Shown: one piece after another, positions 1 to 44,740 of the stretch | How positions within the stretch are numbered: position 1 is the first letter of the stretch | How the letters are laid out: the number at the start of each line of letters is the position of its first letter | Sequence record: OR896838.1 | DNA: 44,740 nucleotides | Source: Escherichia phage McMelon | Direction: 5' to 3' (one strand) | Notes under the pieces: model-generated | The model's database searches: none | The model's input: only the letters and a program-made list of their open reading frames with translations | Told to the model about the DNA's origin: nothing | Program-made: the position numbers and the translations under genes

Positions 1-1386
1 ATGCGTAACTATGCGGCAGAACACCGCGCACTCGAACGCTCGATCGCAAAGCGCAACCGACCGCCACGCCCTACGCGCGTTGCGCAGGCCGTTCGCCTGT
101 ATCAGCCTGATTGCCTACCGCACCAGGTGGAATTACTGCGCGACACGAAGACCAAAATACTCGGCCTTTGTTCCGGCTTCGGTGGCGGCAAGTCATGGGT
201 AGCGGCGCGTAAGGTAATCCAGCTTCTCACACTTAACCCTGGTCATGATGGCATCGTGACAGAACCGACTATTCCACTCCTGGTTAAAATCATGTACCCG
301 GAGCTTGAGAAGGCTTTCGACGAGGCTGGATTCCGGTGGAAGTTCAACAAGCAAGATAAAATTTACAGCGTGCTGGTGAAAGGCAAATGGACGCGCGTTA
401 TTTGTGAGTCAATGGAGAACTACACCCGCCTGATCGGGGTTAACGCCGCGTGGATTGTTGCCGACGAGTTCGACACCACGAAACAAGACGTCGCTATGGC
501 GGCGTACCACAAATTGCTTGGTCGTCTGCGTGCGGGTCTGGTGCGCCAGTTCGTCATCGTGTCCACGCCTGAAGGCTTCCGGGCGATGTACCAGATTTTC
601 GAAGTGGAGAAGGATAGCCAAAAACGTTTAATCAGGGCGAAGACTACCGACAACCACCACTTACCGGCAGACTTTATAGACACGCTGCGAAGCCAGTACC
701 CGGCAAACCTGATTGATGCATACCTTAACGGCCTGTTTGTCAACCTTACGTCTGGCGCGGTCTACAAGATGTTTAATCGCGAGGAGAACGCCAGCACCGA
801 GGAAGTGCAACCGGATGACACGCTGATTATCGGTATGGACTTTAACGTCACGAAAATGGCGGCGGTTGTGTACGTCAGACGGCAGCGCACTACCGAGAGC
901 AAGGAGTTCCGCGACGAGATTCACGCAGTGGATGAATTTGTGGACCTGTTTGACACCCCGGCTATGATTGAGGCGATCGAAGAGCGCTACCCGGAACATT
1001 GTGCTGCCGGTCGGGTAGTCGTTTACCCGGATAGCAGTGGCAAGTCGCGTAAGACTGTTAACGCGTCGTCGTCCGATATCGCGCAACTGGAAGACGCTGG
1101 CTTCGAGGTGGAATATGACAGCGTTAACCCGCCAGTAAAAGATAGATTGATCGCGATGAATACGATGATGTGCAACTCGAAGGGCGTGCGCCAGTATTTT
1201 GTCAACCTGGATAAATGCCCTACACTAGCGAAATGTCTGGAACAGCAGGTTTATGACCTGAAGAAAGGCGAGCCGGATAAAACCGCCGGTGTGGACCACA
1301 TGAACGATGCCGCGGGCTATCCGATTGCGCACCTGTTCCCAGTGATTCGTCCAATCGCCGTTGTTCCAACCGTAGACTTCTACTAA
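1..1386 (+). CDS. terL: terminase large subunit
   Basis: 461 aa ORF; Walker A GFGGGKS, Walker B-like IVADEF, C-terminal nuclease-like acidic motifs (IGMDFN, HMNDA); followed by portal and head genes. ATG at base 1, so N-terminus may be at window edge. Confidence 0.85.
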   Translation: MRNYAAEHRALERSIAKRNRPPRPTRVAQAVRLYQPDCLPHQVELLRDTKTKILGLCSGFGGGKSWVAARKVIQLLTLNPGHDGIVTEPTIPLLVKIMYPELEKAFDEAGFRWKFNKQDKIYSVLVKGKWTRVICESMENYTRLIGVNAAWIVADEFDTTKQDVAMAAYHKLLGRLRAGLVRQFVIVSTPEGFRAMYQIFEVEKDSQKRLIRAKTTDNHHLPADFIDTLRSQYPANLIDAYLNGLFVNLTSGAVYKMFNREENASTEEVQPDDTLIIGMDFNVTKMAAVVYVRRQRTTESKEFRDEIHAVDEFVDLFDTPAMIEAIEERYPEHCAAGRVVVYPDSSGKSRKTVNASSSDIAQLEDAGFEVEYDSVNPPVKDRLIAMNTMMCNSKGVRQYFVNLDKCPTLAKCLEQQVYDLKKGEPDKTAGVDHMNDAAGYPIAHLFPVIRPIAVVPTVDFY

Positions 1387-1396
1387 GGAAACGACC

Positions 1397-2917
1397 ATGA
1401 CCGTTAACGTTGACAACCAGCACCCACTCTATGCGCGCATCGCGCAGGAATGGAAGATGATCCGGGATTGTGTAGCAGGGGAGCGCGCCGTGAAGGCGTG
1501 CGGCCCTTTGTACCTGCCACACCCCGCCAGCGGCGACAATACCGACCCGAAAGCACGGGCGCGATATAAGGCGTATAAGCAACGTGCTGTATTCCTGAAC
1601 GCCACCGCACGTACACTTAACGCGCTGTTAGGCGTGGCCTTCGCTAAGCCGGTAAGTCTCGACCTTTCCGGGGCGATGGCTGACCTGATTGATGACGTTG
1701 ACGGCAGCGGTATGCCACTGCCGCAACTACTGCGCGGTGCTATGTCGGAAGTGCTGCAATCGGGCCGCGCGGGCTTTATGGTGGACTACGACCGCCAGGC
1801 TAACTTTGATGAACTGGGTAACGTAGTGCCGCAGACCGCCGCCGAGATGGCGTCGCACCGCCCGCTTATCCGCCTGTATACGGCAGAACAGATCATCAAC
1901 TGGCGGCAGACCCACGGCGTTGATACGCTAATTGTGCTGAAGGAAACGGACGAAATCAGCACCGAAGACCCGGACGACTTCGCAAACCACGAAGTAACAA
2001 TCTGGACCGAGCTTCGCATGATTAACGGTGCGGCACACGCCCGCCGCTGGTACTACAACGCGGACACGTCCGAGGTGCAAATGGATTTGCCGCGTGGATT
2101 CACCCGCACCGACCTGGTGCCGCTGGTGGATGCCTCCGGTAATGCGCTTACACAACTTCCGTTTTGCTGGTGTGGTGCGGTGGACAACAACGCAACGCCT
2201 GACGCCGCTCCGCTGGCGGATATCGCATCCATCAACATTAAGCACTACAACGCCGAAGCGGATGTCGCCGAGATTGCGCACATCGTGGGTCAGCCTACTC
2301 TGGTGGCAACTGGCTTGACTCAATCATGGGCGGACAAAAACCTGAAGGGCGGCATTGCCCTCGGTGCGACTAAGGGCGTTATCCTGGGCCAGAACATGGA
2401 CGCTAAACTGATCCAGGCGGAGGAGCGCAACTTGTCGGTTGCACTGTGTGAGCGTCGCGAATTGCAAATGGCTAAACTTGGTGCGGCCCTGGTTGAGAAG
2501 GGGACTGCACCTAAGACGGCAACTGAAGCGGCCTACGATGCGCAGACTGATAACAGTATCCTGTCGCTTATTGCCGGTAACGTTGAGAAGGCTTTCAACC
2601 GCGCGTTGCAAATCGTCCAGCTATTCACGGGAGACACCGCCGACCAACGCGTAACGCTGAACAAGTTCTACACCGAAATCACGGTTGATGCGCAGCTTAT
2701 GACCGCGATGATGTCGGGGGTGCAGACTGGCACGGTCCGCCTGGCTGACTTCATCAAGTGGATGATGGCGCAGGGCGTCATCGACGACTCGCAAACCGTC
2801 GAGCAGGTGGAAGACGAATTGCGAAATCAGAATCCATTGCCTCAAATGTCCCCTGATGCGGTAGAATCTACCGAAGAAGACCCGGACAAGGTAGCGGACA
2901 ATGGCGAAGACAATTAA
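1397..2917 (+). CDS. portal protein
   Basis: 506 aa ORF immediately after TerL, RBS AAGGAAA before ATG, acidic C-terminus; assigned by size and synteny. Confidence 0.75.
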   Translation: MTVNVDNQHPLYARIAQEWKMIRDCVAGERAVKACGPLYLPHPASGDNTDPKARARYKAYKQRAVFLNATARTLNALLGVAFAKPVSLDLSGAMADLIDDVDGSGMPLPQLLRGAMSEVLQSGRAGFMVDYDRQANFDELGNVVPQTAAEMASHRPLIRLYTAEQIINWRQTHGVDTLIVLKETDEISTEDPDDFANHEVTIWTELRMINGAAHARRWYYNADTSEVQMDLPRGFTRTDLVPLVDASGNALTQLPFCWCGAVDNNATPDAAPLADIASINIKHYNAEADVAEIAHIVGQPTLVATGLTQSWADKNLKGGIALGATKGVILGQNMDAKLIQAEERNLSVALCERRELQMAKLGAALVEKGTAPKTATEAAYDAQTDNSILSLIAGNVEKAFNRALQIVQLFTGDTADQRVTLNKFYTEITVDAQLMTAMMSGVQTGTVRLADFIKWMMAQGVIDDSQTVEQVEDELRNQNPLPQMSPDAVESTEEDPDKVADNGEDN

Positions 2918-4004
2918 TCAATATATGGCGGATCGAATGATTCGCCGTCACATCTTCACCCAGCGCCTGAGCAATGACCAGGCGCGACGGGTGCTGGCTA
3001 TGTGGGAGAAGTTCCGGCCCACTTTACTTGGTAAGCTGACCGAGTTACTTGATGGCAAAAAGTCCATGAGCAACAAGGCACTTACCACACTGTTAACTCA
3101 AATCGACAAGACCGTCAAAACGGAACTGCGCGCAGAGTTTAAAGTGCTGGCGGAGAGCCTTCAGGAGTTCGCCGACACCGAGGCTGATTATCTCGCGGAC
3201 ACATTAACGGCAGCGATCCAGCCCGCGGTCGCTGTGCCTGCGGTCGAAGTAGTGGGCGTTGTGACCGGCGCGCAGATTGCAGCGACTGCAATGAAAAACC
3301 CGTTCCAGGGGAACACCATGATGCAATGGCCTGATTCACTTTCCGAGTGGACCAGGACGCAGATCGGCAATCAGGTGCGCGCTGGATTCATCCAGGGCAA
3401 GCCGACTATGGAAATTATTGCGGACGTGAGGCGCGCGCTCGGCGGTCGAAGTGCGCAAGCTATCTCAAGCGTTGTTAAGTCCGCGGTCAACCACTATGCG
3501 GCGACCGCCCGCGAACTAATGGTAAAAGCAAATGACGATATTCTCGAAGGTCGCCAATGGTTGGCTACATTGGACACGCATACTTCTCCCATGTGCCAGC
3601 TACGCGATCGCCTGTTTTATCCGGTTGATGTTACTCCCGACACCAAAGGAAAGCGCGGCGGGAAAGTGGTGGCGGGGTCACAATATGGCGCTGGTCCGGG
3701 CAAGCTGCATTATTGCTGCCGTTCGACGGAGACGTGGAAAGTCAAAGGTATGGAAGATTGGCCCAGTGGTAAGCGTCCGGCACTGAAGGCTGACGCGGGC
3801 AGATTGCTGAGCGAGCAGGTCGACGCGCAGACTGATTTCTTCTCATGGGTGCAGCGCCAGCCGCGCCATATTCTGGAAGAATTATACGGAGTGCAACGCG
3901 CCGACCAGATTATGCGCGGAGTGAAAGTGCCGAAGATGTTCACCGATTCCGGCGAACTAATGACTATCGCACAGCTTAAAAACCGGGGGTTATGGCGTGA
4001 TTAA
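2901..4004 (+). CDS. head morphogenesis protein (SPP1 gp7 / Mu F-like)
   Basis: 367 aa; conserved LDTHTSPMCQ...GK-type motif; sits between portal and scaffold; overlaps portal 3' end. Confidence 0.7.
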   Translation: MAKTINQYMADRMIRRHIFTQRLSNDQARRVLAMWEKFRPTLLGKLTELLDGKKSMSNKALTTLLTQIDKTVKTELRAEFKVLAESLQEFADTEADYLADTLTAAIQPAVAVPAVEVVGVVTGAQIAATAMKNPFQGNTMMQWPDSLSEWTRTQIGNQVRAGFIQGKPTMEIIADVRRALGGRSAQAISSVVKSAVNHYAATARELMVKANDDILEGRQWLATLDTHTSPMCQLRDRLFYPVDVTPDTKGKRGGKVVAGSQYGAGPGKLHYCCRSTETWKVKGMEDWPSGKRPALKADAGRLLSEQVDAQTDFFSWVQRQPRHILEELYGVQRADQIMRGVKVPKMFTDSGELMTIAQLKNRGLWRD

Positions 4005-4326
4005 ATATGCAGCGATTGGACTGGTTATCGGTCTGGCGGTAGGATTCTGGCTAGGCGACTCCTATCGTACTGGCGTAGTGGCGGAGGCGGCGCAAGAAGC
4101 GCAAGCCAAAGCCCAACGGCAGCAAACTAAAGTTGTTGAGCGCTCCGTGCAGGCCGAACAGGCCCGCGACGTAGAATACCGGACTATAACGAAAGAGGTT
4201 GTTAAATATGTTACGCGCCCTAACCGCCCTGATTGTAGTTTTGATGCTGAGCGCGTGCGGATCAAGCAACGTGCCGTTGATGCCGCTAACGGAGTCGGCA
4301 CTGCGACCGCCGTGCAAGTTCGATAG
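3997..4326 (+). CDS. Rz: i-spanin (Rz-like)
   Basis: 109 aa; GTG start overlapping upstream stop; N-terminal TM helix (IGLVIGLAVGFWLG) then Q/A/E-rich helical region; Rz1-like ORF overlaps its 3' end in +1 frame. Confidence 0.6.
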   Translation: MIKYAAIGLVIGLAVGFWLGDSYRTGVVAEAAQEAQAKAQRQQTKVVERSVQAEQARDVEYRTITKEVVKYVTRPNRPDCSFDAERVRIKQRAVDAANGVGTATAVQVR

Positions 4327-4438
4327 CCCGTCCGCAGACCCCGACGAAGACTTGCTGGTCGATGTTAAGAATATGGAATGTGGTGCGAAGCTGAGGGCGC
4401 AAGTGCTGGAGTTGCAGAAAATAATTCGGGGGCCGTGA
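4208..4438 (+). CDS. Rz1: o-spanin (Rz1-like outer-membrane lipoprotein)
   Basis: Signal peptide with lipobox LSAC, Pro-rich mature region with second Cys; begins inside the Rz-like ORF in another frame and extends past it; RBS AAGAGG upstream of ATG. Confidence 0.6.
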   Translation: MLRALTALIVVLMLSACGSSNVPLMPLTESALRPPCKFDSPSADPDEDLLVDVKNMECGAKLRAQVLELQKIIRGP

Positions 4439-4452
4439 TGGCCCCCTTTTTG
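4427..4452. terminator. rho-independent terminator (likely bidirectional, between convergent genes)
   Basis: GGGGGCC-gtgat-GGCCCCC hairpin followed by TTTTT; the minus-strand gene stop lies at 4453. Confidence 0.7.
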
Positions 4453-5217
4453 TTAGCGCGGAATACCGCAGATTTCGTTTAACGTCTTAACATCCAGCGC
4501 CACCGCCGTGGATTTAGGCTTGTCCGGGTATGGAATGAACTGTTCCACTTCAGGCCACGCCTTGATCAGCTTCTTATCGGTATTGTGCATATCCAGCACG
4601 CCGGTAACGGTTAGTTTGAACGCGTCATACTTAGCTCGCAACTCGCGTCGGGCCTTGTCATTACGGTCCAGGCGCTTGCAGAAGTCGTGATTCGCCGGGT
4701 AGTCTATACGACCGCGTGGCATATATATCGGCAGCGCTTTTCCGTCATCGTCCAATTCGCACACTGACGCTAACAAAATTTCCTCACACCCAGGCACAAT
4801 ATCGCCGAGATCGGGAGACAGCTTATTCATGTATTTATATTCCCAGTATCCGCGATGTACTCGGAATCGGTGTCCGTCTCCGCTCAATGACACGGTACGG
4901 ACGTTTCCGCCGGCGTTGATTTCGAAAGTGGCGTCATAAACGCGGCCGATACCATACGGGCGGTCAGCGTTATAACTATACGTCGCCTTGTTGGTGTATA
5001 CGCTTACTCCGTACATCTGCGACGGGTCATCGCCGATTGCTTTAATGCGCGCGAGTAGCTCGGCGAAAGTGCGAATGCCTTCCGGCATACAGTCCAGCGT
5101 AATGGCGTACGCAAGGTCGCGAGAGTCCATCATGATGGATTTGGCTTCGGTCGCGATTTCATGGTCGCGCAGGATGTTAGCCAGAATCTGGTTTTTAATG
5201 TCTTTTGTCAGTCTCAT
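4453..5217 (-). CDS. hypothetical protein (orphan reverse-strand gene in structural module)
   Basis: 254 aa from the internal ATG (MRLTKD...) with RBS GAGGA 8 nt upstream; the longer track ORF upstream is an S/A/R-rich antisense shadow of the scaffold gene; no recognisable domain. Confidence 0.55.
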   Translation of the reverse strand: MRLTKDIKNQILANILRDHEIATEAKSIMMDSRDLAYAITLDCMPEGIRTFAELLARIKAIGDDPSQMYGVSVYTNKATYSYNADRPYGIGRVYDATFEINAGGNVRTVSLSGDGHRFRVHRGYWEYKYMNKLSPDLGDIVPGCEEILLASVCELDDDGKALPIYMPRGRIDYPANHDFCKRLDRNDKARRELRAKYDAFKLTVTGVLDMHNTDKKLIKAWPEVEQFIPYPDKPKSTAVALDVKTLNEICGIPR

Positions 5218-5246
5218 TTTTATGTCCTCGTTGTTGGTGTGCAACC

Positions 5247-5275
5247 AATATATGCAACCAATACGCGGATTGCAA
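5247..5275 (-). promoter_or_regulatory. sigma70-like promoter (TTGCAA-17-TATATT) for 4453..5217
   Basis: Minus-strand reading: TTGCAA, 17-nt spacer, TATATT, then GGTTGCACACCAACA and RBS; same -10 and downstream 21-mer as the promoter at 39364..39392. Confidence 0.45.
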
Positions 5276-5282
5276 GCGAATT

Positions 5283-5310
5283 TTGCGATTATTTTTATCA
5301 CTGATAATAT
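5283..5310 (+). promoter_or_regulatory. candidate sigma70 promoter for scaffold/capsid genes
   Basis: TTGCGA-16 nt-TAATAT upstream of the scaffold gene. Confidence 0.3.
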
Positions 5311-5365
5311 TAGAGGCGTGAAGTCGAGCGGGTGGCCCGCTCTGCCACAATCCCAGGGGGATAGC

Positions 5366-6067
5366 ATGAAACTTACTAAAGCAGAATATGACGCGTTGCC
5401 GGAAGGTATGAAGGCGCTTTTTGTTGCCGATGGTGACGGGTATAAATCAACGTTCATGACCGCAGAAGAAGTACAGGCGGAGATCAAGGGTCTGAAAGAC
5501 AACAACGCGAAGCTGGTGAGCGAGAAGAAAGCAGAAGCTGAACGTCGCGCCGAAGCCGAGCGCCTTGCGAAAGAGAAAGAGGAAGCCGCCGCGCGCAAAA
5601 ATGGCGACCTCGAAGCGATCGACAAGTCTTGGAAAGATAAGTTTGCGAAACACGAAGCAGACACATCGGGAAAAATCGAAGCCTATCGCAAGCAGATCCA
5701 CGATCTAACCATCGGCAGCGCGGCCAAAGACCTGGCGTCGAAGCTGTTCGGTAAGAATGCGGGCATCATGCAACGCCACGTAATGGACCGCCTGACGCTG
5801 GAAGACGGCGAAGACGGCAGCTTGAAAGTGCGTGTCTTGCAGGATGGCAAACCGTCCGCGCTGACTATGGAAGAGCTTGAAAAAGAGTTCCGTAATAACG
5901 CCGATTTCGCATCCGTCCTGGCTGGCACGCCAGCAGGAGGCGCTCCTAGCAAACCGACGCAGGTTGTCGAAGATGTGAAGTCTAAAATTACGATGGGCCA
6001 TAGCTTCGGTATCACCGATCTCACCAAACAGGCCGGGGATATCATCGCTAAAATGGGCGACGAGTAA
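5366..6067 (+). CDS. scaffolding protein
   Basis: 233 aa, strongly helical E/K/A-rich composition, directly upstream of major capsid gene; internal ATG of track ORF 4988..6067 with RBS GGGGGA. Confidence 0.65.
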   Translation: MKLTKAEYDALPEGMKALFVADGDGYKSTFMTAEEVQAEIKGLKDNNAKLVSEKKAEAERRAEAERLAKEKEEAAARKNGDLEAIDKSWKDKFAKHEADTSGKIEAYRKQIHDLTIGSAAKDLASKLFGKNAGIMQRHVMDRLTLEDGEDGSLKVRVLQDGKPSALTMEELEKEFRNNADFASVLAGTPAGGAPSKPTQVVEDVKSKITMGHSFGITDLTKQAGDIIAKMGDE

Positions 6068-6069
6068 GC

Positions 6070-6098
6070 GGATTGCCCGCGAAAGCGGGCAATTTTGC
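6070..6098 (+). terminator. putative terminator / attenuator
   Basis: ATTGCCCGC-gaaa-GCGGGCAAT hairpin followed by TTTTG. Confidence 0.45.
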
Positions 6099-6164
6099 GA
6101 GCGCGTAAAACTAAGGTAACATTAATGCCACTGGGCGAATGCTCACAACTCAAAGGATTTCGAT

Positions 6165-7259
6165 ATGTCTTTAACAGTGTTCCAGCGTAAACTCGTTACC
6201 GCGGTTACGCAAATGATCCCCGACAACCTGAACGTTTTCAACGCCGCCGCCAATGGCGCTGTTGTTCTCGGTACTGGTGAAGTGCTGAAGGACGTTATTG
6301 AGAAAATGTCCGTAGGCTTGATCGCCAACCTCGTTACCGACCGTAACGCCTACGCCCCCGTCGGCACTCCGGCGACCGCGAAAGTGCTGGCGCGTATGCT
6401 AACCAACTCGGTTAACCTTTCCGCAAAAGTGGGTCCGGTAGCAATCACTAAGGCTATGATGGCTAAGATCGAAACCAACGTTAACAGCGTCGCGGCTGAG
6501 ATTGCGGCACAGGCTACTCAAGCGATTATGCTGCACTACCTGAAAGCTGGTATCGGCGCAAGTAAAGCGGCGATCGAAAGCAACGCAGCGGCAAAATATA
6601 CCCAACCGGCGCGCGTTGACGGCGTTGGCGGTCGTACCTTCCCGACCCTGGCAGACTTCCCGCTGGCGGCTTCTAAGTTCGGCGATCAGGCGTCTTTGAT
6701 TAAGTCTTGGTTTATGGACGGCGTTACCTGGGCAAACTTCATTGCGTACCAGGCACTCCCTTCCGCTGAACAGGTATTCGCAATTGGCGATCTCCAGGTA
6801 ATGGGTGATGGCCTGGGCCGTCGCTTCATTATCTCCGATGCCGCTGCCGATGCTATGGGCGCGGGTAACATGCTGGGCCTGGTCCCTGGCGCGGTTGCAG
6901 TTACCACCAACGGCCTCGATATGCTGGCGCAGGAAAAAGGCGGTAACGAGAACATCGAACGCTGGTGGCAGGGTGAGTTCGACTTCAACGTGGCTGTTAA
7001 AGGCTACCGTCTGAAGGCGTCCGCTCGTACCCCGATCGAAGGTGTGCGCTCGTTCAAACTGGACGACATCACCACTTCCGCTAACTGGGAACTGGACCAG
7101 GGCCAGGTAGACAACGCACCGGCAACCGTGCAGGATGTTGGCGGCGATAGCGATACTAAAGGACGTCGTAAGACCCAGGCCGCACAGGCAGTGCCTACCC
7201 GTCACATCAAGGAAACCGCTGGCGTACTGGTTACGCTGACTGCGACCACCGCGTCTTAA
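6165..7259 (+). CDS. major capsid protein
   Basis: 364 aa ORF after scaffold, RBS AAAGGA, flanked by terminators; assigned by synteny and size. Confidence 0.75.
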   Translation: MSLTVFQRKLVTAVTQMIPDNLNVFNAAANGAVVLGTGEVLKDVIEKMSVGLIANLVTDRNAYAPVGTPATAKVLARMLTNSVNLSAKVGPVAITKAMMAKIETNVNSVAAEIAAQATQAIMLHYLKAGIGASKAAIESNAAAKYTQPARVDGVGGRTFPTLADFPLAASKFGDQASLIKSWFMDGVTWANFIAYQALPSAEQVFAIGDLQVMGDGLGRRFIISDAAADAMGAGNMLGLVPGAVAVTTNGLDMLAQEKGGNENIERWWQGEFDFNVAVKGYRLKASARTPIEGVRSFKLDDITTSANWELDQGQVDNAPATVQDVGGDSDTKGRRKTQAAQAVPTRHIKETAGVLVTLTATTAS

Positions 7260-7276
7260 TCGACGCACATCCCAAA

Positions 7277-7302
7277 GGGGCGGGCTTATGCCCGCCTTTT
7301 TT
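7277..7302 (+). terminator. rho-independent terminator
   Basis: GGGGCGGGC-ttat-GCCCGCC hairpin followed by TTTTTT. Confidence 0.75.
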
Positions 7303-7317
7303 ATAGGAGTGAATACA

Positions 7318-7818
7318 ATGTATGGCGACCCGCAAACCTTTGTCGATTATGCCACTGCGCGAGGCGTTGAAATTACGCTGGGCGATGCAACGCGACACAT
7401 TACCATCGTTAATGACTTCCTTAACGGCATCAACTGGATCGGCGAACAGGCGGACCAGACAGGAATAGACGCATGGCCCCGCATCAATTACCCATCGGAC
7501 GGGAAGCCGGTGCGCGACACGCAAACCGAAGCCGTGGCGGTAGTGCCTGTCGGGCAAATCGTAGACTTTGCATCAATCCCCGTTGCCGTTGAGCAAGCTG
7601 TTTACCGGCTGGCGCTGTTGGTGGCTGACGAGATCGATATTTCTCCTGTCGGCGATGGTAAAGAGACTATTCGCGAAACGGTCGGCCCGATCACGATGGA
7701 ATATGACCCGGCGTCGATTGGTAGCGGGGTGTCGTTCCCGTGGTGGGATGGCTTGTTAGGCCACTGGGTTGATTCAGGCGGCAACGCCGCAGGCAATTTC
7801 GACGTATACAGGGGGTGA
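7318..7818 (+). CDS. putative head-tail connector / head completion protein
   Basis: 166 aa from ATG with AGGAG RBS (the track ORF's first ATG lies in the terminator loop); position between capsid and neck genes. Confidence 0.5.
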   Translation: MYGDPQTFVDYATARGVEITLGDATRHITIVNDFLNGINWIGEQADQTGIDAWPRINYPSDGKPVRDTQTEAVAVVPVGQIVDFASIPVAVEQAVYRLALLVADEIDISPVGDGKETIRETVGPITMEYDPASIGSGVSFPWWDGLLGHWVDSGGNAAGNFDVYRG

Positions 7819-7925
7819 TATGAATCCTGCATTACTCGCAGCTATTATCGCTGCAAATACTAAACAGCCGACGGAACAAGAACCGGAGCCAGAACCAGTA
7901 CCACCAGCACAGGAGAGTGAAGAAG

Positions 7926-8279
7926 ATGGCGGGCTTTAATTACGCGGGGTTAAAGCGGAAAGTCAATCCGCTGATTAAAAAGTTCGGCATGACGGCTACG
8001 GTGACGCGTCCGGGATCGGTTGACCGCGTAGACGGCGACGAAGTGATAATCCCGCCAACGTCGTTCGACGTCATCGGTCTTCGCGAGGAGTACAAGCCTA
8101 GCGAGATCGACGGAACGCGTATCGTTGCCGGTGATGTGAAGTTTTTATGTCGGGCGGTTGAGCAATTGCGGGTGGGAGACCTGGTTAACCTGGACGGCAC
8201 TGACTACCGGGTCGTCAACCCTAACCCGCTGCAACCGGCTGGCACTACCATGCTGTTTCAACTACAGCTAAGGGGCTAA
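7926..8279 (+). CDS. putative head-tail joining protein
   Basis: 117 aa, ATG with AGGAGA RBS; synteny only. Confidence 0.5.
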   Translation: MAGFNYAGLKRKVNPLIKKFGMTATVTRPGSVDRVDGDEVIIPPTSFDVIGLREEYKPSEIDGTRIVAGDVKFLCRAVEQLRVGDLVNLDGTDYRVVNPNPLQPAGTTMLFQLQLRG

Positions 8280-8280
8280 C

Positions 8281-8874
8281 GTGGCTGAAGTCTACTCATT
8301 CGCCGCCACTATTGCTACGTGGGTGGATAAGACGAAGGAGAACAACGACAAGGCGGTGCGGGCGTACGGTATGCAAATACTCGGACGCCTTATTGAGATC
8401 TCCCCGGTGGGCGACCCCCGCCGGTGGAAAATTAACAAGGCTTACGCGCTTGCACGCGAACACGCGAACAAGGTGAACGCCGCACAGCGCCGCAAGAACG
8501 GCGGTAAACTGAAGCGTGGGCAGAAGAAGCACGCCAGTGTGCTTGTATCATTCAAAACTAAAAACGGCAACGTCACGTTCCGCCAGCGTGGCTGGGCTGC
8601 GAAGAATTACACCGGCGGACGCTTCCGGGGAAACTGGCAGGTTACGTTCGACCGCCCGGCTGTCGGCGCTATTGACCGCGTGGACAAGGCAGGAACGGCA
8701 ACATTAGCCGCAGGGCGTGAAGTGCTGGCGCATTACGATTCAGGTGAATACGGGTCTATCTGGTTTACTAACAATGTGCCGTATGCCCAGCGACTGGAAT
8801 ATGGCTGGAGTAAACAAGCGCCTGCGGGGATTGTTCGCGTCGTAGCGGCAGAAATTAATTCGAAGGTGAAATAA
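8281..8874 (+). CDS. putative neck / tail completion protein (HK97 gp10-like)
   Basis: 197 aa, GTG start; C-terminal YAQRLEYG resembles the conserved motif of HK97 gp10-family proteins. Confidence 0.5.
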   Translation: MAEVYSFAATIATWVDKTKENNDKAVRAYGMQILGRLIEISPVGDPRRWKINKAYALAREHANKVNAAQRRKNGGKLKRGQKKHASVLVSFKTKNGNVTFRQRGWAAKNYTGGRFRGNWQVTFDRPAVGAIDRVDKAGTATLAAGREVLAHYDSGEYGSIWFTNNVPYAQRLEYGWSKQAPAGIVRVVAAEINSKVK

Positions 8875-9296
8875 TGAGCAATACTCTAATCCGCAAGGCG
8901 CTTAACAGCGTAGTAGAAGAATTATCGGTTAGCCTGAGCACTAGCACGCGCCCGATAAAGGTTAACTGGGAGAACGTGAGTGGCGACCACGCAAACGGCA
9001 GCGGTGTCTACCTGGAACCATATCTGCTTCCGGCCCCTACCCAGTTTGTGGGCTTCCAGCAGAAGGGCCGGATCTATGCAGGCGTGTATCAGATTGCCGT
9101 GGTATTTCCTGCGGGCACGGGCACACAGTATGCGAGCGAACTGGCGGACACCATCGCGACGTCTGACAAGTGGCAGGCCGTAAGGCTTACCGGTGCTGCA
9201 TTCCAGCTTCAAGACGCGCCATACACCAGTTCGGTGATTGAGGATGTTGATCGCGCCCGCATCGTGGTTACAGTGCCCTATTCCTGTTGCGCCTGA
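8874..9296 (+). CDS. putative tail terminator protein
   Basis: 140 aa, ATG overlaps upstream stop (TAATG); immediately upstream of major tail protein. Confidence 0.45.
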   Translation: MSNTLIRKALNSVVEELSVSLSTSTRPIKVNWENVSGDHANGSGVYLEPYLLPAPTQFVGFQQKGRIYAGVYQIAVVFPAGTGTQYASELADTIATSDKWQAVRLTGAAFQLQDAPYTSSVIEDVDRARIVVTVPYSCCA

Positions 9297-9356
9297 TTTG
9301 GCGCAATTCTGCGCGTGCTGTATCATTAAACCGTATATCTAAACAGGAGCTTTATT

Positions 9357-10082
9357 ATGGGTTATCAACTTCCCAACGGGTCCAGCGTCCAGATCGGGTC
9401 CGTATTAGGCAGCGGCATCGCGGTTACGGCAGCTACCAACGCCGCCGCGTCGATCTCCGACCTTACGCAAGGTTGCGTAATTACCTGCGCGGCTTCGCAT
9501 GGTCTGGTTGTTGGCGACGTTGTTATGTTCACTAAAACCCCGTGGGCCCGAGCGCTTAAACGCGCGTTCATCGTGGGTAAAGTGGATACTAACGACGTGA
9601 CGCTGGCGCGCTTCGATACTCAAGACGTCACAAAATACCCTACCGGCGCTTTCGGCGTAGGCACGCCGGGCGAAGTGGTGAAGGTGTCGAGCTTTATCGA
9701 CTTCCCGTTTATCACTAACGTTGCCGTGTCTGGTGGCGACCAGCAGACCACCACCTTCCAGCCGTTGCAGGTGAATACCGCGATCAGTCTGAACACCACG
9801 AAAAACCCGGTGGTACAGACTTACACCTTCACCCACGACGAAGAAGACCCGATCCGCCCAATCCTGGAAGACCTGGACGACACACAGAAAACCACTGTGA
9901 TTAAGTTCACTAACCCAGCGGCAGCAAGCGGCAAAGGTGAGATTCGTATTTACCCAGCTAAGGTATCTTTCCAGAAGATTCCGTCCGCTGAAGTAAACAA
10001 CGTGGAAACGGTACAATCCACTCTGACCATGCAGTCTGATATGGTTATCTACCGTAAGGATCTGGTCGAGGCATTGTCTTGA
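9357..10082 (+). CDS. major tail protein
   Basis: 241 aa, RBS AGGAG, followed by strong terminator and the G/GT chaperone pair. Confidence 0.7.
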   Translation: MGYQLPNGSSVQIGSVLGSGIAVTAATNAAASISDLTQGCVITCAASHGLVVGDVVMFTKTPWARALKRAFIVGKVDTNDVTLARFDTQDVTKYPTGAFGVGTPGEVVKVSSFIDFPFITNVAVSGGDQQTTTFQPLQVNTAISLNTTKNPVVQTYTFTHDEEDPIRPILEDLDDTQKTTVIKFTNPAAASGKGEIRIYPAKVSFQKIPSAEVNNVETVQSTLTMQSDMVIYRKDLVEALS

Positions 10083-10111
10083 TTTGGTCGCTTAAATAGC
10101 GAGTGATAATA

Positions 10112-10136
10112 TGGGGCCAGCACGGCCCCTTTTTTA
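10112..10136 (+). terminator. rho-independent terminator
   Basis: GGGGCC-agca-CGGCCCC hairpin followed by a T-run. Confidence 0.7.
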
Positions 10137-10151
10137 TTGGAGAATACTACA

Positions 10152-10514
10152 ATGGCTAAAGCACCACTCTTCACACTTGACCCTAAGCCAACCTTTAAGC
10201 TGCCGATTGAGATCCCGCGCCCTGGTGAGAACGAACCAGGCAAGATGACGTTTACCGTACGCCACCGCCCGATCGACGAGTTTTCGCAGACCATGCAGGA
10301 CACCGAACGCAAGCTGTCGGAATATGACGACAATGACCCGGACGGCTTTAACGTTATGGTCGAGGCCATCATGCACGTCGCAGAAGGCTGGAATCTGCCG
10401 GACGAATTTAACGCGGAGAACGTCCGCCGCCTGGTGGTCAACTATCCACGCGCGTTCGGTGTGTTCCACACGTCGTACTATCTCGAACTGATGGGGTTGC
10501 GTGAAAAAAACTAA
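10152..10514 (+). CDS. tail assembly chaperone (lambda G-like)
   Basis: 120 aa between major tail protein and tape measure; ends with slippery A AAA AAC directly before the stop. Confidence 0.7.
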   Translation: MAKAPLFTLDPKPTFKLPIEIPRPGENEPGKMTFTVRHRPIDEFSQTMQDTERKLSEYDDNDPDGFNVMVEAIMHVAEGWNLPDEFNAENVRRLVVNYPRAFGVFHTSYYLELMGLREKN

Positions 10515-10828
10515 TTGAGGCGGCGCGACGCTTTTATGGCCCGCCGCCACCCTCCGAAGATTTAGCCGCAAGTTTATGGGGCGCGGCCCCCGAAGATGTT
10601 TGTCCACCTGTTGCGCTGTGGCCCGACAACGCGAAGGTAGTCGCAGTCTTCACAGATTGCTCCACGCAATGGCGCACCGGATTTGGTGGCGCATACGGCA
10701 TCGACTACGGCGTGCTGGAGTGGTTATTTAAGATGCACGGTATCGAAAACGAACAGCGCGCGTTTAAAGATATCAAGCTAATGGAACGAATAGCGCTTGA
10801 TGAGATGGCGCAGCAGAACCCCGCATAA
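10505..10828 (+). CDS. tail assembly chaperone frameshift extension (lambda T-like; made as fusion with 10152..10510 by -1 frameshift)
   Basis: Heptamer A AAA AAC at 10505..10511 followed by TAA; the -1 frame stays open about 105 codons to TAA at 10826..10828; canonical G/GT arrangement. Confidence 0.5.
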   Translation, partial: KKLIEAARRFYGPPPPSEDLAASLWGAAPEDVCPPVALWPDNAKVVAVFTDCSTQWRTGFGGAYGIDYGVLEWLFKMHGIENEQRAFKDIKLMERIALDEMAQQNPA

Positions 10829-11140
10829 TGAAGCGGGACGTCCCGCTTTGTCCCGCCCTGTAAAACCGCATATCTAATCACTTTCATTGCATAAACTCAA
10901 AGCGGGACAGGCGGGACGTCCCGTTTTGTCCCACCCATGAAATGTGCATACCTATTCGAATTTCGTGCATAAAACAAGCGGGACAGAAAGCGGGACAGAC
11001 AAGGGGCGGGACAAAGCGGGACAGCACCCCGTCCCCGCCAGTGCTGCCGCGGTTTTCAGCCGATCGGGACAAGCGGGACAAAGCCCAGTCTTTCAGACTA
11101 GACGGGGGTCAACGGCCCCCCTCGTCTGAGACTGAATAAG
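10829..11140. repeat. GCGGGACA iteron / palindrome array ending in GC-rich hairpin (copy A)
   Basis: At least 10 copies of GCGGGAC or its complement, including perfect palindrome GCGGGACGTCCCGC (10833..10846); terminal hairpin GACGGGGGTCAACGGCCCCCCTCGTC; about 150 bp nearly identical to 39030..39210. Confidence 0.7.
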
Positions 11141-11157
11141 GTTTGTTTGAAATTCGC

Positions 11158-11166
11158 TGATACAAT
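11158..11166 (+). promoter_or_regulatory. candidate extended -10 promoter (TGaTACAAT) upstream of tape measure gene
   Basis: TGnTACAAT-type element about 37 nt upstream of the TMP start; no good -35. Confidence 0.3.
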
Positions 11167-11202
11167 GACAGTCGGCAACTGCATAAAAAAGGGGACTGCA
11201 TA

Positions 11203-13845
11203 ATGGCAGATCAAGCAGCAGGCATCACGCTGAAGGCTGATGTTGCACAAATCAGAACGGCAAATACTGTGCTGGACTCCTTCGCACAGAAATCCGAGAA
11301 CACAGAAAACAAGGTTAAGAAATTAAACGACACCCTCGGCAAATCCAAAAAGGTGACGAGTGACGCCGCTGGCGGAATGGAAAAGCTGGCAAACGAATCG
11401 CAGCGCGCCGCCGACGGAATGACGAAACAGGAGCGACTCGCCAACCGGTTAGGCATGTCGACCAAAAACCTGGGCTTTGCCTCGCGTAACGCCGCATTCC
11501 AGTTACAGGATATTGCGGTAACGCTTGAGATGGGTATGCCGGTGCACCGCGTTATGCTTCAGCAGTTACCGCAGCTTACTGGGGCGTTCGGTGGATTTGG
11601 TAACACGCTGCGTTATGTTGCGGGCGTCCTCGGTCCGGTAGGGATCGGCATTGCAGCACTAACGGCAACGTTAGGCGTAGGGGTGGCAATTACGTCCCGC
11701 GCAGAGAACCAGGTCGCAGCGCTTAACAAGACGCTGGCGCTGTCAGGTAACATTTCCGGCCTCACTGCAAACCAGATCCTGGTGCTATCCGAGAACGCCG
11801 AGCGCATGGGCGGATCATTCCGCAAGACGCGAGACACAATCCAGTCGCTGGCGGCGGCGGGTGTGAAAGCGGGTGCGGACTTCGGCACGCTGGCGAAAGT
11901 GGTGAATGACTTTGCGAAGGTGTCCAGCCAGCCGATCGAGGATGTGGTCGCGGCGGTGGCGAAGTTGTCCACTGACCCGGTAGGCGGCTTGCGAGCATTG
12001 GCTGATAAGTATCACGTCGTAAACGAAGCGCAGATCCAGCAGGTGCAGTCGCTTGTGGATATGGGTCGCGAGACCGACGCGGTTGCGTTGGCTAACAAAA
12101 CCGCCGCAGCGTCGTTTACGACTATGACCAACGATATTAAGTCCAACATGGGTACGCTTGAGCGTTCGATGAACGTCGTCACATCGGCAGCTAAATCTAT
12201 GTGGGACGCTATCCTGGATGTGGGCCGCGCGCAGTCCTCCAATGAGTCAGAGATGAAAGCGCGCGAATCACTCCAGCGCATGACAACGGCTTACTATGCC
12301 GAGATGAAAGCGGTAAACGCTGCCGGTGGAGTGATGACCGAAGCGCAGAAAGCACGTATTAACATGCTTTACAGCGAACTGGTCGCACAGGAAAAAGTAG
12401 TGGCATCGCTCACCCTGCGTAACCGCGCAGAGCGAGACAACGCCCGCGCCGCGGACGAATCAGCGAAGGCGAACGAGGAGGCCAACCGCACCGCCCGTGA
12501 CCGCGCCGCGTTCGAGAAGGAATACGCCACCAACGCTAAGAAGCGCGCAGACGAGATCGCCCGCCTCAATTTGCTGAATAAGCGCGGCGTTATTGACGAG
12601 AAAGAGCTTGCTGAGGCGGTTAAGCAGGTAAACGAGCGTTACAAAGACCCGGCCCCGAAGAAGGCTGCGGCTGTTCGCGTGGATGCCGGTATGAAAATGC
12701 TGGAAGTCGCACGGAGCGAACTGGCACAGCTTCGGGAATCAGGCAAGCAGATCGAAGCCAACGCATCGACGCAGACCCGCACGCAACGCGCTCAAGCGGC
12801 CTTAAACAAGCTGATCGCGGATAATGAGCAGTTAATCGCCGCAAGCAAAGAAAGGGCGCTAACGGCAGCGGAAAAGCAGCAGATGGCAGAATTCGGACGC
12901 GTGAAGGAAGTGCGCGAGCAGATCGTCGAAGAAGCCAAATTGCTGGACGCGAAAGAGAAACAGGTCAAGGCGCACGCGCAGATCGACGCCTTCGTTAAGA
13001 ACCAGAACGCCGAGCTAAAAGCCACCGCGGCGGGCTATGCGCTTTCCACTCGCGAAGCGGCTAACCTGCGTGAAGAATTGCAGCTGATTGACCGCCTTAA
13101 GCGGGTGGGTGCTAGCGATACCGATATTGATCTGGCGGTGTCTAAGCTGCGCGAAGTGCAGGAAGCACAGACCGGTGCTAACGCCTCGCTATGGGATGGC
13201 TTCAGCCGCGGGCTTAAGGATAGCGTTGATGAAATGGGTACCGGCTATACGCAGATGACGTCACTCACAAAATTCACGTTCGGCGCCATGCAGGACACGA
13301 TGAACGAGTTTTTTGAGACTGGCAAGCTGAACGCAAAGGATATGGTTAAGTCCATCCTGAGCGAATTAATCAAGCTGGCTACATCGCAGGCGTTCAAGTC
13401 CATCGTTAGCGCTTTCGGCGGCGACGGCGGCAAAAACGGATTGTTCGGCGCTATCTTCTCTGGCCTCACTAAGAATGCGGACGGCGGAGCGTACGCAGGA
13501 GGCAATCTCGCGGCCTATTCGGGGAAAGTGGTAAGCCAGCCAACCTTTTTCAGTTATGGCGTTCAGGCGTTCGCTAAGGGCGCAGGATTGATGGGTGAGG
13601 CCGGACCAGAGGCCATCATGCCACTGAAGCGCGGCCCCGACGGCAAACTTGGAGTCGCCGCTGCCGGTGTAGGCGGGGGGATGATTGTAACGACCAACGT
13701 TAACATGGGGACCGGTAAGACGGATACCAGTGTTAGCGGACCAGACCCGCGCACCGCGCAGGCGTTCGGGAAGCAAATCACCGAGTCGGTCAAGGCCGAG
13801 ATCGTGAAGGCGACGAAACCGGGTGGTGTACTTTACAAACGATGA
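11203..13845 (+). CDS. tail tape measure protein
   Basis: 880 aa, long helical A/K/E-rich regions and Gly-rich C-terminal part; follows the G/GT chaperone. Confidence 0.85.
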   Translation: MADQAAGITLKADVAQIRTANTVLDSFAQKSENTENKVKKLNDTLGKSKKVTSDAAGGMEKLANESQRAADGMTKQERLANRLGMSTKNLGFASRNAAFQLQDIAVTLEMGMPVHRVMLQQLPQLTGAFGGFGNTLRYVAGVLGPVGIGIAALTATLGVGVAITSRAENQVAALNKTLALSGNISGLTANQILVLSENAERMGGSFRKTRDTIQSLAAAGVKAGADFGTLAKVVNDFAKVSSQPIEDVVAAVAKLSTDPVGGLRALADKYHVVNEAQIQQVQSLVDMGRETDAVALANKTAAASFTTMTNDIKSNMGTLERSMNVVTSAAKSMWDAILDVGRAQSSNESEMKARESLQRMTTAYYAEMKAVNAAGGVMTEAQKARINMLYSELVAQEKVVASLTLRNRAERDNARAADESAKANEEANRTARDRAAFEKEYATNAKKRADEIARLNLLNKRGVIDEKELAEAVKQVNERYKDPAPKKAAAVRVDAGMKMLEVARSELAQLRESGKQIEANASTQTRTQRAQAALNKLIADNEQLIAASKERALTAAEKQQMAEFGRVKEVREQIVEEAKLLDAKEKQVKAHAQIDAFVKNQNAELKATAAGYALSTREAANLREELQLIDRLKRVGASDTDIDLAVSKLREVQEAQTGANASLWDGFSRGLKDSVDEMGTGYTQMTSLTKFTFGAMQDTMNEFFETGKLNAKDMVKSILSELIKLATSQAFKSIVSAFGGDGGKNGLFGAIFSGLTKNADGGAYAGGNLAAYSGKVVSQPTFFSYGVQAFAKGAGLMGEAGPEAIMPLKRGPDGKLGVAAAGVGGGMIVTTNVNMGTGKTDTSVSGPDPRTAQAFGKQITESVKAEIVKATKPGGVLYKR

Positions 13846-13880
13846 TAAAATGGCCCTCACTACAACGTGGGGGCTTTTTT

Positions 13881-14480
13881 ATGTCACAAGGTACAATCAC
13901 ACTAACGAAAGGAAGTAAGACCGTCACGGGCGCGGGGACGGCGTTCCTGAGCGAGATTGGGAAGGTCCGCGTATTTGCCCGCATCGACGGCAACGACTAC
14001 ACCGGCAAAATTGCGGCATTCAACTCTGACACTGAAATCACCCTGGTTGATAGCTGGGCTGGCCCGACAAAAGCAGGTGCGGCTTATGAGCTAATCGAAG
14101 CGCACGACCCGCGGTCAAACGAATGGCCCTATTACTGGCACATGCAATTGCAAGGCGGCGGGGACGTGCAGTTAGCTTTCCGGTCCGAGGAATTGCAATT
14201 TGGTAACGGTTACGGTCAGAACATCGCGGACGGCCCGAACGCCGAAACGAAACAGTTCCCCGTGCAATTCATCGGACTTACTACTGACAAGTGGTGTGAC
14301 CCTAAACTGGTTTACAACTTTCTTCGCGGTCACTTCGTCAAACCGTTTGTTGTCACCGCGCCGGATGGCGAAACAGGTTTATTCGTGGTCGAGCGTTCGA
14401 GCTTGTCGTACACTGACAACGGACACTACACGGCAACGGTATCTGCAACCCTTAAGACAGCTATTGGATTCGTAAGATGA
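13881..14480 (+). CDS. minor tail protein (lambda M-like C-terminal half with N-terminal extension)
   Basis: C-terminal QFGNGYGQN...FPVQF resembles the lambda gpM motif; alternative ATG at 13842 overlaps the TMP stop. Confidence 0.55.
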   Translation: MSQGTITLTKGSKTVTGAGTAFLSEIGKVRVFARIDGNDYTGKIAAFNSDTEITLVDSWAGPTKAGAAYELIEAHDPRSNEWPYYWHMQLQGGGDVQLAFRSEELQFGNGYGQNIADGPNAETKQFPVQFIGLTTDKWCDPKLVYNFLRGHFVKPFVVTAPDGETGLFVVERSSLSYTDNGHYTATVSATLKTAIGFVR

Positions 14481-15265
14481 ATAAACTCTATCGTGAGGCG
14501 ACGCGCTTTGACCCATCGGGACGCGTTCGCCTGATTCACATTGATGCGCAGGACGTGGAGCCGGGCGACGGCGCGATCGGCGCAGGCCATCACTATTTTC
14601 ACTACTGCTTTATTCCGCACACTGCCGAGGATATTGCTGCCGCAGGCGGTGACGAGGACAAGCTAAAACCTAAATCCATCTTCTTCGGCGGGCAGGAGTT
14701 CGAATTTTGGCCCTTCGATCTTTCCGGCCTTAACTTCTCCACATCAACGGCAGCAGAACCGCAGCTAACCATCGTTGATATTGGCGGCATAATCACCCGG
14801 CTGTCGCTGAATCACGACCAGCTACTGGGCGCGAAGGTTGAAATAATCGACACGTTCGCGAAGTTCCTGGATAACGGGTCGGATCCAGACCCTACGCAAA
14901 AACGTGTCCAGGAGTATTACATCGACTCACAGGTCGGGCGCAATCCGGGCAAGCAAATCACCTTCGCATTATCCTCACCCGCGGATATGGAGGGGCAAGT
15001 AGTTCCCCGCCGCCAGATCATGAACATGTGCGAATGGGCGCTCAATGGGAAGTACGCCAGCGGGGACGGATGCACGTGGAACCTTGCGAAGCCTGGCATC
15101 AAGTATTACGACGAGCGTGGAAATGAAGTCATCGCGATGAATATGGACCGATGCGGCGGCTGTTTGTCCGACTGTTATCTTCGTTTTGGACAGGGGCTTG
15201 CGGACCCGAAAGCGGCGGTGCTGGACTTCGGCGGTTTTCCTGGGTCCAAATTAATTAAGGGGTAG
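14477..15265 (+). CDS. minor tail protein L-like
   Basis: 262 aa; C-terminal Cys cluster (CGGCLSDC) as in lambda gpL; synteny M-L-K-I-J. Confidence 0.7.
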   Translation: MNKLYREATRFDPSGRVRLIHIDAQDVEPGDGAIGAGHHYFHYCFIPHTAEDIAAAGGDEDKLKPKSIFFGGQEFEFWPFDLSGLNFSTSTAAEPQLTIVDIGGIITRLSLNHDQLLGAKVEIIDTFAKFLDNGSDPDPTQKRVQEYYIDSQVGRNPGKQITFALSSPADMEGQVVPRRQIMNMCEWALNGKYASGDGCTWNLAKPGIKYYDERGNEVIAMNMDRCGGCLSDCYLRFGQGLADPKAAVLDFGGFPGSKLIKG

Positions 15266-15267
15266 CC

Positions 15268-16008
15268 ATGCTAACGAAAAAGGTAAAACGCGATATCGCC
15301 GCACATGTCGCGGCATGTCTGCCGGAAGAAGCCTGCGGGCTGGTCGTCATGGTGGGCCGTAAGCAAGTATTCGTCCCGTGCCTGAACGTCTTCGAAGACC
15401 CGACCGGCGTGCGCTCGCGCAAAGACGCGTTTACAATTAGCGATATGGCCTGGATGGATGCCGAGGATATGGGCGACGTCGTGCGCGTAGTCCACTCGCA
15501 CCCCGGTCAGCGCGATCTAGCCCCGTCATTGGGCGACGTTAACGGATGCAACGGCAGCGGCGTCGTCTGGACCATCACTAACGAATATGGCGACTTTATC
15601 GAGATCGACCCGGAAGACCCGCCGCTGGTAGGTCGCCGATTTGTTCTCGGAATTACGGATTGTTACGGCCTCGTTATGGACTGGCACAAAAAGCAGGGCG
15701 TAAACCTGCCAGACTTCCGTGTACCATACAACTGGTGGGAGACAGGCGAAAACCTGTATATGGACAATTGGTATGGCGCGGGCTTCCGGGAGTGTGAGGA
15801 GAATACGCCAGGGGCTATGGTCATCATGCAGATTAGCGCGCCCGTGCCTAACCATGCCGGAATCTACCTTCCGGGCAACCAATTACTACACCATATCTAC
15901 GGTAGCCTGTCGAGCGTGATCCCCTTCCGGGCGGGATTTTTCCGCGACAATGTGGTTAAATGGGTACGTCATAAAGACCTACCGGGGAATATCACAGAAT
16001 GGCAATGA
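15268..16008 (+). CDS. tail assembly protein K-like (MPN/JAMM + NlpC/P60 domains)
   Basis: HSHPG...SLGD JAMM-like motif and downstream Cys-containing DCYGLV as in lambda gpK. Confidence 0.75.
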   Translation: MLTKKVKRDIAAHVAACLPEEACGLVVMVGRKQVFVPCLNVFEDPTGVRSRKDAFTISDMAWMDAEDMGDVVRVVHSHPGQRDLAPSLGDVNGCNGSGVVWTITNEYGDFIEIDPEDPPLVGRRFVLGITDCYGLVMDWHKKQGVNLPDFRVPYNWWETGENLYMDNWYGAGFRECEENTPGAMVIMQISAPVPNHAGIYLPGNQLLHHIYGSLSSVIPFRAGFFRDNVVKWVRHKDLPGNITEWQ

Positions 16009-16616
16009 CCACCTTTAAACTATACGGCGTCTTAGGACGTCGTTTCGGTAAAGTGCATAAGCTGGACTGCTTCACGCCGGGCGAGGGTATCACCGGCCTG
16101 TGTGTGAAGTTACCAGGCCTACAGGACTTTTTAATGTCGGCCCACCTGGACAACATGATGTTCAAAGTGCGCAAGGGCAATCACACTATGACCGGCTACG
16201 ATGAGTTGGGCGAGTTCCACGGCGACCGCGTAGTGACCATCGCGCCGGTTATGACTGGCGCAAAAAGCGGACTGGGCCAATTGCTGGCGGGGGTAGCAAT
16301 CGTGGTGGCGTCGTTCTATACCGGCGGGCTTGCGACTGCCGCTTTCGGAGCTTCAGCTGCGACCGCTGCCGCTATCGGTACAGCGACGTTTTCGTTTGGG
16401 ATGTCGATGGCGCTGGGTGGCGTTATGCAATTGCTGTCGCCACAACCGAAAGGATTGCAGACCCGGCAGGACGTGGATAACAAGGCGTCGTACGCGTTCG
16501 GCGGACCGGTAAACACTACCGCGCAAGGAACGGCACTTGGGGTATTATGGGGCGAGCGTGAGATCGGCGGCGCTATTATTTCAGCCGGAATCGTAACCGA
16601 GGATTTGAACGAATGA
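15999..16616 (+). CDS. tail assembly protein I-like
   Basis: 205 aa; Gly/Ala-rich hydrophobic C-terminal half; position between K-like and J-like genes. Confidence 0.6.
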   Translation: MAMTTFKLYGVLGRRFGKVHKLDCFTPGEGITGLCVKLPGLQDFLMSAHLDNMMFKVRKGNHTMTGYDELGEFHGDRVVTIAPVMTGAKSGLGQLLAGVAIVVASFYTGGLATAAFGASAATAAAIGTATFSFGMSMALGGVMQLLSPQPKGLQTRQDVDNKASYAFGGPVNTTAQGTALGVLWGEREIGGAIISAGIVTEDLNE

Positions 16617-19600
16617 CGATTATCTACGACGTCACAGGCCATAAAGGCGGCGGCGGCAAACAGCACACCCCGCAGGAAACGCCGGACAGCCTGCATTCGC
16701 TGGCTAAAATCCGCATCTTGCTTGCGCTGGGGGAAGGGGAGTTCGAAAGTATTACCAGCGCCAGCGAATTGCGGCAGCGAGTATATCTGGACGGCACGCC
16801 GATCCAAAACGCCGACCTGTCGGAAAACTTCCCAGGCGCGCGCGTGGAGTTCCGCCCCGGCACACAGCACCAGGACGTGATCCACGGATTTTCAGCGGTG
16901 GAAAGTGAGCAATCCGTCGGCGTAAAACTGGAAAACGGCACGCCGTGGGTGCGCCAGATTAACGACACCAGTCTTGACGCCGTGCGCATTCGTGTTGGTA
17001 TCCCAGCTTTGTACACCAGCGAAGATAATGGCGACCTGGTGGGCGGGCGCATCGACTATAAGATCGTTGTATATACGGATAACGCCGACCCGCGTGAGTT
17101 TACCTTCGCTGCCGTTGGCAAAACAATGTCGCTGTATGAGCGGGACCACCGCATCGAGCTACCGCCGAACGTTAACACCGGCTGGCGCGTGGAAGTTCAC
17201 CGCACAACGGCAGATTCCACATCGGCGAAAGTGGTGAACGATATCCAGGTACAATCAATCACTGAGATTATCGACGCCCGCCTTCGCTACCCGCTAACAG
17301 CGCTGTTGTTCGTTGAGTTCGACGCTAAAGCGTTCCAGAACATCCCGCGCGTATCCATTAAGTGCAAAGGACGAAAAGTTCTAATCCCGAACAACTACGA
17401 CCCGATTAATCATACTTATTCTGGCGACTGGGACGGGACGTTTAAACGCGCATGGACGGATAACCCGGCGTGGCACTGGTATGATATCTGTATTACGGAG
17501 CGCTTCGGCCTCGGTCGCCGGATAAAGCCGCAAATGCTAAACCGTTACGCGCTCTACCAGATTGCGCAGCGCTGCGACCAGATGGTAAGCGACGGAAACG
17601 GCGGACGGGAAATCCGCTTTAAGAATGATATGTACATCCAGTCGCAGACCGACGCATGGACCGTGCTTAAGGATTTAGCAGCCATCTTTGCGGGTATGAC
17701 CTGGTGGGGAAACCAGATGTTGAATATCGTCAGTGACCAGCCGGTCGCAGCGGTATCGCACACTATCACCAACGCCTCGGTAATTGATGGCAGATTCGAC
17801 TACGCGTCAGGGAGCCAGAAAACTCGCTATTCCACGTTCGCGGTAGCATACGGCAACCCGAAAAACCACTACGATGATGCCATCGCAACGGGGCAACGTG
17901 TCGAACTGGTACGCCGCCATAAGATTAACCGTCTCGATATAACGGCGATCGGCTGTACGCGTGAATCAGAAGCGCAACGCCGGGGGCACTGGGCGCTAAT
18001 CTCCAACCAGCTTGACCAGCAAGTTAGCTTTAAAGTCGGCATGGAAGGGCTGTTTTTTATCCCAGGAAGCGTAGTGGCGATCGCGGATACTAACATTTCC
18101 GGCGGCTTCGAGACACGCGGCGGACGCCTGTTGTCAGACCCAGGCACGCGTACTGTGCTGAACACAGACAGCGAAATCACGTTCCGCCCAGGTGATAAAT
18201 TCATGGTACGCACCGATAGCGGTAATGTGGAGACTCGCGAGATCGCCAGCGTCAACGGCAACAAGGTCACGCTAAAAACTGCACTGGACGCCGACCCGAT
18301 TCCCGATCAACCGTTTTGCGTTGACGGCGATGATATCCAGTTGCAAAAGTTCCGCATCACCGACCTGGAATACGACGACGCTACCAGCACTTTTTCAGTG
18401 CGCGGGATTGAGTACAACGATAGCAAATATGATGCCGTTGATAATGGCGCTCGCCTTGACCCAGGCATCTTTACGCAAGTGCCTGACGGCGTAATGAAGG
18501 GGCCGGAGTCAGTGACCATCACCCCGTCGCAGATTTCATCACAAGGCCAGCTAATCACCAACGTGGATATTGTCTTCCCGCCGGTGAAGGATGCCGTTGT
18601 TTATGAAATCCAGTGGCGACGTACCAGCCTGCAGAATATGGCGATCCAGTGGGGTAACGACTGGGTGAACATCCCACGCACGGCATCGAACGGCGCGCAC
18701 ATCCCCAACGTGTTCTCCGGTAACTATCAGGCACGCGTCCGCGCAATCGGTATGGGTGAAATCTCGTCCCCGTGGGTGTCGTCCCCCATCACGCCGATCG
18801 AAGGTCGCCTCGGGGGGCTTAATGCGCCAATCATCACCAACGCTATTTCAGGTTTGCACCAGATCCTATGGAAGTGGAACCACAACAACGCCGCGACGGA
18901 TATATCTTACACAGAGCTTGAAGTGCGCAAGACGGGCGAAACGGAATGGAAATTCCTGTCCAACGTCCCATATCCGGGGGCGGAGTATGCGCAAACGTCG
19001 CTGGAGTTCGGCATTTACCAGCAGTTGCGCGCCCGCGTAGCGGATAAAATCGGAAACCTGTCTGACTGGTCCGCCCCGTTTGAAGGCCAGGTGAGTGACA
19101 AAGTCGACGAATACATGAAGGGGCTTGATAACGAGTTCTTGACTTCCGAAGATGGTAAACACTTCCAGGAAGCAATCGACACCATGCCGCAAGGCATTTA
19201 CGAGGCTATGCTAACCGACGCCCAGCAGCTATTCATCGCCCGCGCCGAATATCAAGGGATCTACGCAGAAATCAAGGTGGCGTATAACGTGGCGGTGGAT
19301 GCTAACGAGGCCGTGGCGCAACTGGAGACGTTGATCGGCACGCGCCTTGACGATGCGGAAGCGTCAATCCACACGTTGCAGACCGCGCAAAGCACACACG
19401 AACAAGCGTTCGCCCAGTACCAGCAGACTGTTGCCGCTAAATTTGGGGAACAGGAAGCTGCCATCCAGCAGGTACAAACGGCAACGGCAGACGTAGCGGG
19501 CGCACTGGCGGAGTACAAGACCCAGGTAGCGGCACAGTTCGACCAACAGTCCGCAGCTATTGAGCAGAAGATGACGTCTTCGTTTAACCATACTGGCGGT

Positions 19601-20032
19601 AGTGCCACATACAGCCTTAAGGCTGGCGTGACGTATAACGGGACTTACTACGATGCCGGTATGCAGCTTTCCGTCGTGGCGGAAGGTGGCGCGGTTAAAT
19701 CCCGCATCGCGTTCAAGGCGGACCAGTTCTACATCATGCACCCATCTAACGGGTCGCTTTCGTCCGCGTTTATTGTAGACGGCGGGGCGGTGTACATTGA
19801 CACGGCACGCATCAAGGACGCGACTATCAACTTCGCGCAGATCACGGACACGCTTCAGTCGAATAACTACGACGGCAGCACGCGCGGATGGCGCTTAGGG
19901 AAAGACGGAACGTTTATCAACCTGGGAACCGGCAACGGCGGCGCGATGAAACAGACGAACACGCAAATCAGCGTCAGGGATGGAAACGGCGTTCTACGCG
20001 TGCAGATTGGTGAAATCACGGGTAGTTGGTAG
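16613..20032 (+). CDS. host specificity protein / central tail fibre (lambda J-like)
   Basis: 1139 aa; N-terminus (GHKGGGGKQHTPQE...) resembles lambda J N-terminus; size and synteny. Confidence 0.8.
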   Translation: MTIIYDVTGHKGGGGKQHTPQETPDSLHSLAKIRILLALGEGEFESITSASELRQRVYLDGTPIQNADLSENFPGARVEFRPGTQHQDVIHGFSAVESEQSVGVKLENGTPWVRQINDTSLDAVRIRVGIPALYTSEDNGDLVGGRIDYKIVVYTDNADPREFTFAAVGKTMSLYERDHRIELPPNVNTGWRVEVHRTTADSTSAKVVNDIQVQSITEIIDARLRYPLTALLFVEFDAKAFQNIPRVSIKCKGRKVLIPNNYDPINHTYSGDWDGTFKRAWTDNPAWHWYDICITERFGLGRRIKPQMLNRYALYQIAQRCDQMVSDGNGGREIRFKNDMYIQSQTDAWTVLKDLAAIFAGMTWWGNQMLNIVSDQPVAAVSHTITNASVIDGRFDYASGSQKTRYSTFAVAYGNPKNHYDDAIATGQRVELVRRHKINRLDITAIGCTRESEAQRRGHWALISNQLDQQVSFKVGMEGLFFIPGSVVAIADTNISGGFETRGGRLLSDPGTRTVLNTDSEITFRPGDKFMVRTDSGNVETREIASVNGNKVTLKTALDADPIPDQPFCVDGDDIQLQKFRITDLEYDDATSTFSVRGIEYNDSKYDAVDNGARLDPGIFTQVPDGVMKGPESVTITPSQISSQGQLITNVDIVFPPVKDAVVYEIQWRRTSLQNMAIQWGNDWVNIPRTASNGAHIPNVFSGNYQARVRAIGMGEISSPWVSSPITPIEGRLGGLNAPIITNAISGLHQILWKWNHNNAATDISYTELEVRKTGETEWKFLSNVPYPGAEYAQTSLEFGIYQQLRARVADKIGNLSDWSAPFEGQVSDKVDEYMKGLDNEFLTSEDGKHFQEAIDTMPQGIYEAMLTDAQQLFIARAEYQGIYAEIKVAYNVAVDANEAVAQLETLIGTRLDDAEASIHTLQTAQSTHEQAFAQYQQTVAAKFGEQEAAIQQVQTATADVAGALAEYKTQVAAQFDQQSAAIEQKMTSSFNHTGGSATYSLKAGVTYNGTYYDAGMQLSVVAEGGAVKSRIAFKADQFYIMHPSNGSLSSAFIVDGGAVYIDTARIKDATINFAQITDTLQSNNYDGSTRGWRLGKDGTFINLGTGNGGAMKQTNTQISVRDGNGVLRVQIGEITGSW

Positions 20033-20034
20033 CA

Positions 20035-20058
20035 TAGGGGCTTCGGCCCCTTTCTTTT
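20035..20058 (+). terminator. rho-independent terminator
   Basis: GGGGCTTCGGCCCC hairpin followed by TTTCTTTT. Confidence 0.7.
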
Positions 20059-20069
20059 GGAGGTAATGC

Positions 20070-20372
20070 ATGGCTTTTGGAGTAGAAACATGGGACGCGC
20101 AAGGGCGTCCGAACAACTACGGGATCAAGCCGGTGTCGGTTGCCGGAATTATCAAACTGGCTCAAGGTCAAACATGGGGGGCGTGGTCGTTCAATATTCC
20201 GTCAGGTATGAAAGTAGGTTTTGCGGTTACTCTGGACGTAGGAGGCACTACGGTCGGTCGGGCGATCCGCGCCAGCGGGAACACGATAACAGTATCTGCG
20301 GCAAACAGCGCCGGTATTGGAAACTACCCAGCGTCAGAATGTGAGGTAGTAGTTTTTGTGGAGAAAGCGTAA
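20070..20372 (+). CDS. hypothetical tail-associated protein
   Basis: 100 aa, RBS GGAGG, between J-like gene and fibre genes. Confidence 0.5.
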   Translation: MAFGVETWDAQGRPNNYGIKPVSVAGIIKLAQGQTWGAWSFNIPSGMKVGFAVTLDVGGTTVGRAIRASGNTITVSAANSAGIGNYPASECEVVVFVEKA

Positions 20373-20374
20373 AA

Positions 20375-21046
20375 ATGGCAAACTTCGGCGCGTTAATCGA
20401 TAACAACAACGGCAACCCATTCGTCACGCCAAACTCAACGCCATTCGTGCTCTATGCTAAGGTGTCGGCAAATTCAGTTGACGCAGGCGCGGCTTATAAG
20501 ACGGCTAGTGGCGCAGTGGATATCCCCGCGAACTATCCGGCGATGGTGTTTATGCGGTCAAACAACCGTTGCGTCTTGGCGGCGTCACGATCAGGTAATC
20601 GGATTATATTTAGCGGAAGCATTCAGGGTAAGAATAACCCACATTTTACCGTCACGGCGTACGTATTCGCGAGATTTCCGCAACCGCTGCCGAAATGGGG
20701 CTTTGCTATTTGGGACGCTAGCGGTACTTGCATACTAACCAACGAAAGCAAGGTTCTCACCGATCTAGTCACTGTCGGCAGCTTCGGTAGTAACGGGGGG
20801 ATCAACATAGACCAGACGCTGCCGGGTAAGTACGCGGTATCGCCTATGTTAATGGGCGCTACTCTGATCCAGATCTTTGTACAAGGGCAGCCGCAGATTA
20901 TCCAGATCTCGGCAGGGGCTGGGGCTTACGACAACGGAAGCGGCACTCGCATTAACGCCGTCGCTACGCGGGCGGGGTCTGGTAGCATCGCCGGGTATCA
21001 AAACACCGGCGTTGCGCTGACAGCAATTAACGTTGATGGGATATGA
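20375..21046 (+). CDS. hypothetical tail-associated protein
   Basis: 223 aa, Gly/Ser/Asn-rich; synteny only. Confidence 0.5.
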   Translation: MANFGALIDNNNGNPFVTPNSTPFVLYAKVSANSVDAGAAYKTASGAVDIPANYPAMVFMRSNNRCVLAASRSGNRIIFSGSIQGKNNPHFTVTAYVFARFPQPLPKWGFAIWDASGTCILTNESKVLTDLVTVGSFGSNGGINIDQTLPGKYAVSPMLMGATLIQIFVQGQPQIIQISAGAGAYDNGSGTRINAVATRAGSGSIAGYQNTGVALTAINVDGI

Positions 21047-21072
21047 ATAAGCCCCTTTCGGGGCTTATTTGC
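21047..21072. terminator. putative bidirectional terminator
   Basis: AAGCCCC-tttc-GGGGCTT hairpin between convergent genes; T-rich flank. Confidence 0.55.
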
Positions 21073-21283
21073 AGGTTGTGCTTTTGAAGTGGTCAACTGA
21101 CACATACTGGAAGTTAAACGGGTAGCCAGCCCTAAGCATTTTGTGACCGCTAAAATCTGCTACCCCAAACACGGGGACTGAGTAGTCCAAGCCGCTATTC
21201 TGGTATGTCGCGTCGCAGACTTTAGCTGGCATGTTGGCACAACCGGACAAAAGAACCGCACAAATCATAATTAAAGTTTTCAT
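21065..21283 (-). CDS. small outer-membrane lipoprotein (candidate Cor/Llp-like superinfection exclusion protein)
   Basis: 72 aa from ATG with AGGAGA RBS; signal peptide MKTLIMICAVLLSGC with lipobox; antisense to and embedded among tail fibre genes. Confidence 0.6.
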   Translation of the reverse strand: MKTLIMICAVLLSGCANMPAKVCDATYQNSGLDYSVPVFGVADFSGHKMLRAGYPFNFQYVSVDHFKSTTCK

Positions 21284-21363
21284 GGTATCATCTCCTATAT
21301 TTGGTTGAGTTTTAGTATTACACCTCTCGACCAGGATTGCAACCAATTTATGAGGATTCAGCT

Positions 21364-23187
21364 ATGGCAGCGGGTACACTATCCGTAACGAATAACAGCA
21401 AGGCGGTTGTTGGGGTCGGCACAACGTTTACCTCGTTTAACGCTGGCGACTTCTTAACGCTGGTGGTAGGACAAATCCCCTACACCGTAGCAATCGCGTC
21501 CATTGAAAGCGACACCGCTCTTACGCTGGTGCTGCCGTTCGACGGCCCATCGGCAACCGGCCTTGCGTGGGATGGCGTTACGCGCGATACCATGTCGCTG
21601 GCAACGATGGGCGTAACCGTACAGGCACAGAAAGCATTGCGCTTGATGATTGCAGATGAAAACAACTGGCGTGCAATCTTCGGCGACGCTGAAGAAGTCA
21701 CAGTAACGTTACCTAACGGGCAGGTAATGCAGGGTATGTCATGGGGCTATCTGTCGCAGTTGATGAAACAGATCGACCTAGTGGAGATGCGCAACCTGCA
21801 ACAACAAGCTGCCGCATCGGAAGCAGCCGCGCAGGGCTTCCGCGATCAGGCCGAAGGCTTCAAGACCGAGACGGCGGGCATTCGCGACGCCACCAATCAG
21901 ATTAAGGCGGATACGCAGGCGATCCACGACGCCACTAATACCATCAAGACGCAGACTGACCAGATTAAGACTGATACTCAGGCCATCAAGGACCAGACGA
22001 ACCAGATCAAGACTGACACCGGCGTTATTCGTGACGAAGCCAATATGGCGAAGGCGGACGCGCAAGCCGCCAGCACTGCCGCGGAGGGATTTCGCGACCA
22101 GGCCGAGGAATGGGCGCAAAGCGTTAACGCGGATAACCTGCTAACCAAATCCGGCAACCTCGCGGGGCTTGCGGACAAAGGTGCGTCGTGGGCTAACCTC
22201 ATGCCGTCCGGCCCGCTTCGAGTAGGCGCTGATCCCGTCGACAATCTGGACGCTGCGACTAGAGGATGGGTGTGTCGCGGTCTTGATGACGTGGGGGTGT
22301 GGGCCTTACGCAATAACTATGCTTCGGAACCCGCTGGCGGCGCAGAAGTATACGGCGGTCGCTTCGACTCATCTGCGAACGTCGCAGGGGTCGAAAAATA
22401 CAGAATGTCGCTGCAACTTCAGGGATTTAATAACGTAGACGCCTGGACACGTTTGGTTACCGCGAACGCCCCCGGCATGGTGAACGCGGCGTCGTGGGAC
22501 TTTAAGTACGATGGTAAGTTGCTTTTCAACAAAGGATTGGTTCCATCATCCACCTCGGCGTCGCCCGGTAACACCTATGTCACCCTTGCGAATACATGGA
22601 GTGACAGCCAATACTCGAACCACGTAGGTTTTGTCGGAGGGGGAACTGGGGTGTCTAATGGTGGGTGGCGTAACTTTATTTCGTTCGGGGCGCTGATCCA
22701 CCCACCAACCGGTAACTCACACCCCCACGCTATGATTGCGCAGGTCTTTGACTATGATTTGGCGTCGGGGGTACAGCCCAACGGCGATAGCATTCGAAAC
22801 ACAACATTCAACCCCGAAGCATATGATATTACCTTCGGCAACAACTCAGGGACTGTTAACTATATTTTCGCAAAGTCACCAGTATCCGATAGGGCGCTGA
22901 AGCATGATATCGCCAGGATCGATACTCAAGTTGCGTACGATAACGTTATGGCGATGGAATACTCTTCCTTTGTTTATAACTACGACAAAAAGGAGACGGT
23001 CAGACGTGGTTTTATCGCGCAGCAGTTGGAAGAGATCGACCCGCAGTATGTTCGTAAGTACGCCGACGCAACGGGTAAAGAGTTTCTGGCATTAGATGAA
23101 AACGTCCTGTTACTTGACCTTGTCGCGACTGTTCAGCATTTGGCGGCGAAGGTTGAGGCGTTAGAAAGTAAGTTAGCGGAGAAATGA
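21364..23187 (+). CDS. side tail fibre protein with C-terminal intramolecular chaperone (peptidase S74-like) domain
   Basis: RBS GAGGA; internal 11-aa repeats; C-terminal region (ALKHDIARID...AQQLEEIDPQYV...) resembles auto-cleaving chaperone domains of T5 L-shaped fibre and K1F endosialidase. Confidence 0.75.
   Translation: MAAGTLSVTNNSKAVVGVGTTFTSFNAGDFLTLVVGQIPYTVAIASIESDTALTLVLPFDGPSATGLAWDGVTRDTMSLATMGVTVQAQKALRLMIADENNWRAIFGDAEEVTVTLPNGQVMQGMSWGYLSQLMKQIDLVEMRNLQQQAAASEAAAQGFRDQAEGFKTETAGIRDATNQIKADTQAIHDATNTIKTQTDQIKTDTQAIKDQTNQIKTDTGVIRDEANMAKADAQAASTAAEGFRDQAEEWAQSVNADNLLTKSGNLAGLADKGASWANLMPSGPLRVGADPVDNLDAATRGWVCRGLDDVGVWALRNNYASEPAGGAEVYGGRFDSSANVAGVEKYRMSLQLQGFNNVDAWTRLVTANAPGMVNAASWDFKYDGKLLFNKGLVPSSTSASPGNTYVTLANTWSDSQYSNHVGFVGGGTGVSNGGWRNFISFGALIHPPTGNSHPHAMIAQVFDYDLASGVQPNGDSIRNTTFNPEAYDITFGNNSGTVNYIFAKSPVSDRALKHDIARIDTQVAYDNVMAMEYSSFVYNYDKKETVRRGFIAQQLEEIDPQYVRKYADATGKEFLALDENVLLLDLVATVQHLAAKVEALESKLAEK
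21877..22041 (+). repeat. tandem 33-bp (11-codon) repeats inside tail fibre gene
   Basis: Five consecutive units of pattern xIKxDTxxIxDxT, flanked by duplicated GFRDQAE-coding segments. Confidence 0.55.
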
Positions 23188-23191
23188 GAAT

Positions 23192-23216
23192 AAGGGGCCA
23201 TACGGCCCCTTTTTTA
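23192..23216. terminator. rho-independent terminator (bidirectional)
   Basis: AGGGGCC-atac-GGCCCCT hairpin with T-runs on both sides between convergent genes. Confidence 0.7.
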
Positions 23217-23789
23217 GTTTGAGTTTTCCCAGTCCATTTTGCGCCGCACCAGCGGGCTTTCGTAATACTCCTTTCCTTCCACTTCCACCAAAGGCCAGTC
23301 GTTCACAATCACGTACGGCTCCGCGATATCCTCAATCACGCCGTGCGCGCTTTGTGGCCCTAACGACACACCCACCAGGATAACACCGGCAACGCGACGT
23401 GACAGATACTCGCGAGCGCAACGCGCCTCCACCAGTCCGCGACGGATGCCGCTGGTGGCTTTAACCTCGTAAGTCCAAACGGCATCGATCACATGCTCGC
23501 GGAAGTCGGGGCCGGATTTAACCTTGCGCTTACCGACCATAATAATATCGCCGCGGTCAATGGTGTTGGCGCTAAACAGGCCGGTACGCATTAGCAAACC
23601 TTGCGGGATACAGCTACGCCCGCCCGCCTGCCCTTCGAGGTACATGCCTGCAAACATTTCGCCCAGCACACCGACGAGTCTGCTTTGCTTGCACGCGTCG
23701 GACTTATAACGCCACTGGTCAAACTCTATGCTTGCGATCATTGCCGCCAGGTGGAATTGTTTACCTGTTATTTCATATTCGCCGTACAT
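23214..23789 (-). CDS. hypothetical protein (possible PD-(D/E)XK-like fold)
   Basis: 191 aa, last gene of leftward operon; GDIIMVGK ... YEVK spacing resembles a restriction-endonuclease-like motif (weak). Confidence 0.5.
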   Translation of the reverse strand: MYGEYEITGKQFHLAAMIASIEFDQWRYKSDACKQSRLVGVLGEMFAGMYLEGQAGGRSCIPQGLLMRTGLFSANTIDRGDIIMVGKRKVKSGPDFREHVIDAVWTYEVKATSGIRRGLVEARCAREYLSRRVAGVILVGVSLGPQSAHGVIEDIAEPYVIVNDWPLVEVEGKEYYESPLVRRKMDWENSN

Positions 23790-23831
23790 TGTGTGGCCCT
23801 CATTGATGCGGGCCGAAGCCCGCGATTAGAA

Positions 23832-24386
23832 TTATTTAAGTGCGCCAGTCACCAGTGTTTTTTCCATGTTACGGAAATCTTCCTGCGTCATGCAGATTTT
23901 CGATCCGTCTTCGCCGGCGAGCACGACCATAGGCTGGACGTCTTGCGCTACAACCCCAAAATCGTGGGCCTTCACCGTCTTGCCGAACGAGGCCACCGTA
24001 TCTTCTGCAACGCGAATTGCGTCGTTATACGCATTAATCTCACCGTCAAGACGTACGGACAGCCCTTTGAGGCTGCCGTATTGCGCTGCCGTTGTATCGA
24101 TCTGAATCTCGTCATGCCCGGTAATGTAAGACTCACCCAGCAGTGCGGCATATGCTACCAGGTCCACGATGTTATCTTCCTGGTGCTTACGGTGCTGGCG
24201 CACCAGCTTCAGGCAGATCAGGAAGGTCCAGGCTTCTTGCTCGGTAAGGTTGCGCCCGGTAAGCGCGTTAAACACGGCGGCGACCTGTTTAGCGCTGCGT
24301 TCGTCTTTCGCGTTGTCATAGCCGTTTTCTTTCCCGCGCTGTTCCATAGTGGTGGCGGCGTTTTTGCAGTATTCGTATGCTTTCAT
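23832..24386 (-). CDS. hypothetical protein
   Basis: 184 aa, strong RBS AAAGGAGA; no confident domain assignment. Confidence 0.55.
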   Translation of the reverse strand: MKAYEYCKNAATTMEQRGKENGYDNAKDERSAKQVAAVFNALTGRNLTEQEAWTFLICLKLVRQHRKHQEDNIVDLVAYAALLGESYITGHDEIQIDTTAAQYGSLKGLSVRLDGEINAYNDAIRVAEDTVASFGKTVKAHDFGVVAQDVQPMVVLAGEDGSKICMTQEDFRNMEKTLVTGALK

Positions 24387-24402
24387 GGTTTGTCTCCTTT
24401 TA

Positions 24403-24423
24403 GGGGAGGCAGTATTGCCTCCC
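24403..24423 (-). promoter_or_regulatory. conserved intergenic stem-loop element (copy 2)
   Basis: GGGAGGCAGTATTGCCTCCC with flanking CGATGTGGTT; near-identical copy at 24729..24748; lies immediately upstream of RBS of 23832..24386. Confidence 0.45.
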
Positions 24424-24437
24424 GATGTGGTTGTGTG

Positions 24438-24707
24438 TTATTTCTTGGCCCACTCCAGAGTTTTACACTCGTAGTCTTCTTCGGCCTGGCTGAGCACACA
24501 CGTCATCATGTGCTCCGCATTGTCAAATCCGCTGGATTTAGCGTATTTATCTGCTCCTCCAACCTCTGCAATCTCGGCGTTTAGCGCCTCTACAGAATGC
24601 AGTTCGATATTATTAAGATAAGGGCTTGAAACGCCTTCTTTGTCTTCAATCATTGACCAGAATGCGTTGATTTTGTTGTCCAGGTCCGCACTAATGAATT
24701 GTTTCAT
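24438..24707 (-). CDS. hypothetical protein
   Basis: 89 aa from internal ATG with RBS AGGTGA; acidic. Confidence 0.45.
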   Translation of the reverse strand: MKQFISADLDNKINAFWSMIEDKEGVSSPYLNNIELHSVEALNAEIAEVGGADKYAKSSGFDNAEHMMTCVLSQAEEDYECKTLEWAKK

Positions 24708-24728
24708 AATATTCACCTTTTTGTTGCG

Positions 24729-24748
24729 GGAGGCGGTATTGCCTCCCG
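24729..24748 (-). promoter_or_regulatory. conserved intergenic stem-loop element (copy 1)
   Basis: GGGAGGCGGTATTGCCTCCC; directly downstream of the predicted start site of the 24757..24785 promoter. Confidence 0.45.
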
Positions 24749-24756
24749 ATGTGGTT

Positions 24757-24785
24757 AATATAGTTGGTTGCATTATTGGTTGCAA
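24757..24785 (-). promoter_or_regulatory. sigma70-like promoter (TTGCAA-17-TATATT)
   Basis: Minus-strand TTGCAA, 17-nt spacer containing AATGCAACCAA, then TATATT; same family as 5247, 26426 and 39364. Confidence 0.45.
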
Positions 24786-25243
24786 GTGAATTTTGCAAGA
24801 TTCACAGAATAAATATGCGGGACCAGTTCTTCACACGCCCGTTTGATGGCGGCGATGTTCTTCGCGCAGTCGTCAATGATGACCAGTTCGTTAACTTCTG
24901 CATAGCACACCAGGCCAAATACGGAACGGGCCTTGTACTCTGGAGGCGGCGTGTCATCAAGCATATGGCGTAAGAACAGACGACCTTTCGGGAATCTATC
25001 CAATTGCTCTTTCGTTGACTCCCAGCAATCTGACTGGCGGTTTGACAGGTACGCAATGTCGAAGCCCTGTTTAGCGTACATGCGCAATAACGGCAGCATG
25101 TCATAATTAATGTCTTCGCGGACGTGGGCCTTATGCCACTTCGCCCAAAACGTTGATTTAGTCTTGATCCCCGGAACTAGGTCGTCGCGCACACTGCTTG
25201 ACCCGTTGATAACGCCATCTAAATCGCAAATCAGTAGTTTCAT
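24773..25243 (-). CDS. HAD-superfamily phosphatase (nucleotidase / PNK 3'-phosphatase-like)
   Basis: 156 aa; N-terminal ICDLDGV matches HAD motif I (DxDG[TV]); later IIDD acidic motif. Confidence 0.6.
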   Translation of the reverse strand: MKLLICDLDGVINGSSSVRDDLVPGIKTKSTFWAKWHKAHVREDINYDMLPLLRMYAKQGFDIAYLSNRQSDCWESTKEQLDRFPKGRLFLRHMLDDTPPPEYKARSVFGLVCYAEVNELVIIDDCAKNIAAIKRACEELVPHIYSVNLAKFTCNQ

Positions 25244-25461
25244 TTTAATTCCGCCATTAAATTTTCACGTACAATACGGGCCGAGAATGCGTCGCACACA
25301 AGATGGCAACGCGCCGTCATGACAAGCCAGCCAGTTAGGTCAAGGCCCAGCAATTGATGAGGTTGGCTTGCGCGCCTTACTTTATTTCCAGGGAAAACCT
25401 GGTAGCGTTTAATTATTTCATCCACGACGCGAGGACTTCGGTCGACGACTAAGATATTCAT
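25240..25461 (-). CDS. hypothetical protein
   Basis: 73 aa; stop overlaps downstream start; overlaps 3' end of methyltransferase gene so start uncertain. Confidence 0.3.
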   Translation of the reverse strand: MNILVVDRSPRVVDEIIKRYQVFPGNKVRRASQPHQLLGLDLTGWLVMTARCHLVCDAFSARIVRENLMAELK

Positions 25462-25954
25462 TTAATTCACCTTCGCTCATTATTTCGATTTGTGCGCTGC
25501 CGTTTGGCGGCACTTCGTCAAAGATTATCAACTGCTGGCACTTGTTATTGCTCGGCCCGACTTCACCGGTTACAGCGTGTATAAATCGGATACGCCAGTC
25601 CAGAAGAATTATCAGGTTTGCAGTCTTCCGGGCCAACCGCGCCCACTTCGTCGACGTGTCCTGATTCAGCAGCATGACAGTCCGGCGTCCGTGCGCTGCA
25701 CACTCGACCCACGGCAGCGGATCGGAATACGGCGGGTTGCACCACTTCCACCCTTTCAACTCTGACCAGTCCACATCGAGCGCGCTGTGCTCTGCCGTGA
25801 AGTAACGCGGTAGCAGGTGGTTGGCGTCGCTTGCCGCCATATCGTAACGGAATCGGTATTTCCGTCGAAGCGGTTTAAATAAAGCTGGCGGCGTGCGCCA
25901 GCTATCTTTTTGCTCACTCTCCGTCATTCTGCGGGTCCAGTGCGTATAGGGCAA
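25418..25954 (-). CDS. DNA N6-adenine methyltransferase (phage Dam-like)
   Basis: 178 aa; WRTPP near N-terminus, DMAAS and catalytic NPPY motifs; alternative start at 25927. Confidence 0.75.
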   Translation of the reverse strand: MPYTHWTRRMTESEQKDSWRTPPALFKPLRRKYRFRYDMAASDANHLLPRYFTAEHSALDVDWSELKGWKWCNPPYSDPLPWVECAAHGRRTVMLLNQDTSTKWARLARKTANLIILLDWRIRFIHAVTGEVGPSNNKCQQLIIFDEVPPNGSAQIEIMSEGELNEYLSRRPKSSRRG

Positions 25955-26378
25955 TTTTCTCTTTACTGTTTAGCACACGCCGGACTCGGGCCGTATCCGC
26001 CGGACCAAGAGGTCGGCAATCGGAATAGTAGCTGCCGTTTGTGGGATTGCGCCACGCCACAAGCACCAGGTCTTTACGGTCGATCTTAGACTGGCGGCCC
26101 TTCGGACGCACGTACTCCTCGGCGCGTTTACAATGTTCACGCAGACCTTCGGCAGTGATGCGGTTTAGTGCCACGCTGGTGGTGTATCCGGTGCGCTGCA
26201 TAATACCCATCAACTCGAAAAGCAGTTCGAAGCGTTCCTCTAACTCCTGGCGCACTTTCTTCTCTCCTTCATATAGCGCCTTGTTGGTGTCCGCCACCGC
26301 GTTCGCCCGTTCGGCCTGTTCACGGGCTTCTAGGCATTGCGCGGCCCAGTATGCCTTTTCTTCTTGTAAAATTCTCAT
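25914..26378 (-). CDS. hypothetical protein
   Basis: 154 aa, RBS GGAGA, helical N-terminal half. Confidence 0.5.
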   Translation of the reverse strand: MRILQEEKAYWAAQCLEAREQAERANAVADTNKALYEGEKKVRQELEERFELLFELMGIMQRTGYTTSVALNRITAEGLREHCKRAEEYVRPKGRQSKIDRKDLVLVAWRNPTNGSYYSDCRPLGPADTARVRRVLNSKEKIALYALDPQNDGE

Positions 26379-26402
26379 CGTGTTGTCTCCAAGTATTAAA
26401 AA

Positions 26403-26423
26403 GGGTGTCCAAACCGGACACCC
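26403..26423 (-). terminator. hairpin with downstream U-run (terminator/attenuator overlapping promoter start site)
   Basis: GGGTGTCC-ggtttg-GACACCC followed on the minus strand by TTTTAATA; sits at the predicted +1 of the 26426..26454 promoter. Confidence 0.4.
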
Positions 26424-26425
26424 TC

Positions 26426-26454
26426 AATATAATGCAACCAATATGATTATGCAA
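26426..26454 (-). promoter_or_regulatory. sigma70-like promoter (TTGCAT-17-TATATT)
   Basis: Minus-strand TTGCAT, 17-nt spacer containing ATTGGTTGCAT, TATATT. Confidence 0.45.
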
Positions 26455-26459
26455 CCAAT

Positions 26460-26783
26460 TTACGAATAAAAATTTGGGTCGCGTGCAACGTCTACTAGAT
26501 ACAGGTTACTCATGCGATTGCCGTAGTGCCCCGGTGTGCGCTGGCGGCACACAACGGCGAAGCCTGGCGGAATTGTATTGCCCGTCTCGATAATCCACGC
26601 CACGCGTGCGCCAGACAGCGTCTTGCCGTTGTATTCGATGCGCGTGCCACCATCGGCAGTGTTAAGGTTGCCAATCTTACAGCCTGTGGACTTCAGGCGA
26701 ATGACACCGGTCTTGCTGTCGTAGGAAAAAAGCTGATTGGTCATTGCCACTGAAAAGTCGATTGCGTCGAATGCAGTATTCAT
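26460..26783 (-). CDS. hypothetical protein, HNH_3/NUMOD-like (possibly degenerate homing-endonuclease-like)
   Basis: 107 aa; pattern GxxxEYNGK...ARVAWIIETGNTIPPGFAV...NLYLV resembles HNH_3-type proteins, but no His-Asn-His catalytic triad was recognised by eye. Confidence 0.4.
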   Translation of the reverse strand: MNTAFDAIDFSVAMTNQLFSYDSKTGVIRLKSTGCKIGNLNTADGGTRIEYNGKTLSGARVAWIIETGNTIPPGFAVVCRQRTPGHYGNRMSNLYLVDVARDPNFYS

Positions 26784-27490
26784 TTTAAATTTTCCTCGTT
26801 AACCGCTATCGCGAAGCCGCGCGGGGTGAGTGAGCGGATTAATTTTGTACGAGCGGATTTACCACCGAGGCGACTATACTGCTTCGAGTACCCTTTTTCA
26901 ACGAAAACAGGTTTCTTCTCGGGCATACGGAAGCCGTTTCCAGTCCATAAGCAGGTCAGCTTCGGATATGAATCGCGGGCGTTGATGTATTCAGGGAAGA
27001 GCGGGTGTACGTCATCCTCTGGCAGATATCCGCCATACTCCCACGGGTCAAACGAGTGGTCCGGCTTACGCCACTGGGTGGAAAGCACGCTGCGCGGATT
27101 CTCAATCATATATGGCACTTCGAAGAAATCACCCAGGTAAGCTGCGATCTTCGCGGTGCGCACCGCCTTAAGCTGGAAGGCAGGGTCGCGGGCGCGTTTG
27201 CGCGGGAAAGCTGGCGCACCGCTAACCGCCAGATCCGTACACGGCGGGAATGCGTAAATGATATCCGGCGTGCCGAAATCGCCATTCATCGCGCGATCCA
27301 CGAAGTCCAGGTCGATAAACTCATTACGATAGCGAATGCCGCGACCATAAATCCGGTAGTCAAGGTAAGACCCGTGATCGGCTTCGGAGTAGTTGAAGCA
27401 ATAACACTTATGCCCCATCTCGGCGGCACGCTCAATCATCAAGCCGCTGCCGTCAAACAATGACCAGATTGTCATTTTAGCAATAGTCAT
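26780..27490 (-). CDS. C5-cytosine DNA methyltransferase-like protein (compact, apparently lacking target-recognition domain)
   Basis: 236 aa; motif I-like LFDGSG, motif IV-like FPPC (catalytic Pro-Cys), motif VI-like IENP; far shorter than typical C5-MTases. Confidence 0.55.
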   Translation of the reverse strand: MTIAKMTIWSLFDGSGLMIERAAEMGHKCYCFNYSEADHGSYLDYRIYGRGIRYRNEFIDLDFVDRAMNGDFGTPDIIYAFPPCTDLAVSGAPAFPRKRARDPAFQLKAVRTAKIAAYLGDFFEVPYMIENPRSVLSTQWRKPDHSFDPWEYGGYLPEDDVHPLFPEYINARDSYPKLTCLWTGNGFRMPEKKPVFVEKGYSKQYSRLGGKSARTKLIRSLTPRGFAIAVNEENLK

Positions 27491-28911
27491 TTGCGCGCCT
27501 TTTTAGCTTTCATATATTCCATCAAGTCGTCCTGTATATCTCGCTTACTGTCGCGACGCTCGGCGACCAATTCGTCCAGTGTCCCGCGAGCCTGGATAAT
27601 GTAGACGAATACCGGTCGAGGGTGTCCGGCCTGCATCTGGCGAACCGGCCCGATACGTTCAACGATCTGCGAAAAGTGCTCAAAGTTCCAGGTATCGGAG
27701 AATATTGCCAGGTGATGTCCGCCGTCCTGCAAGTTAAGGCCGTGGCCCGCCGATGCCGGGTGTGCAAACATGATGGGGATCTCGCCCCTGTTCCACGCTT
27801 CCATATCCTTATTGCCCTGCTTACCTTTACCCAACGCAACGCCGTGCGGAAATTTCTTCTTAAGACGTGCCAGGTCATGCTTATACTGATACGCAACGAG
27901 CAACGGCGCGCCGTTCAACTCCTCCACGATACTTTCCAGCGCGTCCAGTTTGGCGTCGTGAATCTTCACCCACTCGTCGGTCCTTTCGCCGTCTTCGTCC
28001 ACCTTATACACAGCGCCGGAAGCAAGCTGAAGGCACTTAATTGTCTTCGATGCCGCGTTCGCCGCTTCCACAGTCCCGCTTTCCAGTTCGGCGAATAGCT
28101 CGCTTTCAAACTGGTCGTAAATCTTGCGGGCTTTCTTCGGCAGGTCCACAACAACAGGCGTATAGATTGGCTTGTCGCACCCGAAATATTCAGCCGCGTC
28201 AACGGTGAGGGATACATCTGACAGGCGTTGTTGTATTTCTTTCTCGGAGTTCTTTAGCGGGGCGTGCTGCATCGTGAAGCTGCCTGGCTTAACAGGCTTG
28301 CCAATAAACCAGCGATCGGTAAATGCCTTATAGCTACTGCCGAGGCGTTCGCCGCCGTCGACAAACCACGTCTGCCCCCATAAGTCTTTCAAGCCATTTG
28401 GCGCGGGTGTGCCGGTAAGGTTAATCCAGCGCTTGACGTGTTTATGTGCAATCGCTGCCAGTGCGCGGGCGCGCTTACTCCCCTGCTTACTCCTGTAGCC
28501 TTTCAGCTTAGTGGATTCATCGGCAACAACGACCGTAAAAGGCCACTCGTCGCCGCAATACTCGACAAGCCACTCAACCACATCATAGTTGACGCAAACC
28601 ACGTTAGCGTTGCTCTCAAGCGCTGCAATGCGGTCCTTCTCTGGTCCGGTGCCGTCTACTACCAGCAGGGCGGGGAATCTCCATTTTTCTTGTTCCGGGG
28701 GCCACGTACCAGACGCAACGCGAAGCGGGGCCAGCACCAGTACGCGGTCCTCCTGGTTGGACAGGATGCCAGTCTGGAACATTTTGTTGAGCGCCCACAT
28801 AGTCGCGCCGGTTTTGCCGGATCCCATTGTCGCCCAAATATTGCAACGCTCATGCTTAAGAATAAACGCGGTTATCAACTTCTGATATTCGCGACGTCGG
28901 AATCGTGCCAT
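27487..28911 (-). CDS. SNF2-family (DEAD/DEAH-like) helicase
   Basis: 474 aa; Walker A MGSGKT, DEST(K) box, C-terminal helicase motifs. Confidence 0.8.
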   Translation of the reverse strand: MARFRRREYQKLITAFILKHERCNIWATMGSGKTGATMWALNKMFQTGILSNQEDRVLVLAPLRVASGTWPPEQEKWRFPALLVVDGTGPEKDRIAALESNANVVCVNYDVVEWLVEYCGDEWPFTVVVADESTKLKGYRSKQGSKRARALAAIAHKHVKRWINLTGTPAPNGLKDLWGQTWFVDGGERLGSSYKAFTDRWFIGKPVKPGSFTMQHAPLKNSEKEIQQRLSDVSLTVDAAEYFGCDKPIYTPVVVDLPKKARKIYDQFESELFAELESGTVEAANAASKTIKCLQLASGAVYKVDEDGERTDEWVKIHDAKLDALESIVEELNGAPLLVAYQYKHDLARLKKKFPHGVALGKGKQGNKDMEAWNRGEIPIMFAHPASAGHGLNLQDGGHHLAIFSDTWNFEHFSQIVERIGPVRQMQAGHPRPVFVYIIQARGTLDELVAERRDSKRDIQDDLMEYMKAKKARK

Positions 28912-28915
28912 ATCT

Positions 28916-29140
28916 TTATTCCGCCTTTTTCCAGACTTCAGTCTTACTGTTCCAATTCCTCTTTGTGGCGTCGTAGTTGGTGTCGTGCCCGATATGCACG
29001 CCGGTCGAGCGGAAGCTCTTAAACTTCTGCCAGCACACCGTCAACGGCAGCGGGTCATTCATGCCTGCGATAAACCATACGCGATCACCTGGTTTGCATT
29101 CGCCCAGCTTGGTTAGTCGGTAATGTTCTTTCATCGTCAT
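28916..29140 (-). CDS. hypothetical protein
   Basis: 74 aa ORF between helicase and Zn-ribbon genes. Confidence 0.4.
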   Translation of the reverse strand: MTMKEHYRLTKLGECKPGDRVWFIAGMNDPLPLTVCWQKFKSFRSTGVHIGHDTNYDATKRNWNSKTEVWKKAE

Positions 29141-29176
29141 GTCTCCGAAAAGGGCGGGACAAGCCCGCCGTATTGA

Positions 29177-29350
29177 TTATTCTTGTTCTGCGCGGTAGCG
29201 GCGCTGCCGTTCGCGCTCTTTCTTATTGCGGCACGATTTGCACTCGGCCCGATGACCGTCTGGACTGCGCGCGGTCTTGCCGGTGTATTTGTGGAACTGG
29301 GATAGCGGCTTGATGCATCCGCAATTACTACAACGTTTTTCTTCAATCAT
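29177..29350 (-). CDS. small Cys4 zinc-ribbon protein
   Basis: 57 aa from ATG with GAGGA RBS; CSNCGC...(about 20 aa)...CKSC followed by basic tail KKERERQRRYR. Confidence 0.4.
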   Translation of the reverse strand: MIEEKRCSNCGCIKPLSQFHKYTGKTARSPDGHRAECKSCRNKKERERQRRYRAEQE

Positions 29351-29390
29351 TTCTAAAATCCTCGACAGGGCTAACCGGCACACTATACCG

Positions 29391-29669
29391 CTACGCGACC
29401 AATTCAGCAACCAATAAATCGCAATCGGCTATGTTGTCAATAACGCGAACGTCAGCCCCGCGGCGGGCCATTCGCTCATGTTCTCGCACCTGGTGCGGCT
29501 TCGGTTTTCCACCGGGGCGCTTCACTTCGACGAATACTACGATGCCGTTGATGATAATAATCAGGTCGGGCGCACCTGCGCGCCCCTCCCATGCCAGTTT
29601 GCGGCAGAATCCGCCAACCTCTTTCACCCGTCGCATCAGGTGACTTTGTATCTTGCCTTCTGGAGTCAT
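29391..29669 (-). CDS. VRR-NUC domain nuclease
   Basis: 92 aa; PD-(D/E)XK-like core GAPDLIIII...VEVK typical of VRR-NUC. Confidence 0.65.
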   Translation of the reverse strand: MTPEGKIQSHLMRRVKEVGGFCRKLAWEGRAGAPDLIIIINGIVVFVEVKRPGGKPKPHQVREHERMARRGADVRVIDNIADCDLLVAELVA

Positions 29670-29857
29670 TTGGTTTGCAACTCCACGTTACGCAGACGGA
29701 GGTCTACCGGTATGTCAGATCGACCGGTTAGCGCCAGCGCCAGGTTTTCAGGCGTGACAAGTGCCGTAATGGTCTTGCCACGTTCCAGTCTAAGGACGAT
29801 GCGAATCTCGTCATCGTCCGTCGCGCCAGCGCGCATTATGCTTAATTCTGCTTTCAT
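29666..29857 (-). CDS. hypothetical protein
   Basis: 63 aa from internal ATG with AGGAAG RBS; coupled to flanking genes. Confidence 0.35.
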   Translation of the reverse strand: MKAELSIMRAGATDDDEIRIVLRLERGKTITALVTPENLALALTGRSDIPVDLRLRNVELQTK

Positions 29858-29861
29858 AATC

Positions 29862-32153
29862 TTACTTCCTGTACCGGTACATGATGTCGCCTTCGGCGGC
29901 AAGTGGGAAACCTTTCGCCCATATAGGCAGGTCGCACATCAGCGCGCAAAGCTCATCGGTCGTGTAGTCGTCGGTGTCTGGCACTTCGGTGATCAATTCA
30001 TCGTGCACTGACAGGACGATTTCATAGCCCGCAGCCTCAACGCCAGGCATGGACCATGCGAGAATATCGCGGCACAACGCCTGTACGATGTTCTCCGTAA
30101 GTTTGCCGCCGTAGGTGTACTGGAATCCCCACTGGCGCGTCGTCTGATTCTCGCCCTGGTATTTGATGCGGGTGCTGGTGCGCTTCTTGCCGGTGTCTTC
30201 GTCGATCTCGGTAGTGACAGACAGCGCGATGCCGGGGTAGCTCATGATGCGCCCTGACGGCAACTCAACCTTCAGCCACCGGCCCGCCGCGTTCGGGTCG
30301 TCGCGCTCATCGTCGAATGTCGGGTCGTGCTTCGCCTTCGTGCGAACAATTTTGAGCGCTTTCTTGCCATCAGGGCGAACGTTCGCGCCAGCCCAGTATG
30401 CCTTACCCGGATTACGGATCGCACATAACACCGCTTCCTCAAGCTCGGCCCAAAAGGCTACGGTCTTCGGGTGAGACTCACGCCACATACGTTTGATCGC
30501 GTCGCATGTCAACCACACGTTTTTAGGCAGTATGTAGGTTGGGCGCTCGTCTTTCTTGCCAGGCTTCGGCGGGCGCTTCGCTTCGTTGATGCGGGCAAAC
30601 TCATAACCGCGTTTAGCCGCCGCCCAAATGTGATCCGGGAATGTCCCCTTCATGACGTCCGCCATTGCGTACAGGTCGAGGCCCAGGTTTTTAGCGAACT
30701 GCAAGAACGCCGCGACGCCGCCACCATAGCCCAGCCCCAATTCGCACGCCTTACCGATCTGGCGCAAGTCTTTGCGGTTGGCTTTAATGTAGTCCGGGTC
30801 AAGGCCAAACATCTTACCGGCAGTCTCACAATAGATATCGCGACCGGCCTTAAACACCATTAGCGCGGTTTTCTCGCCTGCGATCCAGGCAAGTCCACGC
30901 CCTTCCACGTTGGAGTAGTCCGCTACGACAAACTTCTTGCCCTTAGCCGGGATAATGCACCCGCGAACGGTCGAGGCTGTTAGCTTAGATATGTCATACG
31001 CCCAGTGCGCGGTCCCGCGTAACAGGGAATTGATGCCGTTGGTGAGCATGTGCGACCGGACCCAAAAAGCAACGTCGCTCTCGCCTTCGCGGCGCTTAAT
31101 CTTCCCTTCGTGATCGTCGCTATACTCGCCGCGTGCCAGGTTTTGAGGCTGGAAGCCTTTACCCGCCCAGCGCAGCGTGCGCTTTGCGCCACCATACTGA
31201 AGACACCCACGGCGGCGACCGTCAGCAGACAGGCCATTAACGAGCGGATTGTACTTAGTCGATGCCGTTGATGACGCACCGAGGCGCATTTCGATAAGCG
31301 CTTTGCCTTCGTCGGGGAAGTCCGGGTCTTCAAGCAGGTCGTTAAGTGTGGATTTCTGCGCGTTGTGGATCGTGAACGCCGGGGCGATATCACGCAGGAT
31401 TGGCAGGAAGTCATTGCCGGTCAGCTTACCGCCAAATCGCTCCCAGGCTTCCTCCTTCAATTCTTCCTTATGCGCCTGCACCGCTTTGATCGCGGCGTTC
31501 GCCAGGTCAACGTCCACATAGAAGCCGCGGTCGTTGATCAACTGGTCAATAAGCAGTATCTCGTCTTCCTTCGGAGTATTACCCCAGTCCGGTATGCGCC
31601 AGTAGACCTCACGCATCGCGATAATATCCAGCGCTGCATATCGCAGAAATTTGGCCCATTCTTCAGGGTGAGTCTCGCGCGTGTAGCGGCGTATTTTGTA
31701 GGTCTTAGGGGTAGGCTTACAGAATCGTTTGATCAGCGCCTTGCCTGCCTTATCCTTCGCGTGCTCTGCGTCAACGCCCAACACCTGACACTGCATATCG
31801 AGGCTACCCGGCAGCGCGTGGCGAAAGGCCATAATCATTGTGTCTTCGATCTGGCTTACCGGCAGGTCAATACCCCACTTCTCGCGGATAACCAGGCGGT
31901 CAAACAGGAGGCCGTTAGCCATCACTATTTTTGCTTTCTTGCGGGAAACATGGCGGAGCGCCTTGCGCAGTTCACGCGGCATTGTGGGGGATTCAGTGCA
32001 ATCCCATGTCTGCACGCGGCCCTCGTCGATGGCGTATGTGCAAATCATAATCTCGGTGGTTGGGTGCTCTGCGTAGGCGTACGCCCCAACCTTCTTTAGG
32101 TCCACCCCGCTAAATGTCTCGGTGTCGAGAAACAGACGTTCGAAGTCTTTCAT
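29862..32153 (-). CDS. DNA polymerase I (family A) with N-terminal 3'-5' exonuclease domain
   Basis: 763 aa; N-terminal exo motif LFLDTETF; polymerase motif C VHDELITEV. Confidence 0.9.
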   Translation of the reverse strand: MKDFERLFLDTETFSGVDLKKVGAYAYAEHPTTEIMICTYAIDEGRVQTWDCTESPTMPRELRKALRHVSRKKAKIVMANGLLFDRLVIREKWGIDLPVSQIEDTMIMAFRHALPGSLDMQCQVLGVDAEHAKDKAGKALIKRFCKPTPKTYKIRRYTRETHPEEWAKFLRYAALDIIAMREVYWRIPDWGNTPKEDEILLIDQLINDRGFYVDVDLANAAIKAVQAHKEELKEEAWERFGGKLTGNDFLPILRDIAPAFTIHNAQKSTLNDLLEDPDFPDEGKALIEMRLGASSTASTKYNPLVNGLSADGRRRGCLQYGGAKRTLRWAGKGFQPQNLARGEYSDDHEGKIKRREGESDVAFWVRSHMLTNGINSLLRGTAHWAYDISKLTASTVRGCIIPAKGKKFVVADYSNVEGRGLAWIAGEKTALMVFKAGRDIYCETAGKMFGLDPDYIKANRKDLRQIGKACELGLGYGGGVAAFLQFAKNLGLDLYAMADVMKGTFPDHIWAAAKRGYEFARINEAKRPPKPGKKDERPTYILPKNVWLTCDAIKRMWRESHPKTVAFWAELEEAVLCAIRNPGKAYWAGANVRPDGKKALKIVRTKAKHDPTFDDERDDPNAAGRWLKVELPSGRIMSYPGIALSVTTEIDEDTGKKRTSTRIKYQGENQTTRQWGFQYTYGGKLTENIVQALCRDILAWSMPGVEAAGYEIVLSVHDELITEVPDTDDYTTDELCALMCDLPIWAKGFPLAAEGDIMYRYRK

Positions 32154-32320
32154 TGCTTTATCCTCACTACGGCGTCAGCGCTGCCGATCATGGAGAAGAT
32201 GCCGTCTGACAGGGCAATCTCTTCGCCGTTGTTGCGAATCTCGGCAACTGTGAAATATTCCCCCAGTAGCTTAGACCATACCCGCATTCCGACTTTTACT
32301 TCGCTGGCTTTAATACGCAT
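32150..32320 (-). CDS. small hypothetical protein
   Basis: 56 aa ORF not in the track (below 60 aa); its TGA overlaps the polymerase ATG (ATGA), suggesting translational coupling. Confidence 0.35.
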   Translation of the reverse strand: MRIKASEVKVGMRVWSKLLGEYFTVAEIRNNGEEIALSDGIFSMIGSADAVVRIKQ

Positions 32321-32329
32321 TTTTCATTG

Positions 32330-32362
32330 TCCTATTAAAAAGCCCGCATTAAGCGGGCTTGA
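32330..32362 (-). terminator. putative terminator after SSB-like gene
   Basis: AAGCCCGC-ttaat-GCGGGCTT hairpin followed on the minus strand by TTTAATAGG. Confidence 0.5.
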
Positions 32363-32378
32363 ATAGTGGGCTTTGCCC

Positions 32379-33158
32379 TTAACGGCGGCGACGTTTACGT
32401 GGCGCTTCGTCTTCGTCGTCGTCCTCATCTTCGTCATCGCGTGGCTTACGACGTTTGCGAGGTTTTTCATCTTCCTCATCGTCGTCGTCATCGCGGCGCT
32501 TGGATTTCTTGGACTTGCGCGGCTTGTCATCTTCATCATCGTCATCACGACGTTTTGACTTTTTGGACTTGCGCGGTGCTTCGTCTTCGTCGTTGTCCAG
32601 GTCTTCATCGGAGCAAGACGACCCGCCACCTCCGAAAGCTTCGCCGTCTTCACGGAATCGCAGACCCAGCAAGCCAGCCCCGAGACCCTTGCCGTTGGTA
32701 TTGTTCCACGCCCAAATATCCAGGGACACATTGCAATAACAACCGGAGTAGATCTCCTGGCCTTCGATCTCGTCGCCTTCTACGGTCAGACCTTGTTCCG
32801 TCTGCTTCTCTCCGAGTGACGTTTGAATGATCGGCTGTTTGAACGATTTGGCGTTGATGTACAACATGCCTTCGAATTCTTCGGTTACTTCGTCGCGCTC
32901 GTCACCGTCGCGAACTGCGCATTCCTTAGAATCCTGGGCGTAGTGGCGGTCCATCCACTTATCGGCATTCTTCTCGGATTTCAGCTTATCGGTGAGCACT
33001 GCGCGCGCTGCCGCTTCCACTTTGTCCACCTGCGGATCTTCTTTATCCAGAAGAATAACGGCACGGTATGCCGGTTTTTGACCATCCTGTTTAGGGGTAT
33101 CACGTTCCCAAATTTTAAGGAAGCATACGCGCACATTTTTCAGGTTGACTTTAGCCAT
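32379..33158 (-). CDS. single-stranded DNA-binding protein (T7 gp2.5 / DUF2815-like) with C-terminal acidic/basic repeat tail
   Basis: N-terminus MAKVNLKNVRVCF typical of gp2.5-like SSBs; C-terminus has about 3 tandem repeats of KPRKSKKSKRRDDDD(E/D) encoded by about 60-bp DNA repeats. Confidence 0.55.
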   Translation of the reverse strand: MAKVNLKNVRVCFLKIWERDTPKQDGQKPAYRAVILLDKEDPQVDKVEAAARAVLTDKLKSEKNADKWMDRHYAQDSKECAVRDGDERDEVTEEFEGMLYINAKSFKQPIIQTSLGEKQTEQGLTVEGDEIEGQEIYSGCYCNVSLDIWAWNNTNGKGLGAGLLGLRFREDGEAFGGGGSSCSDEDLDNDEDEAPRKSKKSKRRDDDDEDDKPRKSKKSKRRDDDDDEEDEKPRKRRKPRDDEDEDDDEDEAPRKRRRR

Positions 33159-33248
33159 TTTCCAATTCCTCATTTTCACATGTATCGGGGTTATTGGAGG
33201 CCACCCCGTTCGGCTTGGTTGCCAATTTACTTGGTTGCGCTTAAGCGG

Positions 33249-33491
33249 TCAAGCATTTTCATTAAAAAGATTTCTGGTCACGTAGTTGGTAGCGTTCTCG
33301 ATCCAGCTTAACGGCGGGCGGTCGATGTTCTTCTCCACCCAATCGACGGCAACTTCGCTATAGCCGTCATCCAGCCAGCGGGTCGGATGGCGAATCATCC
33401 ACGCCACCATTAACACGCCTTGCACGCAATGCAGGATAAAGCCCAGCGCTCCGAGCAAAAACATCAATAAGATTGCGAATACTTTATTCAT
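33249..33491 (-). CDS. small membrane protein
   Basis: 80 aa with two hydrophobic helices (ILLMFLLGALGFIL; LMVAWMI). Confidence 0.4.
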   Translation of the reverse strand: MNKVFAILLMFLLGALGFILHCVQGVLMVAWMIRHPTRWLDDGYSEVAVDWVEKNIDRPPLSWIENATNYVTRNLFNENA

Positions 33492-34881
33492 TGCTTAAGT
33501 CCTCGTCAGTAGCTTCCGACCACGCAGGGCGCGGGTCGTCGATTGGTGCTAACACCGGTTTGGCAGGTGCGCGCGTGATTTTATCACACAGCTTCGCCCA
33601 CACTTTCGGTTTTTCGTCCTTCAGTACCTTCTCGGCATCCGTAGGGCTGAGCAATGTTTCTTTGTACATCACATCGCGCTTGATCCGGGCCTTCGTGAAG
33701 ATTTCAATCACTTCGCTTTCGTCTGCCCACTTGCGAATCCCTTTCTTACCGGCAACCATCTTGAGGCCCAGCGATTCGCCATCGCCCGCCATAACCGCTT
33801 TGAATACCGCGGACTCGATAGCCTTGATGTGCTGGCGCATTGCGTCCAGACCCTCATATGCCTTGCGCAGTTCCGCCGCGCTCATAGCGCCTGGTGCCGC
33901 TTTTCTGGCTTCGCGGGCCATATTGCGGTCGTGATTGGCGCATTCTTCCTCTGTCGCAATACTCACGTCGTCTCCCAGGTCTTCGTCTGTTGCCGTTGGT
34001 GGGGTCATCGTGTCGATTGCGGCCTTAGCGCGGGCGCTACACTGATCCGCAAATCTGCACCACTGACACGCATCAACGCTCGGTCGGAAGTCGGCACGGG
34101 TGAGTCCCTTCTTGCCGCGGGCGTACGCTTCCAGGGCGGCGATAGCACGCTTGGACGCAAACTTCGCGAATATCTCCAGCGCTTCCACTGTAATATCCCA
34201 CTCCGACGCCCCGCCGCAATACGGCTGGAAGATAACCAGGCGCACGGTCGTGATGTCGTACATGGATTGCAGCTTGCGCAGCAGGCCGAGCGCGTACAAC
34301 ATAAGCTGTTTGTTTTCTTTCGCCTCGACCTTATGCCGCCCGGTCTTCAGGTCGCCAACAATCAGCATGTACGTGCCGTCGGTCTTTTTCATGACCATGA
34401 CCATATCGGCAGTACCGAACGTTTTAATCCGGTTGCCGTCGATCTCGAAGCCAGAGTGTAGGACGCGGGTGAGATCGGCGCGCATCTCAAGCTGAACAAA
34501 CTCCGCCACTTCGAGGAGCGGTCGCCAGTGGTCTATGTACGCGTCGCACTGTTTCACCATGTCGTCGTTGACCAGTACGCCGCCTTTCGGTGCTTTCGGG
34601 TGCGCCTTTACCGGCCCCTTACCTTCGTTCTCGACGTAGCACCCTTTGTACGTTTTCGCGGTTATAAGCTTCTCACCGGCGATAATGCGGTTGAGCACGA
34701 CTTCCGATACTGTGTGCATACTCGTACCGTTAATAGCCGCTTGCCCGGATTCGTTCGGGATACCCTGTTCTACCACCAGGGCCGCGGGACACCCCATCCA
34801 TTTTTTAGCACCGGATGGCCCGAGTAATGAATGTTCCGTATTACTACCAGATTGTGTTTTGCGCTTCGGTTTAATCGCCAT
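33484..34881 (-). CDS. PD-(D/E)XK nuclease, DUF2800-like (Cas4-like exonuclease)
   Basis: 465 aa; nuclease core GDLKTG; C-terminal Cys cluster CQWCRFADQC; classic partner of DUF2815 SSB and Pol A. Confidence 0.7.
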   Translation of the reverse strand: MAIKPKRKTQSGSNTEHSLLGPSGAKKWMGCPAALVVEQGIPNESGQAAINGTSMHTVSEVVLNRIIAGEKLITAKTYKGCYVENEGKGPVKAHPKAPKGGVLVNDDMVKQCDAYIDHWRPLLEVAEFVQLEMRADLTRVLHSGFEIDGNRIKTFGTADMVMVMKKTDGTYMLIVGDLKTGRHKVEAKENKQLMLYALGLLRKLQSMYDITTVRLVIFQPYCGGASEWDITVEALEIFAKFASKRAIAALEAYARGKKGLTRADFRPSVDACQWCRFADQCSARAKAAIDTMTPPTATDEDLGDDVSIATEEECANHDRNMAREARKAAPGAMSAAELRKAYEGLDAMRQHIKAIESAVFKAVMAGDGESLGLKMVAGKKGIRKWADESEVIEIFTKARIKRDVMYKETLLSPTDAEKVLKDEKPKVWAKLCDKITRAPAKPVLAPIDDPRPAWSEATDEDLSNE

Positions 34882-35069
34882 TATTCCACCCTTGAAAATT
34901 GAGCAATGTAATAATCGTGTTCAACATTGGCCCGCTTCGCGGCATTGTTCATGGTAGCCGCCAGTCCTCGAGCTTGCATCCAGCAGCAATTCCAGTTTTG
35001 ATTCATAACGATTTCTGGTTGCTCGTCGCCGGTAATACGGCAACGAAATAAAACAAAGAATATAGCCAT
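34881..35069 (-). CDS. small hypothetical protein
   Basis: 62 aa; start abuts upstream stop (TAAATG) and its stop overlaps the downstream start (TAATG). Confidence 0.35.
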   Translation of the reverse strand: MAIFFVLFRCRITGDEQPEIVMNQNWNCCWMQARGLAATMNNAAKRANVEHDYYIAQFSRVE

Positions 35070-35321
35070 TTATTTTGTCTCCCAGCGGTCAATTGTTTTT
35101 GCTTCGGATGCAACTGCGAAGCGAACATATTCAAGATTGGAATCAGCCCAAATATAAAAGTCTGGATTAATAAAGGTGGTGCGCTTAATTTGCGCGGGAG
35201 TATTGCGGCGTTTATCTATTACGGCAACGCGTGACTGAAAGTTGCCGATGCGTTCGAATAGCCAATAATAAGGGCGTTGGTCGCGTGAATCCACCGCCTC
35301 GATTAGCGTGAAGCGTGCCAT
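35070..35321 (-). CDS. hypothetical protein
   Basis: 83 aa, RBS GAGGA. Confidence 0.45.
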   Translation of the reverse strand: MARFTLIEAVDSRDQRPYYWLFERIGNFQSRVAVIDKRRNTPAQIKRTTFINPDFYIWADSNLEYVRFAVASEAKTIDRWETK

Positions 35322-35330
35322 TGTCTCGTC

Positions 35331-35361
35331 CTCTAAAAAGAGGCCCGCAGATCAGCGGGCC
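35331..35361 (-). terminator. rho-independent terminator
   Basis: GGCCCGC-agatca-GCGGGCC hairpin followed on the minus strand by CTTTTTAGAG. Confidence 0.6.
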
Positions 35362-35369
35362 GGAATATA

Positions 35370-35879
35370 TTAATCTTCCAGTTCGAAATAGGTTTCGACG
35401 ATTTCTTTTAAATCTTTGTGGAAGTCTTCGACGTCGTCGTCTTCCAGCTTGGCGATTGATTTGATCTCGAACGCTTCCAGCAGGTCGTCAAATTCGTCGT
35501 TAGCATCGTCGTCATCGCCACCGGCGATAATCGCGGCGTACTGCTTGATCTCGTCGCGCATCTCTGCCAGCGGATCGGCATCTTTCTTCCCTTTGCCTTT
35601 CGCCGGAGCTTTTTTACCCTTCGCCGGTTTTTCGTCTTCGGCTTCTTCATCGTCGTCATCTTCTACGACTTCTTTTTTGGCCTTACCTTTAGCCGGGGAT
35701 TTTTTAGATTTAGCCGGTTTTTCGTCATCGTCGTCATCTTCGACAACTTCTTTTTTGGCCTTAGACGGCTTCTTATCTTCCTGTTTACCAACGGCAGCGC
35801 CAACGGTTTCATAATGCTTTGCAATGGTTTCCAGTGCTACTACGCCGCGAGTGATCAGGTTTACGATTTGCTCAAACAT
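35370..35879 (-). CDS. highly charged repeat protein (alternating poly-Lys and poly-Asp/Glu blocks)
   Basis: 170 aa from ATG with GGAGA RBS; internal tandem repeats KKEVVEDDDDxEKPAKxKKxPAKGK; the track ORF extends to 36059 but that region looks like a 5' leader. Confidence 0.5.
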   Translation of the reverse strand: MFEQIVNLITRGVVALETIAKHYETVGAAVGKQEDKKPSKAKKEVVEDDDDDEKPAKSKKSPAKGKAKKEVVEDDDDEEAEDEKPAKGKKAPAKGKGKKDADPLAEMRDEIKQYAAIIAGGDDDDANDEFDDLLEAFEIKSIAKLEDDDVEDFHKDLKEIVETYFELED

Positions 35880-36075
35880 GGTATATCTCCGATTGGTTAA
35901 GTTTAGGTGTCGGCAGTTAACTTCGTCGGTGGCCTTAACATATTGCCAGGTTACGCGTTCTCCCGTTCGGGTAGTGGACCTGGTTATATACTCACGGTTG
36001 GGAATCCTGACACTTCGATCCGGCCCCTGCGTTGCCCCTCTCCAGTTTGCGTCCTGCATCCTGTCGACGGAGTGA

Positions 36076-36105
36076 ATGATAGATTGGTTGCAGGATGGGT
36101 GTCAA
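36076..36105 (-). promoter_or_regulatory. strong sigma70-like leftward promoter (TTGACA-18-TATCAT)
   Basis: Minus-strand perfect -35 TTGACA, 18-nt spacer containing CTGCAACCAATC, -10 TATCAT; heads the leftward operon. Confidence 0.55.
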
Positions 36106-36114
36106 CAACTAATT

Positions 36115-36150
36115 TCAAAAAAAAAGCGCCGAGGCAAAATGCGACGGCGC
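36115..36150 (-). terminator. terminator-like hairpin between divergent promoters
   Basis: Minus strand AGCGCCG-tcgcattttgcct-CGGCGCT followed by T9. Confidence 0.45.
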
Positions 36151-36221
36151 TAACCAATAAGAGACAATGAGACGAGAATTATTATTACACGCGTGCGCGC
36201 CCGTTTCAATATCCAAAGGAT

Positions 36222-36250
36222 TTGACACCGTGCAGTTTTGGGTGTAGTTT
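36222..36250 (+). promoter_or_regulatory. sigma70-like rightward promoter (TTGACA-17-TAGTTT)
   Basis: Perfect -35 TTGACA at 36222..36227, 17-nt spacer, TAGTTT; 32 nt upstream of the HTH gene. Confidence 0.5.
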
Positions 36251-36281
36251 TGTTGGTCATTAACCAACTGAGGGCAGAGCA

Positions 36282-36611
36282 ATGAATGTAAACGACGCAA
36301 TCGAAATGTTAACGAAGACTGTTTGCAGTGAGACAAGCCGGTCGTGGGCATACACCGATGCCGTGGGGGCTGTGTTATTTGAAATCGAACGACTGCGGCT
36401 TACCGAAAAAGAATTGCGCGCCAGGCTGGAACTACTCAACGGTACAGCAGCAAGCAAGCTGCAAAAACACAATGAAGAAATGGAAGAATACAAAAAGCAG
36501 GTTATCCGTTTGCGCGCCGAGGGTAAATCATGGGCGATGATTGCCGAGTTGACCGGGATTAATCAGAGCACAGTGCGCTCCTGGGTACGCAATAATAAAA
36601 CTTCTAAGTAA
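36282..36611 (+). CDS. HTH DNA-binding protein (putative transcriptional regulator)
   Basis: 109 aa; helical N-terminus; C-terminal helix-turn-helix SWAMIAELTGINQSTVRSWV; first gene of rightward operon. Confidence 0.6.
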   Translation: MNVNDAIEMLTKTVCSETSRSWAYTDAVGAVLFEIERLRLTEKELRARLELLNGTAASKLQKHNEEMEEYKKQVIRLRAEGKSWAMIAELTGINQSTVRSWVRNNKTSK

Positions 36612-36621
36612 GGCCACGGCA

Positions 36622-38886
36622 ATGAGCTTGATTAAATTCGCTGTAACAAAACCCGCTAAAAAAGGCGAAAAAGCCAGGGCGGAAAACTTCCAGATGACGA
36701 CCGATGAGTTTTTCGAATTTATCAAAGATGCGAAAGAAATCTCCTCGGTGCATATCAACAAGACGGAAGATAGAGCCGAGTATGCGCGCCGCAAGCGTAA
36801 GGCCGATGGCATCGTGGCGTATACCAGTGACGGATTGCGTCGTAAGACCAGTGCGGTGGACCGCTCGATCCTGTTCTTTGATATTGACCGCACCGACACC
36901 CGCACCCTGCGCCGCTGCCGTAAGGCGTTCATCGACGCGGGACTGGAACATGTATTTCACACCACAACCGGCGACCGCCACCCGCTGAAAGGTGGCACGC
37001 GTTGCGCTCGTTTCCTGGTGCTCACCGACAAGCCTGTACCGGCGGAAGACCTGGGCCGCGTACAGTATGCACTGTTACACCAACTGGGCCTGTCAGATGT
37101 GGACTTCGATGATTGTACGAAAGACACAAACCGCCTTATGTACCTGCCACACCAGCAGTCCGTTGTTAAGTGTCACTACGGCAAACGTGCCCGCGTCCGT
37201 CGTCTGCTTCGCCTGGCGGATAAGCTGGGAGTGGAAAAAGAGGAAGTACGACGCGAACTGACCCAGGGCGATGACGGCGTTGCGGACGGTATTCTGGATT
37301 GGTGCTTCCAGGCAGGATTCGAACCGCTGTCGTCCGGTCGTGGCTATGAAGTGCCATGCCCGAACGAACATCTGCACAGTGGTGAAGGGTCCACCGCTAT
37401 CATGGTTAAGGATGGCGAGATCCGTTTCAAGTGTATGCACACCGGCAACGAGTGCTGTTCCGAACTGAACAGACACCAGCACCTGGCGCTACGTCTTATC
37501 GGGATCCCGGACCACTTGAACGTCGAACCGCACAACATGTCACGTAAGCAAATCGCCGCCATCCTTCCGGGACTGGACGATGAGGAAGTGGAATCGTGCT
37601 ATGAACATATCGTTGATGCGGTCGGAGACGGCGACGAGTACGGCGGATGTACAGATGCAGACCTGGACAACGAGCCGGTTGCGCTGTTCAGTAAGCACGA
37701 CCCGATCATCGAGGGGCTGATTAACTTCAAATCGACCTGGTATCTTGCTGGCGGGTCGAACATCGGTAAATCGTTCTACGTGCTGGGCCAGATGGCGTCA
37801 GTATCTGCCGGTATTCCGTTCGGCGGCGCGAAGGTCGTCCAGTGCCACAACTTCTATTTCGACGCGGAAGGTGGTGAAGCCTCCAACCAGCGTAAGGAAG
37901 CATTGCAGATCAAATATGAGCACGACCTGGACAAGCTGCACATTATCGATCTGCAGTCACGCGGCTGGGATATCACCAGCAAATCCGGCTTGCGTGAAGT
38001 TATCAGCTTTATCAACCGCACCGCTAACGGCGAGCCGGTTGGCCTGGTGGCGTTCGACTCACTCAACCAGACTGTCGCGTTGCGGTCAGCCGATGCTAAA
38101 CCGTTCGACGAGAACAACGCCAGCGATATGGGCGAAGTGGTCAAAGCGCTGAAGGCTATTGCGGAAAACACAGGCGGCAGTGCGGGAGTCATCCACCACC
38201 CGGCGAAAGGTGCAAACGGCAGCAGATCTCCCCGCGGGTCCGGCGCGCTGCATGGTGCTGTCGATTCCGCGTTCTTCCTGGAGCAACCGGACGACAATCA
38301 GCCGGGCCAATTGAACCTGTACCATGAGAAGGCACGTAACGGCATCAAGCAAGCGCCGCGCGGCTTCGTTCTGCTTAAGTGCAAGGTTAAGGTGGATCTC
38401 CGCAAGTCAGAGGCGTTCGAATCGCACCAGTCCACCAGCACCGGGCCTGATTTCGGTGATGTGGTTGCAGGATGGGACGTCAAGCCGATCGCATCAACGC
38501 CACGCGACGAGACTCTTTACCTCGTACCTGTCGCCCTGGCACCGTTCGCTATTGAGCAGGCGAAGGCCGCGGGTAAGGCAGCAGTTAAGGAAGAGAACCC
38601 CGCAGGACCTCGCAACGAAAAAGAGAAAGTGCTTTATGCGGCGCTGGAAAAACTGATGGAAGATAACCCGGACCATACCGGATTCAGTAAATCGGCAATC
38701 GTCCGCCAGGCTGGACTTGCGAAAGGTGGCACATCGACGAAGGCAATAGACGATATGGTCGAGCGCGGCGTGCTCGGTTTCTATACAGATCCGCACACCG
38801 GGGCCATCTATGGGTCATCGAATATCGTCATCAAAACGAATATACCCATCACGCTTTCGGCGACCGACGATGATTTAAAAGATTAA
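36622..38886 (+). CDS. DNA primase-polymerase (AEP-type) fused to P-loop ATPase/helicase domain
   Basis: 754 aa; N-terminal acidic motif ILFFDIDR (DxD) typical of prim-pol; central Walker A GGSNIGKS. Confidence 0.8.
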   Translation: MSLIKFAVTKPAKKGEKARAENFQMTTDEFFEFIKDAKEISSVHINKTEDRAEYARRKRKADGIVAYTSDGLRRKTSAVDRSILFFDIDRTDTRTLRRCRKAFIDAGLEHVFHTTTGDRHPLKGGTRCARFLVLTDKPVPAEDLGRVQYALLHQLGLSDVDFDDCTKDTNRLMYLPHQQSVVKCHYGKRARVRRLLRLADKLGVEKEEVRRELTQGDDGVADGILDWCFQAGFEPLSSGRGYEVPCPNEHLHSGEGSTAIMVKDGEIRFKCMHTGNECCSELNRHQHLALRLIGIPDHLNVEPHNMSRKQIAAILPGLDDEEVESCYEHIVDAVGDGDEYGGCTDADLDNEPVALFSKHDPIIEGLINFKSTWYLAGGSNIGKSFYVLGQMASVSAGIPFGGAKVVQCHNFYFDAEGGEASNQRKEALQIKYEHDLDKLHIIDLQSRGWDITSKSGLREVISFINRTANGEPVGLVAFDSLNQTVALRSADAKPFDENNASDMGEVVKALKAIAENTGGSAGVIHHPAKGANGSRSPRGSGALHGAVDSAFFLEQPDDNQPGQLNLYHEKARNGIKQAPRGFVLLKCKVKVDLRKSEAFESHQSTSTGPDFGDVVAGWDVKPIASTPRDETLYLVPVALAPFAIEQAKAAGKAAVKEENPAGPRNEKEKVLYAALEKLMEDNPDHTGFSKSAIVRQAGLAKGGTSTKAIDDMVERGVLGFYTDPHTGAIYGSSNIVIKTNIPITLSATDDDLKD

Positions 38887-38961
38887 ATTCTGCGCGCATT
38901 GGTTGCCGATATGGGAATTCCCATATCGTTAGAAGATTAAATTTTGCGCGCATTGGTTGCC
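38876..38961. repeat. direct repeat - 22-bp perfect palindrome - direct repeat structure (candidate origin/operator)
   Basis: 31-bp direct repeats A(A/G)AAGATTAAATT(C/T)TGCGCGCATTGGTTGCC at 38876..38907 and 38930..38961 flanking CGATATGGGAATTCCCATATCG (38907..38928); third ATTGGTTGCC at 38986..38996. Confidence 0.6.
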
Positions 38962-39029
38962 ATTTTGAGTGTTTTTATCTGGTCGTATTGGTTGCCGTGT
39001 AGTGTAAATATAGTGAATAGTTATGCAGT

Positions 39030-39210
39030 TTTATTGCATAAAGCAAGCGGGACAAAAAGCGGGACAAACAAGGGGCGGGACAAAGCGGGACAGCACCCCT
39101 GTCCCGCCCCGGATGACGCGGCTTCCAGAGGAGCGGGACAGGCGGGACAACTCCCAGTCTTTCAGACTAGACGGGGGTCAATGGCCCCCCTCGTCTGAGA
39201 CTGAATAAAA
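39030..39210. repeat. GCGGGACA iteron / palindrome array ending in GC-rich hairpin (copy B)
   Basis: Near-identical to 10970..11140: same order of GCGGGACA units, GGCGGGAC...GTCCCGCC inverted repeat and terminal hairpin (loop differs by one base). Confidence 0.7.
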
Positions 39211-39363
39211 TCCGGGTATTGCAAAATACACGGCAGCATGATGCGAATTGCGGTCGTCGATGAACTAGGCAACCAATGCGGGTTGTATTATGCTGAGTGA
39301 AAAATGCGGTTTGCAGTCACAGCAGATAGCGATCAGCTTTTTCATGCGCGTGATTAATATTGG

Positions 39364-39392
39364 TTGCACCCACCCTGGCACCCTGCTATATT
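39364..39392 (+). promoter_or_regulatory. sigma70-like promoter (TTGCAC-17-TATATT) for rightward early ORFs
   Basis: TTGCAC, 17-nt spacer, TATATT, then GGTTGCACACCAACA and RBS GAGGAC; -10 plus downstream 21-mer identical to the 5247..5275 promoter. Confidence 0.5.
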
Positions 39393-39420
39393 GGTTGCAC
39401 ACCAACATGAGGACCGAACA

Positions 39421-39732
39421 ATGCGAGCATTAATCTGGAATTACACAATGGCGGTGGCGAAGCTGAACGAAGCGAAGGCACTAAACGGCAACGTAGACGA
39501 CGCGCGCCAGTTAGCCGCGCTGGCACACCAAGCTATAATGTGCGCCTTCGACGAAATGGACGCCTGTCTGGAAGGGCCAGAGTCCGGGCCGCTGCGCAAG
39601 GCAGTCCACGAATATGCGCTTGCGTTCTCCGATGAGCGCCTGGCGTATCGCTTCGGGATCGGCGAGACGGCAGTGACAAACGTCGCCCGGATTAAAGCCC
39701 AGCGCGAACTATTTGCCCAGCTTGCGAAATAA
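39421..39732 (+). CDS. hypothetical early protein
   Basis: 104 aa from ATG with GAGGA RBS; no domain recognised. Confidence 0.5.
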   Translation: MRALIWNYTMAVAKLNEAKALNGNVDDARQLAALAHQAIMCAFDEMDACLEGPESGPLRKAVHEYALAFSDERLAYRFGIGETAVTNVARIKAQRELFAQLAK

Positions 39733-39741
39733 GGGGTCAAA

Positions 39742-40011
39742 ATGGGCCGTAGACGAGCTAAACAGCTTTCGTGGCATATTCCCCTACATTGCATACGAAT
39801 ATGGGCTGAGAATGCGAATGAGGGGGATTCTGTATTCTGGTGCTATCGCGATGATGTGAAGCCGTTAACGCAGACTCGCTACTTGCACCAGTTCGCAGCA
39901 CAACACGATTTCAGGGTGCGGACTTCCTTGCAACCAATGGGAATACGTATTACATTACGCCGGAAGCCCGCCATTGAGCGGGTAGGCAAACACTGGAGAC
40001 TGAGCAAATGA
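39742..40011 (+). CDS. hypothetical protein
   Basis: 89 aa, basic, RBS AGGGG. Confidence 0.45.
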   Translation: MGRRRAKQLSWHIPLHCIRIWAENANEGDSVFWCYRDDVKPLTQTRYLHQFAAQHDFRVRTSLQPMGIRITLRRKPAIERVGKHWRLSK

Positions 40012-40181
40012 ACAAACAAACCGAGTTATTCGAGAAGTGGCAAAGCAAGACCACGCGAATAATTTATTTTTTGACCCAGGAAACAAACGGCAACGTCACG
40101 ATATTACACCCTAAGAGTGGTCTGAGTCGCACTATTTCGCGTAGCACACTGATTTGTAACTACAGGAAACTGGAAAAATGA
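40008..40181 (+). CDS. small hypothetical protein
   Basis: 57 aa ORF below track threshold; ATG overlaps upstream stop and its stop overlaps the downstream ATG. Confidence 0.35.
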   Translation: MNKQTELFEKWQSKTTRIIYFLTQETNGNVTILHPKSGLSRTISRSTLICNYRKLEK

Positions 40182-40717
40182 AACTGATATTCCGCAATAA
40201 GCATAACGGGCGATTCCTTACCCCGATCGAAGTGCTGCCGAACTATGTGCGCATGTACCATGAGCCGAGCGACCGCGTATTCTGGTACAAGAAATACGGC
40301 CTACATGAACATTTGCAGGTTGTGCATCACGACGTGCGGGTCGGGGATGTGCTGCGTGATGCGCGTGACGGGTCGCTGTTAGCGGTGCTCCGCGTTAGCA
40401 CGGACGGCGTTATGCTGCGCAGTGGTAAAACACAACGCGGCGTTCTGCTCACGGGCCTGGTGAATTACGCCCGCGTAGGCCGTAACTATAAACTTAAGCG
40501 CCCTGGTGTAGTGGCGAAAGAGATCACCCGTACGGAACACCCATATACCAAATACAACGAGCGCAAGGTGCGCGAGCATATCGACAACGCCAGGGCGCAA
40601 GCTGCCGCTATGATTCAGGCCGGTGATGACGCAAAGCGCTTTGGCATTGGCGTGCTTCTGGTATACCCTGACGGCAGCATGAAGTCTACCGATCCGCGCG
40701 GGGTCGTTCTGAGATGA
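40178..40717 (+). CDS. hypothetical protein
   Basis: 179 aa; no recognisable motif. Confidence 0.5.
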   Translation: MKLIFRNKHNGRFLTPIEVLPNYVRMYHEPSDRVFWYKKYGLHEHLQVVHHDVRVGDVLRDARDGSLLAVLRVSTDGVMLRSGKTQRGVLLTGLVNYARVGRNYKLKRPGVVAKEITRTEHPYTKYNERKVREHIDNARAQAAAMIQAGDDAKRFGIGVLLVYPDGSMKSTDPRGVVLR

Positions 40718-40860
40718 GTGCGACGATCCGTGATATGCTGATGCACAACCGCTTTGAGATAGGCGGTCGGGTGTTTCGCAATTACTTCGTGGCGCGAGCA
40801 TGGGCGCGCCATATTGGCAAACCGGAAGGGGCAATTCGATGCTATACGTCTTCGCGGTAG
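40714..40860 (+). CDS. small hypothetical protein
   Basis: 48 aa ORF, ATG overlapping upstream stop (ATGA); weak. Confidence 0.25.
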   Translation: MSATIRDMLMHNRFEIGGRVFRNYFVARAWARHIGKPEGAIRCYTSSR

Positions 40861-40894
40861 TATGTGGCGGTAGTATGTGGCGGTAGTCTGGCGG
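40854..40894. repeat. tandem direct repeat (13-bp unit GCGGTAGTATGTG, about 3 copies)
   Basis: GCGGTAGTATGTG GCGGTAGTATGTG GCGGTAGTCTG GCGG read directly from sequence. Confidence 0.6.
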
Positions 40895-40949
40895 CCCTGG
40901 TGTTGTTGGCGGCTGTTATTAGTCTGGTTAAATACCTATGGAGCAGATT

Positions 40950-41237
40950 ATGATTCATGATGTGATTTATTGGTTTGGTATGGCCAGCATGTTATGCCTG
41001 GTTACGGGAGTGCTGGGCGCAATATGGGTATTCCTGGTATGGCCCGCCGTGGAAGCTGCCAGCATTACCCGGATGACGTTCCAGATATACAAGCGCCGCG
41101 GGATCACGGAGCACCCGACCAGGTTGCGCATGTGGTGGCTGTGGTATCGCGATATGATAGGGGGCAGGATGTTCGAGGCCGTCCGATCGGAAGGGTGGGA
41201 GTGGAAAGGCGTCGGCAAGTGGTCCATTTTCGATTAA
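40950..41237 (+). CDS. small membrane protein
   Basis: 95 aa from second ATG (GGAG 5 nt upstream); one strong TM helix; Trp/Arg-rich C-terminus. Confidence 0.4.
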   Translation: MIHDVIYWFGMASMLCLVTGVLGAIWVFLVWPAVEAASITRMTFQIYKRRGITEHPTRLRMWWLWYRDMIGGRMFEAVRSEGWEWKGVGKWSIFD

Positions 41238-41254
41238 TTATGCAAGCGTGATAT

Positions 41255-41289
41255 AGTCCCAGTGAGCTAAAACTTACTGGGACTTTTTT
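41255..41289 (+). terminator. rho-independent terminator
   Basis: AGTCCCAGT-loop-ACTGGGACT hairpin followed by TTTTTT. Confidence 0.6.
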
Positions 41290-41580
41290 ATGGATAAGCT
41301 AAACGAGTGGTTATTCGCCCTCGCATGTCTGGCTGGCGGCTTCGTAGGCGCACGCATTCATGGCGAGGCTACGAAGGGGTCGCTAAACTTCGTTTTGTAT
41401 GTTGTAGTTGGCTTCCTGTGTGCCATATTTGGCGCACCGGCTATTGCCGAGTGGGCTGGTTTGTCGGGGGAGCGCACTGTCGCCGGTTTGGGCTTCGTAA
41501 CCGCAATCTTCTGGATGCCAATCGCCGACCGGATCAGGGAGACTATTGCGTCGTTCCGACTTCCGGGGGGTGCAAAATGA
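41290..41580 (+). CDS. holin-like membrane protein (3 predicted TM helices)
   Basis: 96 aa; three hydrophobic segments, charged C-terminus; precedes second membrane protein and lysozyme; ATG abuts terminator T-run with no SD. Confidence 0.4.
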   Translation: MDKLNEWLFALACLAGGFVGARIHGEATKGSLNFVLYVVVGFLCAIFGAPAIAEWAGLSGERTVAGLGFVTAIFWMPIADRIRETIASFRLPGGAK

Positions 41581-41822
41581 TTATCTCCGTCCTGTTGTTT
41601 GTTATCATCGGGGCTTCGTCCCTGTTTAACGTGTATGCGCCGTCCGTCCGGGATGGCATTTTCGGTCGGGTGCTGTATCTGTTAACGGCAATGGTCTGTA
41701 TTATCGGATTGTTGCAAACAGGAGACGTATCAGATGCCACCTGGACCGCGTTAATCTGGCTGTTTGCATTGCGCACCCTGCGTAATGCTGTTTTGAATGG
41801 GGTAAAACATGCGATTCAGTGA
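41577..41822 (+). CDS. holin/antiholin-like membrane protein
   Basis: 81 aa, 2-3 hydrophobic helices; ATG overlaps upstream stop; overlaps lysozyme start. Confidence 0.45.
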   Translation: MIISVLLFVIIGASSLFNVYAPSVRDGIFGRVLYLLTAMVCIIGLLQTGDVSDATWTALIWLFALRTLRNAVLNGVKHAIQ

Positions 41823-42300
41823 CAACGGTCTAAGATTCACGGCAGCATGGGAGGCTTTCAGCCCGGTGCCGTATTTCGCGACCAAGAAAGAGCAGGCCCG
41901 CGGCCTGTACACCTGGGGTTATGGTCATACCGGCACTAATCCGCCTCGAAGCATTACCCGCGAGGAAGCGCTGGCACTGCTCAAGCGCGATGTGGCGTAT
42001 GCTGAGGACTGGGTGAACAAATACGCACATCCGAGCATTAACCAGGCGCAATTCGACGCGCTGGTGGACCTGGTAATCAACGCCGGTCCGGGTCCGATCG
42101 TACCGGATGACGTCGCGAATGATTTCGATGATGCGGTCCGCCTGGGCGACTGGGCGAAGGTACGTGCTACTCTGCCGCAGTTCCGCAAGCAAGGTGGCGA
42201 AGTGCTTAAGGGTCTGGTGCGCCGTGCAATCGGCAGACAGGCGTTGTTTGATGGTAAGCAGTGGGACGTTGCCGAACGAATCGGTCGTAACGCTGCATAA
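41809..42300 (+). CDS. endolysin (phage lysozyme, GH24-like)
   Basis: 163 aa; N-terminal catalytic-region pattern typical of phage lysozymes (WEAF...GLYTWGYGHT), conserved ALVDLVINAG. Confidence 0.8.
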   Translation: MRFSDNGLRFTAAWEAFSPVPYFATKKEQARGLYTWGYGHTGTNPPRSITREEALALLKRDVAYAEDWVNKYAHPSINQAQFDALVDLVINAGPGPIVPDDVANDFDDAVRLGDWAKVRATLPQFRKQGGEVLKGLVRRAIGRQALFDGKQWDVAERIGRNAA

Positions 42301-42316
42301 TACGAGGTGACACGAT

Positions 42317-42484
42317 ATGTTAAAAAGTATTCTTGATCATAATGCGGACGCGCTTGCCGCACTGGCTAAAACCGAAGACCCAGGCGCACGCGCTATCATC
42401 GCGGACTCTATCAACCACGCCGGGGTCTTCGATGCGAAGCTGCCAAGCCCACCACCGCAGGAGGAATCTGACCCCGCAGCGTAA
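42317..42484 (+). CDS. small hypothetical protein
   Basis: 55 aa ORF below track threshold with RBS GAGGTG; acidic, Pro-rich C-terminus. Confidence 0.35.
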   Translation: MLKSILDHNADALAALAKTEDPGARAIIADSINHAGVFDAKLPSPPPQEESDPAA

Positions 42485-42489
42485 ACAAT

Positions 42490-42517
42490 TAAGCCCGGAA
42501 TTAACCGGGCTTTTTAT
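42490..42517 (+). terminator. rho-independent terminator
   Basis: AAGCCCGG-aattaa-CCGGGCTT hairpin followed by TTTTATT. Confidence 0.7.
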
Positions 42518-42520
42518 TGC

Positions 42521-42550
42521 TTGACTCGCAACCAACATAGGGGCCATACT
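42521..42550 (+). promoter_or_regulatory. candidate promoter (TTGACT-18-CATACT)
   Basis: Directly after terminator; followed by GCAACCAATCAAC motif and strong RBS. Confidence 0.35.
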
Positions 42551-42579
42551 GCAACCAATCAACGAGAGGAGTAATCAAG

Positions 42580-42660
42580 ATGGCACGTAAAGATATTTGG
42601 GTATTAGCGATCTGGACCACCGCGGCTTTTATCGGCATGGTTATTTGCGAATTGATATAG
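42580..42660 (+). CDS. very small hydrophobic peptide (26 aa)
   Basis: Strong SD AGAGGAG 8 nt before ATG; MARKDIWVLAIWTTAAFIGMVICELI looks like a single TM helix. Confidence 0.25.
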   Translation: MARKDIWVLAIWTTAAFIGMVICELI

Positions 42661-42721
42661 CCCGCCGCCATATGGACCGTGGTATATTGTCCTCGGACCA
42701 ATAACCAGGAAGTTAATTAAC

Positions 42722-43864
42722 ATGCACCCGCAAACTAAAATCACCGACGAGCAATTGATCGCTGAAGTGCAATCAGGCACTACCCCGAAAGATATTGCGA
42801 AGAAGTACGGTCTTTCCCTCCGAAATGTCTACATGCGAAAAGCCCGCCTGTCGAAGAAAGGGATTGGTCACGGCAACGATGCCGTAATCCGTAAGCGCGT
42901 TGCCGATGGCTTCGGTGTTAAGCGCGTATCCGCCCTGGTGCGCGGCAATGGCGAAGAGGTCATGTCGTGGGTTATCACTGAGCAGGACAAGGAGCGCCAG
43001 CTTGAAGCAATGCGCGCCGTTGTCGAGGGTATGAACAGCGAAATCACACCGGCAGCGCCCGTAAACGCCCCGCCAGTACCGGTCCATGCACTGGACCTAC
43101 TCAACCTGTACACCGTGTCCGACTTCCACCTGGGCATGTTGGCCTGGGGCGAGGAGACTGGCGAAGACTGGGATATGGCGATTGCAGAAGACCTGTTTTA
43201 CCGCTGGTTTGTCGAAGCCTTCGCACGCGCACCGGACGCAGGCACTGCCGTAATTAATATCCTCGGTGATATGGCGCATTTTGATAGCCTTGATGCGGTC
43301 ACCCCAGCCAGCGGGCACGTACTGGACGCGGATACCCGCTACCAGAAACTGGTCCGCTACATGATTCGCATGGTGCGCAACGTGGTAGACCTGGCACTGC
43401 AAAAACACCACAAAGTCAAACTTCTAATCGTCCAGGGGAATCATGACGAATCGGGCATGATTTGGCTGGCTGAAATGTTCAACACCCTGTACGAGAACGA
43501 GCCGCGCGTCGATGTGGATACGTCCCCGGACGTATACAAAATGGTGCAACACGGCAAGACCACGCTGTTCTTCCACCACGGGCACAAAGCGCGCTTCGAT
43601 GCTATTGAAACCGTAATGATTTCCAAATTCAGACAGGCGTTCGGGTCCAGCGAGTACAGCTACGCGCATGTAGGCCACTTGCACCACCAGAAGATTGTAG
43701 AATCCCGCAACATGATTGTTGAACAACACCGGACCCTCGCCGCGAAAGACGCATATGCCAGCCGCGGCGGTTGGATGTCCGGTCGTAGCGCCAACGTAAT
43801 AACCTACAGCGCCAACTACGGCGAAGTAGCGCGCTTAACCATTAGCCCGGAAATGTTGAAATGA
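42722..43864 (+). CDS. HTH domain fused to calcineurin-like metallophosphoesterase
   Basis: 380 aa; N-terminal HTH (TPKDIAKKYGLSLRNVYMRKA); phosphoesterase motifs DFHLG, GDMAHFD, GNHDE, HHGH, GHLHH. Confidence 0.6.
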   Translation: MHPQTKITDEQLIAEVQSGTTPKDIAKKYGLSLRNVYMRKARLSKKGIGHGNDAVIRKRVADGFGVKRVSALVRGNGEEVMSWVITEQDKERQLEAMRAVVEGMNSEITPAAPVNAPPVPVHALDLLNLYTVSDFHLGMLAWGEETGEDWDMAIAEDLFYRWFVEAFARAPDAGTAVINILGDMAHFDSLDAVTPASGHVLDADTRYQKLVRYMIRMVRNVVDLALQKHHKVKLLIVQGNHDESGMIWLAEMFNTLYENEPRVDVDTSPDVYKMVQHGKTTLFFHHGHKARFDAIETVMISKFRQAFGSSEYSYAHVGHLHHQKIVESRNMIVEQHRTLAAKDAYASRGGWMSGRSANVITYSANYGEVARLTISPEMLK

Positions 43865-44073
43865 TTAGACAAGTATTCATGAGCACGCAGGCTGACCGCC
43901 TGAAGGAATTACGCAAACAACTCGAAGGCTTGCGCCGATTCGAACGAACGGCAGCGGCTATAGGCATGTCTATCAGCGAGCGGATCGAGATACTATCGCA
44001 AATACGCTACACAGAAGGCGCTATAAGCGAAGTAGAAAGCATGTTAACCCGATACTACGGTCGCCACGTTTAA
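43861..44073 (+). CDS. hypothetical protein
   Basis: 70 aa, start overlaps upstream stop (ATGA); helical. Confidence 0.4.
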   Translation: MIRQVFMSTQADRLKELRKQLEGLRRFERTAAAIGMSISERIEILSQIRYTEGAISEVESMLTRYYGRHV

Positions 44074-44079
44074 CCCTCC

Positions 44080-44107
44080 TAGCCCGCCGATTTGGTGGGC
44101 TTTTTTG
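44080..44107 (+). terminator. rho-independent terminator
   Basis: AGCCCGCC-gatttg-GTGGGCT hairpin (one G-T wobble) followed by TTTTTT. Confidence 0.65.
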
Positions 44108-44111
44108 TGCC

Positions 44112-44120
44112 TGTTATAAT
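44112..44120 (+). promoter_or_regulatory. candidate extended -10 promoter (TGtTATAAT) upstream of TerS
   Basis: Perfect TATAAT preceded by TGn; 70 nt upstream of the TerS ATG. Confidence 0.35.
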
Positions 44121-44189
44121 CCCCTTAGATGGCAGGGCCGTCTCTTATGTTGCCGATGGTCGGCGCATATGCACAAAAGGGCTTATATC

Positions 44190-44740
44190 ATGGCAGAAAT
44201 TAAAGTTAAGGGCCGACGCGCCAAACTGGACGGACGAGTAGCAGTAACCCCGCGCCGTAAACCAGGCGAGCAAACCGAGCATACCAATCTCGGACCTGAA
44301 ATCGAGTACGGAAAGCGCCGTAAAGGCGGCAAATGTGGACGCCCTACTGACTACCGATCCGTTTACTGCGACCAGCTTCGCCGCTATTTTGCCGACGCCG
44401 ACGCCTGGCGGGTCAACTACTCCGATAAAGGCGCTGCGCAAGTAATCCCCCGGAACAAAATGCCAACCTTCGGCCGATTTGCCGCTGAAATCGGCGTGGG
44501 CGTAGCTTGCTTGTATCGCTGGGCGCGTGCGCATGAGGAGTTTGCCGAGGCGATGGCGGACGCTATGGAGTTGCAGAAAACTTTCCTGATGGAAGCCGGT
44601 GGCGTGACCATCGCGGCAGGCTTCGCTACGTTCCTGCTTAAAGCAAACCACGGCGTCCGCGACGATGTGCCGCTGGATGACGACGAAGATGATAACGGCG
44701 ACGTCGTAGTGGAACCTACCGGCAAAGGCCAGGGTGAATA
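44190..44740 (+). CDS. terS: terminase small subunit (3' end at window edge)
   Basis: ORF open to the last base (183 codons plus TA); HTH-like FGRFAAEIGVGVACLYRWARAHEEF; acidic C-terminus; base 1 of the window would complete the stop. Confidence 0.6.
   Translation, partial: MAEIKVKGRRAKLDGRVAVTPRRKPGEQTEHTNLGPEIEYGKRRKGGKCGRPTDYRSVYCDQLRRYFADADAWRVNYSDKGAAQVIPRNKMPTFGRFAAEIGVGVACLYRWARAHEEFAEAMADAMELQKTFLMEAGGVTIAAGFATFLLKANHGVRDDVPLDDDEDDNGDVVVEPTGKGQGE

Follow-up and report, generated by a model that had tools for sequence, protein, structure and literature searches.

As was catalogued by Kongari et al. 2018 (PMC6139136), the gene pairs of the phages HK578, EK99P-1, EP23, JL1, SSL-2009a, and SO-1 are curated as overlapped spanins. 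In HK578, the two genes lie at 4570..4899 and 4781..5011, share a 119-bp overlap, and are assigned to the 'Jersey' overlapped family, whose o-spanins have two constant cysteines (PMC6139136). The two-component spanin genes of T4, PseT.3 and PseT.2, are not near the genes for the holin (t) or endolysin (e) (Kongari et al. 2018, Fig. 8 legend, PMC6139136), and the paper on the Dhillonvirus P78 names two holins and an endolysin, plus an Rz-like spanin located at a distance (PMC12677095). The window analyzed here, a stretch of 44,740 nucleotides from Escherichia phage McMelon (OR896838.1), is a complete genome of a Dhillonvirus (HK578-like coliphage) opened at terL, and its circular junction is real, with base 1 completing the stop codon of terS (start at 44169). 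Judged from sequence, the pair of ORFs at 3997..4326 and 4208..4438 very probably constitutes a two-component spanin of the Dhillonvirus with this 'overlapped' architecture, belonging to the 'Jersey' i- and o-spanin families. For the genus and its relatives, the gene pair had already been catalogued, as had its location among the head genes, and RefSeq records carry the label 'Rz-like spanin' at the matching position; the assignment is correct but ordinary.

Both of the ORFs that the initial annotation had described as Rz-like and Rz1-like were recovered at these positions. The i-spanin gene (3997..4326, + strand) has a GTG start and encodes 109 aa, in which residues ~4–20 are the sole strongly hydrophobic stretch (KD15 maximum of 2.3 in a hydropathy calculation), with K3 before and D21/R24 after, in agreement with the N-terminal transmembrane (TM) helix proposed for the protein. 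The other 87 residues are polar and charged and include one cysteine (C80), which is kept in 16 of the 16 Dhillonvirus sequences. A single-sequence AlphaFold2 model of low confidence (mean pLDDT of 58) places helices at residues 3–72 and 84–97 and a coil at 73–83, which is compatible with the two linked helices predicted for i-spanins of the family and lends weak support to a helical periplasmic domain. Most relatives have an in-frame start 10 codons earlier, but the window and the loci L015 and L018 lack it; GTG 3997 was therefore kept as the start, as annotated in HK578 and given in the Kongari supplement.

The o-spanin gene (4208..4438, + strand) begins 211 nt after the i-spanin start (4208 − 3997), which puts it in the +1 frame, and runs 112 nt past the i-spanin gene. 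The open frame begins at TTG 4199, which was rejected as the start since some relatives have an in-frame TGA between this codon and ATG 4208; the conserved ATG, with an AAGAGG 9 nt upstream, occurs in all 16 Dhillonvirus sequences. The 76-aa precursor has the predicted signal MLRALTALIVVLMLSA followed directly by CGSS, with a lipobox (LSAC) at residues 14–17 that makes Cys17 the predicted lipid-bearing cysteine, and with Gly at the +2 residue rather than Asp, the inner-membrane retention residue. The mature protein of 60 aa contains seven prolines and two further cysteines (Cys36 and Cys58), both of which, along with the lipobox, are kept in 16/16 sequences. The earlier description of a Pro-rich, Rz1-like ORF with an LSAC lipobox in the +1 frame, running past the Rz-like ORF, is therefore upheld. 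A unimolecular spanin of the T1 gp11 type (N-terminal lipobox and C-terminal TMD) was rejected, as hydropathy indicated no hydrophobic segment at the o-spanin C-terminus.

The 119 nt that the genes share (4208..4326, + strand) form the 3' end of the i-spanin gene and the 5' end of the o-spanin gene, where they encode the signal peptide, the lipobox, and the start of the mature protein. Across the 16 Dhillonvirus sequences used for selection analysis, dN/dS was 0.14 in the i-spanin-only part and 0.10 in the o-spanin-only part, compared with 1.2–4.8 in the other frames of these stretches (4.6–4.8 for the other two frames of the o-spanin-only part). Synonymous divergence was 0.11–0.12 within the overlap, in both frames, versus 0.29–0.37 in the flanks, a drop that is expected for dual coding. 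As estimated from this alignment, both frames are under purifying selection, beyond chance. A competing explanation would accept only the i-spanin-like ORF as a gene and treat the +1-frame lipoprotein ORF as a chance open frame, and it can point to the many GenBank/RefSeq records in which the o-spanin is unannotated or truncated (none in HK578, 52 aa in EK99P-1, 47 aa in Bas75). Gene callers, however, are biased against overlapping ORFs (Kongari et al. 2018, PMC6139136), which accounts for the absent and short annotations, and a chance frame is at odds with the dN/dS of the non-overlapping part, with the retention of the ATG, Shine-Dalgarno, lipobox, and both downstream cysteines in every Dhillonvirus sequence, and with the persistence of the lipobox ORF in homologues of 36–40% identity. 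This explanation is vanishingly improbable, and the o-spanin ORF is treated below as a gene.

The identification of the pair as spanins, as initially proposed, draws on profile matches, topology signals, close relatives, and the location of distant homologues. The i-spanin matched phrog_2536 ('Rz-like spanin'; E 5e-37) and shares 96% identity with HK578 gp05 ('Rz-like spanin'), and the o-spanin matched the 'Rz-like spanin' PHROGs phrog_5672 (E 4e-26) and phrog_1267 (2e-11). The best-matching o-spanin profile spans the C-terminal half only, without the lipobox. Of 21 related IMG/VR loci, 20 have a TMD/lipobox pair, at identities as low as 36%. Scans of both proteins against Pfam-A and NCBIfam returned nothing at E ≤ 1 above cutoff, the best Pfam E-values (0.15 and 0.28) being to unrelated families. 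Membership in the sequence family of lambda Rz/Rz1 was rejected, as the Pfam-A and NCBIfam profiles fell below cutoff, which makes the pair an analogue of Rz/Rz1 in function, with no homology detectable. The term 'Rz-like' thus stands for function and architecture but not for the sequence family.

Two membrane-targeted proteins could instead serve a role in the envelope outside of lysis, such as superinfection exclusion, head assembly at the membrane, or a moron function. Such a role would suit a pair located in the head module and adjoining a variable slot with unrelated cargo, and no report of experimental work on any member of the Jersey-type spanin family was found in the papers searched. 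Against it, homologues at 36–47% identity come right behind endolysins in lysis cassettes of the ordinary kind, the genome is otherwise without any spanin, and the role of exclusion lipoprotein is already taken by Cor (21065..21283). The pair is also part of the conserved backbone rather than of the variable slot, as it is kept in all Dhillonvirus examined and collinear in at least 139 records, with homology to HK578 breaking only after the terminator. A role outside of lysis is thus very improbable, and the assignment as spanins is carried forward.

The rest of the lysis system was located where it had been placed initially, with two holin genes (41290..41580 and 41577..41822) matching PHROG holin families (2359 and 2508 for the two holins) and a lysozyme-type endolysin gene (41809..42300; phrog_7), all on the + strand. 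The separation of about 7 kb across the circular junction was likewise confirmed, the i-spanin start lying 6436 nt beyond the lysozyme stop and 7447 nt beyond the start of the first holin gene. Holins, endolysin, and spanins do not form a contiguous cassette; eight genes occupy the gap of 6436 nt between the lysozyme stop and the i-spanin start, including a 55-aa ORF, an exonuclease, a 70-aa ORF, terS, terL, portal, and head morphogenesis. The holins, the endolysin, and the 55-aa ORF are flanked by terminator-like hairpins (41255-41284 and 42491-42512). No second spanin pair adjoins the lysozyme, where the presence of one had been named as counting against the assignment: the 55-aa ORF that follows it (42317..42484; phrog_11068, unknown function) was rejected as a spanin, having neither a TM segment nor a lipobox. 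Besides the o-spanin and Cor, a genome-wide lipobox scan picked up just one ORF, a spurious one within the DNA polymerase gene. The lipoprotein at 21065..21283 was rejected as an o- or u-spanin, given its match to the Cor exclusion lipoprotein of NCBIfam (E 9e-16) and its location between tail genes.

Upstream, the head-morphogenesis gene (2901..4004, + strand, 367 aa) and the i-spanin gene share 8 nt at their stop and start (3997..4004, + strand, GTGATTAA), and this overlap and the GGGG(G) upstream of it are invariant in 16/16 Dhillonvirus sequences. Translational coupling and co-transcription would be expected to leave an overlap of this kind. Downstream, a bidirectional intrinsic-terminator-like hairpin (4428..4446, both strands; GGGGGCC-GTGAT-GGCCCCC, with T-runs on each strand) holds the o-spanin stop TGA in its loop and uses the last three codons as its 5' arm, with a predicted RNA fold of -18.5 kcal/mol (z -2.6). 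The hairpin is kept in 16 of 16 sequences, and terminators are annotated in HK578; terminator scans overall were not enriched over shuffles. Homology to HK578 breaks at 4450, just past the hairpin, and the slot after the terminator is variable, holding the Nmad5 gene (4453..5217, minus strand) in the window and a different, unrelated gene in HK578. The initial placement of the pair between the head morphogenesis and scaffold genes was correct as to order, yet the minus-strand Nmad5 gene and the bidirectional terminator intervene before the scaffold gene (5366..6067).

Co-expression of the spanins with the head genes is plausible, given the 8-nt overlap at the front of the pair and the terminator behind it. 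A scan for sigma-70 promoters near the pair returned none that was convincing and was not enriched over shuffles, though it was crude and phage-specific late promoters would escape it. Alternatively, a single long rightward late transcript, starting upstream of the holins, might read through the hairpins at 42491-42512 and 44081-44101 to the spanins, in which case the lysis genes would still be effectively co-transcribed and not governed by head-gene transcription as such. From ~36282 up to and including the spanins, every gene (holins, endolysin, terS, terL, portal, and head morphogenesis among them) is on the + strand, and no sigma-70-like promoter better than 9/12 occurs between the lysozyme and the spanins, as such a transcript would have it. 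The promoter result is tempered by the blindness of the scan to late promoters specific to the phage, and three good terminator-like hairpins with T-runs (41255-41284, 42491-42512, and 44081-44101) lie between or at the borders of the cassettes. A long transcript, which would alter only the regulation of the pair, is rather unlikely, and co-expression with the head genes is the reading retained.

By analogy with the lambda Rz/Rz1 paradigm, the N-terminal helix of the 109-aa i-spanin would anchor the protein in the inner membrane, with a largely helical domain reaching into the periplasm. The 76-aa o-spanin precursor would receive its lipid at Cys17 and be cut by signal peptidase II; since it has no Asp at +2, its destination should be the inner leaflet of the outer membrane. 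The two proteins could then bind each other through their C-terminal parts to form complexes that cross the periplasm through the peptidoglycan mesh, probably as covalent homodimers via the conserved periplasmic cysteines (C80 of the i-spanin; C36 and C58 of the o-spanin), and these would build up harmlessly in late infection. Triggering of the holins (41290..41822) and destruction of the peptidoglycan by the lysozyme (41809..42300) would then free the complexes to fuse the inner and outer membranes, and the final obstacle to phage release would be gone. Because lysis timing is not set by spanins, they should need only late synthesis, not adjacency to the holin genes. In this lineage they probably make up the last two cistrons of a terS-terL-portal-head morphogenesis unit, with translational coupling to the head-morphogenesis gene and a strong terminator after them.

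The split lysis cassette had been described as uncommon, which holds among phages generally but not within the Dhillonvirus, where it is the rule, nor in the Guernseyvirinae-type genomes examined, all three of which have it. The arrangement is already annotated in public records and is not a new observation; as for explicit analysis of the head-module position, the Dhillonvirus and Jerseyvirus literature yielded only gene lists and annotations. As homologues sit after endolysins elsewhere, the head-module position is seen as a derived feature of the Dhillonvirus/Guernseyvirinae lineage. It is possible to view this position as functional rather than a historical accident, with coupling and the terminator tying spanin dosage and timing to particle assembly, independent of the holin-endolysin unit with its own terminator, though this view is quite improbable. 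If true, the outer membrane would be breakable only once the packaging and head genes were fully expressed, and the persistence of the arrangement from Dhillonvirus to Guernseyvirinae would be explained. Beyond correct annotation, the pair has little significance. It completes the lysis system of the phage, which is relevant to Dhillonvirus engineering and to the 'complete lysis module' of therapeutic candidates, and it illustrates two known points: spanin genes need no linkage to holin and endolysin genes, and gene callers often overlook or shorten o-spanin genes that overlap, with several RefSeq records of Dhillonvirus affected (C-terminal half, without the lipobox).

Compared with the described systems, the pair is closest to HK578 gp05 and its o-spanin, which with the pairs of EK99P-1, EP23, JL1, SSL-2009a, and SO-1 form the short subfamily of the 'Jersey' overlapped families (PMC6139136). 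The HK578 genes have identical lengths (109 aa and 76 aa), the same GTG start with GGGGG upstream, and the same 119-bp overlap; they too follow the head-morphogenesis gene immediately and precede a terminator. Within the pair, the differences from HK578 (of which L007 is the IMG/VR copy) are limited to strain-level substitutions, at ~94% nucleotide identity for the pair and ~91% over the surrounding 4.4 kb aligned; beyond the terminator, HK578 has another cargo gene. The Guernseyvirinae members compared (Jerseyvirus, Cornellvirus, and Kagunavirus-like; f18SE gp34, Shemara gp09/gp10, and Bas75_0008/0009) have spanins of the same family, with ~55–60% identity over i-spanin residues 64–100, and the same order of holin-holin-endolysin ... 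terS-terL-portal-head morphogenesis ... spanins ... scaffold-major capsid. Their i-spanins are longer (119–128 aa), the overlap in Shemara is only 8 nt (the 'separated' class), and between the pair and the head-morphogenesis gene lie one to three additional genes, partly on the opposite strand, so that start/stop coupling to the head-morphogenesis gene does not occur. The prophage-like homologues (IMG/VR L021-L025 and Klebsiella phage ST13-OXA48phi12.5) belong to the same i-spanin family at 36–51% identity, with an ITKEVVKY / RTITRDVVKY motif, a Cys after the motif, and an overlapping or embedded lipobox ORF. Unlike the pair in the window, they immediately follow the endolysin within ordinary lysis cassettes (holin-holin-endolysin-spanins-terminase in L021 and L022; similar in L023-L025 and the Klebsiella prophage L004). 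Lambda Rz/Rz1 likewise pair a type II inner-membrane protein with a small outer-membrane lipoprotein in the +1 frame, have periplasmic cysteines, and act after the holin and endolysin, but sequence similarity is undetectable (Pfam, NCBIfam), Rz1 is fully embedded in Rz whereas the o-spanin gene here overlaps and extends past the i-spanin gene, and the lambda pair ends a contiguous S-R-Rz/Rz1 cassette. T4 PseT.3/PseT.2 belong to an unrelated family with separated (non-overlapping) genes, and the holin and endolysin genes of T4 are unlinked from each other, whereas in the window these two functions remain together.

The window covers a whole Dhillonvirus genome, that of a virulent, HK578-like E. 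coli siphophage. A megablast query with positions 2900..6100 returned 158 phage records at 80–99% identity, nearly all Escherichia/Shigella Dhillonviruses, and the full 3.2-kb stretch is collinear in 139 of them; HK578 aligns end to end at ~91% identity. The sequence opens with the terL ATG at base 1, a base that also completes the TAA stop of the terS frame (44169..), so the circular junction used by the initial annotation is genuine.

The proposed Rz-like and Rz1-like ORFs are both present, with the +1 frame, the LSAC lipobox, and the extension of the second ORF past the first. The GTG start of the i-spanin ORF (3997..4326, + strand, 109 aa) and the stop of a 367-aa head-morphogenesis gene (2901..4004, + strand; phrog_241, E 1e-116) share an 8-nt overlap with the motif GTGATTAA. 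The sole hydrophobic segment of the i-spanin covers residues ~4–20, while the other 87 residues are polar and charged, with a single cysteine (C80). The single-sequence AlphaFold2 model (helix 3–72, coil 73–83, helix 84–97; pLDDT 58) is, as weak evidence, compatible with a two-helix i-spanin layout. The o-spanin ORF (4208..4438, + strand, 76 aa), with an ATG start preceded by AAGAGG, lies in the +1 frame of the i-spanin, overlapping it by 119 nt and extending 112 nt beyond it. The frame is open from a TTG at 4199, which was rejected as a start due to the in-frame TGA that several relatives carry between the TTG and the conserved ATG at 4208. The N-terminus, MLRALTALIVVLMLSA followed by CGSS, has the lipobox LSAC with glycine at +2, a textbook example of a predicted lipoprotein signal, and the mature protein would comprise 60 aa with seven prolines and two more cysteines.

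Both frames carry the signature of coding sequence across 16 gap-free Dhillonvirus copies (the window and 15 IMG/VR loci, 80–95% nucleotide identity). The dN/dS was 0.14 in the i-spanin-only part and 0.10 in the o-spanin-only part, compared to 1.2–4.8 in the wrong two frames of the same single-ORF stretches, and synonymous divergence fell to 0.11–0.12 in both frames of the 119-nt overlap from 0.29–0.37 outside, as dual coding predicts. The GTG/stop overlap, the ATG and its Shine-Dalgarno sequence, the lipobox, and all three periplasmic cysteines were kept in all 16 sequences. The length of the i-spanin C-terminus varies, with four of the 15 loci (L011, L016, L017, and L018; 4001..4309) encoding 102 aa and ending in ...DAAN[RG][VI]G[LN], compared to 109 aa ending in ...GVGTATAVQVR in the window; based on these shorter versions, the seven terminal residues (4305..4326), which fall in the overlap, seem dispensable.

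The i-spanin matches the PHROG 'Rz-like spanin' family phrog_2536 (E 5e-37) and the o-spanin matches two families with the same label, phrog_5672 (4e-26) and phrog_1267 (2e-11). Relatives of the i-spanin occur in 666 phage records (tblastn), including ~160 Dhillonviruses at 84–99% identity and ~500 phages of Salmonella, Escherichia, and Klebsiella with <60% identity, chiefly across residues 64–100; from the distant set, one Jerseyvirus, one Cornellvirus, one Kagunavirus-like phage, and one Klebsiella prophage were inspected. More distant IMG/VR homologues (36–47% identity) retain the N-terminal TMD, and an overlapping or embedded lipobox ORF is retained in 20 of 21 IMG/VR loci. These distant homologues sit just downstream of endolysins: two IMG/VR loci (L021 and L022) have the order holin-holin-endolysin-pair-terminase in lambdoid fashion, three others (L023, L024, and L025) have an endolysin immediately upstream, and in the Klebsiella prophage ST13-OXA48phi12.5 the homologue is right behind the holin and lysozyme, downstream of Q. 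Because of this context, together with topology signals and gene architecture, the assignment of the pair as a predicted two-component spanin is secure, and the PHROG matches lend further support to the interpretation first offered for it.

Existing o-spanin annotations are frequently shortened or missing. EK99P-1 gp06 (4881..5039; 52 aa) and Bas75_0009 (5128..5271; 47 aa) both start from an internal methionine and lack the signal peptide and lipobox, and the HK578 record has no o-spanin CDS. The best-matching profile, phrog_5672 (47 positions), aligns only to residues 32–76 of the window o-spanin, so that it appears to have been built from such internal-methionine calls.

The lysis genes had been placed at 41290..42300, and PHROG matches bear this out for a holin (41290..41580, phrog_2359), a second holin (41577..41822, phrog_2508), and a lysozyme (41809..42300, phrog_7), all on the + strand. 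Counted across the junction, 6436 nt separate the lysozyme stop from the pair downstream of it, and from the first holin start the distance is 7447 nt (~7 kb by the original estimate); the intervening genes include the exonuclease, terS, terL, portal, and head-morphogenesis. No second spanin was found, beside the lysozyme or elsewhere, in a six-frame lipoprotein-signal scan of the circularised genome and an inspection of the ORF next to the lysozyme; that ORF (42317..42484, + strand, 55 aa; phrog_11068, function not assigned in PHROG) lacks a TM segment as well as a lipobox. The slot after the endolysin varies, with the 55-aa ORF and a two-way terminator hairpin in the window and a 133-aa 'structural protein with Ig domain' (41655..42056) in HK578. 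The scan yielded three candidates, the o-spanin, a spurious ORF within the DNA polymerase gene, and a 72-aa lipoprotein (21065..21283, − strand; signal MKTLIMICAVLLSG followed by C). The latter, which besides the o-spanin is the genome's one true lipobox ORF, was rejected as a spanin because it matches NCBIfam 'phage exclusion lipoprotein Cor' above cutoff (E 9e-16) and has tail genes on one side and the gene for the lateral tail fibre on the other.

All genes from ~36282 through the spanins are on the + strand, with terminator-like hairpins carrying T-runs just before the first holin (41255–41284), after the 55-aa ORF (42491–42512, both strands), and before terS (44081–44101). Another hairpin (4428–4446, both strands, −18.5 kcal/mol) directly follows the o-spanin ORF; the last three codons (CGG GGG CCG) form its 5' arm and the TGA stop is in the loop. 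It is kept in 16/16 Dhillonvirus sequences and labelled as terminators in the HK578 record. Where relatives have lysine for arginine at o-spanin residue 74, the stem loses one pair (GGGGCC/GGCCCC). Read most simply, these sequence motifs would make the spanins the final two cistrons of a terS-to-head-morphogenesis unit, apart from the holin-endolysin unit, though a read-through transcript starting upstream of the holins may cover them too. In the lambda model, spanins build up in the envelope and are inactive until peptidoglycan is degraded, such that late expression is needed and co-regulation with the holin is not; by this analogy, the distance would pose no mechanistic problem. That coupling to the head genes has adaptive value, an only mildly novel reading, is improbable.

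The placement between the head-morphogenesis and scaffold genes holds, except that the hairpin and a minus-strand gene intervene before the scaffold. This 254-aa Nmad5 (nucleotide modification associated domain 5) gene (4453..5217; Pfam PF18757, E 6e-54; phrog_1965) occupies a variable cargo slot (4451..5231) that separates the spanin terminator from the scaffold gene. HK578 homology ends at 4450 and picks up again at 5232, its slot holding an unrelated 140-aa gene; EK99P-1 has the 254-aa gene and a further one of 53 aa. Elsewhere, two near-identical ~190-bp intergenic elements (~10966..11145 and ~39006..39210), one sited 5' of the tape-measure gene and the other 5' of the small-gene block preceding the lysis genes, each contain 5–7 copies of GCGGGACA followed by a conserved hairpin, AGACGGGGGTCAAYGGCCCCCCTCGTCT. 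The genome total is 17 copies (2.0 expected; 0/100 shuffles reach 17), HK578 has the same two elements, and the arrays could be candidate regulator-binding or iteron-like arrays.

The pair and its position were already on record, and the present analysis confirms the observation. The overlapped Jersey i-/o-spanin families include HK578, EK99P-1, EP23, JL1, SSL-2009a, and SO-1 (Kongari et al. 2018, PMC6139136), with these phages described as the shorter subfamily and two constant cysteines noted in the Jersey o-spanins (PMC6139136). The HK578 i-spanin (4570..4899, 109 aa) and o-spanin (4781..5011, 76 aa; overlap 119 bp) have a geometry identical to the window pair, and their upstream sequence likewise contains GGGGG (PMC6139136 supplement). 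RefSeq labels an 'Rz-like spanin' at the same place in HK578, EK99P-1, slur05, and Gluttony, further records use 'putative o-spanin', 'I-spanin', or 'putative spanin', and in Dhillonvirus P78 (2025) the two holins and endolysin are genes 31–33 and the Rz-like spanin is gene 40 (PMC12677095). The spanin family has been seen in several hundred sequenced phages. The shared order, holin-holin-endolysin ... terS-terL-portal-head morphogenesis ... spanins ... scaffold-major capsid, extends to Jerseyvirus f18SE (spanins between head morphogenesis and scaffold), Cornellvirus Shemara (recorded as i-spanin/o-spanin), and Kagunavirus-like Bas75. The head-module position in every Dhillonvirus and 3/3 Guernseyvirinae-type genomes examined argues that it is an old conserved trait, one that is derived when set against the cassette position seen in more distant homologues. 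Neither protein matched Pfam or NCBIfam profiles, making the pair an analogue of lambda Rz/Rz1 with no homology detectable in those profiles, and its separation from the lysis genes resembles that of the T4 spanin genes pseT.3/pseT.2, the textbook case of unlinked spanins (PMC6139136).

Follow-up and report, generated by a model that had tools for sequence, protein, structure and literature searches.

The minus-strand open reading frame that separates the spanin pair from the scaffold gene in the window (the whole stretch of 44,740 nt that was analysed) is the Dhillonvirus nmad5 gene, a known gene on which experiments in near-identical phages have been published. The explanation that best covers the data as a whole, and to which we give somewhat better than an even chance, is that Nmad5 acts here as a non-enzymatic accessory or effector protein, that its gene is expressed from a non-late promoter carrying a recurrent sequence box, and that the substitution K216E is a change of function. 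The gene itself and its link to escape from the defence system Tmn were known before; what is new is the location of K216 in a motif of the family, the lack of a known fold, a swap slot behind the nmad5 promoter and a set of promoters carrying the same box.

The nmad5 locus

The window is a near-complete Dhillonvirus genome with the large terminase gene at its start, since its gene order, compared over the whole window, is that of the complete genome of phage SM_S22. It comprises a plus-strand block (terminase, portal, head morphogenesis, spanin, scaffold, capsid and tail genes) and a minus-strand block of replication and DNA-metabolism genes, after which the plus strand is used again for the primase-helicase, small ORFs, lysis genes and exonuclease. 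The 1.1-kb nmad5 region has matches in 157 phage records with 80–96% DNA identity, nearly all of them from Escherichia Dhillonvirus, and its best DNA match is phage KS_S9 (95%). An earlier note on this DNA had described a minus-strand ORF of 254 aa flanked by the spanin pair and the scaffold gene; this ORF is confirmed at 5217..4453, and the locus has the following features:

3997..4326, plus strand, Rz-like i-spanin gene, neighbour of nmad5
4208..4438, plus strand, o-spanin gene, neighbour of nmad5, embedded in the i-spanin region, with lipobox LSAC
4428..4446, both strands, GC-rich hairpin GGGGGCC-N5-GGCCCCC from the terminator scan, predicted terminator common to the spanin operon (plus) and nmad5 (minus)
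4453..5217, minus strand, nmad5 coding sequence of 254 aa including K216, from ORF and translation, with an ATG start and the stop codon at 4453..4455
5225..5229, minus strand, ribosome-binding site GAGGA, read from the sequence, 7 nt 5' of the nmad5 ATG
5232..5252, minus strand, 21-mer TATATTGGTTGCACACCAACA (-10, discriminator and leader), identical to 39387..39407 on the plus strand
5247..5275, minus strand, sigma-70-like promoter, TTGCAA (5275..5270), 17 nt, TATATT (5252..5247), with 9/12 matches in the consensus scan
5283..5310, plus strand, candidate promoter of the scaffold and capsid genes, divergent from that of nmad5, TTGCGA-16-TAATAT, read from the sequence
5366..6067, plus strand, head scaffold gene, neighbour of nmad5

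On its own strand, and apart from the flanking operon, nmad5 is thus bordered by predicted promoter-like and terminator-like sites, which support the earlier proposal that it forms a separate minus-strand transcription unit within the late module. A comparison with the Rfam families gave no match in 4200..5500.

Family membership and start codon

Nmad5 stands for nucleotide modification associated domain 5. The ORF had been described as an orphan with no recognisable domain, which proved wrong: its product is a member of the Nmad5 family that matches Pfam PF18757 with E = 6.1e-54 and 183.6 bits (gathering cut-off 27) in an end-to-end alignment (residues 1-253 on profile positions 1-206 of 206), and that also matches PHROG 1965 with E = 7e-62. 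The window protein has 98.8% identity to the KS_S9 protein and a K at position 216, and the locus DNA has 90.6% identity to that of SM_S22. The corresponding annotation in SM_S22, CDS0006 (5005..6009, 334 aa), consists of the window ORF plus 80 N-terminal residues and is the nmad5 of the published experiments (PMC11846954); given the 80-residue difference, K216 and K296 are therefore two numberings of one residue.

A longer reading frame, either of 403 aa from a GTG or of 334 aa as in SM_S22, was rejected as the real gene because it extends across the promoter into the scaffold gene, and because the many relatives that carry an extra gene directly 5' of nmad5 cannot have the extension. The ATG at 5217 is taken as the true start since the Pfam match starts at residue 1 and distant homologues start with MRLT. 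The 80-aa extension in SM_S22 is an annotation artefact. The GAGGA ribosome-binding site of nmad5 is retained in relatives, including those that have an additional gene in front of it.

Promoter, leader and terminator

The sigma-70-like promoter of nmad5 was the only site reported by the consensus scan in 3800..5800, and it is conserved in Dhillonviruses from both GenBank and IMG/VR. The 21-mer TATATTGGTTGCACACCAACA that follows from its -10 hexamer into the leader has exactly two copies in the window, at 5252..5232 (minus) and 39387..39407 (plus), compared to none in 100 shuffles, and the second copy belongs to a sister promoter:

39364..39423, plus strand, sister promoter TTGCAC-17-TATATT with the same 21-mer, a ribosome-binding site and the ATG of a 103-aa ORF (PHROG 9839)

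The ribosome-binding site of the sister promoter is similar to that of nmad5 and precedes the ATG at 39421; the first gene behind this promoter also differs among relatives. Because the two 17-nt spacers differ and are unrelated, the near-identity of the two promoters that had been claimed earlier holds only from the -10 hexamer onward into the leader. Folding found no structure in the shared leader (z-scores -0.8 and -0.4). Possible sigma-54 or NtrC-like sites in the spacer of the 39.4-kb promoter were rejected on inspection, as their spacing is wrong.

The hairpin downstream of nmad5 has seven G-C pairs and folding energies of -18.5 and -17.3 kcal/mol on the two strands (z-scores -2.1 and -2.8). 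It is followed 3' by UUUUUGUU, a direct U-run, on the plus strand and only by GAAUUAUUUU on the minus strand, so that the bidirectional terminator of the earlier note stands for the plus strand and is weaker for nmad5. The candidate divergent promoter at 5283..5310 reaches 8/12 matches, below the scan threshold, and lies in a region conserved in relatives. A literature search found no transcriptome or promoter study of Dhillonvirus.

A set of boxed promoters

The 21-mer shared by the two promoters includes the box ATTGGTTGC. When up to one mismatch is allowed, the 11-mer TATTGGTTGCA has 13 copies in the window, where 0.85 would be expected; the 8-mer TTGGTTGC has 21 copies, against about 2 expected and a simulation maximum of 7. 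Copies of the 8-mer lie clustered between genes, frequently paired, at 5.24, 21.3, 24.8, 26.4, 29.4, 33.2 and 36.1 kb, with further intergenic clusters at 38.9-39.4 (six copies), 39.9 and 42.5 kb; the sole copy in coding sequence lies at 15.9 kb, and there is no copy upstream of the plus-strand structural genes from 1 to 21 kb. SM_S22 and JL1 carry 21 and 18 copies respectively, at corresponding places. At several sites the box provides the -35 hexamer of a good promoter, and the nmad5 and 39.4-kb promoters each have a second box over the -10 hexamer and start site:

5261..5254, minus strand, TTGGTTGC box in the spacer of the nmad5 promoter
5248..5241, minus strand, TTGGTTGC box over the -10 hexamer and start site of the nmad5 promoter
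21346, minus strand, predicted boxed promoter TTGCAA-17-AATACT
26458, minus strand, predicted boxed promoter TTGCAT-17-TATATT
29414, minus strand, predicted boxed promoter TTGCTG-17-TATAGT
39364, plus strand, predicted boxed promoter TTGCAC-17-TATATT

The boxes are found in both orientations and at differing positions relative to the hexamers, and they may serve as operator, as activator site or as a plain promoter element. Behind the 26.4-kb promoter lies the gene of a 154-aa protein (25914..26378) with 74% identity to SM_S22 CDS0035, which according to the supplementary alignment of the published study is the anti-Tmn protein itself (PMC11846954). A 57-aa Lar-like protein is encoded behind the 29.4-kb promoter. 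The 21.3-kb promoter is followed by a second antisense gene in the late module (21283..21065, GC 0.457) that codes for a 72-aa superinfection-exclusion lipoprotein of the Cor family (PHROG 1119, E = 8e-27), and the 39.4-kb promoter precedes a cluster of small ORFs. The promoter type of nmad5 is thus one found at host-interaction and replication-side genes and not at virion genes. It fits a non-late, accessory-type regulation of nmad5, and from this promoter association a separate, probably early regulation of the gene is plausible.

Our guess at a candidate box-binding protein would be the 109-aa helix-turn-helix (HTH) protein encoded at 36282..36611, which matches HTH_23 and sigma-70 region 4 and was found in 154 records. 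This protein is confined to Dhillonvirus.

Conservation and the swap slot

A full-length nmad5 at the same position is present in about 145 of the roughly 155 Dhillonvirus records, that is, in more than 90% (tblastn gave 145); over the searches made, the count of related records with the gene was 134-145. The GC content of the gene is 0.52 compared to 0.544 for the genome, and its GC3 is 0.62 compared to 0.63 for the capsid gene. Over 11 distinct Dhillonvirus alleles dN/dS amounts to 0.125, with values of 0.03 for residues 206-254 and 0.58 for residues 51-70, and nmad5 is a real gene under strong purifying selection. The earlier note had seen in the gene the signature of a moron; nmad5 is not a typical one, being near-universal in the genus, of native GC and with the low dN/dS just given. 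Losses of the gene were found in JL1, which keeps a 74-aa stump, in HK578 (locus L020), which keeps five codons, and in one IMG/VR genome (L005), which keeps none. These natural losses are consistent with the reported viability of a deletion.

The promoter and leader are conserved in relatives up to ...CACCAACA, and nmad5 retains its own ribosome-binding site. The slot between the leader and this site is empty in the window, KS_S9 and SM_S22, and in relatives where it is occupied it holds one of three unrelated genes:

Slot gene A, 135 aa, no family match
Slot gene B, 172 aa, beta-clamp-like (PHROG 3007 and 947)
Slot gene C, 109 aa, PHROG 24635

Among GenBank Dhillonvirus records, roughly 61 have gene C, 16 gene B and 7 gene A; in phage rolling, the clamp-like gene comes after nmad5 instead of before it. 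Homologues of the three genes were found in phages of Serratia, Erwinia, Salmonella, Klebsiella and Pantoea. The locus is, on these comparisons, a cassette of conserved promoter, swap slot, nmad5 and terminator, in which the moron-like behaviour belongs to the extra genes and not to nmad5. The comparison with related phages that had been suggested as a check for a variable locus thus had a divided outcome: nmad5 is conserved, and the extra genes of the cassette vary.

The Nmad5 protein

An HMMER scan of 1.84 billion representative proteins yielded 169 Nmad5 relatives at E < 1e-3, most of them 180-230 aa long. In a homologue profile search made apart from this full scan, nearly all matches were close relatives. 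The alignment of 133 diverse homologues has a single invariant residue, L217, and conservation of at least 90% at T213, W221, P222, E223, L246 and N247, all of which are present in the window protein together with the well conserved N-terminal helix R-L-T..I..I. The C-terminal motif reads T-x-K-[K/R/Q]-L-x3-W-P-E ... L-N-x3-G-[L/I]-P. Position 216 is occupied by K in 76 homologues, by R in 23 and by Q in 21 (K/R/Q in 120/133), and K216E is therefore a charge reversal beside the invariant L217 and within the most conserved motif of the family.

The AlphaFold2 model built from the alignment of the 133 diverse homologues reached a pLDDT of 90.5 and a pTM of 0.84, compared to a pLDDT of 38.6 with 7 close homologues alone. 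The predicted fold comprises long N- and C-terminal helices and a small beta-sheet (79-110), with the motif on short C-terminal helices. A Foldseek search of the model against the PDB gave no solved or enzyme-like relative (best E-value 1.3), its structure matches in BFVD were other Nmad5 proteins only, and no conserved catalytic constellation was seen in the model and homologue alignment. Additionally, there was no match of Nmad5 to the sequences of PDB chains or to the PADLOC defence and anti-defence profiles, and NCBIfam gave one insignificant sigma-factor match (E = 0.17). Nmad5 could still be a new kind of enzyme, and E223, T213 and N247 could be catalytic.

Tmn genetics, toxicity and proteome

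Dhillonvirus nmad5 was studied by Yamashita et al. (2025, Commun Biol 8:290; PMC11846954) in relation to Tmn, a membrane KAP-NTPase defence that blocks phages with wild-type nmad5 10^5-fold. Mutants of SM_A8 and SM_S22(delta-anti-Tmn) that escape Tmn carry the same nmad5 substitution, K216E and K296E respectively; reversion of the mutation restored sensitivity to Tmn, and engineering it into the phage led to a 10^5-fold gain in plating (PMC11846954). On the other hand, deletion of nmad5 gave a viable phage that does not need the gene for plaques and is still blocked by Tmn, and the cloned gene was toxic to E. coli in both its wild-type and mutant forms (PMC11846954). Nmad5 is therefore no simple trigger of Tmn, since the inhibition stays intact under nmad5 deletion. 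Neither is wild-type Nmad5 the anti-Tmn protein; the real one is the product of a different gene, whose homologue lies at 25914..26378. The role in anti-defence, host takeover or exclusion that the earlier note had considered is supported in that nmad5 is dispensable and linked to Tmn, and not supported in that the wild type gives no protection from Tmn (PMC11846954).

The lysate proteome of phage EE09 comprises 24 proteins, among which CDS28-30, 34 and 35 were detected and CDS32 (Nmad5) is absent. Nmad5 is taken to be non-structural because it is missing from these lysates while its neighbours were detected.

Gene contexts of homologues and the family name

The name of the Nmad5 family derives from the presence of modification enzymes in its gene neighbourhoods (Iyer et al., 2013, as cited in PMC11846954), and the window neighbourhood of spanin and scaffold genes is unlike this basis of the name in that it contains no modification enzymes. 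The contexts of other homologues were read from annotated GenBank phages. In Pseudomonas phage M6, gp56 is located between the aGPT-Pplase and a thymidylate-synthase-like gene of the hypermodification cluster, and the SN1 gene is also found inside a thymidine-hypermodification cluster. When reconstitution of the M6 pathway was attempted in vitro with gp51-55 lysates, the product that formed needed no more than gp51 and gp54; gp56 was unmentioned. The N4-like Klebsiella phage Pylas has its Nmad5 gene between thymidylate synthase and a PD-(D/E)XK nuclease. In lambdoid or P22-like phages (HK542, Stx1 and Stx2 phages, Kapi1) the gene is part of the PL early operon, and in HK542 and one Stx phage it directly follows N and precedes cIII/kil, in a neighbourhood free of modification genes. 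Serratia phage Susuwatari and Escherichia phage C130_2 have it at the end of an early-looking block just before the lysis genes.

The common context of the homologues is an early or middle one of DNA metabolism or host takeover, rather than one of base modification as such. Nmad5 may have a role in nucleotide or DNA metabolism, because the M6/YuA-like and Pylas genes adjoin thymidylate-synthase-like genes. The window itself has genes for two methyltransferases, one of them Dam-like, about 20 kb from nmad5, both of which are kept in JL1, where nmad5 is truncated; no hypermodification genes were found in the window genome by annotation or family matches. Dhillonviruses are reported to be sensitive to restriction-modification systems.

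Explanation and alternatives

In the explanation that we prefer, host RNA polymerase would most likely transcribe nmad5 from the sigma-70-type promoter as part of the phage-wide ATTGGTTGC-box set, and the gene would probably be expressed together with the non-late genes of host interaction rather than with the virion genes around it. Nmad5 of Dhillonvirus would be not a DNA-hypermodifying protein but a binding or effector protein, with a fold that has no solved relative, and the surface formed by its conserved C-terminal motif would contact a partner in DNA metabolism, of either cellular or phage origin. K216E would alter this contact in such a way that the mutant protein itself actively blocks or bypasses the activation of Tmn; the substitution is read as a change of function rather than a loss because nmad5 deletion gives no escape. 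A bolder version, which we offer tentatively and hold to be somewhat unlikely, is that Nmad5 is misnamed and founds a widespread class of early phage effectors of unseen fold, that the motif docks on a partner monitored by Tmn, and that a genus-specific regulator acting on the ATTGGTTGC box controls, in Dhillonviruses, a host-interaction regulon that comprises nmad5, the anti-Tmn, Lar-like and Cor-like genes and the swap slot.

An unlikely alternative takes the family name at its word: Nmad5 would be a component of DNA base modification, Tmn would sense the modified DNA and K216E would alter the modification. The neighbourhoods with modification enzymes from which the name derives (Iyer et al., 2013, via PMC11846954), the M6 and SN1 genes inside thymidine-hypermodification clusters and the Pylas gene next to thymidylate synthase all speak for such a role, the window does encode the Dam-like and the second methyltransferase, and the toxicity of the cloned gene could reflect DNA damage or modification. 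However, the window genome lacks hypermodification genes, the methyltransferases lie some 20 kb away and persist in JL1, which lost nmad5, and deletion of nmad5 leaves the sensitivity to Tmn unchanged. The protein is also without an enzyme-like fold or a conserved catalytic constellation, many homologues reside in lambdoid PL operons that have no modification genes, M6 gp56 is not in the in vitro pathway, and Dhillonviruses are sensitive to restriction-modification.

That nmad5 is instead a moron recently gained by horizontal transfer, an anti-defence, host-takeover or exclusion factor that varies among relatives, seems to us quite improbable. The gene does lie antisense to the late genes with a promoter and a terminator of its own, it is dispensable and naturally lost in JL1, HK578 and one IMG/VR genome, its locus gathers the mobile genes A, B and C with homologues in phages of Serratia, Erwinia, Salmonella and Pantoea, and a point mutant of it acts against Tmn; nevertheless, more than 90% of Dhillonvirus records carry it full-length at one position, its composition is that of the genome, purifying selection on it is strong, wild-type Nmad5 does not protect from Tmn and no PADLOC profile matches it. 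A head-assembly or virion protein is hardly credible, since only the location in the head module points to it, whereas the gene is read from the opposite strand under a promoter of its own, its product is not among the 24 EE09 lysate proteins although flanking products were detected, the deletion mutant is viable and natural deletions exist, and homologues are found elsewhere in early or replication modules.

Significance and comparison with known systems

Few phage genes are known to affect sensitivity to Tmn; nmad5 is among them, and its genetics are odd in that a point mutant escapes whereas a deletion does not. The position of K216 in the motif, the fold unlike that of any solved enzyme and the promoter type shared with the anti-Tmn gene and other host-interaction genes sharpen the question that these genetics raise and make it accessible to experiment. 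Moreover, the variable slot behind the conserved promoter may serve as a natural insertion site for the engineering of therapeutic Dhillonviruses.

Compared to the nmad5 of SM_S22, SM_A8 and KS_S9, the window has the same gene at the same position with the same promoter and leader, and K216 is present. Nothing substantive differs from SM_S22 apart from its published annotation, which is 80 aa longer and overlaps the scaffold gene. With the other PF18757/PHROG 1965 proteins (M6 gp56, HK542 gp33 and Kapi1_018) the window protein shares the full-length domain, both motifs and the predicted fold, while the Dhillonvirus proteins are 40-60 aa longer in the variable middle. The genes also differ in setting: Dhillonvirus nmad5 is a stand-alone antisense unit, whereas that of M6 is part of a hypermodification cluster and those of lambdoid phages belong to the PL early operon. 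Classical morons, such as the Cor and Llp lipoprotein genes by the tail-fibre genes, resemble nmad5 in being promoter-gene-terminator units on the opposite strand within late genes. The Cor-like gene at 21283..21065 is a true example of a moron in the window genome and has the same promoter box as nmad5; unlike this moron, with its low GC of 0.457, nmad5 is near-universal in the genus and compositionally native.

Boxed promoters and their genes

The box TTGGTTGC recurs at 21 sites in the window, an approximately 10-fold over-representation, and is frequently extended to ATTGGTTGCA and frequently paired. The sites lie at 5.24, 15.9, 21.3, 24.8, 26.4, 29.4, 33.2, 36.1, 38.9-39.4, 39.9 and 42.5 kb, in either orientation, and are nearly all intergenic. 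The related phages SM_S22 and JL1 carry 21 and 18 copies respectively, with positions and numbers resembling those of the window. A phage regulator probably acts at this box, and a candidate for this role is the 109-aa HTH protein whose gene opens the rightward operon. This protein is found only in Dhillonvirus (154 records), where it occurs as two alleles (identity of at least 90% and about 76%), and its annotations vary between transposase, resolvase and Gam-like nuclease inhibitor.

Candidate regulator of the boxes and genes with boxed promoters
36282..36611, + strand: HTH protein, 109 aa, HTH_23/sigma-70 region 4-like
29177..29350, - strand: Lar-like gene, 57-aa zinc-ribbon protein (PHROG 5558, E = 3e-16)
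29414..29386, - strand: boxed promoter of the Lar-like gene, TTGCTG-17-TATAGT
25914..26378, - strand: anti-Tmn homologue, 154 aa
26458..26430, - strand: boxed promoter of the anti-Tmn homologue, TTGCAT-17-TATATT
~26424..26404: leader hairpin of the anti-Tmn homologue, GGGTGTCC-N5-GGACACCC followed by TTTTT, terminator-like
21065..21283, - strand: Cor-like lipoprotein gene, 72 aa
~21347..21310, - strand: boxed promoter of the Cor-like gene, AATTGGTTGCAA-17-AATACT
~21043..21056: hairpin terminator belonging to the Cor-like gene itself

Annotations in related phages name the 57-aa zinc-ribbon protein a Lar-like restriction alleviation protein. The 154-aa protein is homologous (74% identity) to the experimentally defined anti-Tmn of SM_S22, which counters the membrane KAP-NTPase defence Tmn, and is wrongly labelled 'DNA ligase' in some records. 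Its terminator-like leader hairpin directly follows the boxed promoter and might act as an attenuator. The 72-aa lipoprotein (MKTLIMICAVLLSGC...) belongs to the Cor superinfection-exclusion family (PHROG 1119, E = 8e-27); its gene is missing from the SM_S22 annotation, and the JL1 annotation lists it as a putative phage lipoprotein. In its promoter the hexamer TAATAC, shifted upstream by one base relative to AATACT, is the better one, at a spacing of 16 nt, and the gene has a GC content of 0.457 compared with 0.544 for the genome. It is also the second antisense gene within the late module, flanked by tail genes and the tail-fibre gene.

The nmad5 cassette

The start of nmad5, the minus-strand gene between the spanin pair and the scaffold gene, differs among public annotations (334 aa in SM_S22, 226 aa in EE09), and this disagreement accounts for the K216 and K296 numberings of the literature. 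The conserved start gives 254 aa; the SM_S22 annotation shares about 200 nt with the scaffold gene.

Features of the nmad5 cassette
SM_S22 (locus L001), 5005..6009: published nmad5
EE09 (locus L027), 1767..2447: published nmad5
Accessory genes in loci of related phages: L002, 792..1199
L003, 790..1308
L005, 2603..3121
L009, 1357..1686
L031, 1725..2237
Window, 5283..5310, + strand: weak divergent promoter candidate directed at the scaffold gene, TTGCGA-16-TAATAT

In relatives the cassette holds one of three alternative accessory genes, for none of which PADLOC returned a match. One accessory protein (172 aa) is similar to a portion of the beta clamp of DNA polymerase III, and the 135-aa accessory gene of SM_W22 contains an internal tandem duplication of 37 aa. 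Sequence conservation among relatives is high in the stretch that holds the divergent promoter candidate. This candidate and the strong + strand terminator (4428..4446) would between them divide late transcription into two units flanking the cassette.

Repeat clusters

The 8-mer GCGGGACA occurs 17 times in the window, where 2 occurrences would be expected.

Clusters of GCGGGACA, seven copies each, about 28 kb apart
10849..11080: in the gap upstream of the tape-measure gene
39047..39149: right behind the primase-helicase gene

The latter coincides with a mechanical 84-aa ORF (38944..39198) that is probably not a gene. The two clusters resemble iterons or a replication origin.

Follow-up and report, generated by a model that had tools for sequence, protein, structure and literature searches.

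A short non-palindromic word of 10 bases, ATTGGTTGCA, is strongly enriched in the genome of this phage, where it is placed on promoters, used in both orientations and selectively conserved. The window, i.e. the whole stretch of 44,740 nucleotides analysed here, is the complete genome of a Dhillonvirus (an HK578/SO-1-like virulent siphovirus). In its consensus form, A-TTGGTTGC-A/C, the word would be a cis-acting operator for one sequence-specific DNA-binding protein, overlying the host-sigma70-type promoters of each unit not assigned to late structural genes. That this protein is a repressor, and most likely the phage's own helix-turn-helix (HTH) protein, is a reading to which we give about an even chance of being right.

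The exact word occurs 11 times on the two strands against 0.12 expected, and none of 100 shuffled sequences had 11 or more. With one mismatch allowed the count is 19 against 3.2, and for the 8-mer core TTGGTTGC it is 21 against 2.05. Non-coding DNA, which amounts to 2,729 bases or 6.1% of the genome, holds 17 of the 21 core sites (binomial P ~1e-17), and two further core sites lie in the final codons of a gene adjoining a promoter. The original prediction of a recurrent, intergenically enriched motif is thus borne out, and every cluster that it listed is present (5240/5253, 21338, 24763/24775, 26433/26450, 33214/33230, 36083, 38898/38952/38987, 39268, 39359/39390 and 42527/42550), to which copies at 29406, 39929 and 15874 can be added. 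The last of these, within a tail gene, is probably a chance occurrence. The four promoters of the form TTGCA(A/T/C)-17-TATATT were found exactly where they had been placed, and the 21-nt segment said to be identical in two of them, TATATTGGTTGCACACCAACA, is a perfect inverted repeat (5232-5252 versus 39387-39407). Information is limited to 10 positions, has no dyad symmetry and is nil beyond TTGGTTGCA. The word is not described in the literature that we searched, and no Rfam family matched anywhere in the window at gathering score.

Twelve sigma70-like promoters bear the word and together serve all units not assigned to late structural genes; the individual features are collected in the table. 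Spacers are of 17-18 bp in 11 of the 12, and each promoter is followed by a gene that has a ribosome-binding site. Only five word-bearing promoters have at least 9 of 12 consensus matches, and the genome-wide number of sigma70 consensus matches is not above that in shuffles. The supposed link to host sigma70 held up, the word being tied to promoters of this type. Searches of the literature returned nothing on the mapping of Dhillonvirus start sites or promoters.

Features of the window related to the word
Feature	Coordinates	Strand	Copies of the word	Context
Promoter TTGCAA-17-TATATT	5247..5275	-	Two forward ATTGGTTGCA, 13 nt start to start: 5253-5262 fills spacer up to -10; 5240-5249 overlaps 3' end of -10 and +1 region	Nmad5-domain gene 4453-5217 (minus strand), inside structural gene block
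Word copy ATTGGTTGCC	15874..15883	-		Within tail gene, no promoter context
Promoter TTGCAA-17-AATACT	21314..21347	-	One forward, 21338-21347, is the -35	TG two bases 5' of -10; superinfection-exclusion/lipoprotein gene 21065-21292 (minus strand)
Promoter TTGCAA-17-TATATT	24757..24785	-	Two reversed: 24775-24784 over -35; 24763-24772 against -10	
Promoter TTGCAT-17-TATATT	26426..26459	-	Two forward: 26450-26459 is the -35; 26433-26442 stops 1 nt short of -10	Terminator hairpin directly after
Promoter TTGCTG-17-TATAGT	29382..29415	-	ATTGGTTGCT (29406-29415) is the -35; degenerate ATTGGTCGCG 12 nt downstream	
Promoter TTGACC-17-TAAATT	33214..33252	-	Two reversed: CGCAACCAAG against -10; GGCAACCAAG immediately after -10	Upstream of ssDNA-binding protein gene
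Promoter TTGACA-18-TATCAT	36076..36105	-	Reversed 36083-36092 in spacer, 1 nt from -10	Main leftward promoter; top sigma70 match of genome, 11/12
HTH gene promoter TTGACA-17-TAGTTT with palindrome	36222..36267	+		Palindrome TTGGTCATTAACCAA, 36253-36267, about +2 to +16
HTH protein, candidate word binder	36282..36611	+		109 aa; long coiled-coil helix and C-terminal three-helix HTH
Left flank of probable origin	38898..38996	+	Three direct copies of ATTGGTTGCC variant, at 38898, 38952 and 38987	No recognisable promoter
Right flank of probable origin	39261..39291	+	Reversed GGCAACCAAT, 39268-39277	Copy invariant, flanks variable
Promoter TTGCAC-17-TATATT	39364-39392	+	Two forward within 39359..39399: 39359-39368 at -35; 39390-39399 over -10/+1	Drives rightward small-gene block
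Internal promoter TTGCAA-17-TACATT	39928..39956	+	Reversed 39929-39938 is the -35	Inside gene 39742-40011
Promoter TTGACT-18-CATACT	42521..42559	+	Two reversed: 42527-42536 in spacer; 42550-42559 over -10/+1	Directly after terminator

As for position, in 17 of the 21 cases the word overlaps a -35, a -10 or a +1 region or lies directly beside one, in several registers. The word is or overlaps the -35 at 21338, 24775, 26450, 29406, 39359 and 39929, abuts the -10 in forward (5253, 26433) or reversed orientation (24763, 33230, 36083), and covers the -10/+1 junction either forward (5240, 39390) or reversed (33214, 42550). Promoters usually have two copies, both orientations being in use, and the spacing within pairs is irregular (12, 13, 16, 17, 23 and 31 nt), which a rigid dimer would not tolerate and which counts against the operator reading. 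The idea of one near-identical promoter class built around the word was not borne out as stated, since registers and orientations differ, the word is present also on consensus TTGAC(A/C/T) promoters, three of the four copies flanking the probable origin have no recognisable promoter, and only two promoter pairs (5275/39364 and 5275/24785) are paralogous.

An obvious alternative is that the word is an intrinsic promoter element carried by sigma70 promoter cassettes that spread by duplication and recombination, with no separate binder, in which case it would owe its conservation to TTGCA as the -35 and to ATT as the end of the -10. The word does supply the -35 hexamer in six promoters, so that part of its conservation could be mere promoter function, and in two it contributes the final three bases of TATATT; moreover, the 5275 promoter has 21 nt in common with that at 39364 and a 19-nt upstream element in common with that at 24785. 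The word-bearing promoters are also located at mosaic junctions, with gene cassettes gained or lost there: the cassettes downstream of the 5247..5275 promoter vary among phages, and two sister phages are without the entire 42521..42559 cassette, including its 26-aa ORF. Nevertheless, we consider this explanation unlikely. In the consensus-type promoters 36105, 33252 and 42521 the word is reversed and falls within the spacer or behind the -10, at positions that sigma70 does not read sequence-specifically; the ATTGG half is found on either side of the -35, upstream in forward and downstream in reversed copies; and the hexamers are absent at the origin-flanking copies. Placement and orientation would rather suggest a docking site for a regulator than a part of the promoter, and a regulator binding the word, as had been proposed, is still the most economical reading of this putative site.

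Comparison with relatives points the same way. The word heads the list of over-represented 9/10-mers in four further Dhillonvirus genomes, and across 20 Dhillonvirus loci it is invariant, in contrast to the hypervariable spacers and even to the -10, which drifts (TATATT/TAGATT, TATCAT/TAATAT). Over five genomes, invariant columns make up 91.8% of those in the word but 78.1% of those elsewhere in intergenic DNA (Fisher P = 2e-5); the former value is comparable to those of the -10 hexamers (88%) and of -35 hexamers outside the word (92%). The copy at 39929-39938, which lies in coding sequence, is more strongly conserved than the adjacent codons. At the 24.76 kb promoter, the -10-proximal copy is reversed in the window and in JLBYU60 but forward, at the same place, in Pubbukkers, CHD5UKE2 and SO-1, a flip that is difficult to reconcile with an intrinsic element. 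Salmonella phage GRNsp27, which has the same replication module, contains no copy of the word, yet its orthologous promoters are good ones (e.g. TTGACA-17-TATATT 5' of the ssDNA-binding gene) and, judged by sequence, work without it. Since these promoters do without any copy, the word appears to be an add-on to promoters and not an intrinsic part of them.

Could the regulator be an activator? The word might be a box recognised by a phage activator or by a sigma-appropriation system like MotA/AsiA of T4, which would redirect the host polymerase to middle promoters with a weak -35. In six promoters it occupies precisely -40 to -31, the -35 being just TTGCAN and the -10 a good one. Its length, 9-10 bp, corresponds to that of the MotA box, likewise a phage-specific word that stands at the -35 position together with a host-type -10. 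MotA boxes, however, occupy one position in one orientation and act positively with AsiA, and an activator needs such fixed geometry, whereas here at least three registers and two orientations are in use and the copies at -10/+1 junctions would block the polymerase. No MotA or AsiA family match was found among the 20 small window proteins scanned, and we regard this possibility as very improbable.

Many copies of one short non-palindromic site, mostly intergenic and on promoters, are rather what is seen with asymmetric operators. The closest parallel may be the operator and 'stoperator' sites of mycobacteriophage L5 gp71, reportedly described by Brown and colleagues in 1997. As here, the L5 site is short and asymmetric, its 20-30 or so copies are nearly all confined to small gaps between genes, and at the main early promoter it overlaps a -35-like hexamer; its reader is a single small HTH repressor, as would be the case here. 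It differs in being 13 bp long, of another sequence and locked to the direction of transcription; the word occurs in both orientations, and at one site the orientation differs between sister phages. Many L5 sites also act on elongation between genes, whereas those described here are on the promoters themselves, and L5 is temperate, its binder being the immunity repressor, whereas ours is a candidate in a virulent phage. The C1 operators of phage P1 are likewise asymmetric, scattered over the genome, single or paired, in either orientation and on many separate promoters, but they are 17 bp long (ATTGCTCTAATAAATTT), their binder is known and P1 is temperate; a C1 homologue was not seen in the phage analysed here.

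Under the operator reading, the units covered would be the leftward replication and nucleotide-metabolism cluster with its five serial promoters, the rightward small-gene block, the phosphoesterase unit, and the two opposite-strand genes embedded in the structural region, with four more copies around the probable replication origin. Because paired copies cover the -35, the -10-proximal spacer or the -10/+1 region, a bound operator would exclude RNA polymerase, and the most likely role would be to shut off or throttle early and middle transcription in a coordinated manner once the binder has accumulated. The assignment of units as early or late is presumptive, being based on gene content. Candidate late promoters, namely an extended -10 (TGTTATAAT, 44112-44120) preceding the small terminase gene and a plus-strand promoter at 5283-5310, are without the word and would escape such a shut-off.

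The best candidate for the binder is the coiled-coil HTH protein encoded at 36282..36611, which was already named in the original prediction. Of the 20 small window proteins scanned, no other could be recognised as DNA-binding. Its predicted structure (mean pLDDT 85) has a helix spanning residues 26-79 followed by the C-terminal HTH, and a sharply bounded information content of 10 bp suits a single small HTH domain. Among 16 variants, residues 47-106 are nearly invariant whereas the N-terminal 45 residues are hypervariable, and such a frozen half would be expected of a domain that has to keep recognising some 20 fixed sites. The gene would be expressed from a consensus-like promoter with a related palindrome, TTGGT-N5-ACCAA, at its start site; this palindrome, TTGGTCATTAACCAA, is intact in 15 of 17 loci and is a candidate autoregulatory operator. 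Leader palindromes folded no better than shuffles.

The proposal of this protein as binder stood as regards the invariance of its DNA-binding half across alleles, but it is weakened by Klebsiella phage 37P2. The primase-helicase of that phage is 47% identical to the Dhillonvirus one, and its genome has 13 TTGGTTGC sites, with a consensus ATGTTGGTTGCAAT on TTGCAA-17-TATAGT promoters; nevertheless, no homologue of the Dhillonvirus HTH protein was found in it, and the analogous position is taken by a Cro/CI-type HTH. The word would thus have two unrelated regulators as its readers, or else a different binder, possibly a host protein. A DNA-binding protein of the enterobacterial host (Enterobacterales), exploited or accommodated by the phage, would explain why two lineages with unrelated regulators have the word in common: the core is found in Dhillonviruses (E. 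coli, Shigella, Sodalis) as well as in 37P2-like Klebsiella phages, and no common small regulator was detected between them by tblastn, phmmer or a family HMM. The latter is weak evidence because small phage proteins diverge quickly. Moreover, the word is not known to fit any E. coli regulator consensus, and the related E. coli/Salmonella phages JSSK01 and GRNsp27 do not use the word, so that a host binder seems distinctly unlikely. Two host candidates were rejected: CytR, whose consensus is GTTGCATT, has only GTTGCA in common with the word, which lacks information after TTGGTTGCA, and PdhR/UxuR-type boxes need TGGT-N2-3-ACCA.

A further set of copies concerns replication. The 534-nt non-coding region directly 3' of the primase-helicase gene holds six of the 21 copies. 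Four copies bracket the probable origin, three of them without a recognisable promoter; the fourth lies in what is possibly, though doubtfully, a weak promoter (TGAACT-19-TATTAT, 39261..39291) with the geometry of the 42521 promoter. The three left-flank copies thus have no promoter to repress, which counts against the repressor reading. Could the word then be mainly an origin element, with the primase-helicase or some origin-binding protein as its binder, the promoter copies being secondary? Inverted CGCATTGGTTGCC copies flank the iterons, and unrelated IMG/VR phages have TTGGTTGCA clusters of 8-12 copies, adjoined in two of three by a gene for a VapE or DUF3987 helicase. However, the origin has iterons of its own, GCGGGACA, which are clustered and co-vary with the primase-helicase among relatives (TTGCGAGT in 37P2, GGGGGAGA in GRNsp27), whereas the word is dispersed, does not co-vary and keeps its core in 37P2 despite the diverged primase-helicase. 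Furthermore, a duplicate iteron region (10830-11140) has no copy, and 14 of the 15 copies outside the 534-nt region are on promoters, so that a primary role at the origin appears scarcely probable. One could also join these observations into a more ambitious picture, unlikely as a whole, in which the word is a master switch: the HTH protein, with its hypervariable N-terminal half and frozen DNA-binding half, would read some 20 copies, silence all non-late promoters and bracket the origin, coupling transcription shut-off to replication, while itself being checked by its palindromic operator and by a 60-nt small RNA, encoded nearby and complementary to its ribosome-binding site. The core word in 37P2, alongside an unrelated regulator, would then reflect convergent capture or a host partner common to both.

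Dhillonviruses are common E. coli phages, represented in the BASEL collection, among therapy candidates and in defence-system studies, and we found nothing published on their transcription timing. If the word is an operator, it would define the whole early/middle regulon by sequence alone and yield some 12 promoter coordinates, and 10 bp with one small protein would make a compact handle for switching genes on or off in phage engineering. Tests of how phage regulons evolve would be provided by the orientation flip found in nature and by the presence of the core word in a second lineage that has another regulator. In being located where gene cassettes are exchanged, the word-bearing promoters also resemble the PeSLs of T4-type phages, which are repeated promoter-containing segments, and two of them are directly followed by stable hairpins; in PeSLs, however, the repeat is the whole promoter with its stem-loop, whereas here the 10-bp word alone is common to all promoters.

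The 10-base word ATTGGTTGCA is a real and conserved feature of the McMelon genome. Its recurrence, the starting point of the original prediction, is borne out by the counts: the window holds 11 exact copies vs 0.12 expected, 19 vs 3.2 with one mismatch, and 21 copies of the 8-mer core TTGGTTGC vs 2.05. In the count matrix of the 21 core sites the information is confined to A-TTGGTTGC-A/C, the flanks carrying none, and no dyad symmetry is apparent. The preference for intergenic regions holds as well, with 17 of the 21 core sites in the non-coding DNA, which by our gene map makes up 2,729 bases (6.1%; binomial P about 1e-17), and sites 24776 and 29407 (core starts of the word copies at 24775 and 29406) fall within the final codons of a gene adjoining a promoter. 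The sites listed earlier all stand, and to them must be added 29406, 39929 and 15874, which had been overlooked.

The window is a complete genome, with the large terminase as its first gene, and can be aligned almost end to end, at ~90-94% identity, with Escherichia phages B2, Pubbukkers and TH13 as well as some 150 further Dhillonvirus records; the layout in the table was drawn from comparison with the annotated records of Pubbukkers, JLBYU60 and SO-1. ATTGGTTGC(A) is the top over-represented 9/10-mer in the sister phages Pubbukkers, JLBYU60, CHD5UKE2 and SO-1, each of which has 18-21 core sites. When the nine intergenic regions are aligned across five genomes, invariant columns make up 91.8% within the word vs 78.1% elsewhere in the intergenic DNA (Fisher P = 2e-5), 88% in -10 hexamers and 92% in -35 hexamers outside the word, and the addition of 15 IMG/VR loci gives a sharp footprint over the word. 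At promoter 36105(-) (promoters being named by the outer coordinate of the -35) the spacer beside the -35 varies (CCCATCC, TCCCTTC, CCTCACA, CCCCGCC) while TGCAACCAATC is constant. At 39364(+) the 17-nt spacer is nearly free and the -10 is TATATT or TAGATT, the word copy at the -35 is constant, and the copy at +1 retains the TTGGTTGC core in all variants but one. Similarly, GGCAACCAATGC at 39268 is fixed amid divergent DNA, and TTGCAACCAAT at 39929 is retained, with one deviating variant, though the neighbouring codons vary. The -10-proximal copy of the 24.76-kb promoter reads TGCAACCAAC directly followed by TATATT in the window and JLBYU60, and GTTGGTTGCAC followed by TATAGT in Pubbukkers, CHD5UKE2 and SO-1, so that its place is unchanged and its orientation flipped. 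Two further 8-mers, ACGGCAGC and ACGGCAAC, occur in 22-30 copies vs about 2.4 expected in most genomes compared (window, L001-L006, L247); this excess is found in Dhillonvirus, 37P2 and Kagunavirus, not in GRNsp27, and could be either a codon effect or a signal.

When each site is read on the transcribed strand, 12 sigma70-like promoters carry the word, among them the four TTGCAN-17-TATATT promoters of the original prediction, which are present where it placed them. They are of two sorts: one has a modest -35 (TTGCAN) supplied or overlapped by the word, and the other a consensus-type -35 (TTGACA/TTGACC/TTGACT) with a reversed copy in the spacer or just past the -10. The second includes the best promoter match of the genome, 36105(-), at 11/12 (TTGACA-18-TATCAT). 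Three placements recur, the first being over the -35 and the other two as tabulated, and most promoters have two copies, with start-to-start spacings of 12, 13, 16, 17, 23 and 31 nt. The 21-nt TATATTGGTTGCACACCAACA earlier noted as shared by two promoters is a perfect inverted repeat (5232-5252 vs 39387-39407). The weightiest rival reading, an intrinsic promoter cassette, would make of the word, which in the first sort furnishes or overlaps the -35, an element read by RNA polymerase itself. The occurrence of the word in three registers and two orientations argues against such an element, and could be accommodated by the site of a separate, polymerase-blocking protein. A plus-strand promoter in which 36083 would be the -35 (TTGCAG-16-TAATTT) was dropped, a consensus-like promoter (36222-36250) lying directly upstream of the HTH gene.

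Features of the McMelon genome that bear on the word, its promoters and the neighbouring repeats; the last three rows are from unrelated IMG/VR phages
Feature	Coordinates	Strand	Remark
Structural genes	about 44.2 kb round to 23.2 kb	plus	
Nmad5-domain protein gene	4453-5217	minus	embedded in structural block
Embedded gene	21065-21292	minus	in structural block; annotated in relatives as superinfection exclusion
Replication and nucleotide-metabolism cluster	36059 down to 23214	minus	13 kb
Small HTH protein, primase-helicase, 534-nt non-coding region, small genes, lysis genes, phosphoesterase unit		plus	one block
Promoters, first sort	5275, 21342, 24785, 26454, 29410	minus	
Promoters, first sort	39364, 39928	plus	
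Promoters, second sort	36105, 33252	minus	
Promoters, second sort	42521	plus	
Promoter, second sort	39261	plus	more doubtful
Word abutting upstream edge of -10	5253, 26433		forward; gap 0-1 nt
Word abutting upstream edge of -10	24763, 33230, 36083		reversed; gap 0-1 nt
Word over 3' end of -10 and start site	5240, 39390		forward
Word over 3' end of -10 and start site	33214, 42550		reversed
Unit with word-bearing promoters: leftward replication cluster			five serial promoters
Unit with word-bearing promoters: rightward small-gene block			includes internal promoter with 'intragenic' 39929 copy as -35
Units with word-bearing promoters: phosphoesterase unit; both opposite-strand genes within structural region			
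Candidate late promoter	44112-44120		extended -10 TGTTATAAT; just upstream of small terminase gene
Candidate late promoter	5283-5310	plus	upstream of scaffold gene
Iteron block	39013-39210		after primase-helicase gene
Iteron block	10830-11140		between tail chaperone and tape-measure genes
Candidate small RNA	36118-36209	minus	about 60 nt
TTGGTTGCA cluster, L268	2754-3174		
TTGGTTGCA cluster, L344	6313-6626		
TTGGTTGCA cluster, L328	9039-9259		

The word is absent from the candidate late structural-gene promoters, the temporal class of each transcription unit having been assigned from gene content. The most economical reading of the sequence is that the word is an operator superimposed on promoters of the early and middle classes, and we would give this about an even chance of being right. 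Occupancy of the word would then occlude RNA polymerase and so bring about repression, the mechanism best supported by where the word is placed, and a kind of system already known from L5 and P1. The Salmonella phage GRNsp27 shares a replication module with the window (DNA polymerase 65% and primase-helicase 44% identical) and has zero copies of the word despite good promoters at orthologous places, and in Kagunavirus JSSK01 the word is not enriched (4 sites vs 1.8 expected). So far as sequence tells, the word is thus an add-on to promoters that function without it. An activator box, by which the regulator would assist transcription at these same promoters, stands third in weight among the rivals, and must be set beside the copies lying over the start site. 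We found nothing in the literature on Dhillonvirus promoters or on the word, a sequence-string search returning only unrelated primers.

Several features adjoin the word-bearing promoters. Strong hairpins directly follow two of them on the minus strand, at 26395-26425 and 24727-24750 (-17.7 and -17.2 kcal/mol; z = -3.2 and -4.1, respectively). The 26.4-kb hairpin has a U5 tail, and since the predicted start site would fall in its 5' arm, read-through transcripts would terminate there and the promoter's own would escape. Region 24405-24756 contains an extra 89-aa gene (24706-24440, minus), missing from Pubbukkers and others and flanked by direct repeats of the hairpin AACCACATCGGGAGGCAATACYGCCTCCC, and looks like a cassette inserted via recombination between hairpins. 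A second element, TYGCAAAATTCRCTTGCAA (minus-strand reading), is common to 5268-5290 and 24779-24803, upstream of and through the -35 of promoters 5275 and 24785; because of it, the 5275 promoter looks like a chimera of a 24785-type upstream half and a 39364-type downstream half. Directly after promoter 42521, an unlisted 26-aa hydrophobic ORF (MARKDIWVLAIWTTAAFIGMVICELI; 42580-42660) has a strong ribosome-binding site, and promoter and ORF are jointly missing from Pubbukkers and JLBYU60.

The lightest of the rivals takes the word for an origin element. The 534-nt gap after the primase-helicase gene contains six or seven GCGGGACA iterons and a long hairpin, and the iterons are flanked by ATTGGTTGCC, in three copies on the left and one inverted on the right. 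No promoter is evident for the three left-flank copies, and it is chiefly these that promoter occlusion alone fails to explain. However, the iteron word in 37P2 and GRNsp27 differs from GCGGGACA, so that it is the iterons that go with the initiator, rather than the 10-base word. The iteron block exists in two copies of 196 nt that are 85% identical (the second at 10944-11139), each with GCGGGACA six times direct and once inverted and the long hairpin CAGTCTTTCAGACTAGACGGGGG...CCCCCCTCGTCTGAGACTG; in the SO-1 record they bear the names repeat regions A and B, and their arrangement at two sites is reminiscent of P4 ori/crr. Between the first two origin-flank word copies lies a perfect 22-bp palindrome, CGATATGGGAATTCCCATATCG (38908-38929), which SO-1, CHD5UKE2 and several IMG/VR relatives lack as part of a deletion of 54 nt. 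Scans of viral contigs for the word gave mainly chance matches or coding tandem repeats, plus 37P2-like contigs. Three unrelated IMG/VR phages (GC 41-65%) have 8-12 copies of TTGGTTGCA clustered within 220-420 bp, adjoined in two of the three by a VapE-like or DUF3987 helicase gene, an iteron-like use that we treated as coincidental reuse.

As for the protein that might bind the operator, a Pfam scan of 20 small window proteins gave a DNA-binding signature only in the 109-aa coiled-coil HTH protein (gene 36282-36611), which matches HTH_23, HTH_28 and Sigma70_r4_2 at residues 65-105. In its structural model (mean pLDDT 85) a single helix covers residues 26-79 and leads into a two-helix HTH end. 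Searches by fold and by sequence found generic three-helix HTH domains only (LuxR/GerE, resolvase, IS21, DeoR; E > 0.4), and these do not show which DNA the protein reads. Among 16 variants, residues 47-106 are almost invariant, which would fit a domain locked to many fixed sites, and the first 45 are hypervariable or replaced, which suggests diversifying pressure on whatever the N-terminus may contact. Downstream of the gene's own promoter (TTGACA-17-TAGTTT, 36222-36250) stands the palindrome TTGGTCATTAACCAA, which 15 of 17 loci have in intact form; TTGGT-N5-ACCAA occurs three times vs 0.05 expected, two of the three being the duplicated 21-mer. As RNA, the palindromes form weak leader hairpins (-2.4 to -6.4 kcal/mol, within shuffle range), making a role at the DNA level more likely, and Rfam gave no match for an RNA-level role.

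The Klebsiella phage 37P2 (Guernseyvirinae) has 13 TTGGTTGC sites with the consensus ATGTTGGTTGCAAT, serving as the -35 of TTGCAA-17-TATAGT promoters and also placed in spacers and leaders; its palindromic 11-mer AAATTTATCGA proved to stem from a duplication at the ends of the record. No homologue of the Dhillonvirus HTH protein was found in 37P2, where a Cro/CI-type HTH protein occupies the equivalent position, and no regulator common to the two phages was detected by tblastn, phmmer, family HMM or recognition-helix pattern search. The only protein that these searches found in both and that GRNsp27 lacks is the phage Dam methylase, judged irrelevant since the word contains no GATC; no further small protein common to the two was detected. 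The presence of the word in 37P2 would thus imply two unrelated regulators, an undetected fast-evolving phage protein, or a host protein. The last possibility agrees with the second-ranked rival, that the word is a host factor site, but the consensus sites of CytR, PdhR/UxuR, NtrC and sigma54 from the host do not fit the 10-bp information profile. Among the matches listed, a scan of bacterial genomes for paired copies returned scattered unrelated taxa, chance matches swamping any host regulon. We name the phage HTH protein as binder only tentatively, being readier to doubt than to accept it.

Beside the HTH gene lies the candidate small RNA, with a promoter at 36209-36181 (TTGAAA-17-AATAAT with an upstream TG) and a terminator hairpin plus U9 (-16.7 kcal/mol, z = -3.1); the RNA hardly varies among five Dhillonviruses. 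Its single-stranded 5' part shows complementarity both to the HTH gene, in its leader, ribosome-binding site and start codon (duplex -21.7 kcal/mol vs -12.8 +/- 2.7 for shuffles), and to the leader of the 21292 gene. Other HTH alleles retain AACCAA-N3-GAGAC(A).

What the first reader, a model, noticed from the sequence alone, without database searches (positions are those of the whole stretch)
10505..10828. Programmed -1 frameshift site in the tail assembly chaperone (G/GT-like)
The chaperone ORF ends in the slippery heptamer A AAA AAC (10505..10511) directly before its TAA, and the -1 frame is open for about 105 further codons, ending exactly where the repeat element begins. This matches the conserved G/GT arrangement upstream of tape measure genes.
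Basis: partly seen in the sequence, partly recalled or inferred. Interest (0 to 1): 0.4.

Follow-up and report, generated by a model that had tools for sequence, protein, structure and literature searches.

The report
Tail chaperone G/GT -1 frameshift site
This is the ordinary programmed -1 ribosomal frameshift that lets a tailed phage make a short tail-assembly chaperone and a rarer extended version from one gene; it is real and deeply conserved, but it is a well-known device, merely left unannotated in the eight database records of this phage genus that I inspected.

Summary
The window is a Dhillonvirus (HK578-like E. coli siphophage). A 120-codon ORF (10152-10514, Pfam Phage_TAC_4) lies between the major tail protein and tape measure genes. 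It ends in A AAA AAC (10505-10511) followed directly by TAA. The -1 frame opens exactly at the heptamer and runs 105 codons to TAA 10826-10828 (Pfam DUF1799). It has no ATG/GTG/TTG for 67 codons.

Of 142 relatives down to about 35-45% protein identity, 133 keep a canonical heptamer abutting the stop, with T in the -1 frame (113 A AAA AAC, 20 G GGA AAC). Six others have an A_AAG-type site. Among 13 Dhillonviruses, 38 of 48 variable T-region sites are third codon positions of the -1 frame.

A 7-bp all-G:C hairpin (10519-10548) starts 7 nt after the heptamer. Its base keeps the same position in several clades and shows compensatory changes. The 67 nt around it form the longest invariant stretch of the G-T region.

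The G GGA AAC relatives argue against transcriptional slippage on the A7 run.

One correction: tandem slippage predicts the junction ...REKN-LIEAARR..., not ...REKK-L....

Verdict: a correct but ordinary G/GT frameshift, already annotated at the homologous site in Tlsvirus U136B. Low interest.

The parts
9357..10082 (+). Major tail (tube) protein gene, the upstream neighbour
   Evidence: Pfam Phage_tail_3, E 7e-33. Annotated as major tail protein in relatives.
10113..10135 (+). Terminator-like hairpin GGGGCC..GGCCCC plus a T-run, between the tail tube gene and G
   Evidence: Terminator scan. Annotated as a terminator in phage CS16. It would lower G/GT expression relative to the tube protein; that is inference.
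10152..10514 (+). Gene G: tail assembly chaperone, 120 aa, 14.0 kDa, with GGAG 9 nt upstream of the ATG
   Evidence: Translation. Pfam Phage_TAC_4 3e-22. phrog_569 1e-40. Among 13 Dhillonviruses, 51 of 56 variable sites are at codon position 3.
10502..10504 (+). TGA in the -1 frame, which closes that frame immediately 5' of the heptamer
   Evidence: Sequence and translation. It confines any productive shift to the heptamer.
10505..10511 (+). Slippery heptamer A AAA AAC in X XXY YYZ phase
   Evidence: Sequence. Identical in 113 relatives and replaced by G GGA AAC in 20. It is the only + strand AAAAAAC in the window.
10512..10514 (+). 0-frame stop TAA abutting the heptamer. It overlaps the -1 frame Leu codon, and its last A begins the following -1 codon.
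   Evidence: T[AG]A follows the heptamer in all 133 canonical relatives. The overlapping -1 codon always begins with A, although the amino acid varies among I, K, T and R.
10519..10548 (+). Candidate stimulatory hairpin: GGCGGCG / CGCCGCC stem, 16-nt loop, 7-nt spacer after the heptamer
   Evidence: dG -15.6 kcal/mol, within the top 0.4% of 30-nt windows; one of five all-G:C 7-bp stems in the window. The base of the stem keeps its position across clades with compensatory changes. No variable site among 13 Dhillonviruses.
10503..10569 (+). Longest invariant stretch of the whole G-T region among 13 Dhillonviruses (67 nt)
   Evidence: None of the 12 third-codon positions in 10512-10548 varies (P about 0.004).
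10511..10828 (+). T segment: the -1 frame ORF, 105 codons plus TAA, with no canonical start for 67 codons
   Evidence: Pfam DUF1799 1.3e-20. phrog_680 9e-31. 38 of 48 variable sites are at codon position 3 of the -1 frame, and 8 of 105 residues vary.
10152..10828 (+). Predicted GT fusion, join(10152..10511,10511..10828): 225 aa, 25.6 kDa
   Evidence: Constructed; size. phrog_17368 (213 positions) matches G at profile positions 1-107 and T at 147-212. U136B carries the equivalent join annotation.
11203..13845 (+). Tape measure protein gene, the downstream neighbour. It is separated from T by a 374-nt repeat-rich gap.
   Evidence: Pfam TMP_2 3.5e-43 and Tape_meas_lam_C 4e-13.

Best explanation
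This is a programmed -1 ribosomal frameshift at the last two sense codons of the tail assembly chaperone gene.

Most ribosomes decode ...AAA AAC and terminate at the abutting TAA, giving the 120-aa chaperone G. A minority slip one base back on A AAA AAC: tRNA-Lys moves from AAA to AAA and tRNA-Asn from AAC to AAA. The same product would arise if P-site tRNA-Asn slipped while the stop codon waited in the A site. These ribosomes re-read the C as CUA (Leu) and continue for 105 codons, giving a 225-aa GT protein with the junction ...REKN-LIEAARR....

The G:C hairpin 7 nt downstream (10519-10548), and the slow-to-decode stop codon, probably raise the shift rate.

By analogy with lambda gpG/gpGT, G and the G part of GT would coat the tape measure protein, while the T (DUF1799) domain would recruit the tail tube protein. 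Neither would end up in the virion.

Shown here: the sequence anatomy, family membership, conservation, and selection on the -1 ORF. Inferred: that the fusion is made, its ratio to G, the role of the hairpin, and the binding partners.
For: Anatomy: heptamer, abutting stop and -1 ORF.

Families and gene order: tube protein, then Phage_TAC_4 plus DUF1799, then tape measure protein. PHROG tail families, including a 213-position profile that spans both G and T.

No independent start: there is no ATG/GTG/TTG for 67 codons. The codon used as a start in the HK578 record is ATT, with no Shine-Dalgarno sequence, and it varies in relatives.

Conservation: 133 of 142 relatives keep a canonical heptamer plus stop with T in the -1 frame; 6 more have an A_AAG-type site.

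The 20 G GGA AAC relatives have no homopolymer run, which points to the ribosome rather than RNA polymerase.

Purifying selection acts in the -1 frame.

Hairpin: its energy is unusual for the genome. The same register (+8..+11 pairing with +34..+37) is paired in 93% of cells against 78% in shuffles (0 of 500 shuffles reach it) and 15-69% when slid. Pair 18-41 occurs as C-G, U-A or G-C in 61 of 62 sequences. Synonymous variation is suppressed over 10503-10569.

Precedent: the U136B join annotation; the T1-like phage Stevie, 'conserved translational frameshift' (PMC4319613); the eiAU phages (PMC3025963); lambda G/GT biology and the shiftiness of A_AAA_AAC (PMC5009743).
Against: There is no protein or reporter data for this phage or genus.

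In E. coli, synthetic A_AAA_AAC is much less shift-prone than A_AAA_AAG (PMC5009743), so efficiency may be only a few per cent. That would fit a low GT:G ratio but is unmeasured.

The hairpin evidence is suggestive only. Whole-region folds are no better than shuffles (z 0.2-0.4). RNAalifold finds no consensus structure. Rogunavirus-like relatives keep the heptamer but show no comparable hairpin. The covariation rests on perhaps 3-5 independent events, in codons that are also under protein constraint, and I named the structure after looking at these same sequences.

The A7 run (10504-10510) could let RNA polymerase slippage add a minor share of the product.
Confidence: 0.88

Rival explanations
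1. Transcriptional slippage. RNA polymerase stutters on the A7 run (10504-10510) and adds one A to a fraction of transcripts. Standard translation of these then gives a G-T fusion with the junction ...REKK-LIEAARR....
For: An uninterrupted run of seven A is present. One prophage-derived relative (L019) carries A8 in its DNA and has G and T fused in frame with exactly the REKK-L junction. This shows that the product of a one-A insertion is a coherent protein. Bacterial RNA polymerase slippage is established for long A/T runs (PMC5009743).
Against: High-efficiency slippage in vivo was shown for runs of 9 (PMC5009743); this run is 7. Twenty relatives have G GGA AAC at the same position, and six have an A_AAG-type site with no long run. 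What is conserved is therefore a ribosomal slip motif in the correct codon phase, not a homopolymer. The abutting stop and the hairpin at a 7-nt spacing are features of ribosomal signals.
Confidence: 0.06
2. Independent translation of the downstream ORF as a separate small protein. Some GenBank records annotate it this way: from ATT at 10514 as in HK578 gp16, or as a 38-aa protein from GTG 10712. Termination-reinitiation after the G stop would have the same outcome.
For: HK578, CS16, Opt212 and SECphi18 annotate separate CDSs here.
Against: There is no ATG/GTG/TTG in the first 67 codons and no Shine-Dalgarno sequence before 10514. The codon at the HK578 'start' position varies in relatives (ATT, AAA, AGG, ATC, ACA...). 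The residues upstream of the GTG are conserved and lie under the DUF1799 and phrog_680 matches (residues 143-219 of GT, and 13-105 of T). A 38-aa product would therefore discard most of the conserved domain. Conservation of the heptamer and its codon phase would go unexplained.
Confidence: 0.04
3. Chance open frame or decayed gene: the -1 ORF is not expressed at all.
For: None beyond the absence of a start codon.
Against: DUF1799 match at 1.3e-20. 79% of variable sites fall at third positions of the -1 frame, and no stop appears in any of the 13 Dhillonviruses. The ORF is kept in 139 of 142 relatives.
Confidence: 0.01

Closest known systems
Tlsvirus/T1-like (Drexlerviridae) tape measure chaperone frameshift, e.g. 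Escherichia phage U136B U136B_045/046
   Same: Homologous proteins (about 39-41% identity, Phage_TAC_4 plus DUF1799). The same gene position. The identical A AAA AAC heptamer abutting TAA, a -1 T ORF, and a hairpin starting 7 nt downstream (GGCGGUUU/AAACCGCC). It is annotated as a joined frameshift product.
   Different: A different genus with diverged sequence. In Drexlerviridae the tape measure gene starts a few tens of bases after the T stop, whereas here a 374-nt repeat-rich gap intervenes. The inner part of the hairpin differs (CG:CG against UUU:AAA).
Bacteriophage lambda gpG/gpGT (Levin, Hendrix & Casjens 1993; Xu, Hendrix & Duda 2004, 2013, 2014)
   Same: Two ORFs between the tail tube and tape measure genes. 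A -1 shift on an X XXY YYZ heptamer near the end of G. The long form is made as a minority product. Both are assembly chaperones absent from virions (background from PMC5009743).
   Different: The heptamer is A AAA AAC rather than G GGA AAG. No match to lambda-specific G or T families appeared in the Pfam scan, only Phage_TAC_4 and DUF1799, so at the sequence level this is an analogue or a very distant relative. In this family the stop directly abuts the heptamer and a downstream hairpin is a candidate stimulator. No function has been tested for this family.
Edwardsiella phage eiAU ORF22/23 and Sodalis phage SO-1 gp15/gp16
   Same: Related siphophage lineages: the HK578 annotation cites SO-1 gp15/gp16 as similar. 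The eiAU paper notes the conserved tail-gene frameshift between the major tail and tape measure genes (PMC3025963).
   Different: That paper gives no slip site or structure. I did not examine the eiAU or SO-1 sequences.
Retroviral gag-pro A AAA AAC frameshift sites (MMTV, HTLV type)
   Same: The same heptamer with a downstream RNA structure at a short spacer. From my own knowledge of that literature, the last 0-frame residue there is Asn. PMC5009743 lists A_AAA_AAC among the shiftiest heptamers on mammalian ribosomes.
   Different: A eukaryotic ribosome and a pseudoknot stimulator, with no evolutionary relation. In E. coli this heptamer is less shifty than A AAA AAG.

Membership tests
G/GT-type tail assembly chaperone with programmed frameshift (Xu, Hendrix & Duda 2004) | Two ORFs lying between the major tail (tube) protein gene and the tape measure protein gene | tested here: met
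   Tube gene 9357-10082 (Phage_tail_3), G 10152-10514, T 10511-10828, tape measure gene 11203-13845 (TMP_2).
G/GT-type tail assembly chaperone with programmed frameshift (Xu, Hendrix & Duda 2004) | The second ORF is in the -1 frame, overlaps the end of the first, and has no initiation signal of its own | tested here: met
   The frames overlap across 7 nt only. The first ATG/GTG/TTG is 67 codons in, and there is no Shine-Dalgarno sequence.
G/GT-type tail assembly chaperone with programmed frameshift (Xu, Hendrix & Duda 2004) | Canonical slippery heptamer X XXY YYZ, in phase, within the overlap | tested here: met
   A AAA AAC at 10505-10511. The background rate of in-frame heptamers is about 0.12% per codon.
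G/GT-type tail assembly chaperone with programmed frameshift (Xu, Hendrix & Duda 2004) | The arrangement is conserved in diverged relatives while the flanking sequence changes | tested here: met
   133 of 142 relatives are canonical and 6 have an A_AAG-type site. The heptamer is exchanged for G GGA AAC in the clade found with Ralstonia phage Dina as query.
G/GT-type tail assembly chaperone with programmed frameshift (Xu, Hendrix & Duda 2004) | The -1 ORF evolves as coding sequence | tested here: met
   38 of 48 variable sites are at codon position 3 of the -1 frame, and 8 of 105 residues vary.
G/GT-type tail assembly chaperone with programmed frameshift (Xu, Hendrix & Duda 2004) | The GT fusion is made at a low ratio to G, both are needed for tail assembly, and both are absent from virions | not testable with these tools
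   This needs western blot or mass spectrometry and genetics. Nothing was found in the literature for Dhillonvirus.
Pfam Phage_TAC_4 (PF08748) plus DUF1799 (PF08809) | Score above the curated gathering threshold for each domain | tested here: met
   79.6 bits against a cut-off of 21.1, and 73.8 bits against 26.
Lambda gpG / gpT sequence families themselves | Detectable sequence similarity to the lambda G or T Pfam families | tested here: not met
   At E <= 0.01 the Pfam scan returned only Phage_TAC_4 and DUF1799. No solved structure is related by sequence. Fold-level relatedness was not tested.
Programmed transcriptional slippage sites | A long homopolymer run (high efficiency shown for about 9) that is conserved as a run among relatives | tested here: not met
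   The run here is only A7. It is replaced by G GGA AAC in 20 relatives and by A_AAG-type sites in 6. Background from PMC5009743.
-1 frameshift signals with a 3' stimulatory stem-loop | A stable structure beginning 5-9 nt after the heptamer, supported by covariation | tested here: inconclusive
   For: 7-nt spacer, dG -15.6, 93% paired with three pair types at one position, and a synonymous-site freeze. Against: no RNAalifold consensus, absent in Rogunavirus-like relatives, few independent events.

The most novel reading that the evidence does not exclude
The Phage_TAC_4/DUF1799 chaperone family may carry a three-part recoding cassette kept across several host lineages: a heptamer, a 0-frame stop codon fused directly to it, and a hairpin whose base sits exactly 7 nt downstream. 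The stop appears to be held in place by dual coding, because the overlapping -1 codon always begins with A. In that case the GT:G ratio would be set by competition between termination and slippage, and so would depend on release-factor activity. The 67-nt invariant block in Dhillonviruses (10503-10569) could also reflect a larger RNA element than the simple hairpin.
Probability: 0.3. Interest if true: 0.3.

Novelty: already known. Interest (0 to 1): 0.15.

Why it matters
The main value is for annotation. In all eight Dhillonvirus records I inspected, the T domain is missing, is truncated to a 32- or 38-aa 'hypothetical protein', or is started at a non-start codon. The G gene is often mislabelled 'major tail protein' or 'tape measure protein'. 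The correct feature is join(10152..10511,10511..10828).

A smaller point concerns mechanism. Because the A-site codon is AAC (Asn) and its -1 reading is AAA (Lys), this site lets mass spectrometry tell tandem ribosomal slippage (NLIEAAR) from transcriptional slippage (KK then LIEAAR). The lambda G GGA AAG site cannot do this.

None of this changes what is known about phage tail assembly.

Tried and rejected
- Whole-region RNA folds (10512-10600 and 10480-10680) are no more stable than dinucleotide shuffles (z 0.38 and 0.18). Only the local hairpin stands out.
- RNAalifold on 62 unique junction sequences gave no consensus structure, because the inner stems sit in different registers in different clades. 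I therefore tested only the shared 4-bp base as a named structure. Adding an apical 4-bp stem lowered pairing to 71% for that helix, and it is not shared by Dhillonviruses.
- An Rfam scan of 10000-11300 found nothing near any gathering score. There were only chance microRNA-precursor hits on the inverted repeats.
- A sequence search of the PDB with GT found nothing related.
- By eye I found no complementarity of 5 nt or more between the hairpin loop and the next 70 nt, so I saw no pseudoknot. No pseudoknot predictor was available.
- An upstream Shine-Dalgarno-like stimulator (GGGG at 10493-10496) was considered and dropped, because it is not conserved in relatives.
- My automatic gene picker chose the antisense ORF 10134-10607 over G. 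That ORF is interrupted by stops in 3 of 13 Dhillonviruses, and the substitution pattern fits the + strand frames.
- Three apparent exceptions turned out to differ by homopolymer length or an indel at or near the same site rather than lacking the frameshift arrangement. HCF1 has A5 and is flagged UNVERIFIED_ASMBLY. L019 has A8. L128 has an upstream indel.
- I did not run structure prediction or the large protein searches. Family membership was already clear, and they would not have changed the verdict.

Full report
**What the window is.** Bases 9300-11300 match 158 phage records at 80-99% nucleotide identity. Nearly all are Escherichia phages of the genus Dhillonvirus (HK578-like); the best is vB_Eco_CS16 at 98.3%. 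The finding lies in the tail gene block.

**Checking the observation.** The ORF 10152-10514 (ATG, with GGAG 9 nt upstream) encodes 120 aa ending ...GLREKN.
- The last codons are CGT GAA AAA AAC TAA, so A AAA AAC occupies 10505-10511 in exact X XXY YYZ phase and the stop is 10512-10514.
- In the -1 frame a TGA sits at 10502-10504. The frame then stays open from 10505 to TAA at 10826-10828.
- The two frames therefore overlap across the heptamer only.
- The first GCGGGAC palindrome of the downstream repeat region begins at 10831-10833.

It is not a chance pattern. In-frame heptamers of this type occur 16 times in about 13,430 codons of the window. AAAAAAC occurs once on the + strand in 44.7 kb, and 4 times on both strands against 8.9 expected. 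The -1 ORF contains no ATG, GTG or TTG until 10712, 67 codons in.

**What the two ORFs are.** A fusion built across the shift matches Pfam Phage_TAC_4 ('phage tail assembly chaperone', residues 1-119, 3e-22) and DUF1799 (residues 143-219, 1.3e-20). The upstream gene is a tail tube protein (Phage_tail_3). The downstream 880-aa gene is a tape measure protein (TMP_2 and Tape_meas_lam_C). PHROGs places both halves in tail families. One 213-position profile (phrog_17368) matches G at positions 1-107 and T at 147-212, so full-length G-T proteins exist in that family. No solved structure is related by sequence.

**How the databases treat it.** I opened eight Dhillonvirus records: CS16, SECphi18, UDS3lw, slur05, Opt212, jat, HK578 and, in the hit table only, others. 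None annotates a frameshift.
- The T region is either absent, or a 32- or 38-aa 'hypothetical protein' or 'DUF1799' fragment, or, in HK578, a CDS beginning at ATT on the last base of the G stop.
- G itself is variously called 'major tail protein' or 'tape measure protein'.
- In contrast, Tlsvirus U136B has a homologous pair and annotates a joined 'tape measure chaperone protein frameshift product'.
[quoted passage not shown] The Rogue1 paper proposes a G-T-type fusion (PMC3496638). The Edwardsiella eiAU paper notes the conserved frameshift between the tail and tape measure genes (PMC3025963).

**Comparative test.** A tblastn search with the fusion found 1,162 phage records. In most, the match comes in two pieces, with identities down to about 30%. 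I collected 142 loci with both halves: 13 GenBank phages and 129 IMG/VR contigs, using queries from the window, phage T1 and Ralstonia phage Dina. For each I located the G stop, the T frame and any in-phase heptamer.
- 133 of 142 have a canonical heptamer directly abutting the G stop, with T in the -1 frame.
- Of these, 113 have A AAA AAC and 20 have G GGA AAC; the latter are Dina and the contigs found with it as query. The stop is TGA in 84 and TAA in 49.
- Six (Klebsiella phage K49PH164C2 and five Sf12-like contigs) have T in the -1 frame with an A_AAG-type single-tRNA slip site.
- The other three have a homopolymer-length change or an indel at or near the same site. HCF1, flagged UNVERIFIED_ASMBLY, has one A too few. 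L019 has A8, which fuses G and T in frame as ...REKKLRQ.... L128 has an upstream indel but the normal AAAAAAC TAA.

The base after the overlapping Leu codon is A in all 133. This preserves the 0-frame stop even though the -1 frame amino acid there varies (I, K, T, R). That is a dual-coding constraint on a stop fused to the heptamer.

**Selection on the -1 ORF.** Among 13 Dhillonviruses (92.5-99.9% identical over G-T), 38 of 48 variable sites in the T region fall on the third codon position of the -1 frame. Only 8 of 105 residues vary, and no sequence has a stop. G shows the same pattern in its own frame, 51 of 56. The T region is translated, although it has no start codon of its own.

Seven nucleotides after the heptamer there is a hairpin with a perfect seven-pair G:C stem, GGCGGCG (10519-10525) with CGCCGCC (10542-10548), and a 16-nt loop.
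- *In this genome.* Its dG is -15.6 kcal/mol. Only 0.4% of 30-nt windows in the genome fold as well. It is one of five all-G:C seven-pair stems in the window. A perfect seven-pair stem has about a 0.8% chance of starting within a given 5-nt span.
- *In other clades.* A stem also begins at +8. T1 and U136B have GGCGGUUU/AAACCGCC. The Dina clade has GGCGG.../...CCGCC, extended to 13 or more pairs in some members. The largest IMG/VR clade has GGUC-CCG-GCGU/ACGC-CGG-GACC. The Aeromonas-like clade has GGUU...AACC.
- *Covariation.* On a gapless alignment of 62 unique junctions, the shared four-pair base (+8..+11 with +34..+37) is paired in 93% of cells. Column shuffles give 78% (0 of 500 reach the observed value), and slid registers give 15-69%. 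One pair occurs as C-G (29), U-A (18) or G-C (14), with a single exception. In that pair a synonymous third position tracks an amino-acid-determining second position.
- *Sequence freeze.* Within Dhillonviruses, 10503-10569 is the longest invariant stretch of the whole G-T region. None of the 12 third positions in 10512-10548 varies (P about 0.004).
- *Caveats.* Whole-region folds are unremarkable. RNAalifold gives no consensus. Rogunavirus-like relatives keep the heptamer without an obvious hairpin. The number of independent changes is small. I chose the structure after seeing the sequences.

I rate the hairpin as a probable but unproven stimulator.

**Mechanism and rivals.** The best explanation is -1 ribosomal frameshifting on A AAA AAC, with the abutting stop and the hairpin as likely enhancers (confidence 0.88).
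- *Background.* According to the recoding review, A_AAA_AAC is much less shifty than A_AAA_AAG in E. coli. Lambda needs only about one GT per 30 G (PMC5009743). A weak site is therefore plausible for this job.
- *Transcriptional slippage on the A7 run* would give the same frame change. But efficient slippage was shown for runs of nine, and 26 relatives have slip sites without a long run. What is conserved is a codon-phased ribosomal motif.
- *Independent initiation or reinitiation* lacks any start signal and would not explain the heptamer.
- *A non-expressed ORF* is excluded.

In tandem slippage the 0-frame codons are the ones decoded. The junction should therefore be ...REKN-LIEAARR... (tryptic NLIEAAR). 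...REKK-L... is what transcriptional slippage would give, or a P-site-only shift before A-site decoding. The junction residue therefore tells the mechanisms apart.

**Function.** By analogy with lambda (PMC5009743), G and GT would bind the tape measure protein and the T domain would recruit the tube protein. This is inference from gene order and family names; nothing here tests it.

**Novelty and score.** This is a correct identification of a textbook recoding event. The homologous site is already annotated in related phages. The only new points are minor: an annotation gap in the Dhillonvirus records inspected, the stop-fused heptamer with a position-conserved hairpin across the family, and the diagnostic junction residue. 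Interest 0.15.

Noticed in passing
window 10829-11202: A 374-nt non-coding gap between the T stop and the tape measure start is packed with GCGGGAC boxes: 10 exact copies in both orientations. The window holds 26 against 9 expected; no shuffle reached 26. The gap includes a 63-nt direct repeat (10833-10895 and 10911-10973) and the palindrome GCGGGACGTCCCGC+TTTG, which the HK578 record calls a rho-independent terminator. In the four relatives inspected outside Dhillonvirus where the tape measure gene directly follows T (T1, U136B, Dina, pAEv1818), it starts within about 45 nt of the T stop, so among these the gap is seen only in Dhillonvirus.
   Followed up: partly
window 10965-11140 and 39035-39210: A roughly 175-bp element is present twice at about 90% identity. 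Each copy is preceded by TGCATAAA, then has 5-7 GCGGGAC boxes, then an identical long hairpin AGTCTTTCAGACTAGACGGGGGTCAAYGGCCCCCCTCGTCTGAGACTGAATAA. One copy sits just upstream of the tape measure gene and the other is 28 kb away. It could be a shared regulatory or promoter-terminator module; its function is unknown.
   Followed up: partly
window 38890-39400: The motif ATTGGTTGC(C/A) recurs at least five times around the second GCGGGAC cluster. It resembles iterons or operator sites.
   Followed up: no
window 10113-10135: A strong terminator-like hairpin (GGGGCC-loop-GGCCCC plus T6) lies between the tail tube gene and G, and is annotated as a terminator in phage CS16. It probably attenuates G/GT and tape measure expression relative to the tube protein.
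   Followed up: partly
L019 1820-1835 (IMGVR_UViG_2619619144_000009): A prophage-derived relative has A8 instead of A7 at the slip site, which fuses G and T in frame (...REKKLRQVAAAMY...). A further frame break then truncates T. It is either a decaying prophage or homopolymer sequencing errors.
   Followed up: partly
L011 about 1805 (Citrobacter phage HCF1, MN545971): The slip-site A-run is one base short (A5). This puts T in the same frame as G, behind a premature stop. The record is flagged UNVERIFIED_ASMBLY, so a homopolymer error is likely.
   Followed up: partly
L139-L143 and L013: Sf12-like contigs (...GCA AAG GTC TAA) and Klebsiella phage K49PH164C2 (...CAA AAG CAC TAA) lack the canonical heptamer. 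They keep T in the -1 frame with an A_AAG-type site one or two codons before the stop. This would be a different slip-site solution within the same protein family.
   Followed up: partly
window 10134-10607 (- strand): A 157-codon antisense ORF overlaps G and the slip site. SECphi18 annotates a shorter antisense CDS in this region. The 157-codon ORF is broken by stops in 3 of 13 Dhillonviruses, and the substitution pattern fits the + strand frames, so it is probably not a gene.
   Followed up: yes

Follow-up and report, generated by a model that had tools for sequence, protein, structure and literature searches.

P4 reportedly relies on a single primase-helicase-origin-binding protein, alpha, of ~750-780 aa, and is said to carry the same short iteron at two separated cis-acting loci, ori and crr, one of them built of ~100-nt direct repeats. 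The P4 iteron is TGTTCACC, and ori and crr are 4.5 kb apart. The oriV of RSF1010 (IncQ) is composed of iterons, an AT/GC-rich region and hairpins for priming (ssi sites); the iterons are 20 nt long, and the iteron binder RepC, the helicase RepA and the primase RepB' are separate proteins. In lambda, ori is found within gene O and its iterons are 19-bp palindromes. The Rep and PriRep proteins of the SaPIs are self-loading helicases at their origins, where a C-terminal winged helix binds iterons of 5-6 nt, 6-12 of which lie directly 3' of rep in opposite orientations around an AT-rich centre (PMC9371898). At the origin served by pRN1 ORF904, and in Bordetella phage BIP-1, a large stem-loop 3' of the gene for a primase-helicase-winged-helix protein is the essential origin element (PMC4234260).

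The window analysed here is the whole 44,740-nt sequence of Escherichia phage McMelon (about 44.7 kb), a complete Dhillonvirus genome of an HK578/SO-1-like coliphage. It holds two loci at which a repeat of 7-8 nt, (A/G)CGGGACA, is clustered in direct and inverted orientation beside AT-rich stretches and a conserved hairpin. Locus A (10829-11140) takes up the space that separates G/GT, a -1 frameshift product (slippery A7 at 10504-10510, stop codon at 10826-10828), from the tape measure gene, which starts at 11203; this is where the initial annotation had placed it. Locus B (39013-39208) begins 148 bp past the stop codon of the gene for a 754-aa primase-helicase (36622-38886, + strand). With moderate confidence, we read the arrays as origin iterons that act as DNA and are bound by this primase-helicase. 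The link to replication and to the adjacent primase-helicase was absent from the initial annotation.

The SaPI/PICI systems likewise pair a primase-helicase bearing a C-terminal winged helix, which in our case is predicted, with short iterons just 3' of its own gene (6-12 in SaPIs, 7-14 here) that point in opposite orientations around AT-rich DNA. However, the SaPI enzyme is an SF3 AAA+ helicase, whereas the Dhillonvirus protein has an AAA_25 core (RecA-type, RSF1010 RepA-like); here, too, the iteron measures 7-8 nt, the array starts at a distance from the stop codon, and the tail operon contains another full copy. With P4 the phage shares one large multifunctional protein and two separated loci with the same iteron, both of them conserved. 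The iteron is nevertheless CGGGACA in place of TGTTCACC, the distances are 16.7 or 28 kb as against 4.5 kb, and the Toprim + D5_N + SF3 architecture of P4 alpha was met in our analysis only at one locus in another viral contig (L079). RSF1010 provides the RepA helicase family and an origin that combines iterons, an AT/GC-rich region and hairpins, but its iteron binder, helicase and primase are three proteins where there would here be one polypeptide, and its iterons measure 20 nt as against 7-8 nt. The arrangement in lambda has its counterpart in 17 O-like or DnaD-like genes that carry a CGGGACA array internally, an arrangement other than that of the window. A stem-loop 3' of a primase-helicase gene is common to pRN1 and the present loci, although pRN1 has no iterons, specific binding by its replication protein was not detected, its host is archaeal and its helicase belongs to SF3. 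Since the core is AAA_25 and not a superfamily 3 helicase, the element would work like the SaPI Rep and P4 alpha systems while standing outside those protein families.

Results

The repeat is concentrated at two places in the genome

The heptamer GCGGGAC is present 26 times in the window, compared with 9.0 +/- 3.0 times in shuffled sequences (shuffle maximum 16). Seventeen of these copies fall in loci A and B, which together make up ~1% of the genome, ten of them in A and seven in B (39047-39148), and genome-wide counts of CGGGACA follow the same pattern. Across all repeated 7-mers of the genome, no cluster is denser than these two. The genes from ~36.2 kb to the end of the window and from its start to ~23.2 kb point rightward, those at 23.2-36.1 kb leftward. 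The GC skew of the whole genome follows gene orientation and transcription only, and no origin signal was found in it.

The initial annotation counted at least ten GCGGGAC copies in both orientations within 10829-11140. There are exactly ten, eight on the + strand (10833, 10902, 10911, 10978, 10990, 11006, 11016 and 11073) and two on the - strand (10840 and 10850); locus A has in addition one CGGGACA at 11065 and degenerate inverted copies at 10918-10923, 10928-10934 and 11031-11038. Direct and inverted copies taken together, locus A carries 10-14 short repeats and locus B carries 7.

Both loci combine iterons, AT-rich DNA and a hairpin

With → for a direct and ← for an inverted copy, the order of locus A is → ← ←, AT-rich, → → ← ←, AT-rich, → → → → ←, spacer, → →, hairpin, and its AT-rich stretches are flanked by oppositely pointing iterons. 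The first unit (10833-10856) opens with the perfect palindrome GCGGGACGTCCCGC (10833-10846), correctly recognised as such at the outset, in which GCGGGAC is joined to GTCCCGC; a TTT and a second GTCCCGC follow, and the whole is predicted to form a DNA hairpin of -8.1 kcal/mol (z = -3.1). One extra direct copy is present upstream of this palindrome in most relatives. The first AT-rich spacer (10857-10901) has TGCATAAA at its end (10888-10895). The second unit (10902-10934) consists of GCGGGACAG, GCGGGAC joined to GTCCCG, a TTTT and GTCCCAC, and its inner hairpin together with the four Ts resembles a weak intrinsic terminator. These elements are repeated as two tandem 78-bp units (10833-10895 and 10911-10973, 75% identity), a feature that had previously gone unremarked. 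The second AT-rich spacer (10935-10977) contains GTGCATACCTAT and a further TGCATAAA (10966-10973), and it includes the start of the unit that is common to locus B.

In that common unit, four direct iterons on the + strand of locus A (10978, 10990, 11006 and 11016, hence spacings of 12, 16 and 10) are followed by the degenerate inverted copy GTCCCCGC at 11031-11038, the block as a whole covering 10978-11038. This copy supplies the first 8 nt of a 34-nt segment (11031-11064), most of which is a GC-rich, locus-specific spacer (11039-11064). Two further direct iterons, tCGGGACA and aGCGGGACA, occupy 11065-11080 (+ strand), and a 49-nt imperfect hairpin extends from 11086 to 11134. It is conserved, keeps a G5/C5 stem around a variable loop and folds stably as DNA (-13.4 kcal/mol; z = -3.4 in locus A and -3.8 in the other copy) with no T-run, which bears out the earlier description of a terminal GC-rich hairpin lacking a clean U-run. 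Further 3', on the + strand, the extended -10 promoter-like sequence TGATACAAT (11158-11166) lies 37 bp 5' of the tape measure ATG (11203); it is invariant in 15 genomes and is a putative promoter.

Locus B consists of an AT-rich lead-in and an array with one inverted copy. The lead-in (39013-39046) reads GTGAATAGTTATGCA-N7-TGCATAAA and includes a hairpin, TTATGCA/TGCATAA (39021-39041), the 7-nt loop of which is found in either orientation, depending on the genome. The array (39047-39107, + strand) has four direct iterons at 39047, 39059, 39075 and 39085 and an exact inverted copy at 39101-39107; the fourth direct copy and the inverted one form the hairpin GCGGGACAG-CACCC-CTGTCCCGC (-11.4 kcal/mol, z = -5.0). 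Two direct iterons (39133-39149, + strand) and a copy of the 49-nt hairpin (39155-39203), differing from that of locus A by one loop base, complete the locus. A separate motif, TTGGTTGC, is present in 21 copies genome-wide and is found also between the helicase stop codon and the locus B array.

Nucleotides 10944-11139 and 39013-39208 form a 196-nt direct repeat with 85% ungapped identity. The second copy claimed by the initial annotation is therefore real, but it does not recur 'almost base for base': the iteron blocks and the hairpin are ~90-100% alike between A and B, whereas the 34-nt middle spacer is only ~55% alike.

The two loci are fixed and conserved in Dhillonviruses

Locus A matches 158 phage records at 80-99.7% identity. 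With few exceptions these are Dhillonviruses of Escherichia or Shigella (HK578/SO-1-like siphophages), and the highest identity is that of vB_EcoS-UDS3lw (99.7%). Loci A and B were found in 158/158 related phage records, at the same two positions throughout. A search of E. coli (5,426 complete genomes; 20,395 records) gave no match to the element. It had been considered that the element might turn out to be a host-derived repeat with no conservation in related phages, and these two results speak against that; a host REP, ERIC or MITE element was rejected on the same E. coli result and on the fixed positions in all phage genomes.

We aligned 33 A and B units from 18 genomes, 15 of which gave both loci and three locus B only. 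Across the 33 units, 31/49 motif columns are invariant as against 51/148 other columns (Mann-Whitney p = 2e-4), the CGGGACA positions are nearly invariant, and the first base of the repeat is G or A. Two small hairpins show loops in either orientation across genomes. Identity in the 34-nt spacer (11031-11064) is ~89% among A units and 81% among B units but ~55% between A and B. Since the iteron blocks are ~90% alike between the loci while the spacer stands at 55%, either both copies are kept by selection or conversion is confined to the functional parts.

At each locus the array is overlapped by an ORF that some records call 'hypothetical protein'. We rejected it as protein-coding: the frame is open in 29/33 units and broken in 4, and there is no conserved start codon. 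Only 7/33 units (six A units and locus B of the window) have an ATG that opens the frame, most B units have an internal Met only, and in the flip variant of locus B the ATG of the window reads ATG CAA TAA. A search for a tRNA or tmRNA at the array was negative.

The GenBank record of Sodalis phage SO-1 flags both places as repeat_region features, 'region A' and 'region B', with a note that runs, as excerpted, 'direct, inverted and palindromic repeats; sequence similarity ...; possible ...'. A literature search found neither the motif in phages nor these regions in any paper. The Dhillonvirus records examined have no annotated replication origin, nor was a description of one found in the papers searched.

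The same repeat accompanies replication genes in other viral contigs

A scan of IMG/VR for two nearby GCGGGACA copies returned at least 120 loci. Among the matches listed, 61 IMG/VR loci and the window have arrays, defined as at least five CGGGACA per 300 bp; the motif itself was the criterion by which the IMG/VR loci were found, and the set includes close relatives. Outside the Dhillonviruses, the array loci among the matches listed show no DNA similarity to the window and have GC contents of 0.48-0.68. Their array consensus is aGCGGGACA, and the usual layout is a series of direct copies, then an inverted pair that surrounds a GC palindrome.

At 25 loci among the matches listed, including two copies of Dhillonvirus locus B, the array is close to a gene for an AAA_25 protein of 600-830 aa, with 0-250 bp between it and the 3' end of that gene; it mostly begins at the stop codon or shortly past it. 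The AAA_25 cores of these proteins are 22-38% identical to that of the window helicase, and the primase modules beside them differ, being Toprim_3 with a zinc ribbon or Prim-Pol. The array near a P4-alpha-like Toprim_3 + D5_N + SF3 protein (L079) brings the 25 to 26, and at three more loci among the matches listed another primase gene ends at the array. The genes 5' of the helicases vary between loci and often encode a gp2.5-like SSB, which leaves the helicase as the sole constant neighbour.

A second arrangement, seen at 17 loci among the matches listed, has the array inside a gene for a protein of 235-357 aa that is classified in PHROG as 'replication initiation O-like' or 'DnaD-like helicase loader'. 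Here the array sits in the linker of the gene's own coding sequence, and the linker accordingly encodes SGTAAGQQRDK-like peptides. Two more arrays among the matches listed lie inside other replication-initiator genes. Altogether, 48/57 loci among the matches listed are associated with a replication initiator (29 adjacent to a primase-helicase or primase gene and 19 within initiator genes), the denominator being the loci minus the Dhillonvirus copies that lack the gene. If every phage genome has such a gene, a random position would give ~1.5% by rough estimate.

We also scanned bacterial genomes for triple arrays. The result was mostly simple tandem or coding repeats in high-GC genomes, with helicase-adjacent arrays at ~10/120 among the loci listed, and because simple repeats swamp the scan we make no claim about a domain-wide distribution.

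The primase-helicase is a candidate iteron binder

Pfam finds only AAA_25 in the 754-aa protein, as a core at residues 357-531. A sequence search of the PDB returned three weak matches, of which the sole helicase was RSF1010 RepA (1G8Y, E = 0.07). Residues 533-754 were modelled with AlphaFold from 38 sequences. Confidence in the model is low overall (mean pLDDT 63.7), but residues ~666-737 are modelled as helix-helix-helix-strand-strand, a predicted winged helix, with a pLDDT of 82-88. The sequence search gave no match to a solved chain of P4 alpha, and the origin-binding domain of P4 alpha was absent among the fold hits listed. A homologue search with the C-terminus of the helicase alone found none, and the full-length query gave homologues. 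When DNA-binding ends were compared by hhalign between the Dhillonvirus helicase, the main group of IMG/VR helicases and the O-like initiators, no homology was detected (probabilities 0.2-1.4%), so a shared origin-binding domain cannot be claimed for the three. From its position and its predicted fold, we infer that the 754-aa protein is a candidate iteron binder and self-loading helicase.

Relatives of the helicase have arrays at the same place. A homologue with 68% identity keeps TGCATAAA, five CGGGACA and the same hairpin 3' of its gene; in this sister group pattern scans found one locus only. Kagunavirus St162, with a helicase 43% identical, has GTGAATAGTTATG and six GGGGAGA at the equivalent place. 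This is the only GGGGAGA cluster in the St162 genome, and there is no gap before the St162 tape measure gene. Homologues at 46-48% identity have other repeats at this position, a Streptococcus prophage has AGGACAT/GGGACAT arrays there, and in Bas74 (34% homologue) no repeat array was found at this position. In a Firmicutes-type lineage the protein is composed of PriCT_2, AAA_25 and a C-terminal DeoR-type HTH, and its stop codon is followed immediately by TGCATAAA-N3-CGGGACA-N5-CGGGACA, an AT-rich palindrome and TGTCCCG. As arrays occupy the same place in relatives while the motif differs, the position appears ancestral, and over larger distances the motif appears to change with the protein. 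A search for the tail-operon site through the tape measure gene gave Dhillonviruses only and, as far as these sequences go, locus A is specific to that group.

We also considered TGCATAAA as a part of the origin and rejected it: it is common to the Dhillonviruses and the one Firmicutes-type lineage, where the sharing could be coincidence, and is absent from the 22 other helicase-adjacent arrays.

Discussion

The initial annotation had called the element an iteron array and offered a protein-binding array among its readings. That description fits a 7-8-nt motif which occurs in both orientations with variable spacing and goes with replication-initiator genes in numerous viral contigs that are unrelated. 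In the model we propose, the helicase would bind the iterons through its winged helix and oligomerise on the 4+2 direct copies and the inverted pairs. It would then melt the adjoining AT-rich DNA, the stretch containing TGCATAAA, and load itself as a hexamer, the mode of action of SaPI Rep/PriRep and of P4 alpha at their own origins. The 49-nt hairpin may extrude after unwinding to give an entry or priming site comparable to the ssi of RSF1010 or the stem-loop of pRN1. Locus B, which fits the position of an origin directly 3' of its initiator gene, is probably the ancestral origin. Locus A does not fit that position and appears to be a Dhillonvirus-specific duplicate, enlarged by two units of palindromic iterons and AT-rich DNA; it may be a further origin or may assist B in cis in the manner of P4 crr. 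The GC palindromes of locus A, with their runs of three or four Ts, may incidentally attenuate transcription of the late operon past G/GT; the tape measure gene is preceded by an invariant extended -10 sequence of its own.

Several points count against this reading. One motif is found across such different proteins, the DNA-binding ends of which showed no homology. The locus B array lies 148 bp past the stop codon, behind TTGGTTGC repeats, whereas in most other contigs the array starts within 0-50 bp of it. In this lineage a change of motif goes with a change in the family of the small HTH gene 5' of the helicase (HTH_23 versus HTH_3), and the product of that gene is therefore an alternative binder. 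Finally, locus A is embedded in the late operon at a distance of 16.7 kb from the helicase gene, an atypical place for an origin.

An alternative, which we think unlikely, is that the arrays punctuate transcription: as an operator or roadblock for a phage factor, for example the HTH protein encoded at 36282-36611, they would terminate or attenuate transcription at the junction of G/GT and tape measure gene and at the early-to-middle boundary, with re-initiation downstream. The T3-T4 runs after the inner palindromes are in keeping with this, as are an ARNOLD terminator in phage PTXU06 at the equivalent of 10903-10923, the invariant TGATACAAT 3' of locus A and a sigma70-like promoter 3' of locus B (~39365-39395). 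Phages with different repeats also have small HTH genes of different families 5' of the helicase. However, no small HTH partner is conserved beside CGGGACA arrays in other contigs, a terminator scan of both loci found none on the + strand, the long hairpin has no T-run, and arrays within initiator genes are hard to see as terminators. It is moreover TTGGTTGC, spread over the genome, that behaves as a transcription-factor site, while CGGGACA is confined to the two loci. Punctuation may still be a secondary role of locus A.

P1 incA is a precedent for a site that titrates an initiator through iterons. By analogy, locus A could be an iteron bank that sequesters the initiator, or handcuffs with locus B, and so limits or times initiation. 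The same iterons are present at two loci, with more copies in A, and locus A arose within the genus while relatives manage with one locus. We nevertheless regard such copy control as improbable: a virulent phage gains little by limiting its own replication, and locus A keeps, beyond the iterons, a whole origin-like unit with its AT-rich stretches and hairpin.

The initial annotation also listed a structured RNA or sponge and a processing or anti-termination element. A unit of ~170 nt that functions as an sRNA, as a protein sponge (for instance for CsrA, through GGA) or as a put/nut-like antiterminator might be suggested by its many GGA triplets, its stable terminal hairpin, its duplication at two places in rightward transcription units and the TGCATAAA that precedes each unit. 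These options fared badly. There is no Rfam match at the gathering score, the predicted RNA fold of the 166-nt unit is no more stable than those of shuffled sequences for either strand (z = -1.7 and -1.4), with only the terminal hairpin robust, and the RNAalifold consensus of the 33 units has compensatory changes at 0/28 pairs, although the sequences vary so little that absent covariation is weak evidence. Copies of the motif point both ways and, in other phages, lie within the coding regions of replication genes, and neither sigma54 nor strong sigma70 promoters were found 5' of the unit by eye and scan. A CsrA/RsmA sponge in particular was rejected, since the direct repeats lie outside the hairpin loops of the predicted folds, occur on both strands and are conserved as CGGGACA in phages of unrelated hosts. 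An RNA function therefore seems very improbable to us.

A packaging (pac) site or a MITE-type selfish mobile repeat with no role in replication is scarcely credible: several public records and contigs do start or stop inside locus A and one array elsewhere (L100) is close to a small terminase gene, but the record ends are assembly breaks at the 196-nt repeat, both loci are far from the terminase genes (~44.1 kb through 1.4 kb), and the element has no terminal inverted repeats or target duplications, keeps two fixed positions and has no copy in the E. coli genomes searched.

Returning to the arrays as origin iterons, we put forward a wider proposal only tentatively, namely that CGGGACA is a widely shared phage origin iteron that moves along with, or is read by, at least five initiator architectures, and that in Dhillonviruses the module was copied into the tail operon as a second origin. 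Late transcription would fire or activate this origin, and the amplification of the genome would thereby be coupled to the production of virions. The architectures are AAA_25 with Toprim, Prim-Pol or PriCT_2; P4-alpha-like Toprim-D5-SF3; O/DnaD-like; and DUF1376, in phages of Proteobacteria, Acidobacteria and, by protein similarity, Firmicutes. If this is true, it would imply either a mobile cassette of origin-binding domain plus origin or a common factor that reads the motif.

For the Dhillonviruses, the analysis proposes two precise candidate origin loci and a candidate initiator domain. About 160 public genomes, which have spurious 'hypothetical protein' calls or no annotation here, can now be corrected, and the 196-nt repeat accounts for some assemblies breaking in the tail operon. 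An origin within a late structural operon would be unusual, should locus A prove to work as an origin or as a crr-like partner. In that case it would also offer an engineering handle for therapeutic-candidate phages, in the form of sites not to delete and of a minimal replicon. That the same 7-nt iteron lies beside very different initiators raises the question of how origin specificity is inherited or exchanged among phages.

A second repeated motif and its candidate regulator

The iteron CGGGACA is not the only repeated motif in the window: TTGGTTGC is present in 21 copies against 2 expected. Most of them form intergenic pairs with a spacing of 12–31 bp, found on both strands; the copies include those at 5241/5254, 24764/24776, 26434/26451, 33215/33231, 36084, 38899/38953/38988, 39269, 39360/39391 and 42528/42551. 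One pair brackets a sigma70-like sequence, TTGCAC-17-TATATT, at 39360–39398. TTGGTTGC looks like a site, either operator or promoter, read by a regulator of the phage, for which the HTH_23/Sigma70_r4-like protein encoded at 36282–36611, upstream of the primase-helicase gene, is a candidate. The same class of motif differs in related phages, where it reads GGCAACCAATTGCA, GCTGCCAAC or ACTCGCAA.

Other repeats are found in the leftward region. A small leftward ORF (24438–24785) is flanked by two copies of a 29-nt repeat (24404–24432 and 24728–24756; 97% identity) that contains the hairpin GGGAGGCAGTATTGCCTCCC. Two early genes on the minus strand contain repeated coding DNA rich in GTC/GTCATC (32395–32609 and 35494–35772), so that their products carry acidic D/E-rich repeats.

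Palindromic modules and inverted loops

Directly past the helicase stop codon lies a perfect 20-bp palindrome, GATATGGGAATTCCCATATC (38908–38927), which is set between two 33-nt direct repeats of 94% identity (38875–38907 and 38929–38961), each with TTGGTTGCC at its end. A hairpin of the form TTATGCA-N7-TGCATAA is located at 39021–39041 and has equivalents in 17 other genomes; its 7-nt loop is GTTTTAT in 6 genomes and the exact reverse complement, ATAAAAC, in 9. Similarly, CGGGACAG-CACCC-CTGTCCCG has the counterpart CGGGACAG-GGGTG-CTGTCCCG elsewhere; the places concerned include the second palindromic iteron unit of locus A, the array preceding the tape measure gene (unit 2, 10902–10934), in loci L158–L160 and L165–L167. 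Both loop variants are flip/flop orientations of small palindromic modules.

ORFs of 61–65 aa traverse the iteron arrays (10942–11139 and 39023–39208) and carry the label 'hypothetical protein' in several GenBank entries. Their start codon is not conserved, and they are probably artefacts of repeats without stop codons.

CGGGACA and initiator genes in other genomes

In several unrelated contigs (loci L003, L018, L021, L083 and L086) the gene directly 5' of a primase-helicase that precedes a CGGGACA array encodes a gp2.5-like SSB, the tail of which is acidic (...DDEF/DDEIPF). A relative of the IMG/VR helicases, in MW202711.1 (L303), lacks an array downstream; seven copies of ACGTTCA lie in 300 bp within its repA-like gene (locus coordinates about 4800–5200), a cluster that may be a gene-internal origin. 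The scan of bacterial genomes also returned CGGGACA as plain tandem repeats of 7–14-nt period or as coding repeats in diverse genomes (L270, L274, L201, L278 and others), unconnected with replication genes, which calls for caution in searches by motif alone.

Record ends, host labels and a possible tail promoter

Several public records and contigs start or stop within locus A, among them NC_073059.1, NC_073077.1, whose end at 42624 falls within the hairpin, and IMG/VR contig 3300045988_009799, whose first base is 96 bp upstream of the tape measure gene. Most likely the assemblies broke at the 196-nt repeat, and the genome does not physically end there. Since MG065648.1 ('Campylobacter phage A144') and records labelled Acinetobacter and Salmonella phage are Dhillonviruses by sequence (chaperone 99% identical), their host labels are probably wrong or due to contamination.

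An extended -10 promoter-like sequence, TGATACAAT (11158–11166), precedes the ATG of the tape measure gene by 37 bp and shows no variation in 15 genomes. A separate promoter may therefore serve the tape measure gene and the distal tail genes.

Follow-up and report, generated by a model that had tools for sequence, protein, structure and literature searches.

Gene neighbourhood of cor in the McMelon genome

The window analysed here is the 44,740-nucleotide DNA of Escherichia phage McMelon (sequence record OR896838.1), a Dhillonvirus genome whose DNA is 90–94% identical over 25 kb to that of CEC_Kaz_2018, TH11/TH13, B2 and others. Within it, a small minus-strand gene, cor (21065..21283), is set between plus-strand genes of the tail tip and the lateral tail fibre. 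On one side of cor lie a gene for a J-like tail tip protein (16613..20032, +; similarity to NCBIfam lambda_TipJ at E 8e-108, below the equivalog cut-off), a gene for a 100-aa gp22-like protein of the N15 gp22 / T1 ST32 family (20070..20372, +; phrog_557, E 3e-31) and a gene for a 223-aa gp23-like protein of the N15 gp23 / T1 ST31 family (20375..21046, +; phrog_425, E 1.2e-66). The gp22-like protein is 47–73% identical to its counterparts in T1, phi80 and N15, and the gp23-like protein 47–54%; phrog_425 carries the PHROG label ‘membrane associated protein’. The role of these two proteins is disputed, with the BASEL view taking them as FhuA-binding receptor-binding proteins and the KanT1 paper as exclusion accessories. 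The gp23-like protein of McMelon may serve in receptor binding or as an accessory of exclusion.

The initial annotation described the small gene as transcribed against the late genes, and this holds in detail: cor and the tail-tip genes face each other as convergent units, and the lateral tail fibre gene points away from cor. McMelon, T1, phi80 and N15 all have the gene order J / gp22 / gp23 / cor. In T1, cor is also inverted, with a terminator at the gp23/cor junction, so that a reverse orientation among tail genes is the normal T1-type layout.

On the other side of cor, the lateral tail fibre gene occupies a listed ORF at 21337-23187 (+), for which the probable start is the ATG at 21364, with GAGGA 7 nt upstream, and not the TTG at 21337. 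Its product has a C-terminal Peptidase_S74 intramolecular chaperone domain (Pfam; aa 517-572 of the listed ORF). The fibre gene is mosaic among relatives, in that megablast matches cover either its first part only or the whole gene. It is followed by a conserved 191-aa ORF (23214-23789, −), the first of a leftward block, which matches phrog_10558 at E 1.5e-118 and for which Pfam gave no match.

The map of phage SSL-2009a is as in McMelon, and its orf27 is annotated as Cor superinfection exclusion protein. The SSL-2009a annotation includes a DNA polymerase, helicase and primase of its own, with no integrase or repressor, from which we take SSL-2009a to be a virulent phage. The virulent lifestyle that we assign to McMelon is taken from the gene content of this close relative.

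The cor reading frame and its lipoprotein signal

The cor gene (21065..21283, −) runs from ATG to TAA, stop codon included, and encodes a 72-aa prolipoprotein. Its translation (21283..21065, −) is MKTLIMICAVLLSGCANMPAKVCDATYQNSGLDYSVPVFGVADFSGHKMLRAGYPFNFQYVSVDHFKSTTCK. The lipoprotein ORF of the initial annotation was thereby recovered at 21065-21283, with its length of 72 aa and a lipobox LSGC containing Cys15. The ribosome-binding site that had been ascribed to the gene is also there, as a Shine-Dalgarno AGGAG read from the sequence at 21292..21296 (−), with an 8-nt spacer to the ATG; AGGAG is kept in AV129 and PTXU06, and the corresponding letters in Bas16 are AGGGG. A longer reading of 93 aa from an upstream TTG at 21346, which appears in the mechanical ORF list, was rejected because the homologues all begin at the ATG, that is, at the methionine of MKTL/MKKL.

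The signal peptide comprises residues 1-14 (MKTLIMICAVLLSG; 21242..21283, −) and is followed by the codon of Cys15 (21239-21241, −), the residue that is predicted to be lipid-modified. Read directly and compared with the family, the N-terminus of Cor conforms to the PROSITE-type lipoprotein rule, with Lys2, an uncharged 10-residue hydrophobic core (residues 3-12) and the lipobox L-S-G-C. Under the Lol sorting rule, lipoproteins with a +2 residue other than Asp go to the outer membrane. As the +2 residue of Cor is Ala and not Asp, outer-membrane sorting by Lol is expected, and mature Cor is a predicted outer-membrane lipoprotein. The mature chain of 58 aa (21068..21241, −) would begin with the acylated Cys and carries the conserved Cys23 and Cys71 as well as an RAGYPF motif.

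Membership of the Cor family and conservation

Two family models recognise the protein over essentially its whole length. The PHROGs family phrog_1119, “Cor superinfection exclusion protein”, gave a full-length match (residues 1-72, E 7.6e-27), and the NCBIfam equivalog model NF047972, “phage exclusion lipoprotein Cor”, matched residues 2-71 with 57.6 bits (E 9e-16), against a curated cut-off of 31 bits. Pfam gave no match for Cor, for the gp22-like protein or for the gp23-like protein, and the Cor family is represented in PHROGs and NCBIfam only. [quoted passage not shown] The gene itself is already known, since close relatives have carried a Cor annotation from SSL-2009a onwards, and many other relatives also label it as a superinfection exclusion protein.

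In phage genomes searched with tblastn, 244 records have a Cor match, each covering at least 80% of the protein. Identity is 83–99% in 75 Dhillonvirus-type records, 49% with the Cor of phage T1 (ST30, YP_003915) and 49–50% over the full length when other Drexlerviridae are included with T1, 42% with N15 gene 24 (Cor) and 40% with phi80 Cor, the Cor proteins of phi80, HK022-like and mEp phages together ranging from 40 to 42%. The protein of Bas16 (GeorgBuechner) is 98.6% identical to that of McMelon, the two differing at 1 of 72 residues. Some records with names of other hosts, namely MG065648 / MG065637 / MG065679 (‘Campylobacter phage’ A144, A15b, A13a) and OQ221563 (‘Acinetobacter phage NJ01’), contain Dhillonvirus or T1-like cor cassettes that are near-identical to coliphage ones, which suggests mislabelled hosts or contaminating coliphages.

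A single-sequence database search with Cor gave just 6 close relatives, and a profile built with the T1, phi80 and N15 Cor proteins reached 209 homologues, many of which bear the NCBI name “phage exclusion lipoprotein Cor”. The family alignment was made from 94 of these 209 homologues. Five positions (C15, C23, G53, P55 and C71) are invariant in the 94 sequences, and A52, Y54 and F56 are conserved in at least 90%. All 94 have a lipobox, 89 have A or S at +2 and none has D there, and exactly three cysteines are present in the mature chain of 93. The pN/pS of cor is 0.03-0.11 (compared with the cor genes of GeorgBuechner and SSL-2009a), so the gene is under strong purifying selection.

Expression signals around cor

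The intergenic region between cor and the fibre gene is divergent and 80 bp long. A candidate sigma-70 promoter of cor was read there by eye at 21314..21342 (−), consisting of TTGCAA (21342-21337), a 17-nt spacer and TGt-AATACT (21322-21314), with 8 of 12 consensus positions and an extended -10 TG. The consensus scan called neither a promoter nor a terminator for cor; with a promoter threshold of 9/12, the candidate fell below what the scan reports. The candidate is kept in four Dhillonviruses (McMelon, Bas16, AV129 and PTXU06), with TTGCAT as the -35 element in the other three, and at the aligned place upstream of T1 cor we find TTGCAA-17-TACAAT. The predicted transcription start of cor is near 21307. 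A minus-strand ATGATA-16-TATGAT (21291-21264), which the scan did list, was rejected as a cor promoter, as it overlaps the start codon.

A terminator-like bidirectional hairpin lies between the convergent gp23-like gene and cor (21046..21069), with the structure AATAAGCCCC-TTTC-GGGGCTTATT and a perfect stem of 10 bp. The stop codons of both genes are inside it. Its predicted folding energy is -18 kcal/mol (z -5.7), and none of 200 shuffled sequences was as stable. There is no T-run on either side, and without a run of five Ts the hairpin was missed by the terminator scan. The T1 record annotates a rho-independent terminator at the same gp23/cor junction.

On the plus strand, a sigma-70-like site CGGACA-16-CATAAT (21244-21271, 9/12) is found inside the signal-peptide coding sequence of cor, facing the fibre gene. 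It could drive the fibre gene, perhaps from a rightward start near 21278 and with a transcript that runs antisense to the 5′ end of cor, or could instead have arisen incidentally from the AT-rich codons of the signal peptide.

Predicted structure and relation to T5 Llp

An AlphaFold2 model of Cor, built on the 94-sequence alignment, has a mean pLDDT of 82.7; the mature part, at about 92, contains four beta strands. Its best whole-chain match in the PDB, at rank 2, is T5 Llp in complex with FhuA (8A60 chain B, 8a60_B), with a TM-score of 0.60 normalised to Llp and an rmsd of 3.1 Å over 59 columns at 22% identity. The Foldseek E-value of this match is just 0.054, and Tudor-like barrels score alike. 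When the model was searched against BFVD, the top match was a Dhillonvirus Cor, and the next neighbours were small lipoproteins or “receptor-blocking proteins” of the T5-like phages DT571/2, slur09, phiR2-01, PSTCR5 and Stubb (E 1.6e-3 to 2.5e-2). By sequence, a Cor-family profile reached 8a60_B in the PDB at E 0.0043 over residues 1-45 only, the signal peptide included, and a single-sequence Cor search of the PDB gave no match at E up to 10.

The cysteines of mature Cor at positions 9 and 57 (Cys23 and Cys71) parallel in their spacing the Cys11-Cys58 pair of Llp, which forms a disulphide that constrains the termini (PMC9586334). Llp contacts FhuA at its periplasmic face and plug and thereby causes loops EL7 and EL8 to close over the pb5 site, a mode termed “reverse allostery”; the authors of that study expect Cor proteins to act like Llp (PMC9586334). 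Cor functionally inactivates FhuA (PMC9586334; bioRxiv 10.64898/2026.03.26.714494), and in an AlphaFold3 model a T1-type Cor docks to FhuA from the periplasmic side, with an ipTM of 0.84 (PMC13164509). The predicted architectures of Cor and Llp have been described as alike, with the molecular mechanism of Cor itself stated as not elucidated (bioRxiv 10.64898/2026.03.26.714494).

McMelon Cor would resemble T5 Llp as a small outer-membrane lipoprotein, and like Llp it is encoded beside receptor-recognition genes and transcribed against them, with a cysteine pair near both ends of the mature chain and the same expected target. It differs in that identity between the two is only about 22%, with a marginal sequence link, in that its neighbours are of the N15 gp22/gp23 type (phrog_557, phrog_425) and not a receptor-binding protein gene of the pb5 (oad) type, and in that direct FhuA binding has been shown for Llp only. 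The proposal in the initial annotation of a Cor/Llp-like receptor-blocking lipoprotein is supported for Cor, through the sequence, the family models, the conserved cysteines, the neighbourhood and the predicted fold, and has to be narrowed for Llp, to which the kinship is remote and at the level of the fold only. Judged from these comparisons, Cor appears to be kin to Llp in function while standing outside the Llp sequence family.

Comparison with other exclusion lipoproteins

Of the characterised Cor systems, that of T1 shares with McMelon the lipobox, the two extra cysteines and the RAGYPF motif. The two phages, both regarded as virulent, also have in common the layout of J, gp22, gp23, terminator and inverted cor, and a promoter-like site of the form TTGCAA-17-TAnAnT. 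They differ in what comes after cor on the map: T1 cor is directly followed by co-oriented recombination genes, whereas in McMelon cor is separated from the leftward early genes by the fibre gene and thus stands alone as a one-gene unit. The temperate FhuA-dependent phages phi80, N15, HK022 and mEp167 have Cor proteins with 40–42% identity and the same gp22/gp23 pair downstream of J, but their cor genes point the same way as the tail genes and are active in the prophage (lysogenic conversion), unlike the inverted cor of McMelon.

A third type of lipoprotein, Rtp45 (PDB 9RPS chain D), which targets LptDE, occupies the same slot in sister Dhillonviruses such as AV129 and Oekolampad, behind the same promoter and with an identical signal peptide. 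Its mature domain is unrelated to that of Cor, its receptor is LptD, and the lipoprotein gene is followed in the same transcript by the receptor-binding protein gene. McMelon Cor gave no match to 9rps_D in a single-sequence PDB search, and an Rtp45-like identity was rejected on this ground.

Receptor prediction

Among the Dhillonviruses of the BASEL collection, Bas15 (PaulFeyerabend), Bas16 (GeorgBuechner) and Bas17 use FhuA, and Bas14 uses LptD (PMC8594841, S5 table); for Bas15 and Bas16 the FhuA dependence is experimental. Cor and the two genes upstream of it are present in all ten FhuA-dependent BASEL Drexlerviridae/Dhillonvirus phages (PMC13164509), and the Cor cassette of FhuA-dependent Dhillonviruses has thus already been described (PMC8594841; PMC13164509, a 2026 paper). 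Sister Dhillonviruses that use a different receptor have, in the position of cor, the lipoprotein that goes with their own receptor, as in the case of an Rtp45-like lipoprotein beside an Oekolampad-type LptD-binding receptor-binding protein.

The J-like protein of McMelon is 96% identical to that of Bas16. Its gp22-like protein is 70% identical to the Bas16 counterpart, and its gp23-like protein is 53% identical to that of Bas16 and 94.6% identical to that of Bas15. This match to Bas15, together with the divergence from Bas16, means that both gp23-like alleles occur in FhuA-dependent phages. Between McMelon and Bas16, Cor does not co-vary with the gp23-like alleles. With Cor and J closest to FhuA-dependent Bas16 and the gp23-like protein closest to FhuA-dependent Bas15, it is a well-supported inference from sequence that FhuA is the terminal receptor of McMelon.

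The low identities of the gp22-like and gp23-like proteins to those of Bas16 count against this prediction, even though the gp23-like protein matches that of FhuA-dependent Bas15. The gp22-like and gp23-like alleles differ strongly (70% and 53% identity) between FhuA-dependent Dhillonviruses whose J proteins are 96% and Cor proteins 98.6% identical. McMelon itself shows a combination of a Bas15-type gp23-like allele with Bas16-type Cor and J.

A promoter and signal-peptide segment shared within the genus

Megablast matches of several Dhillonviruses to McMelon begin at 21237-21240, which is the Cys15 codon (21239-21241). In AV129 (4940-5165) and PTXU06 (4935-5160), compared with McMelon 21237-21345 (−), the same promoter region is present and similarity ends at the lipobox Cys codon. 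Both phages have the identical signal peptide MKTLIMICAVLLSGC, encoded by DNA nearly identical to that of McMelon, followed by mature lipoproteins unrelated to Cor. The AV129 lipoprotein is Rtp45-like (9rps_D, E 2.2e-8), and the neighbouring gene of AV129 encodes an Oekolampad-type LptD-binding receptor-binding protein (9rpt_C, E 9e-189). PTXU06 has been reported as BtuB-dependent. A 182-bp segment that reaches from the signal peptide across the intergenic region into the start of the fibre gene is present in 144 phage records, Oekolampad, SO-1 and WFI among them, and so in essentially all Dhillonviruses. Just 75 records, about half of the 144, carry a mature Cor domain with an identity of at least 80%.

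From the shared promoter and signal peptide, and from the breaks at the Cys codon, receptor modules appear to be swapped behind a constant adaptor. The promoter and signal-peptide segment (about 21239-21345) would on this tentative reading, which we regard as possible rather than probable, be a genus-wide adaptor, with the lipobox Cys codon as the joint at which Dhillonviruses exchange receptor modules. Each exchanged module would combine the mature part of an exclusion lipoprotein with the receptor-binding genes that match it. Part of the constancy of the segment may come from a fibre promoter on the opposite strand (CGGACA-16-CATAAT, 21244-21271), a signal that at this position is not separable from coding constraint.

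Proposed function of Cor and alternative explanations

The gene is very probably the cor of a virulent Dhillonvirus, whose product inactivates FhuA in the manner of Llp. In the scheme that we propose, cor would be the only gene of a leftward transcription unit, which would start at its own promoter, in the 80 bp that separate cor from the fibre gene, and end at the hairpin that it has in common with the tail-tip operon; the timing of expression, like the promoter itself, is putative. After export and acylation the protein would sit anchored in the outer membrane, where its 58-residue mature form would adopt a small beta fold that a Cys23-Cys71 disulphide probably holds together. There it would inactivate FhuA, the predicted terminal receptor of McMelon. 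FhuA is the TonB-dependent transporter of ferrichrome. By analogy with T5 Llp, the most likely mode of action is that Cor docks on FhuA at its periplasmic face and plug and so folds the extracellular loops over the phage-binding site, a putative case of periplasmic ‘reverse allostery’. The infected cell, and later its debris, would stop adsorbing McMelon as well as other FhuA-dependent phages (T1, T5, phi80), and progeny would in this way be protected by Cor from the debris.

Other explanations differ from this scheme in the step at which they depart from it. Cor could act via, or need, other outer-membrane proteins (OmpA, OmpC, OmpF or others) or a post-adsorption step instead of jamming FhuA directly as Llp does, in which case the exclusion of FhuA-dependent phages would be unchanged as an outcome and only the mechanism would be different. 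The title of Arguijo-Hernandez et al. points in this direction, and the 2026 preprint that describes the Cor mechanism as not elucidated (bioRxiv 10.64898/2026.03.26.714494) and the remote similarity between Cor and Llp leave room for it. We nevertheless think such a route unlikely, given that Llp is the best whole-chain structural match, that the cysteine pair is conserved, and that Cor strictly co-occurs with FhuA dependence in the BASEL phages (PMC13164509). The departure may also lie in the target, if a lipoprotein with the Cor fold blocks a receptor other than FhuA, for instance another TonB-dependent transporter. Cor-like proteins are found in BtuB-dependent phages too (PMC13164509), the lipoprotein of the BtuB-dependent PTXU06 has the same signal peptide, and the identities of the gp22-like and gp23-like proteins to Bas16 are only 70% and 53%; set against the single residue out of 72 at which Cor differs from that of FhuA-dependent Bas16, the gp23-like allele of FhuA-dependent Bas15 and a J protein 96% identical to that of Bas16, these points leave a different target highly improbable.

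The small size of the gene, the lack of a Pfam match and a moron-like appearance with its own promoter and terminator would also suit a small lipoprotein unrelated to Cor (an o-spanin, for instance, or a serum-resistance moron like Bor/Iss) or a spurious ORF. The full-length matches to Cor models above curated thresholds argue against any unrelated lipoprotein, and the strong purifying selection on cor against a spurious ORF. No Bor or spanin family was matched in Pfam, PHROGs or NCBIfam, and the spanin genes of the close relative SSL-2009a are located elsewhere. With the Cor-model matches, the 244 full-length records and the pN/pS values taken together, the spanin, Bor-like and spurious-ORF readings are effectively refuted, and we give them a negligible chance. 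An FhuA-inactivating Cor remains the preferred reading of the gene.

Significance

The cor gene of McMelon adds no new biology; its use lies in annotation and prediction. With the gp22/gp23 pair it forms a cassette that marks McMelon as a predicted FhuA-dependent Dhillonvirus, and it contributes a further divergent Cor sequence to work on the Cor:FhuA structure, which has yet to be solved. Cross-exclusion with T1, T5, phi80 and other FhuA phages is predicted, which would be relevant to the design of phage cocktails. If the promoter and signal-peptide segment does serve Dhillonviruses as an adaptor, a single crossover behind it would both retarget the phage to a new receptor and re-match its self-exclusion to that receptor.
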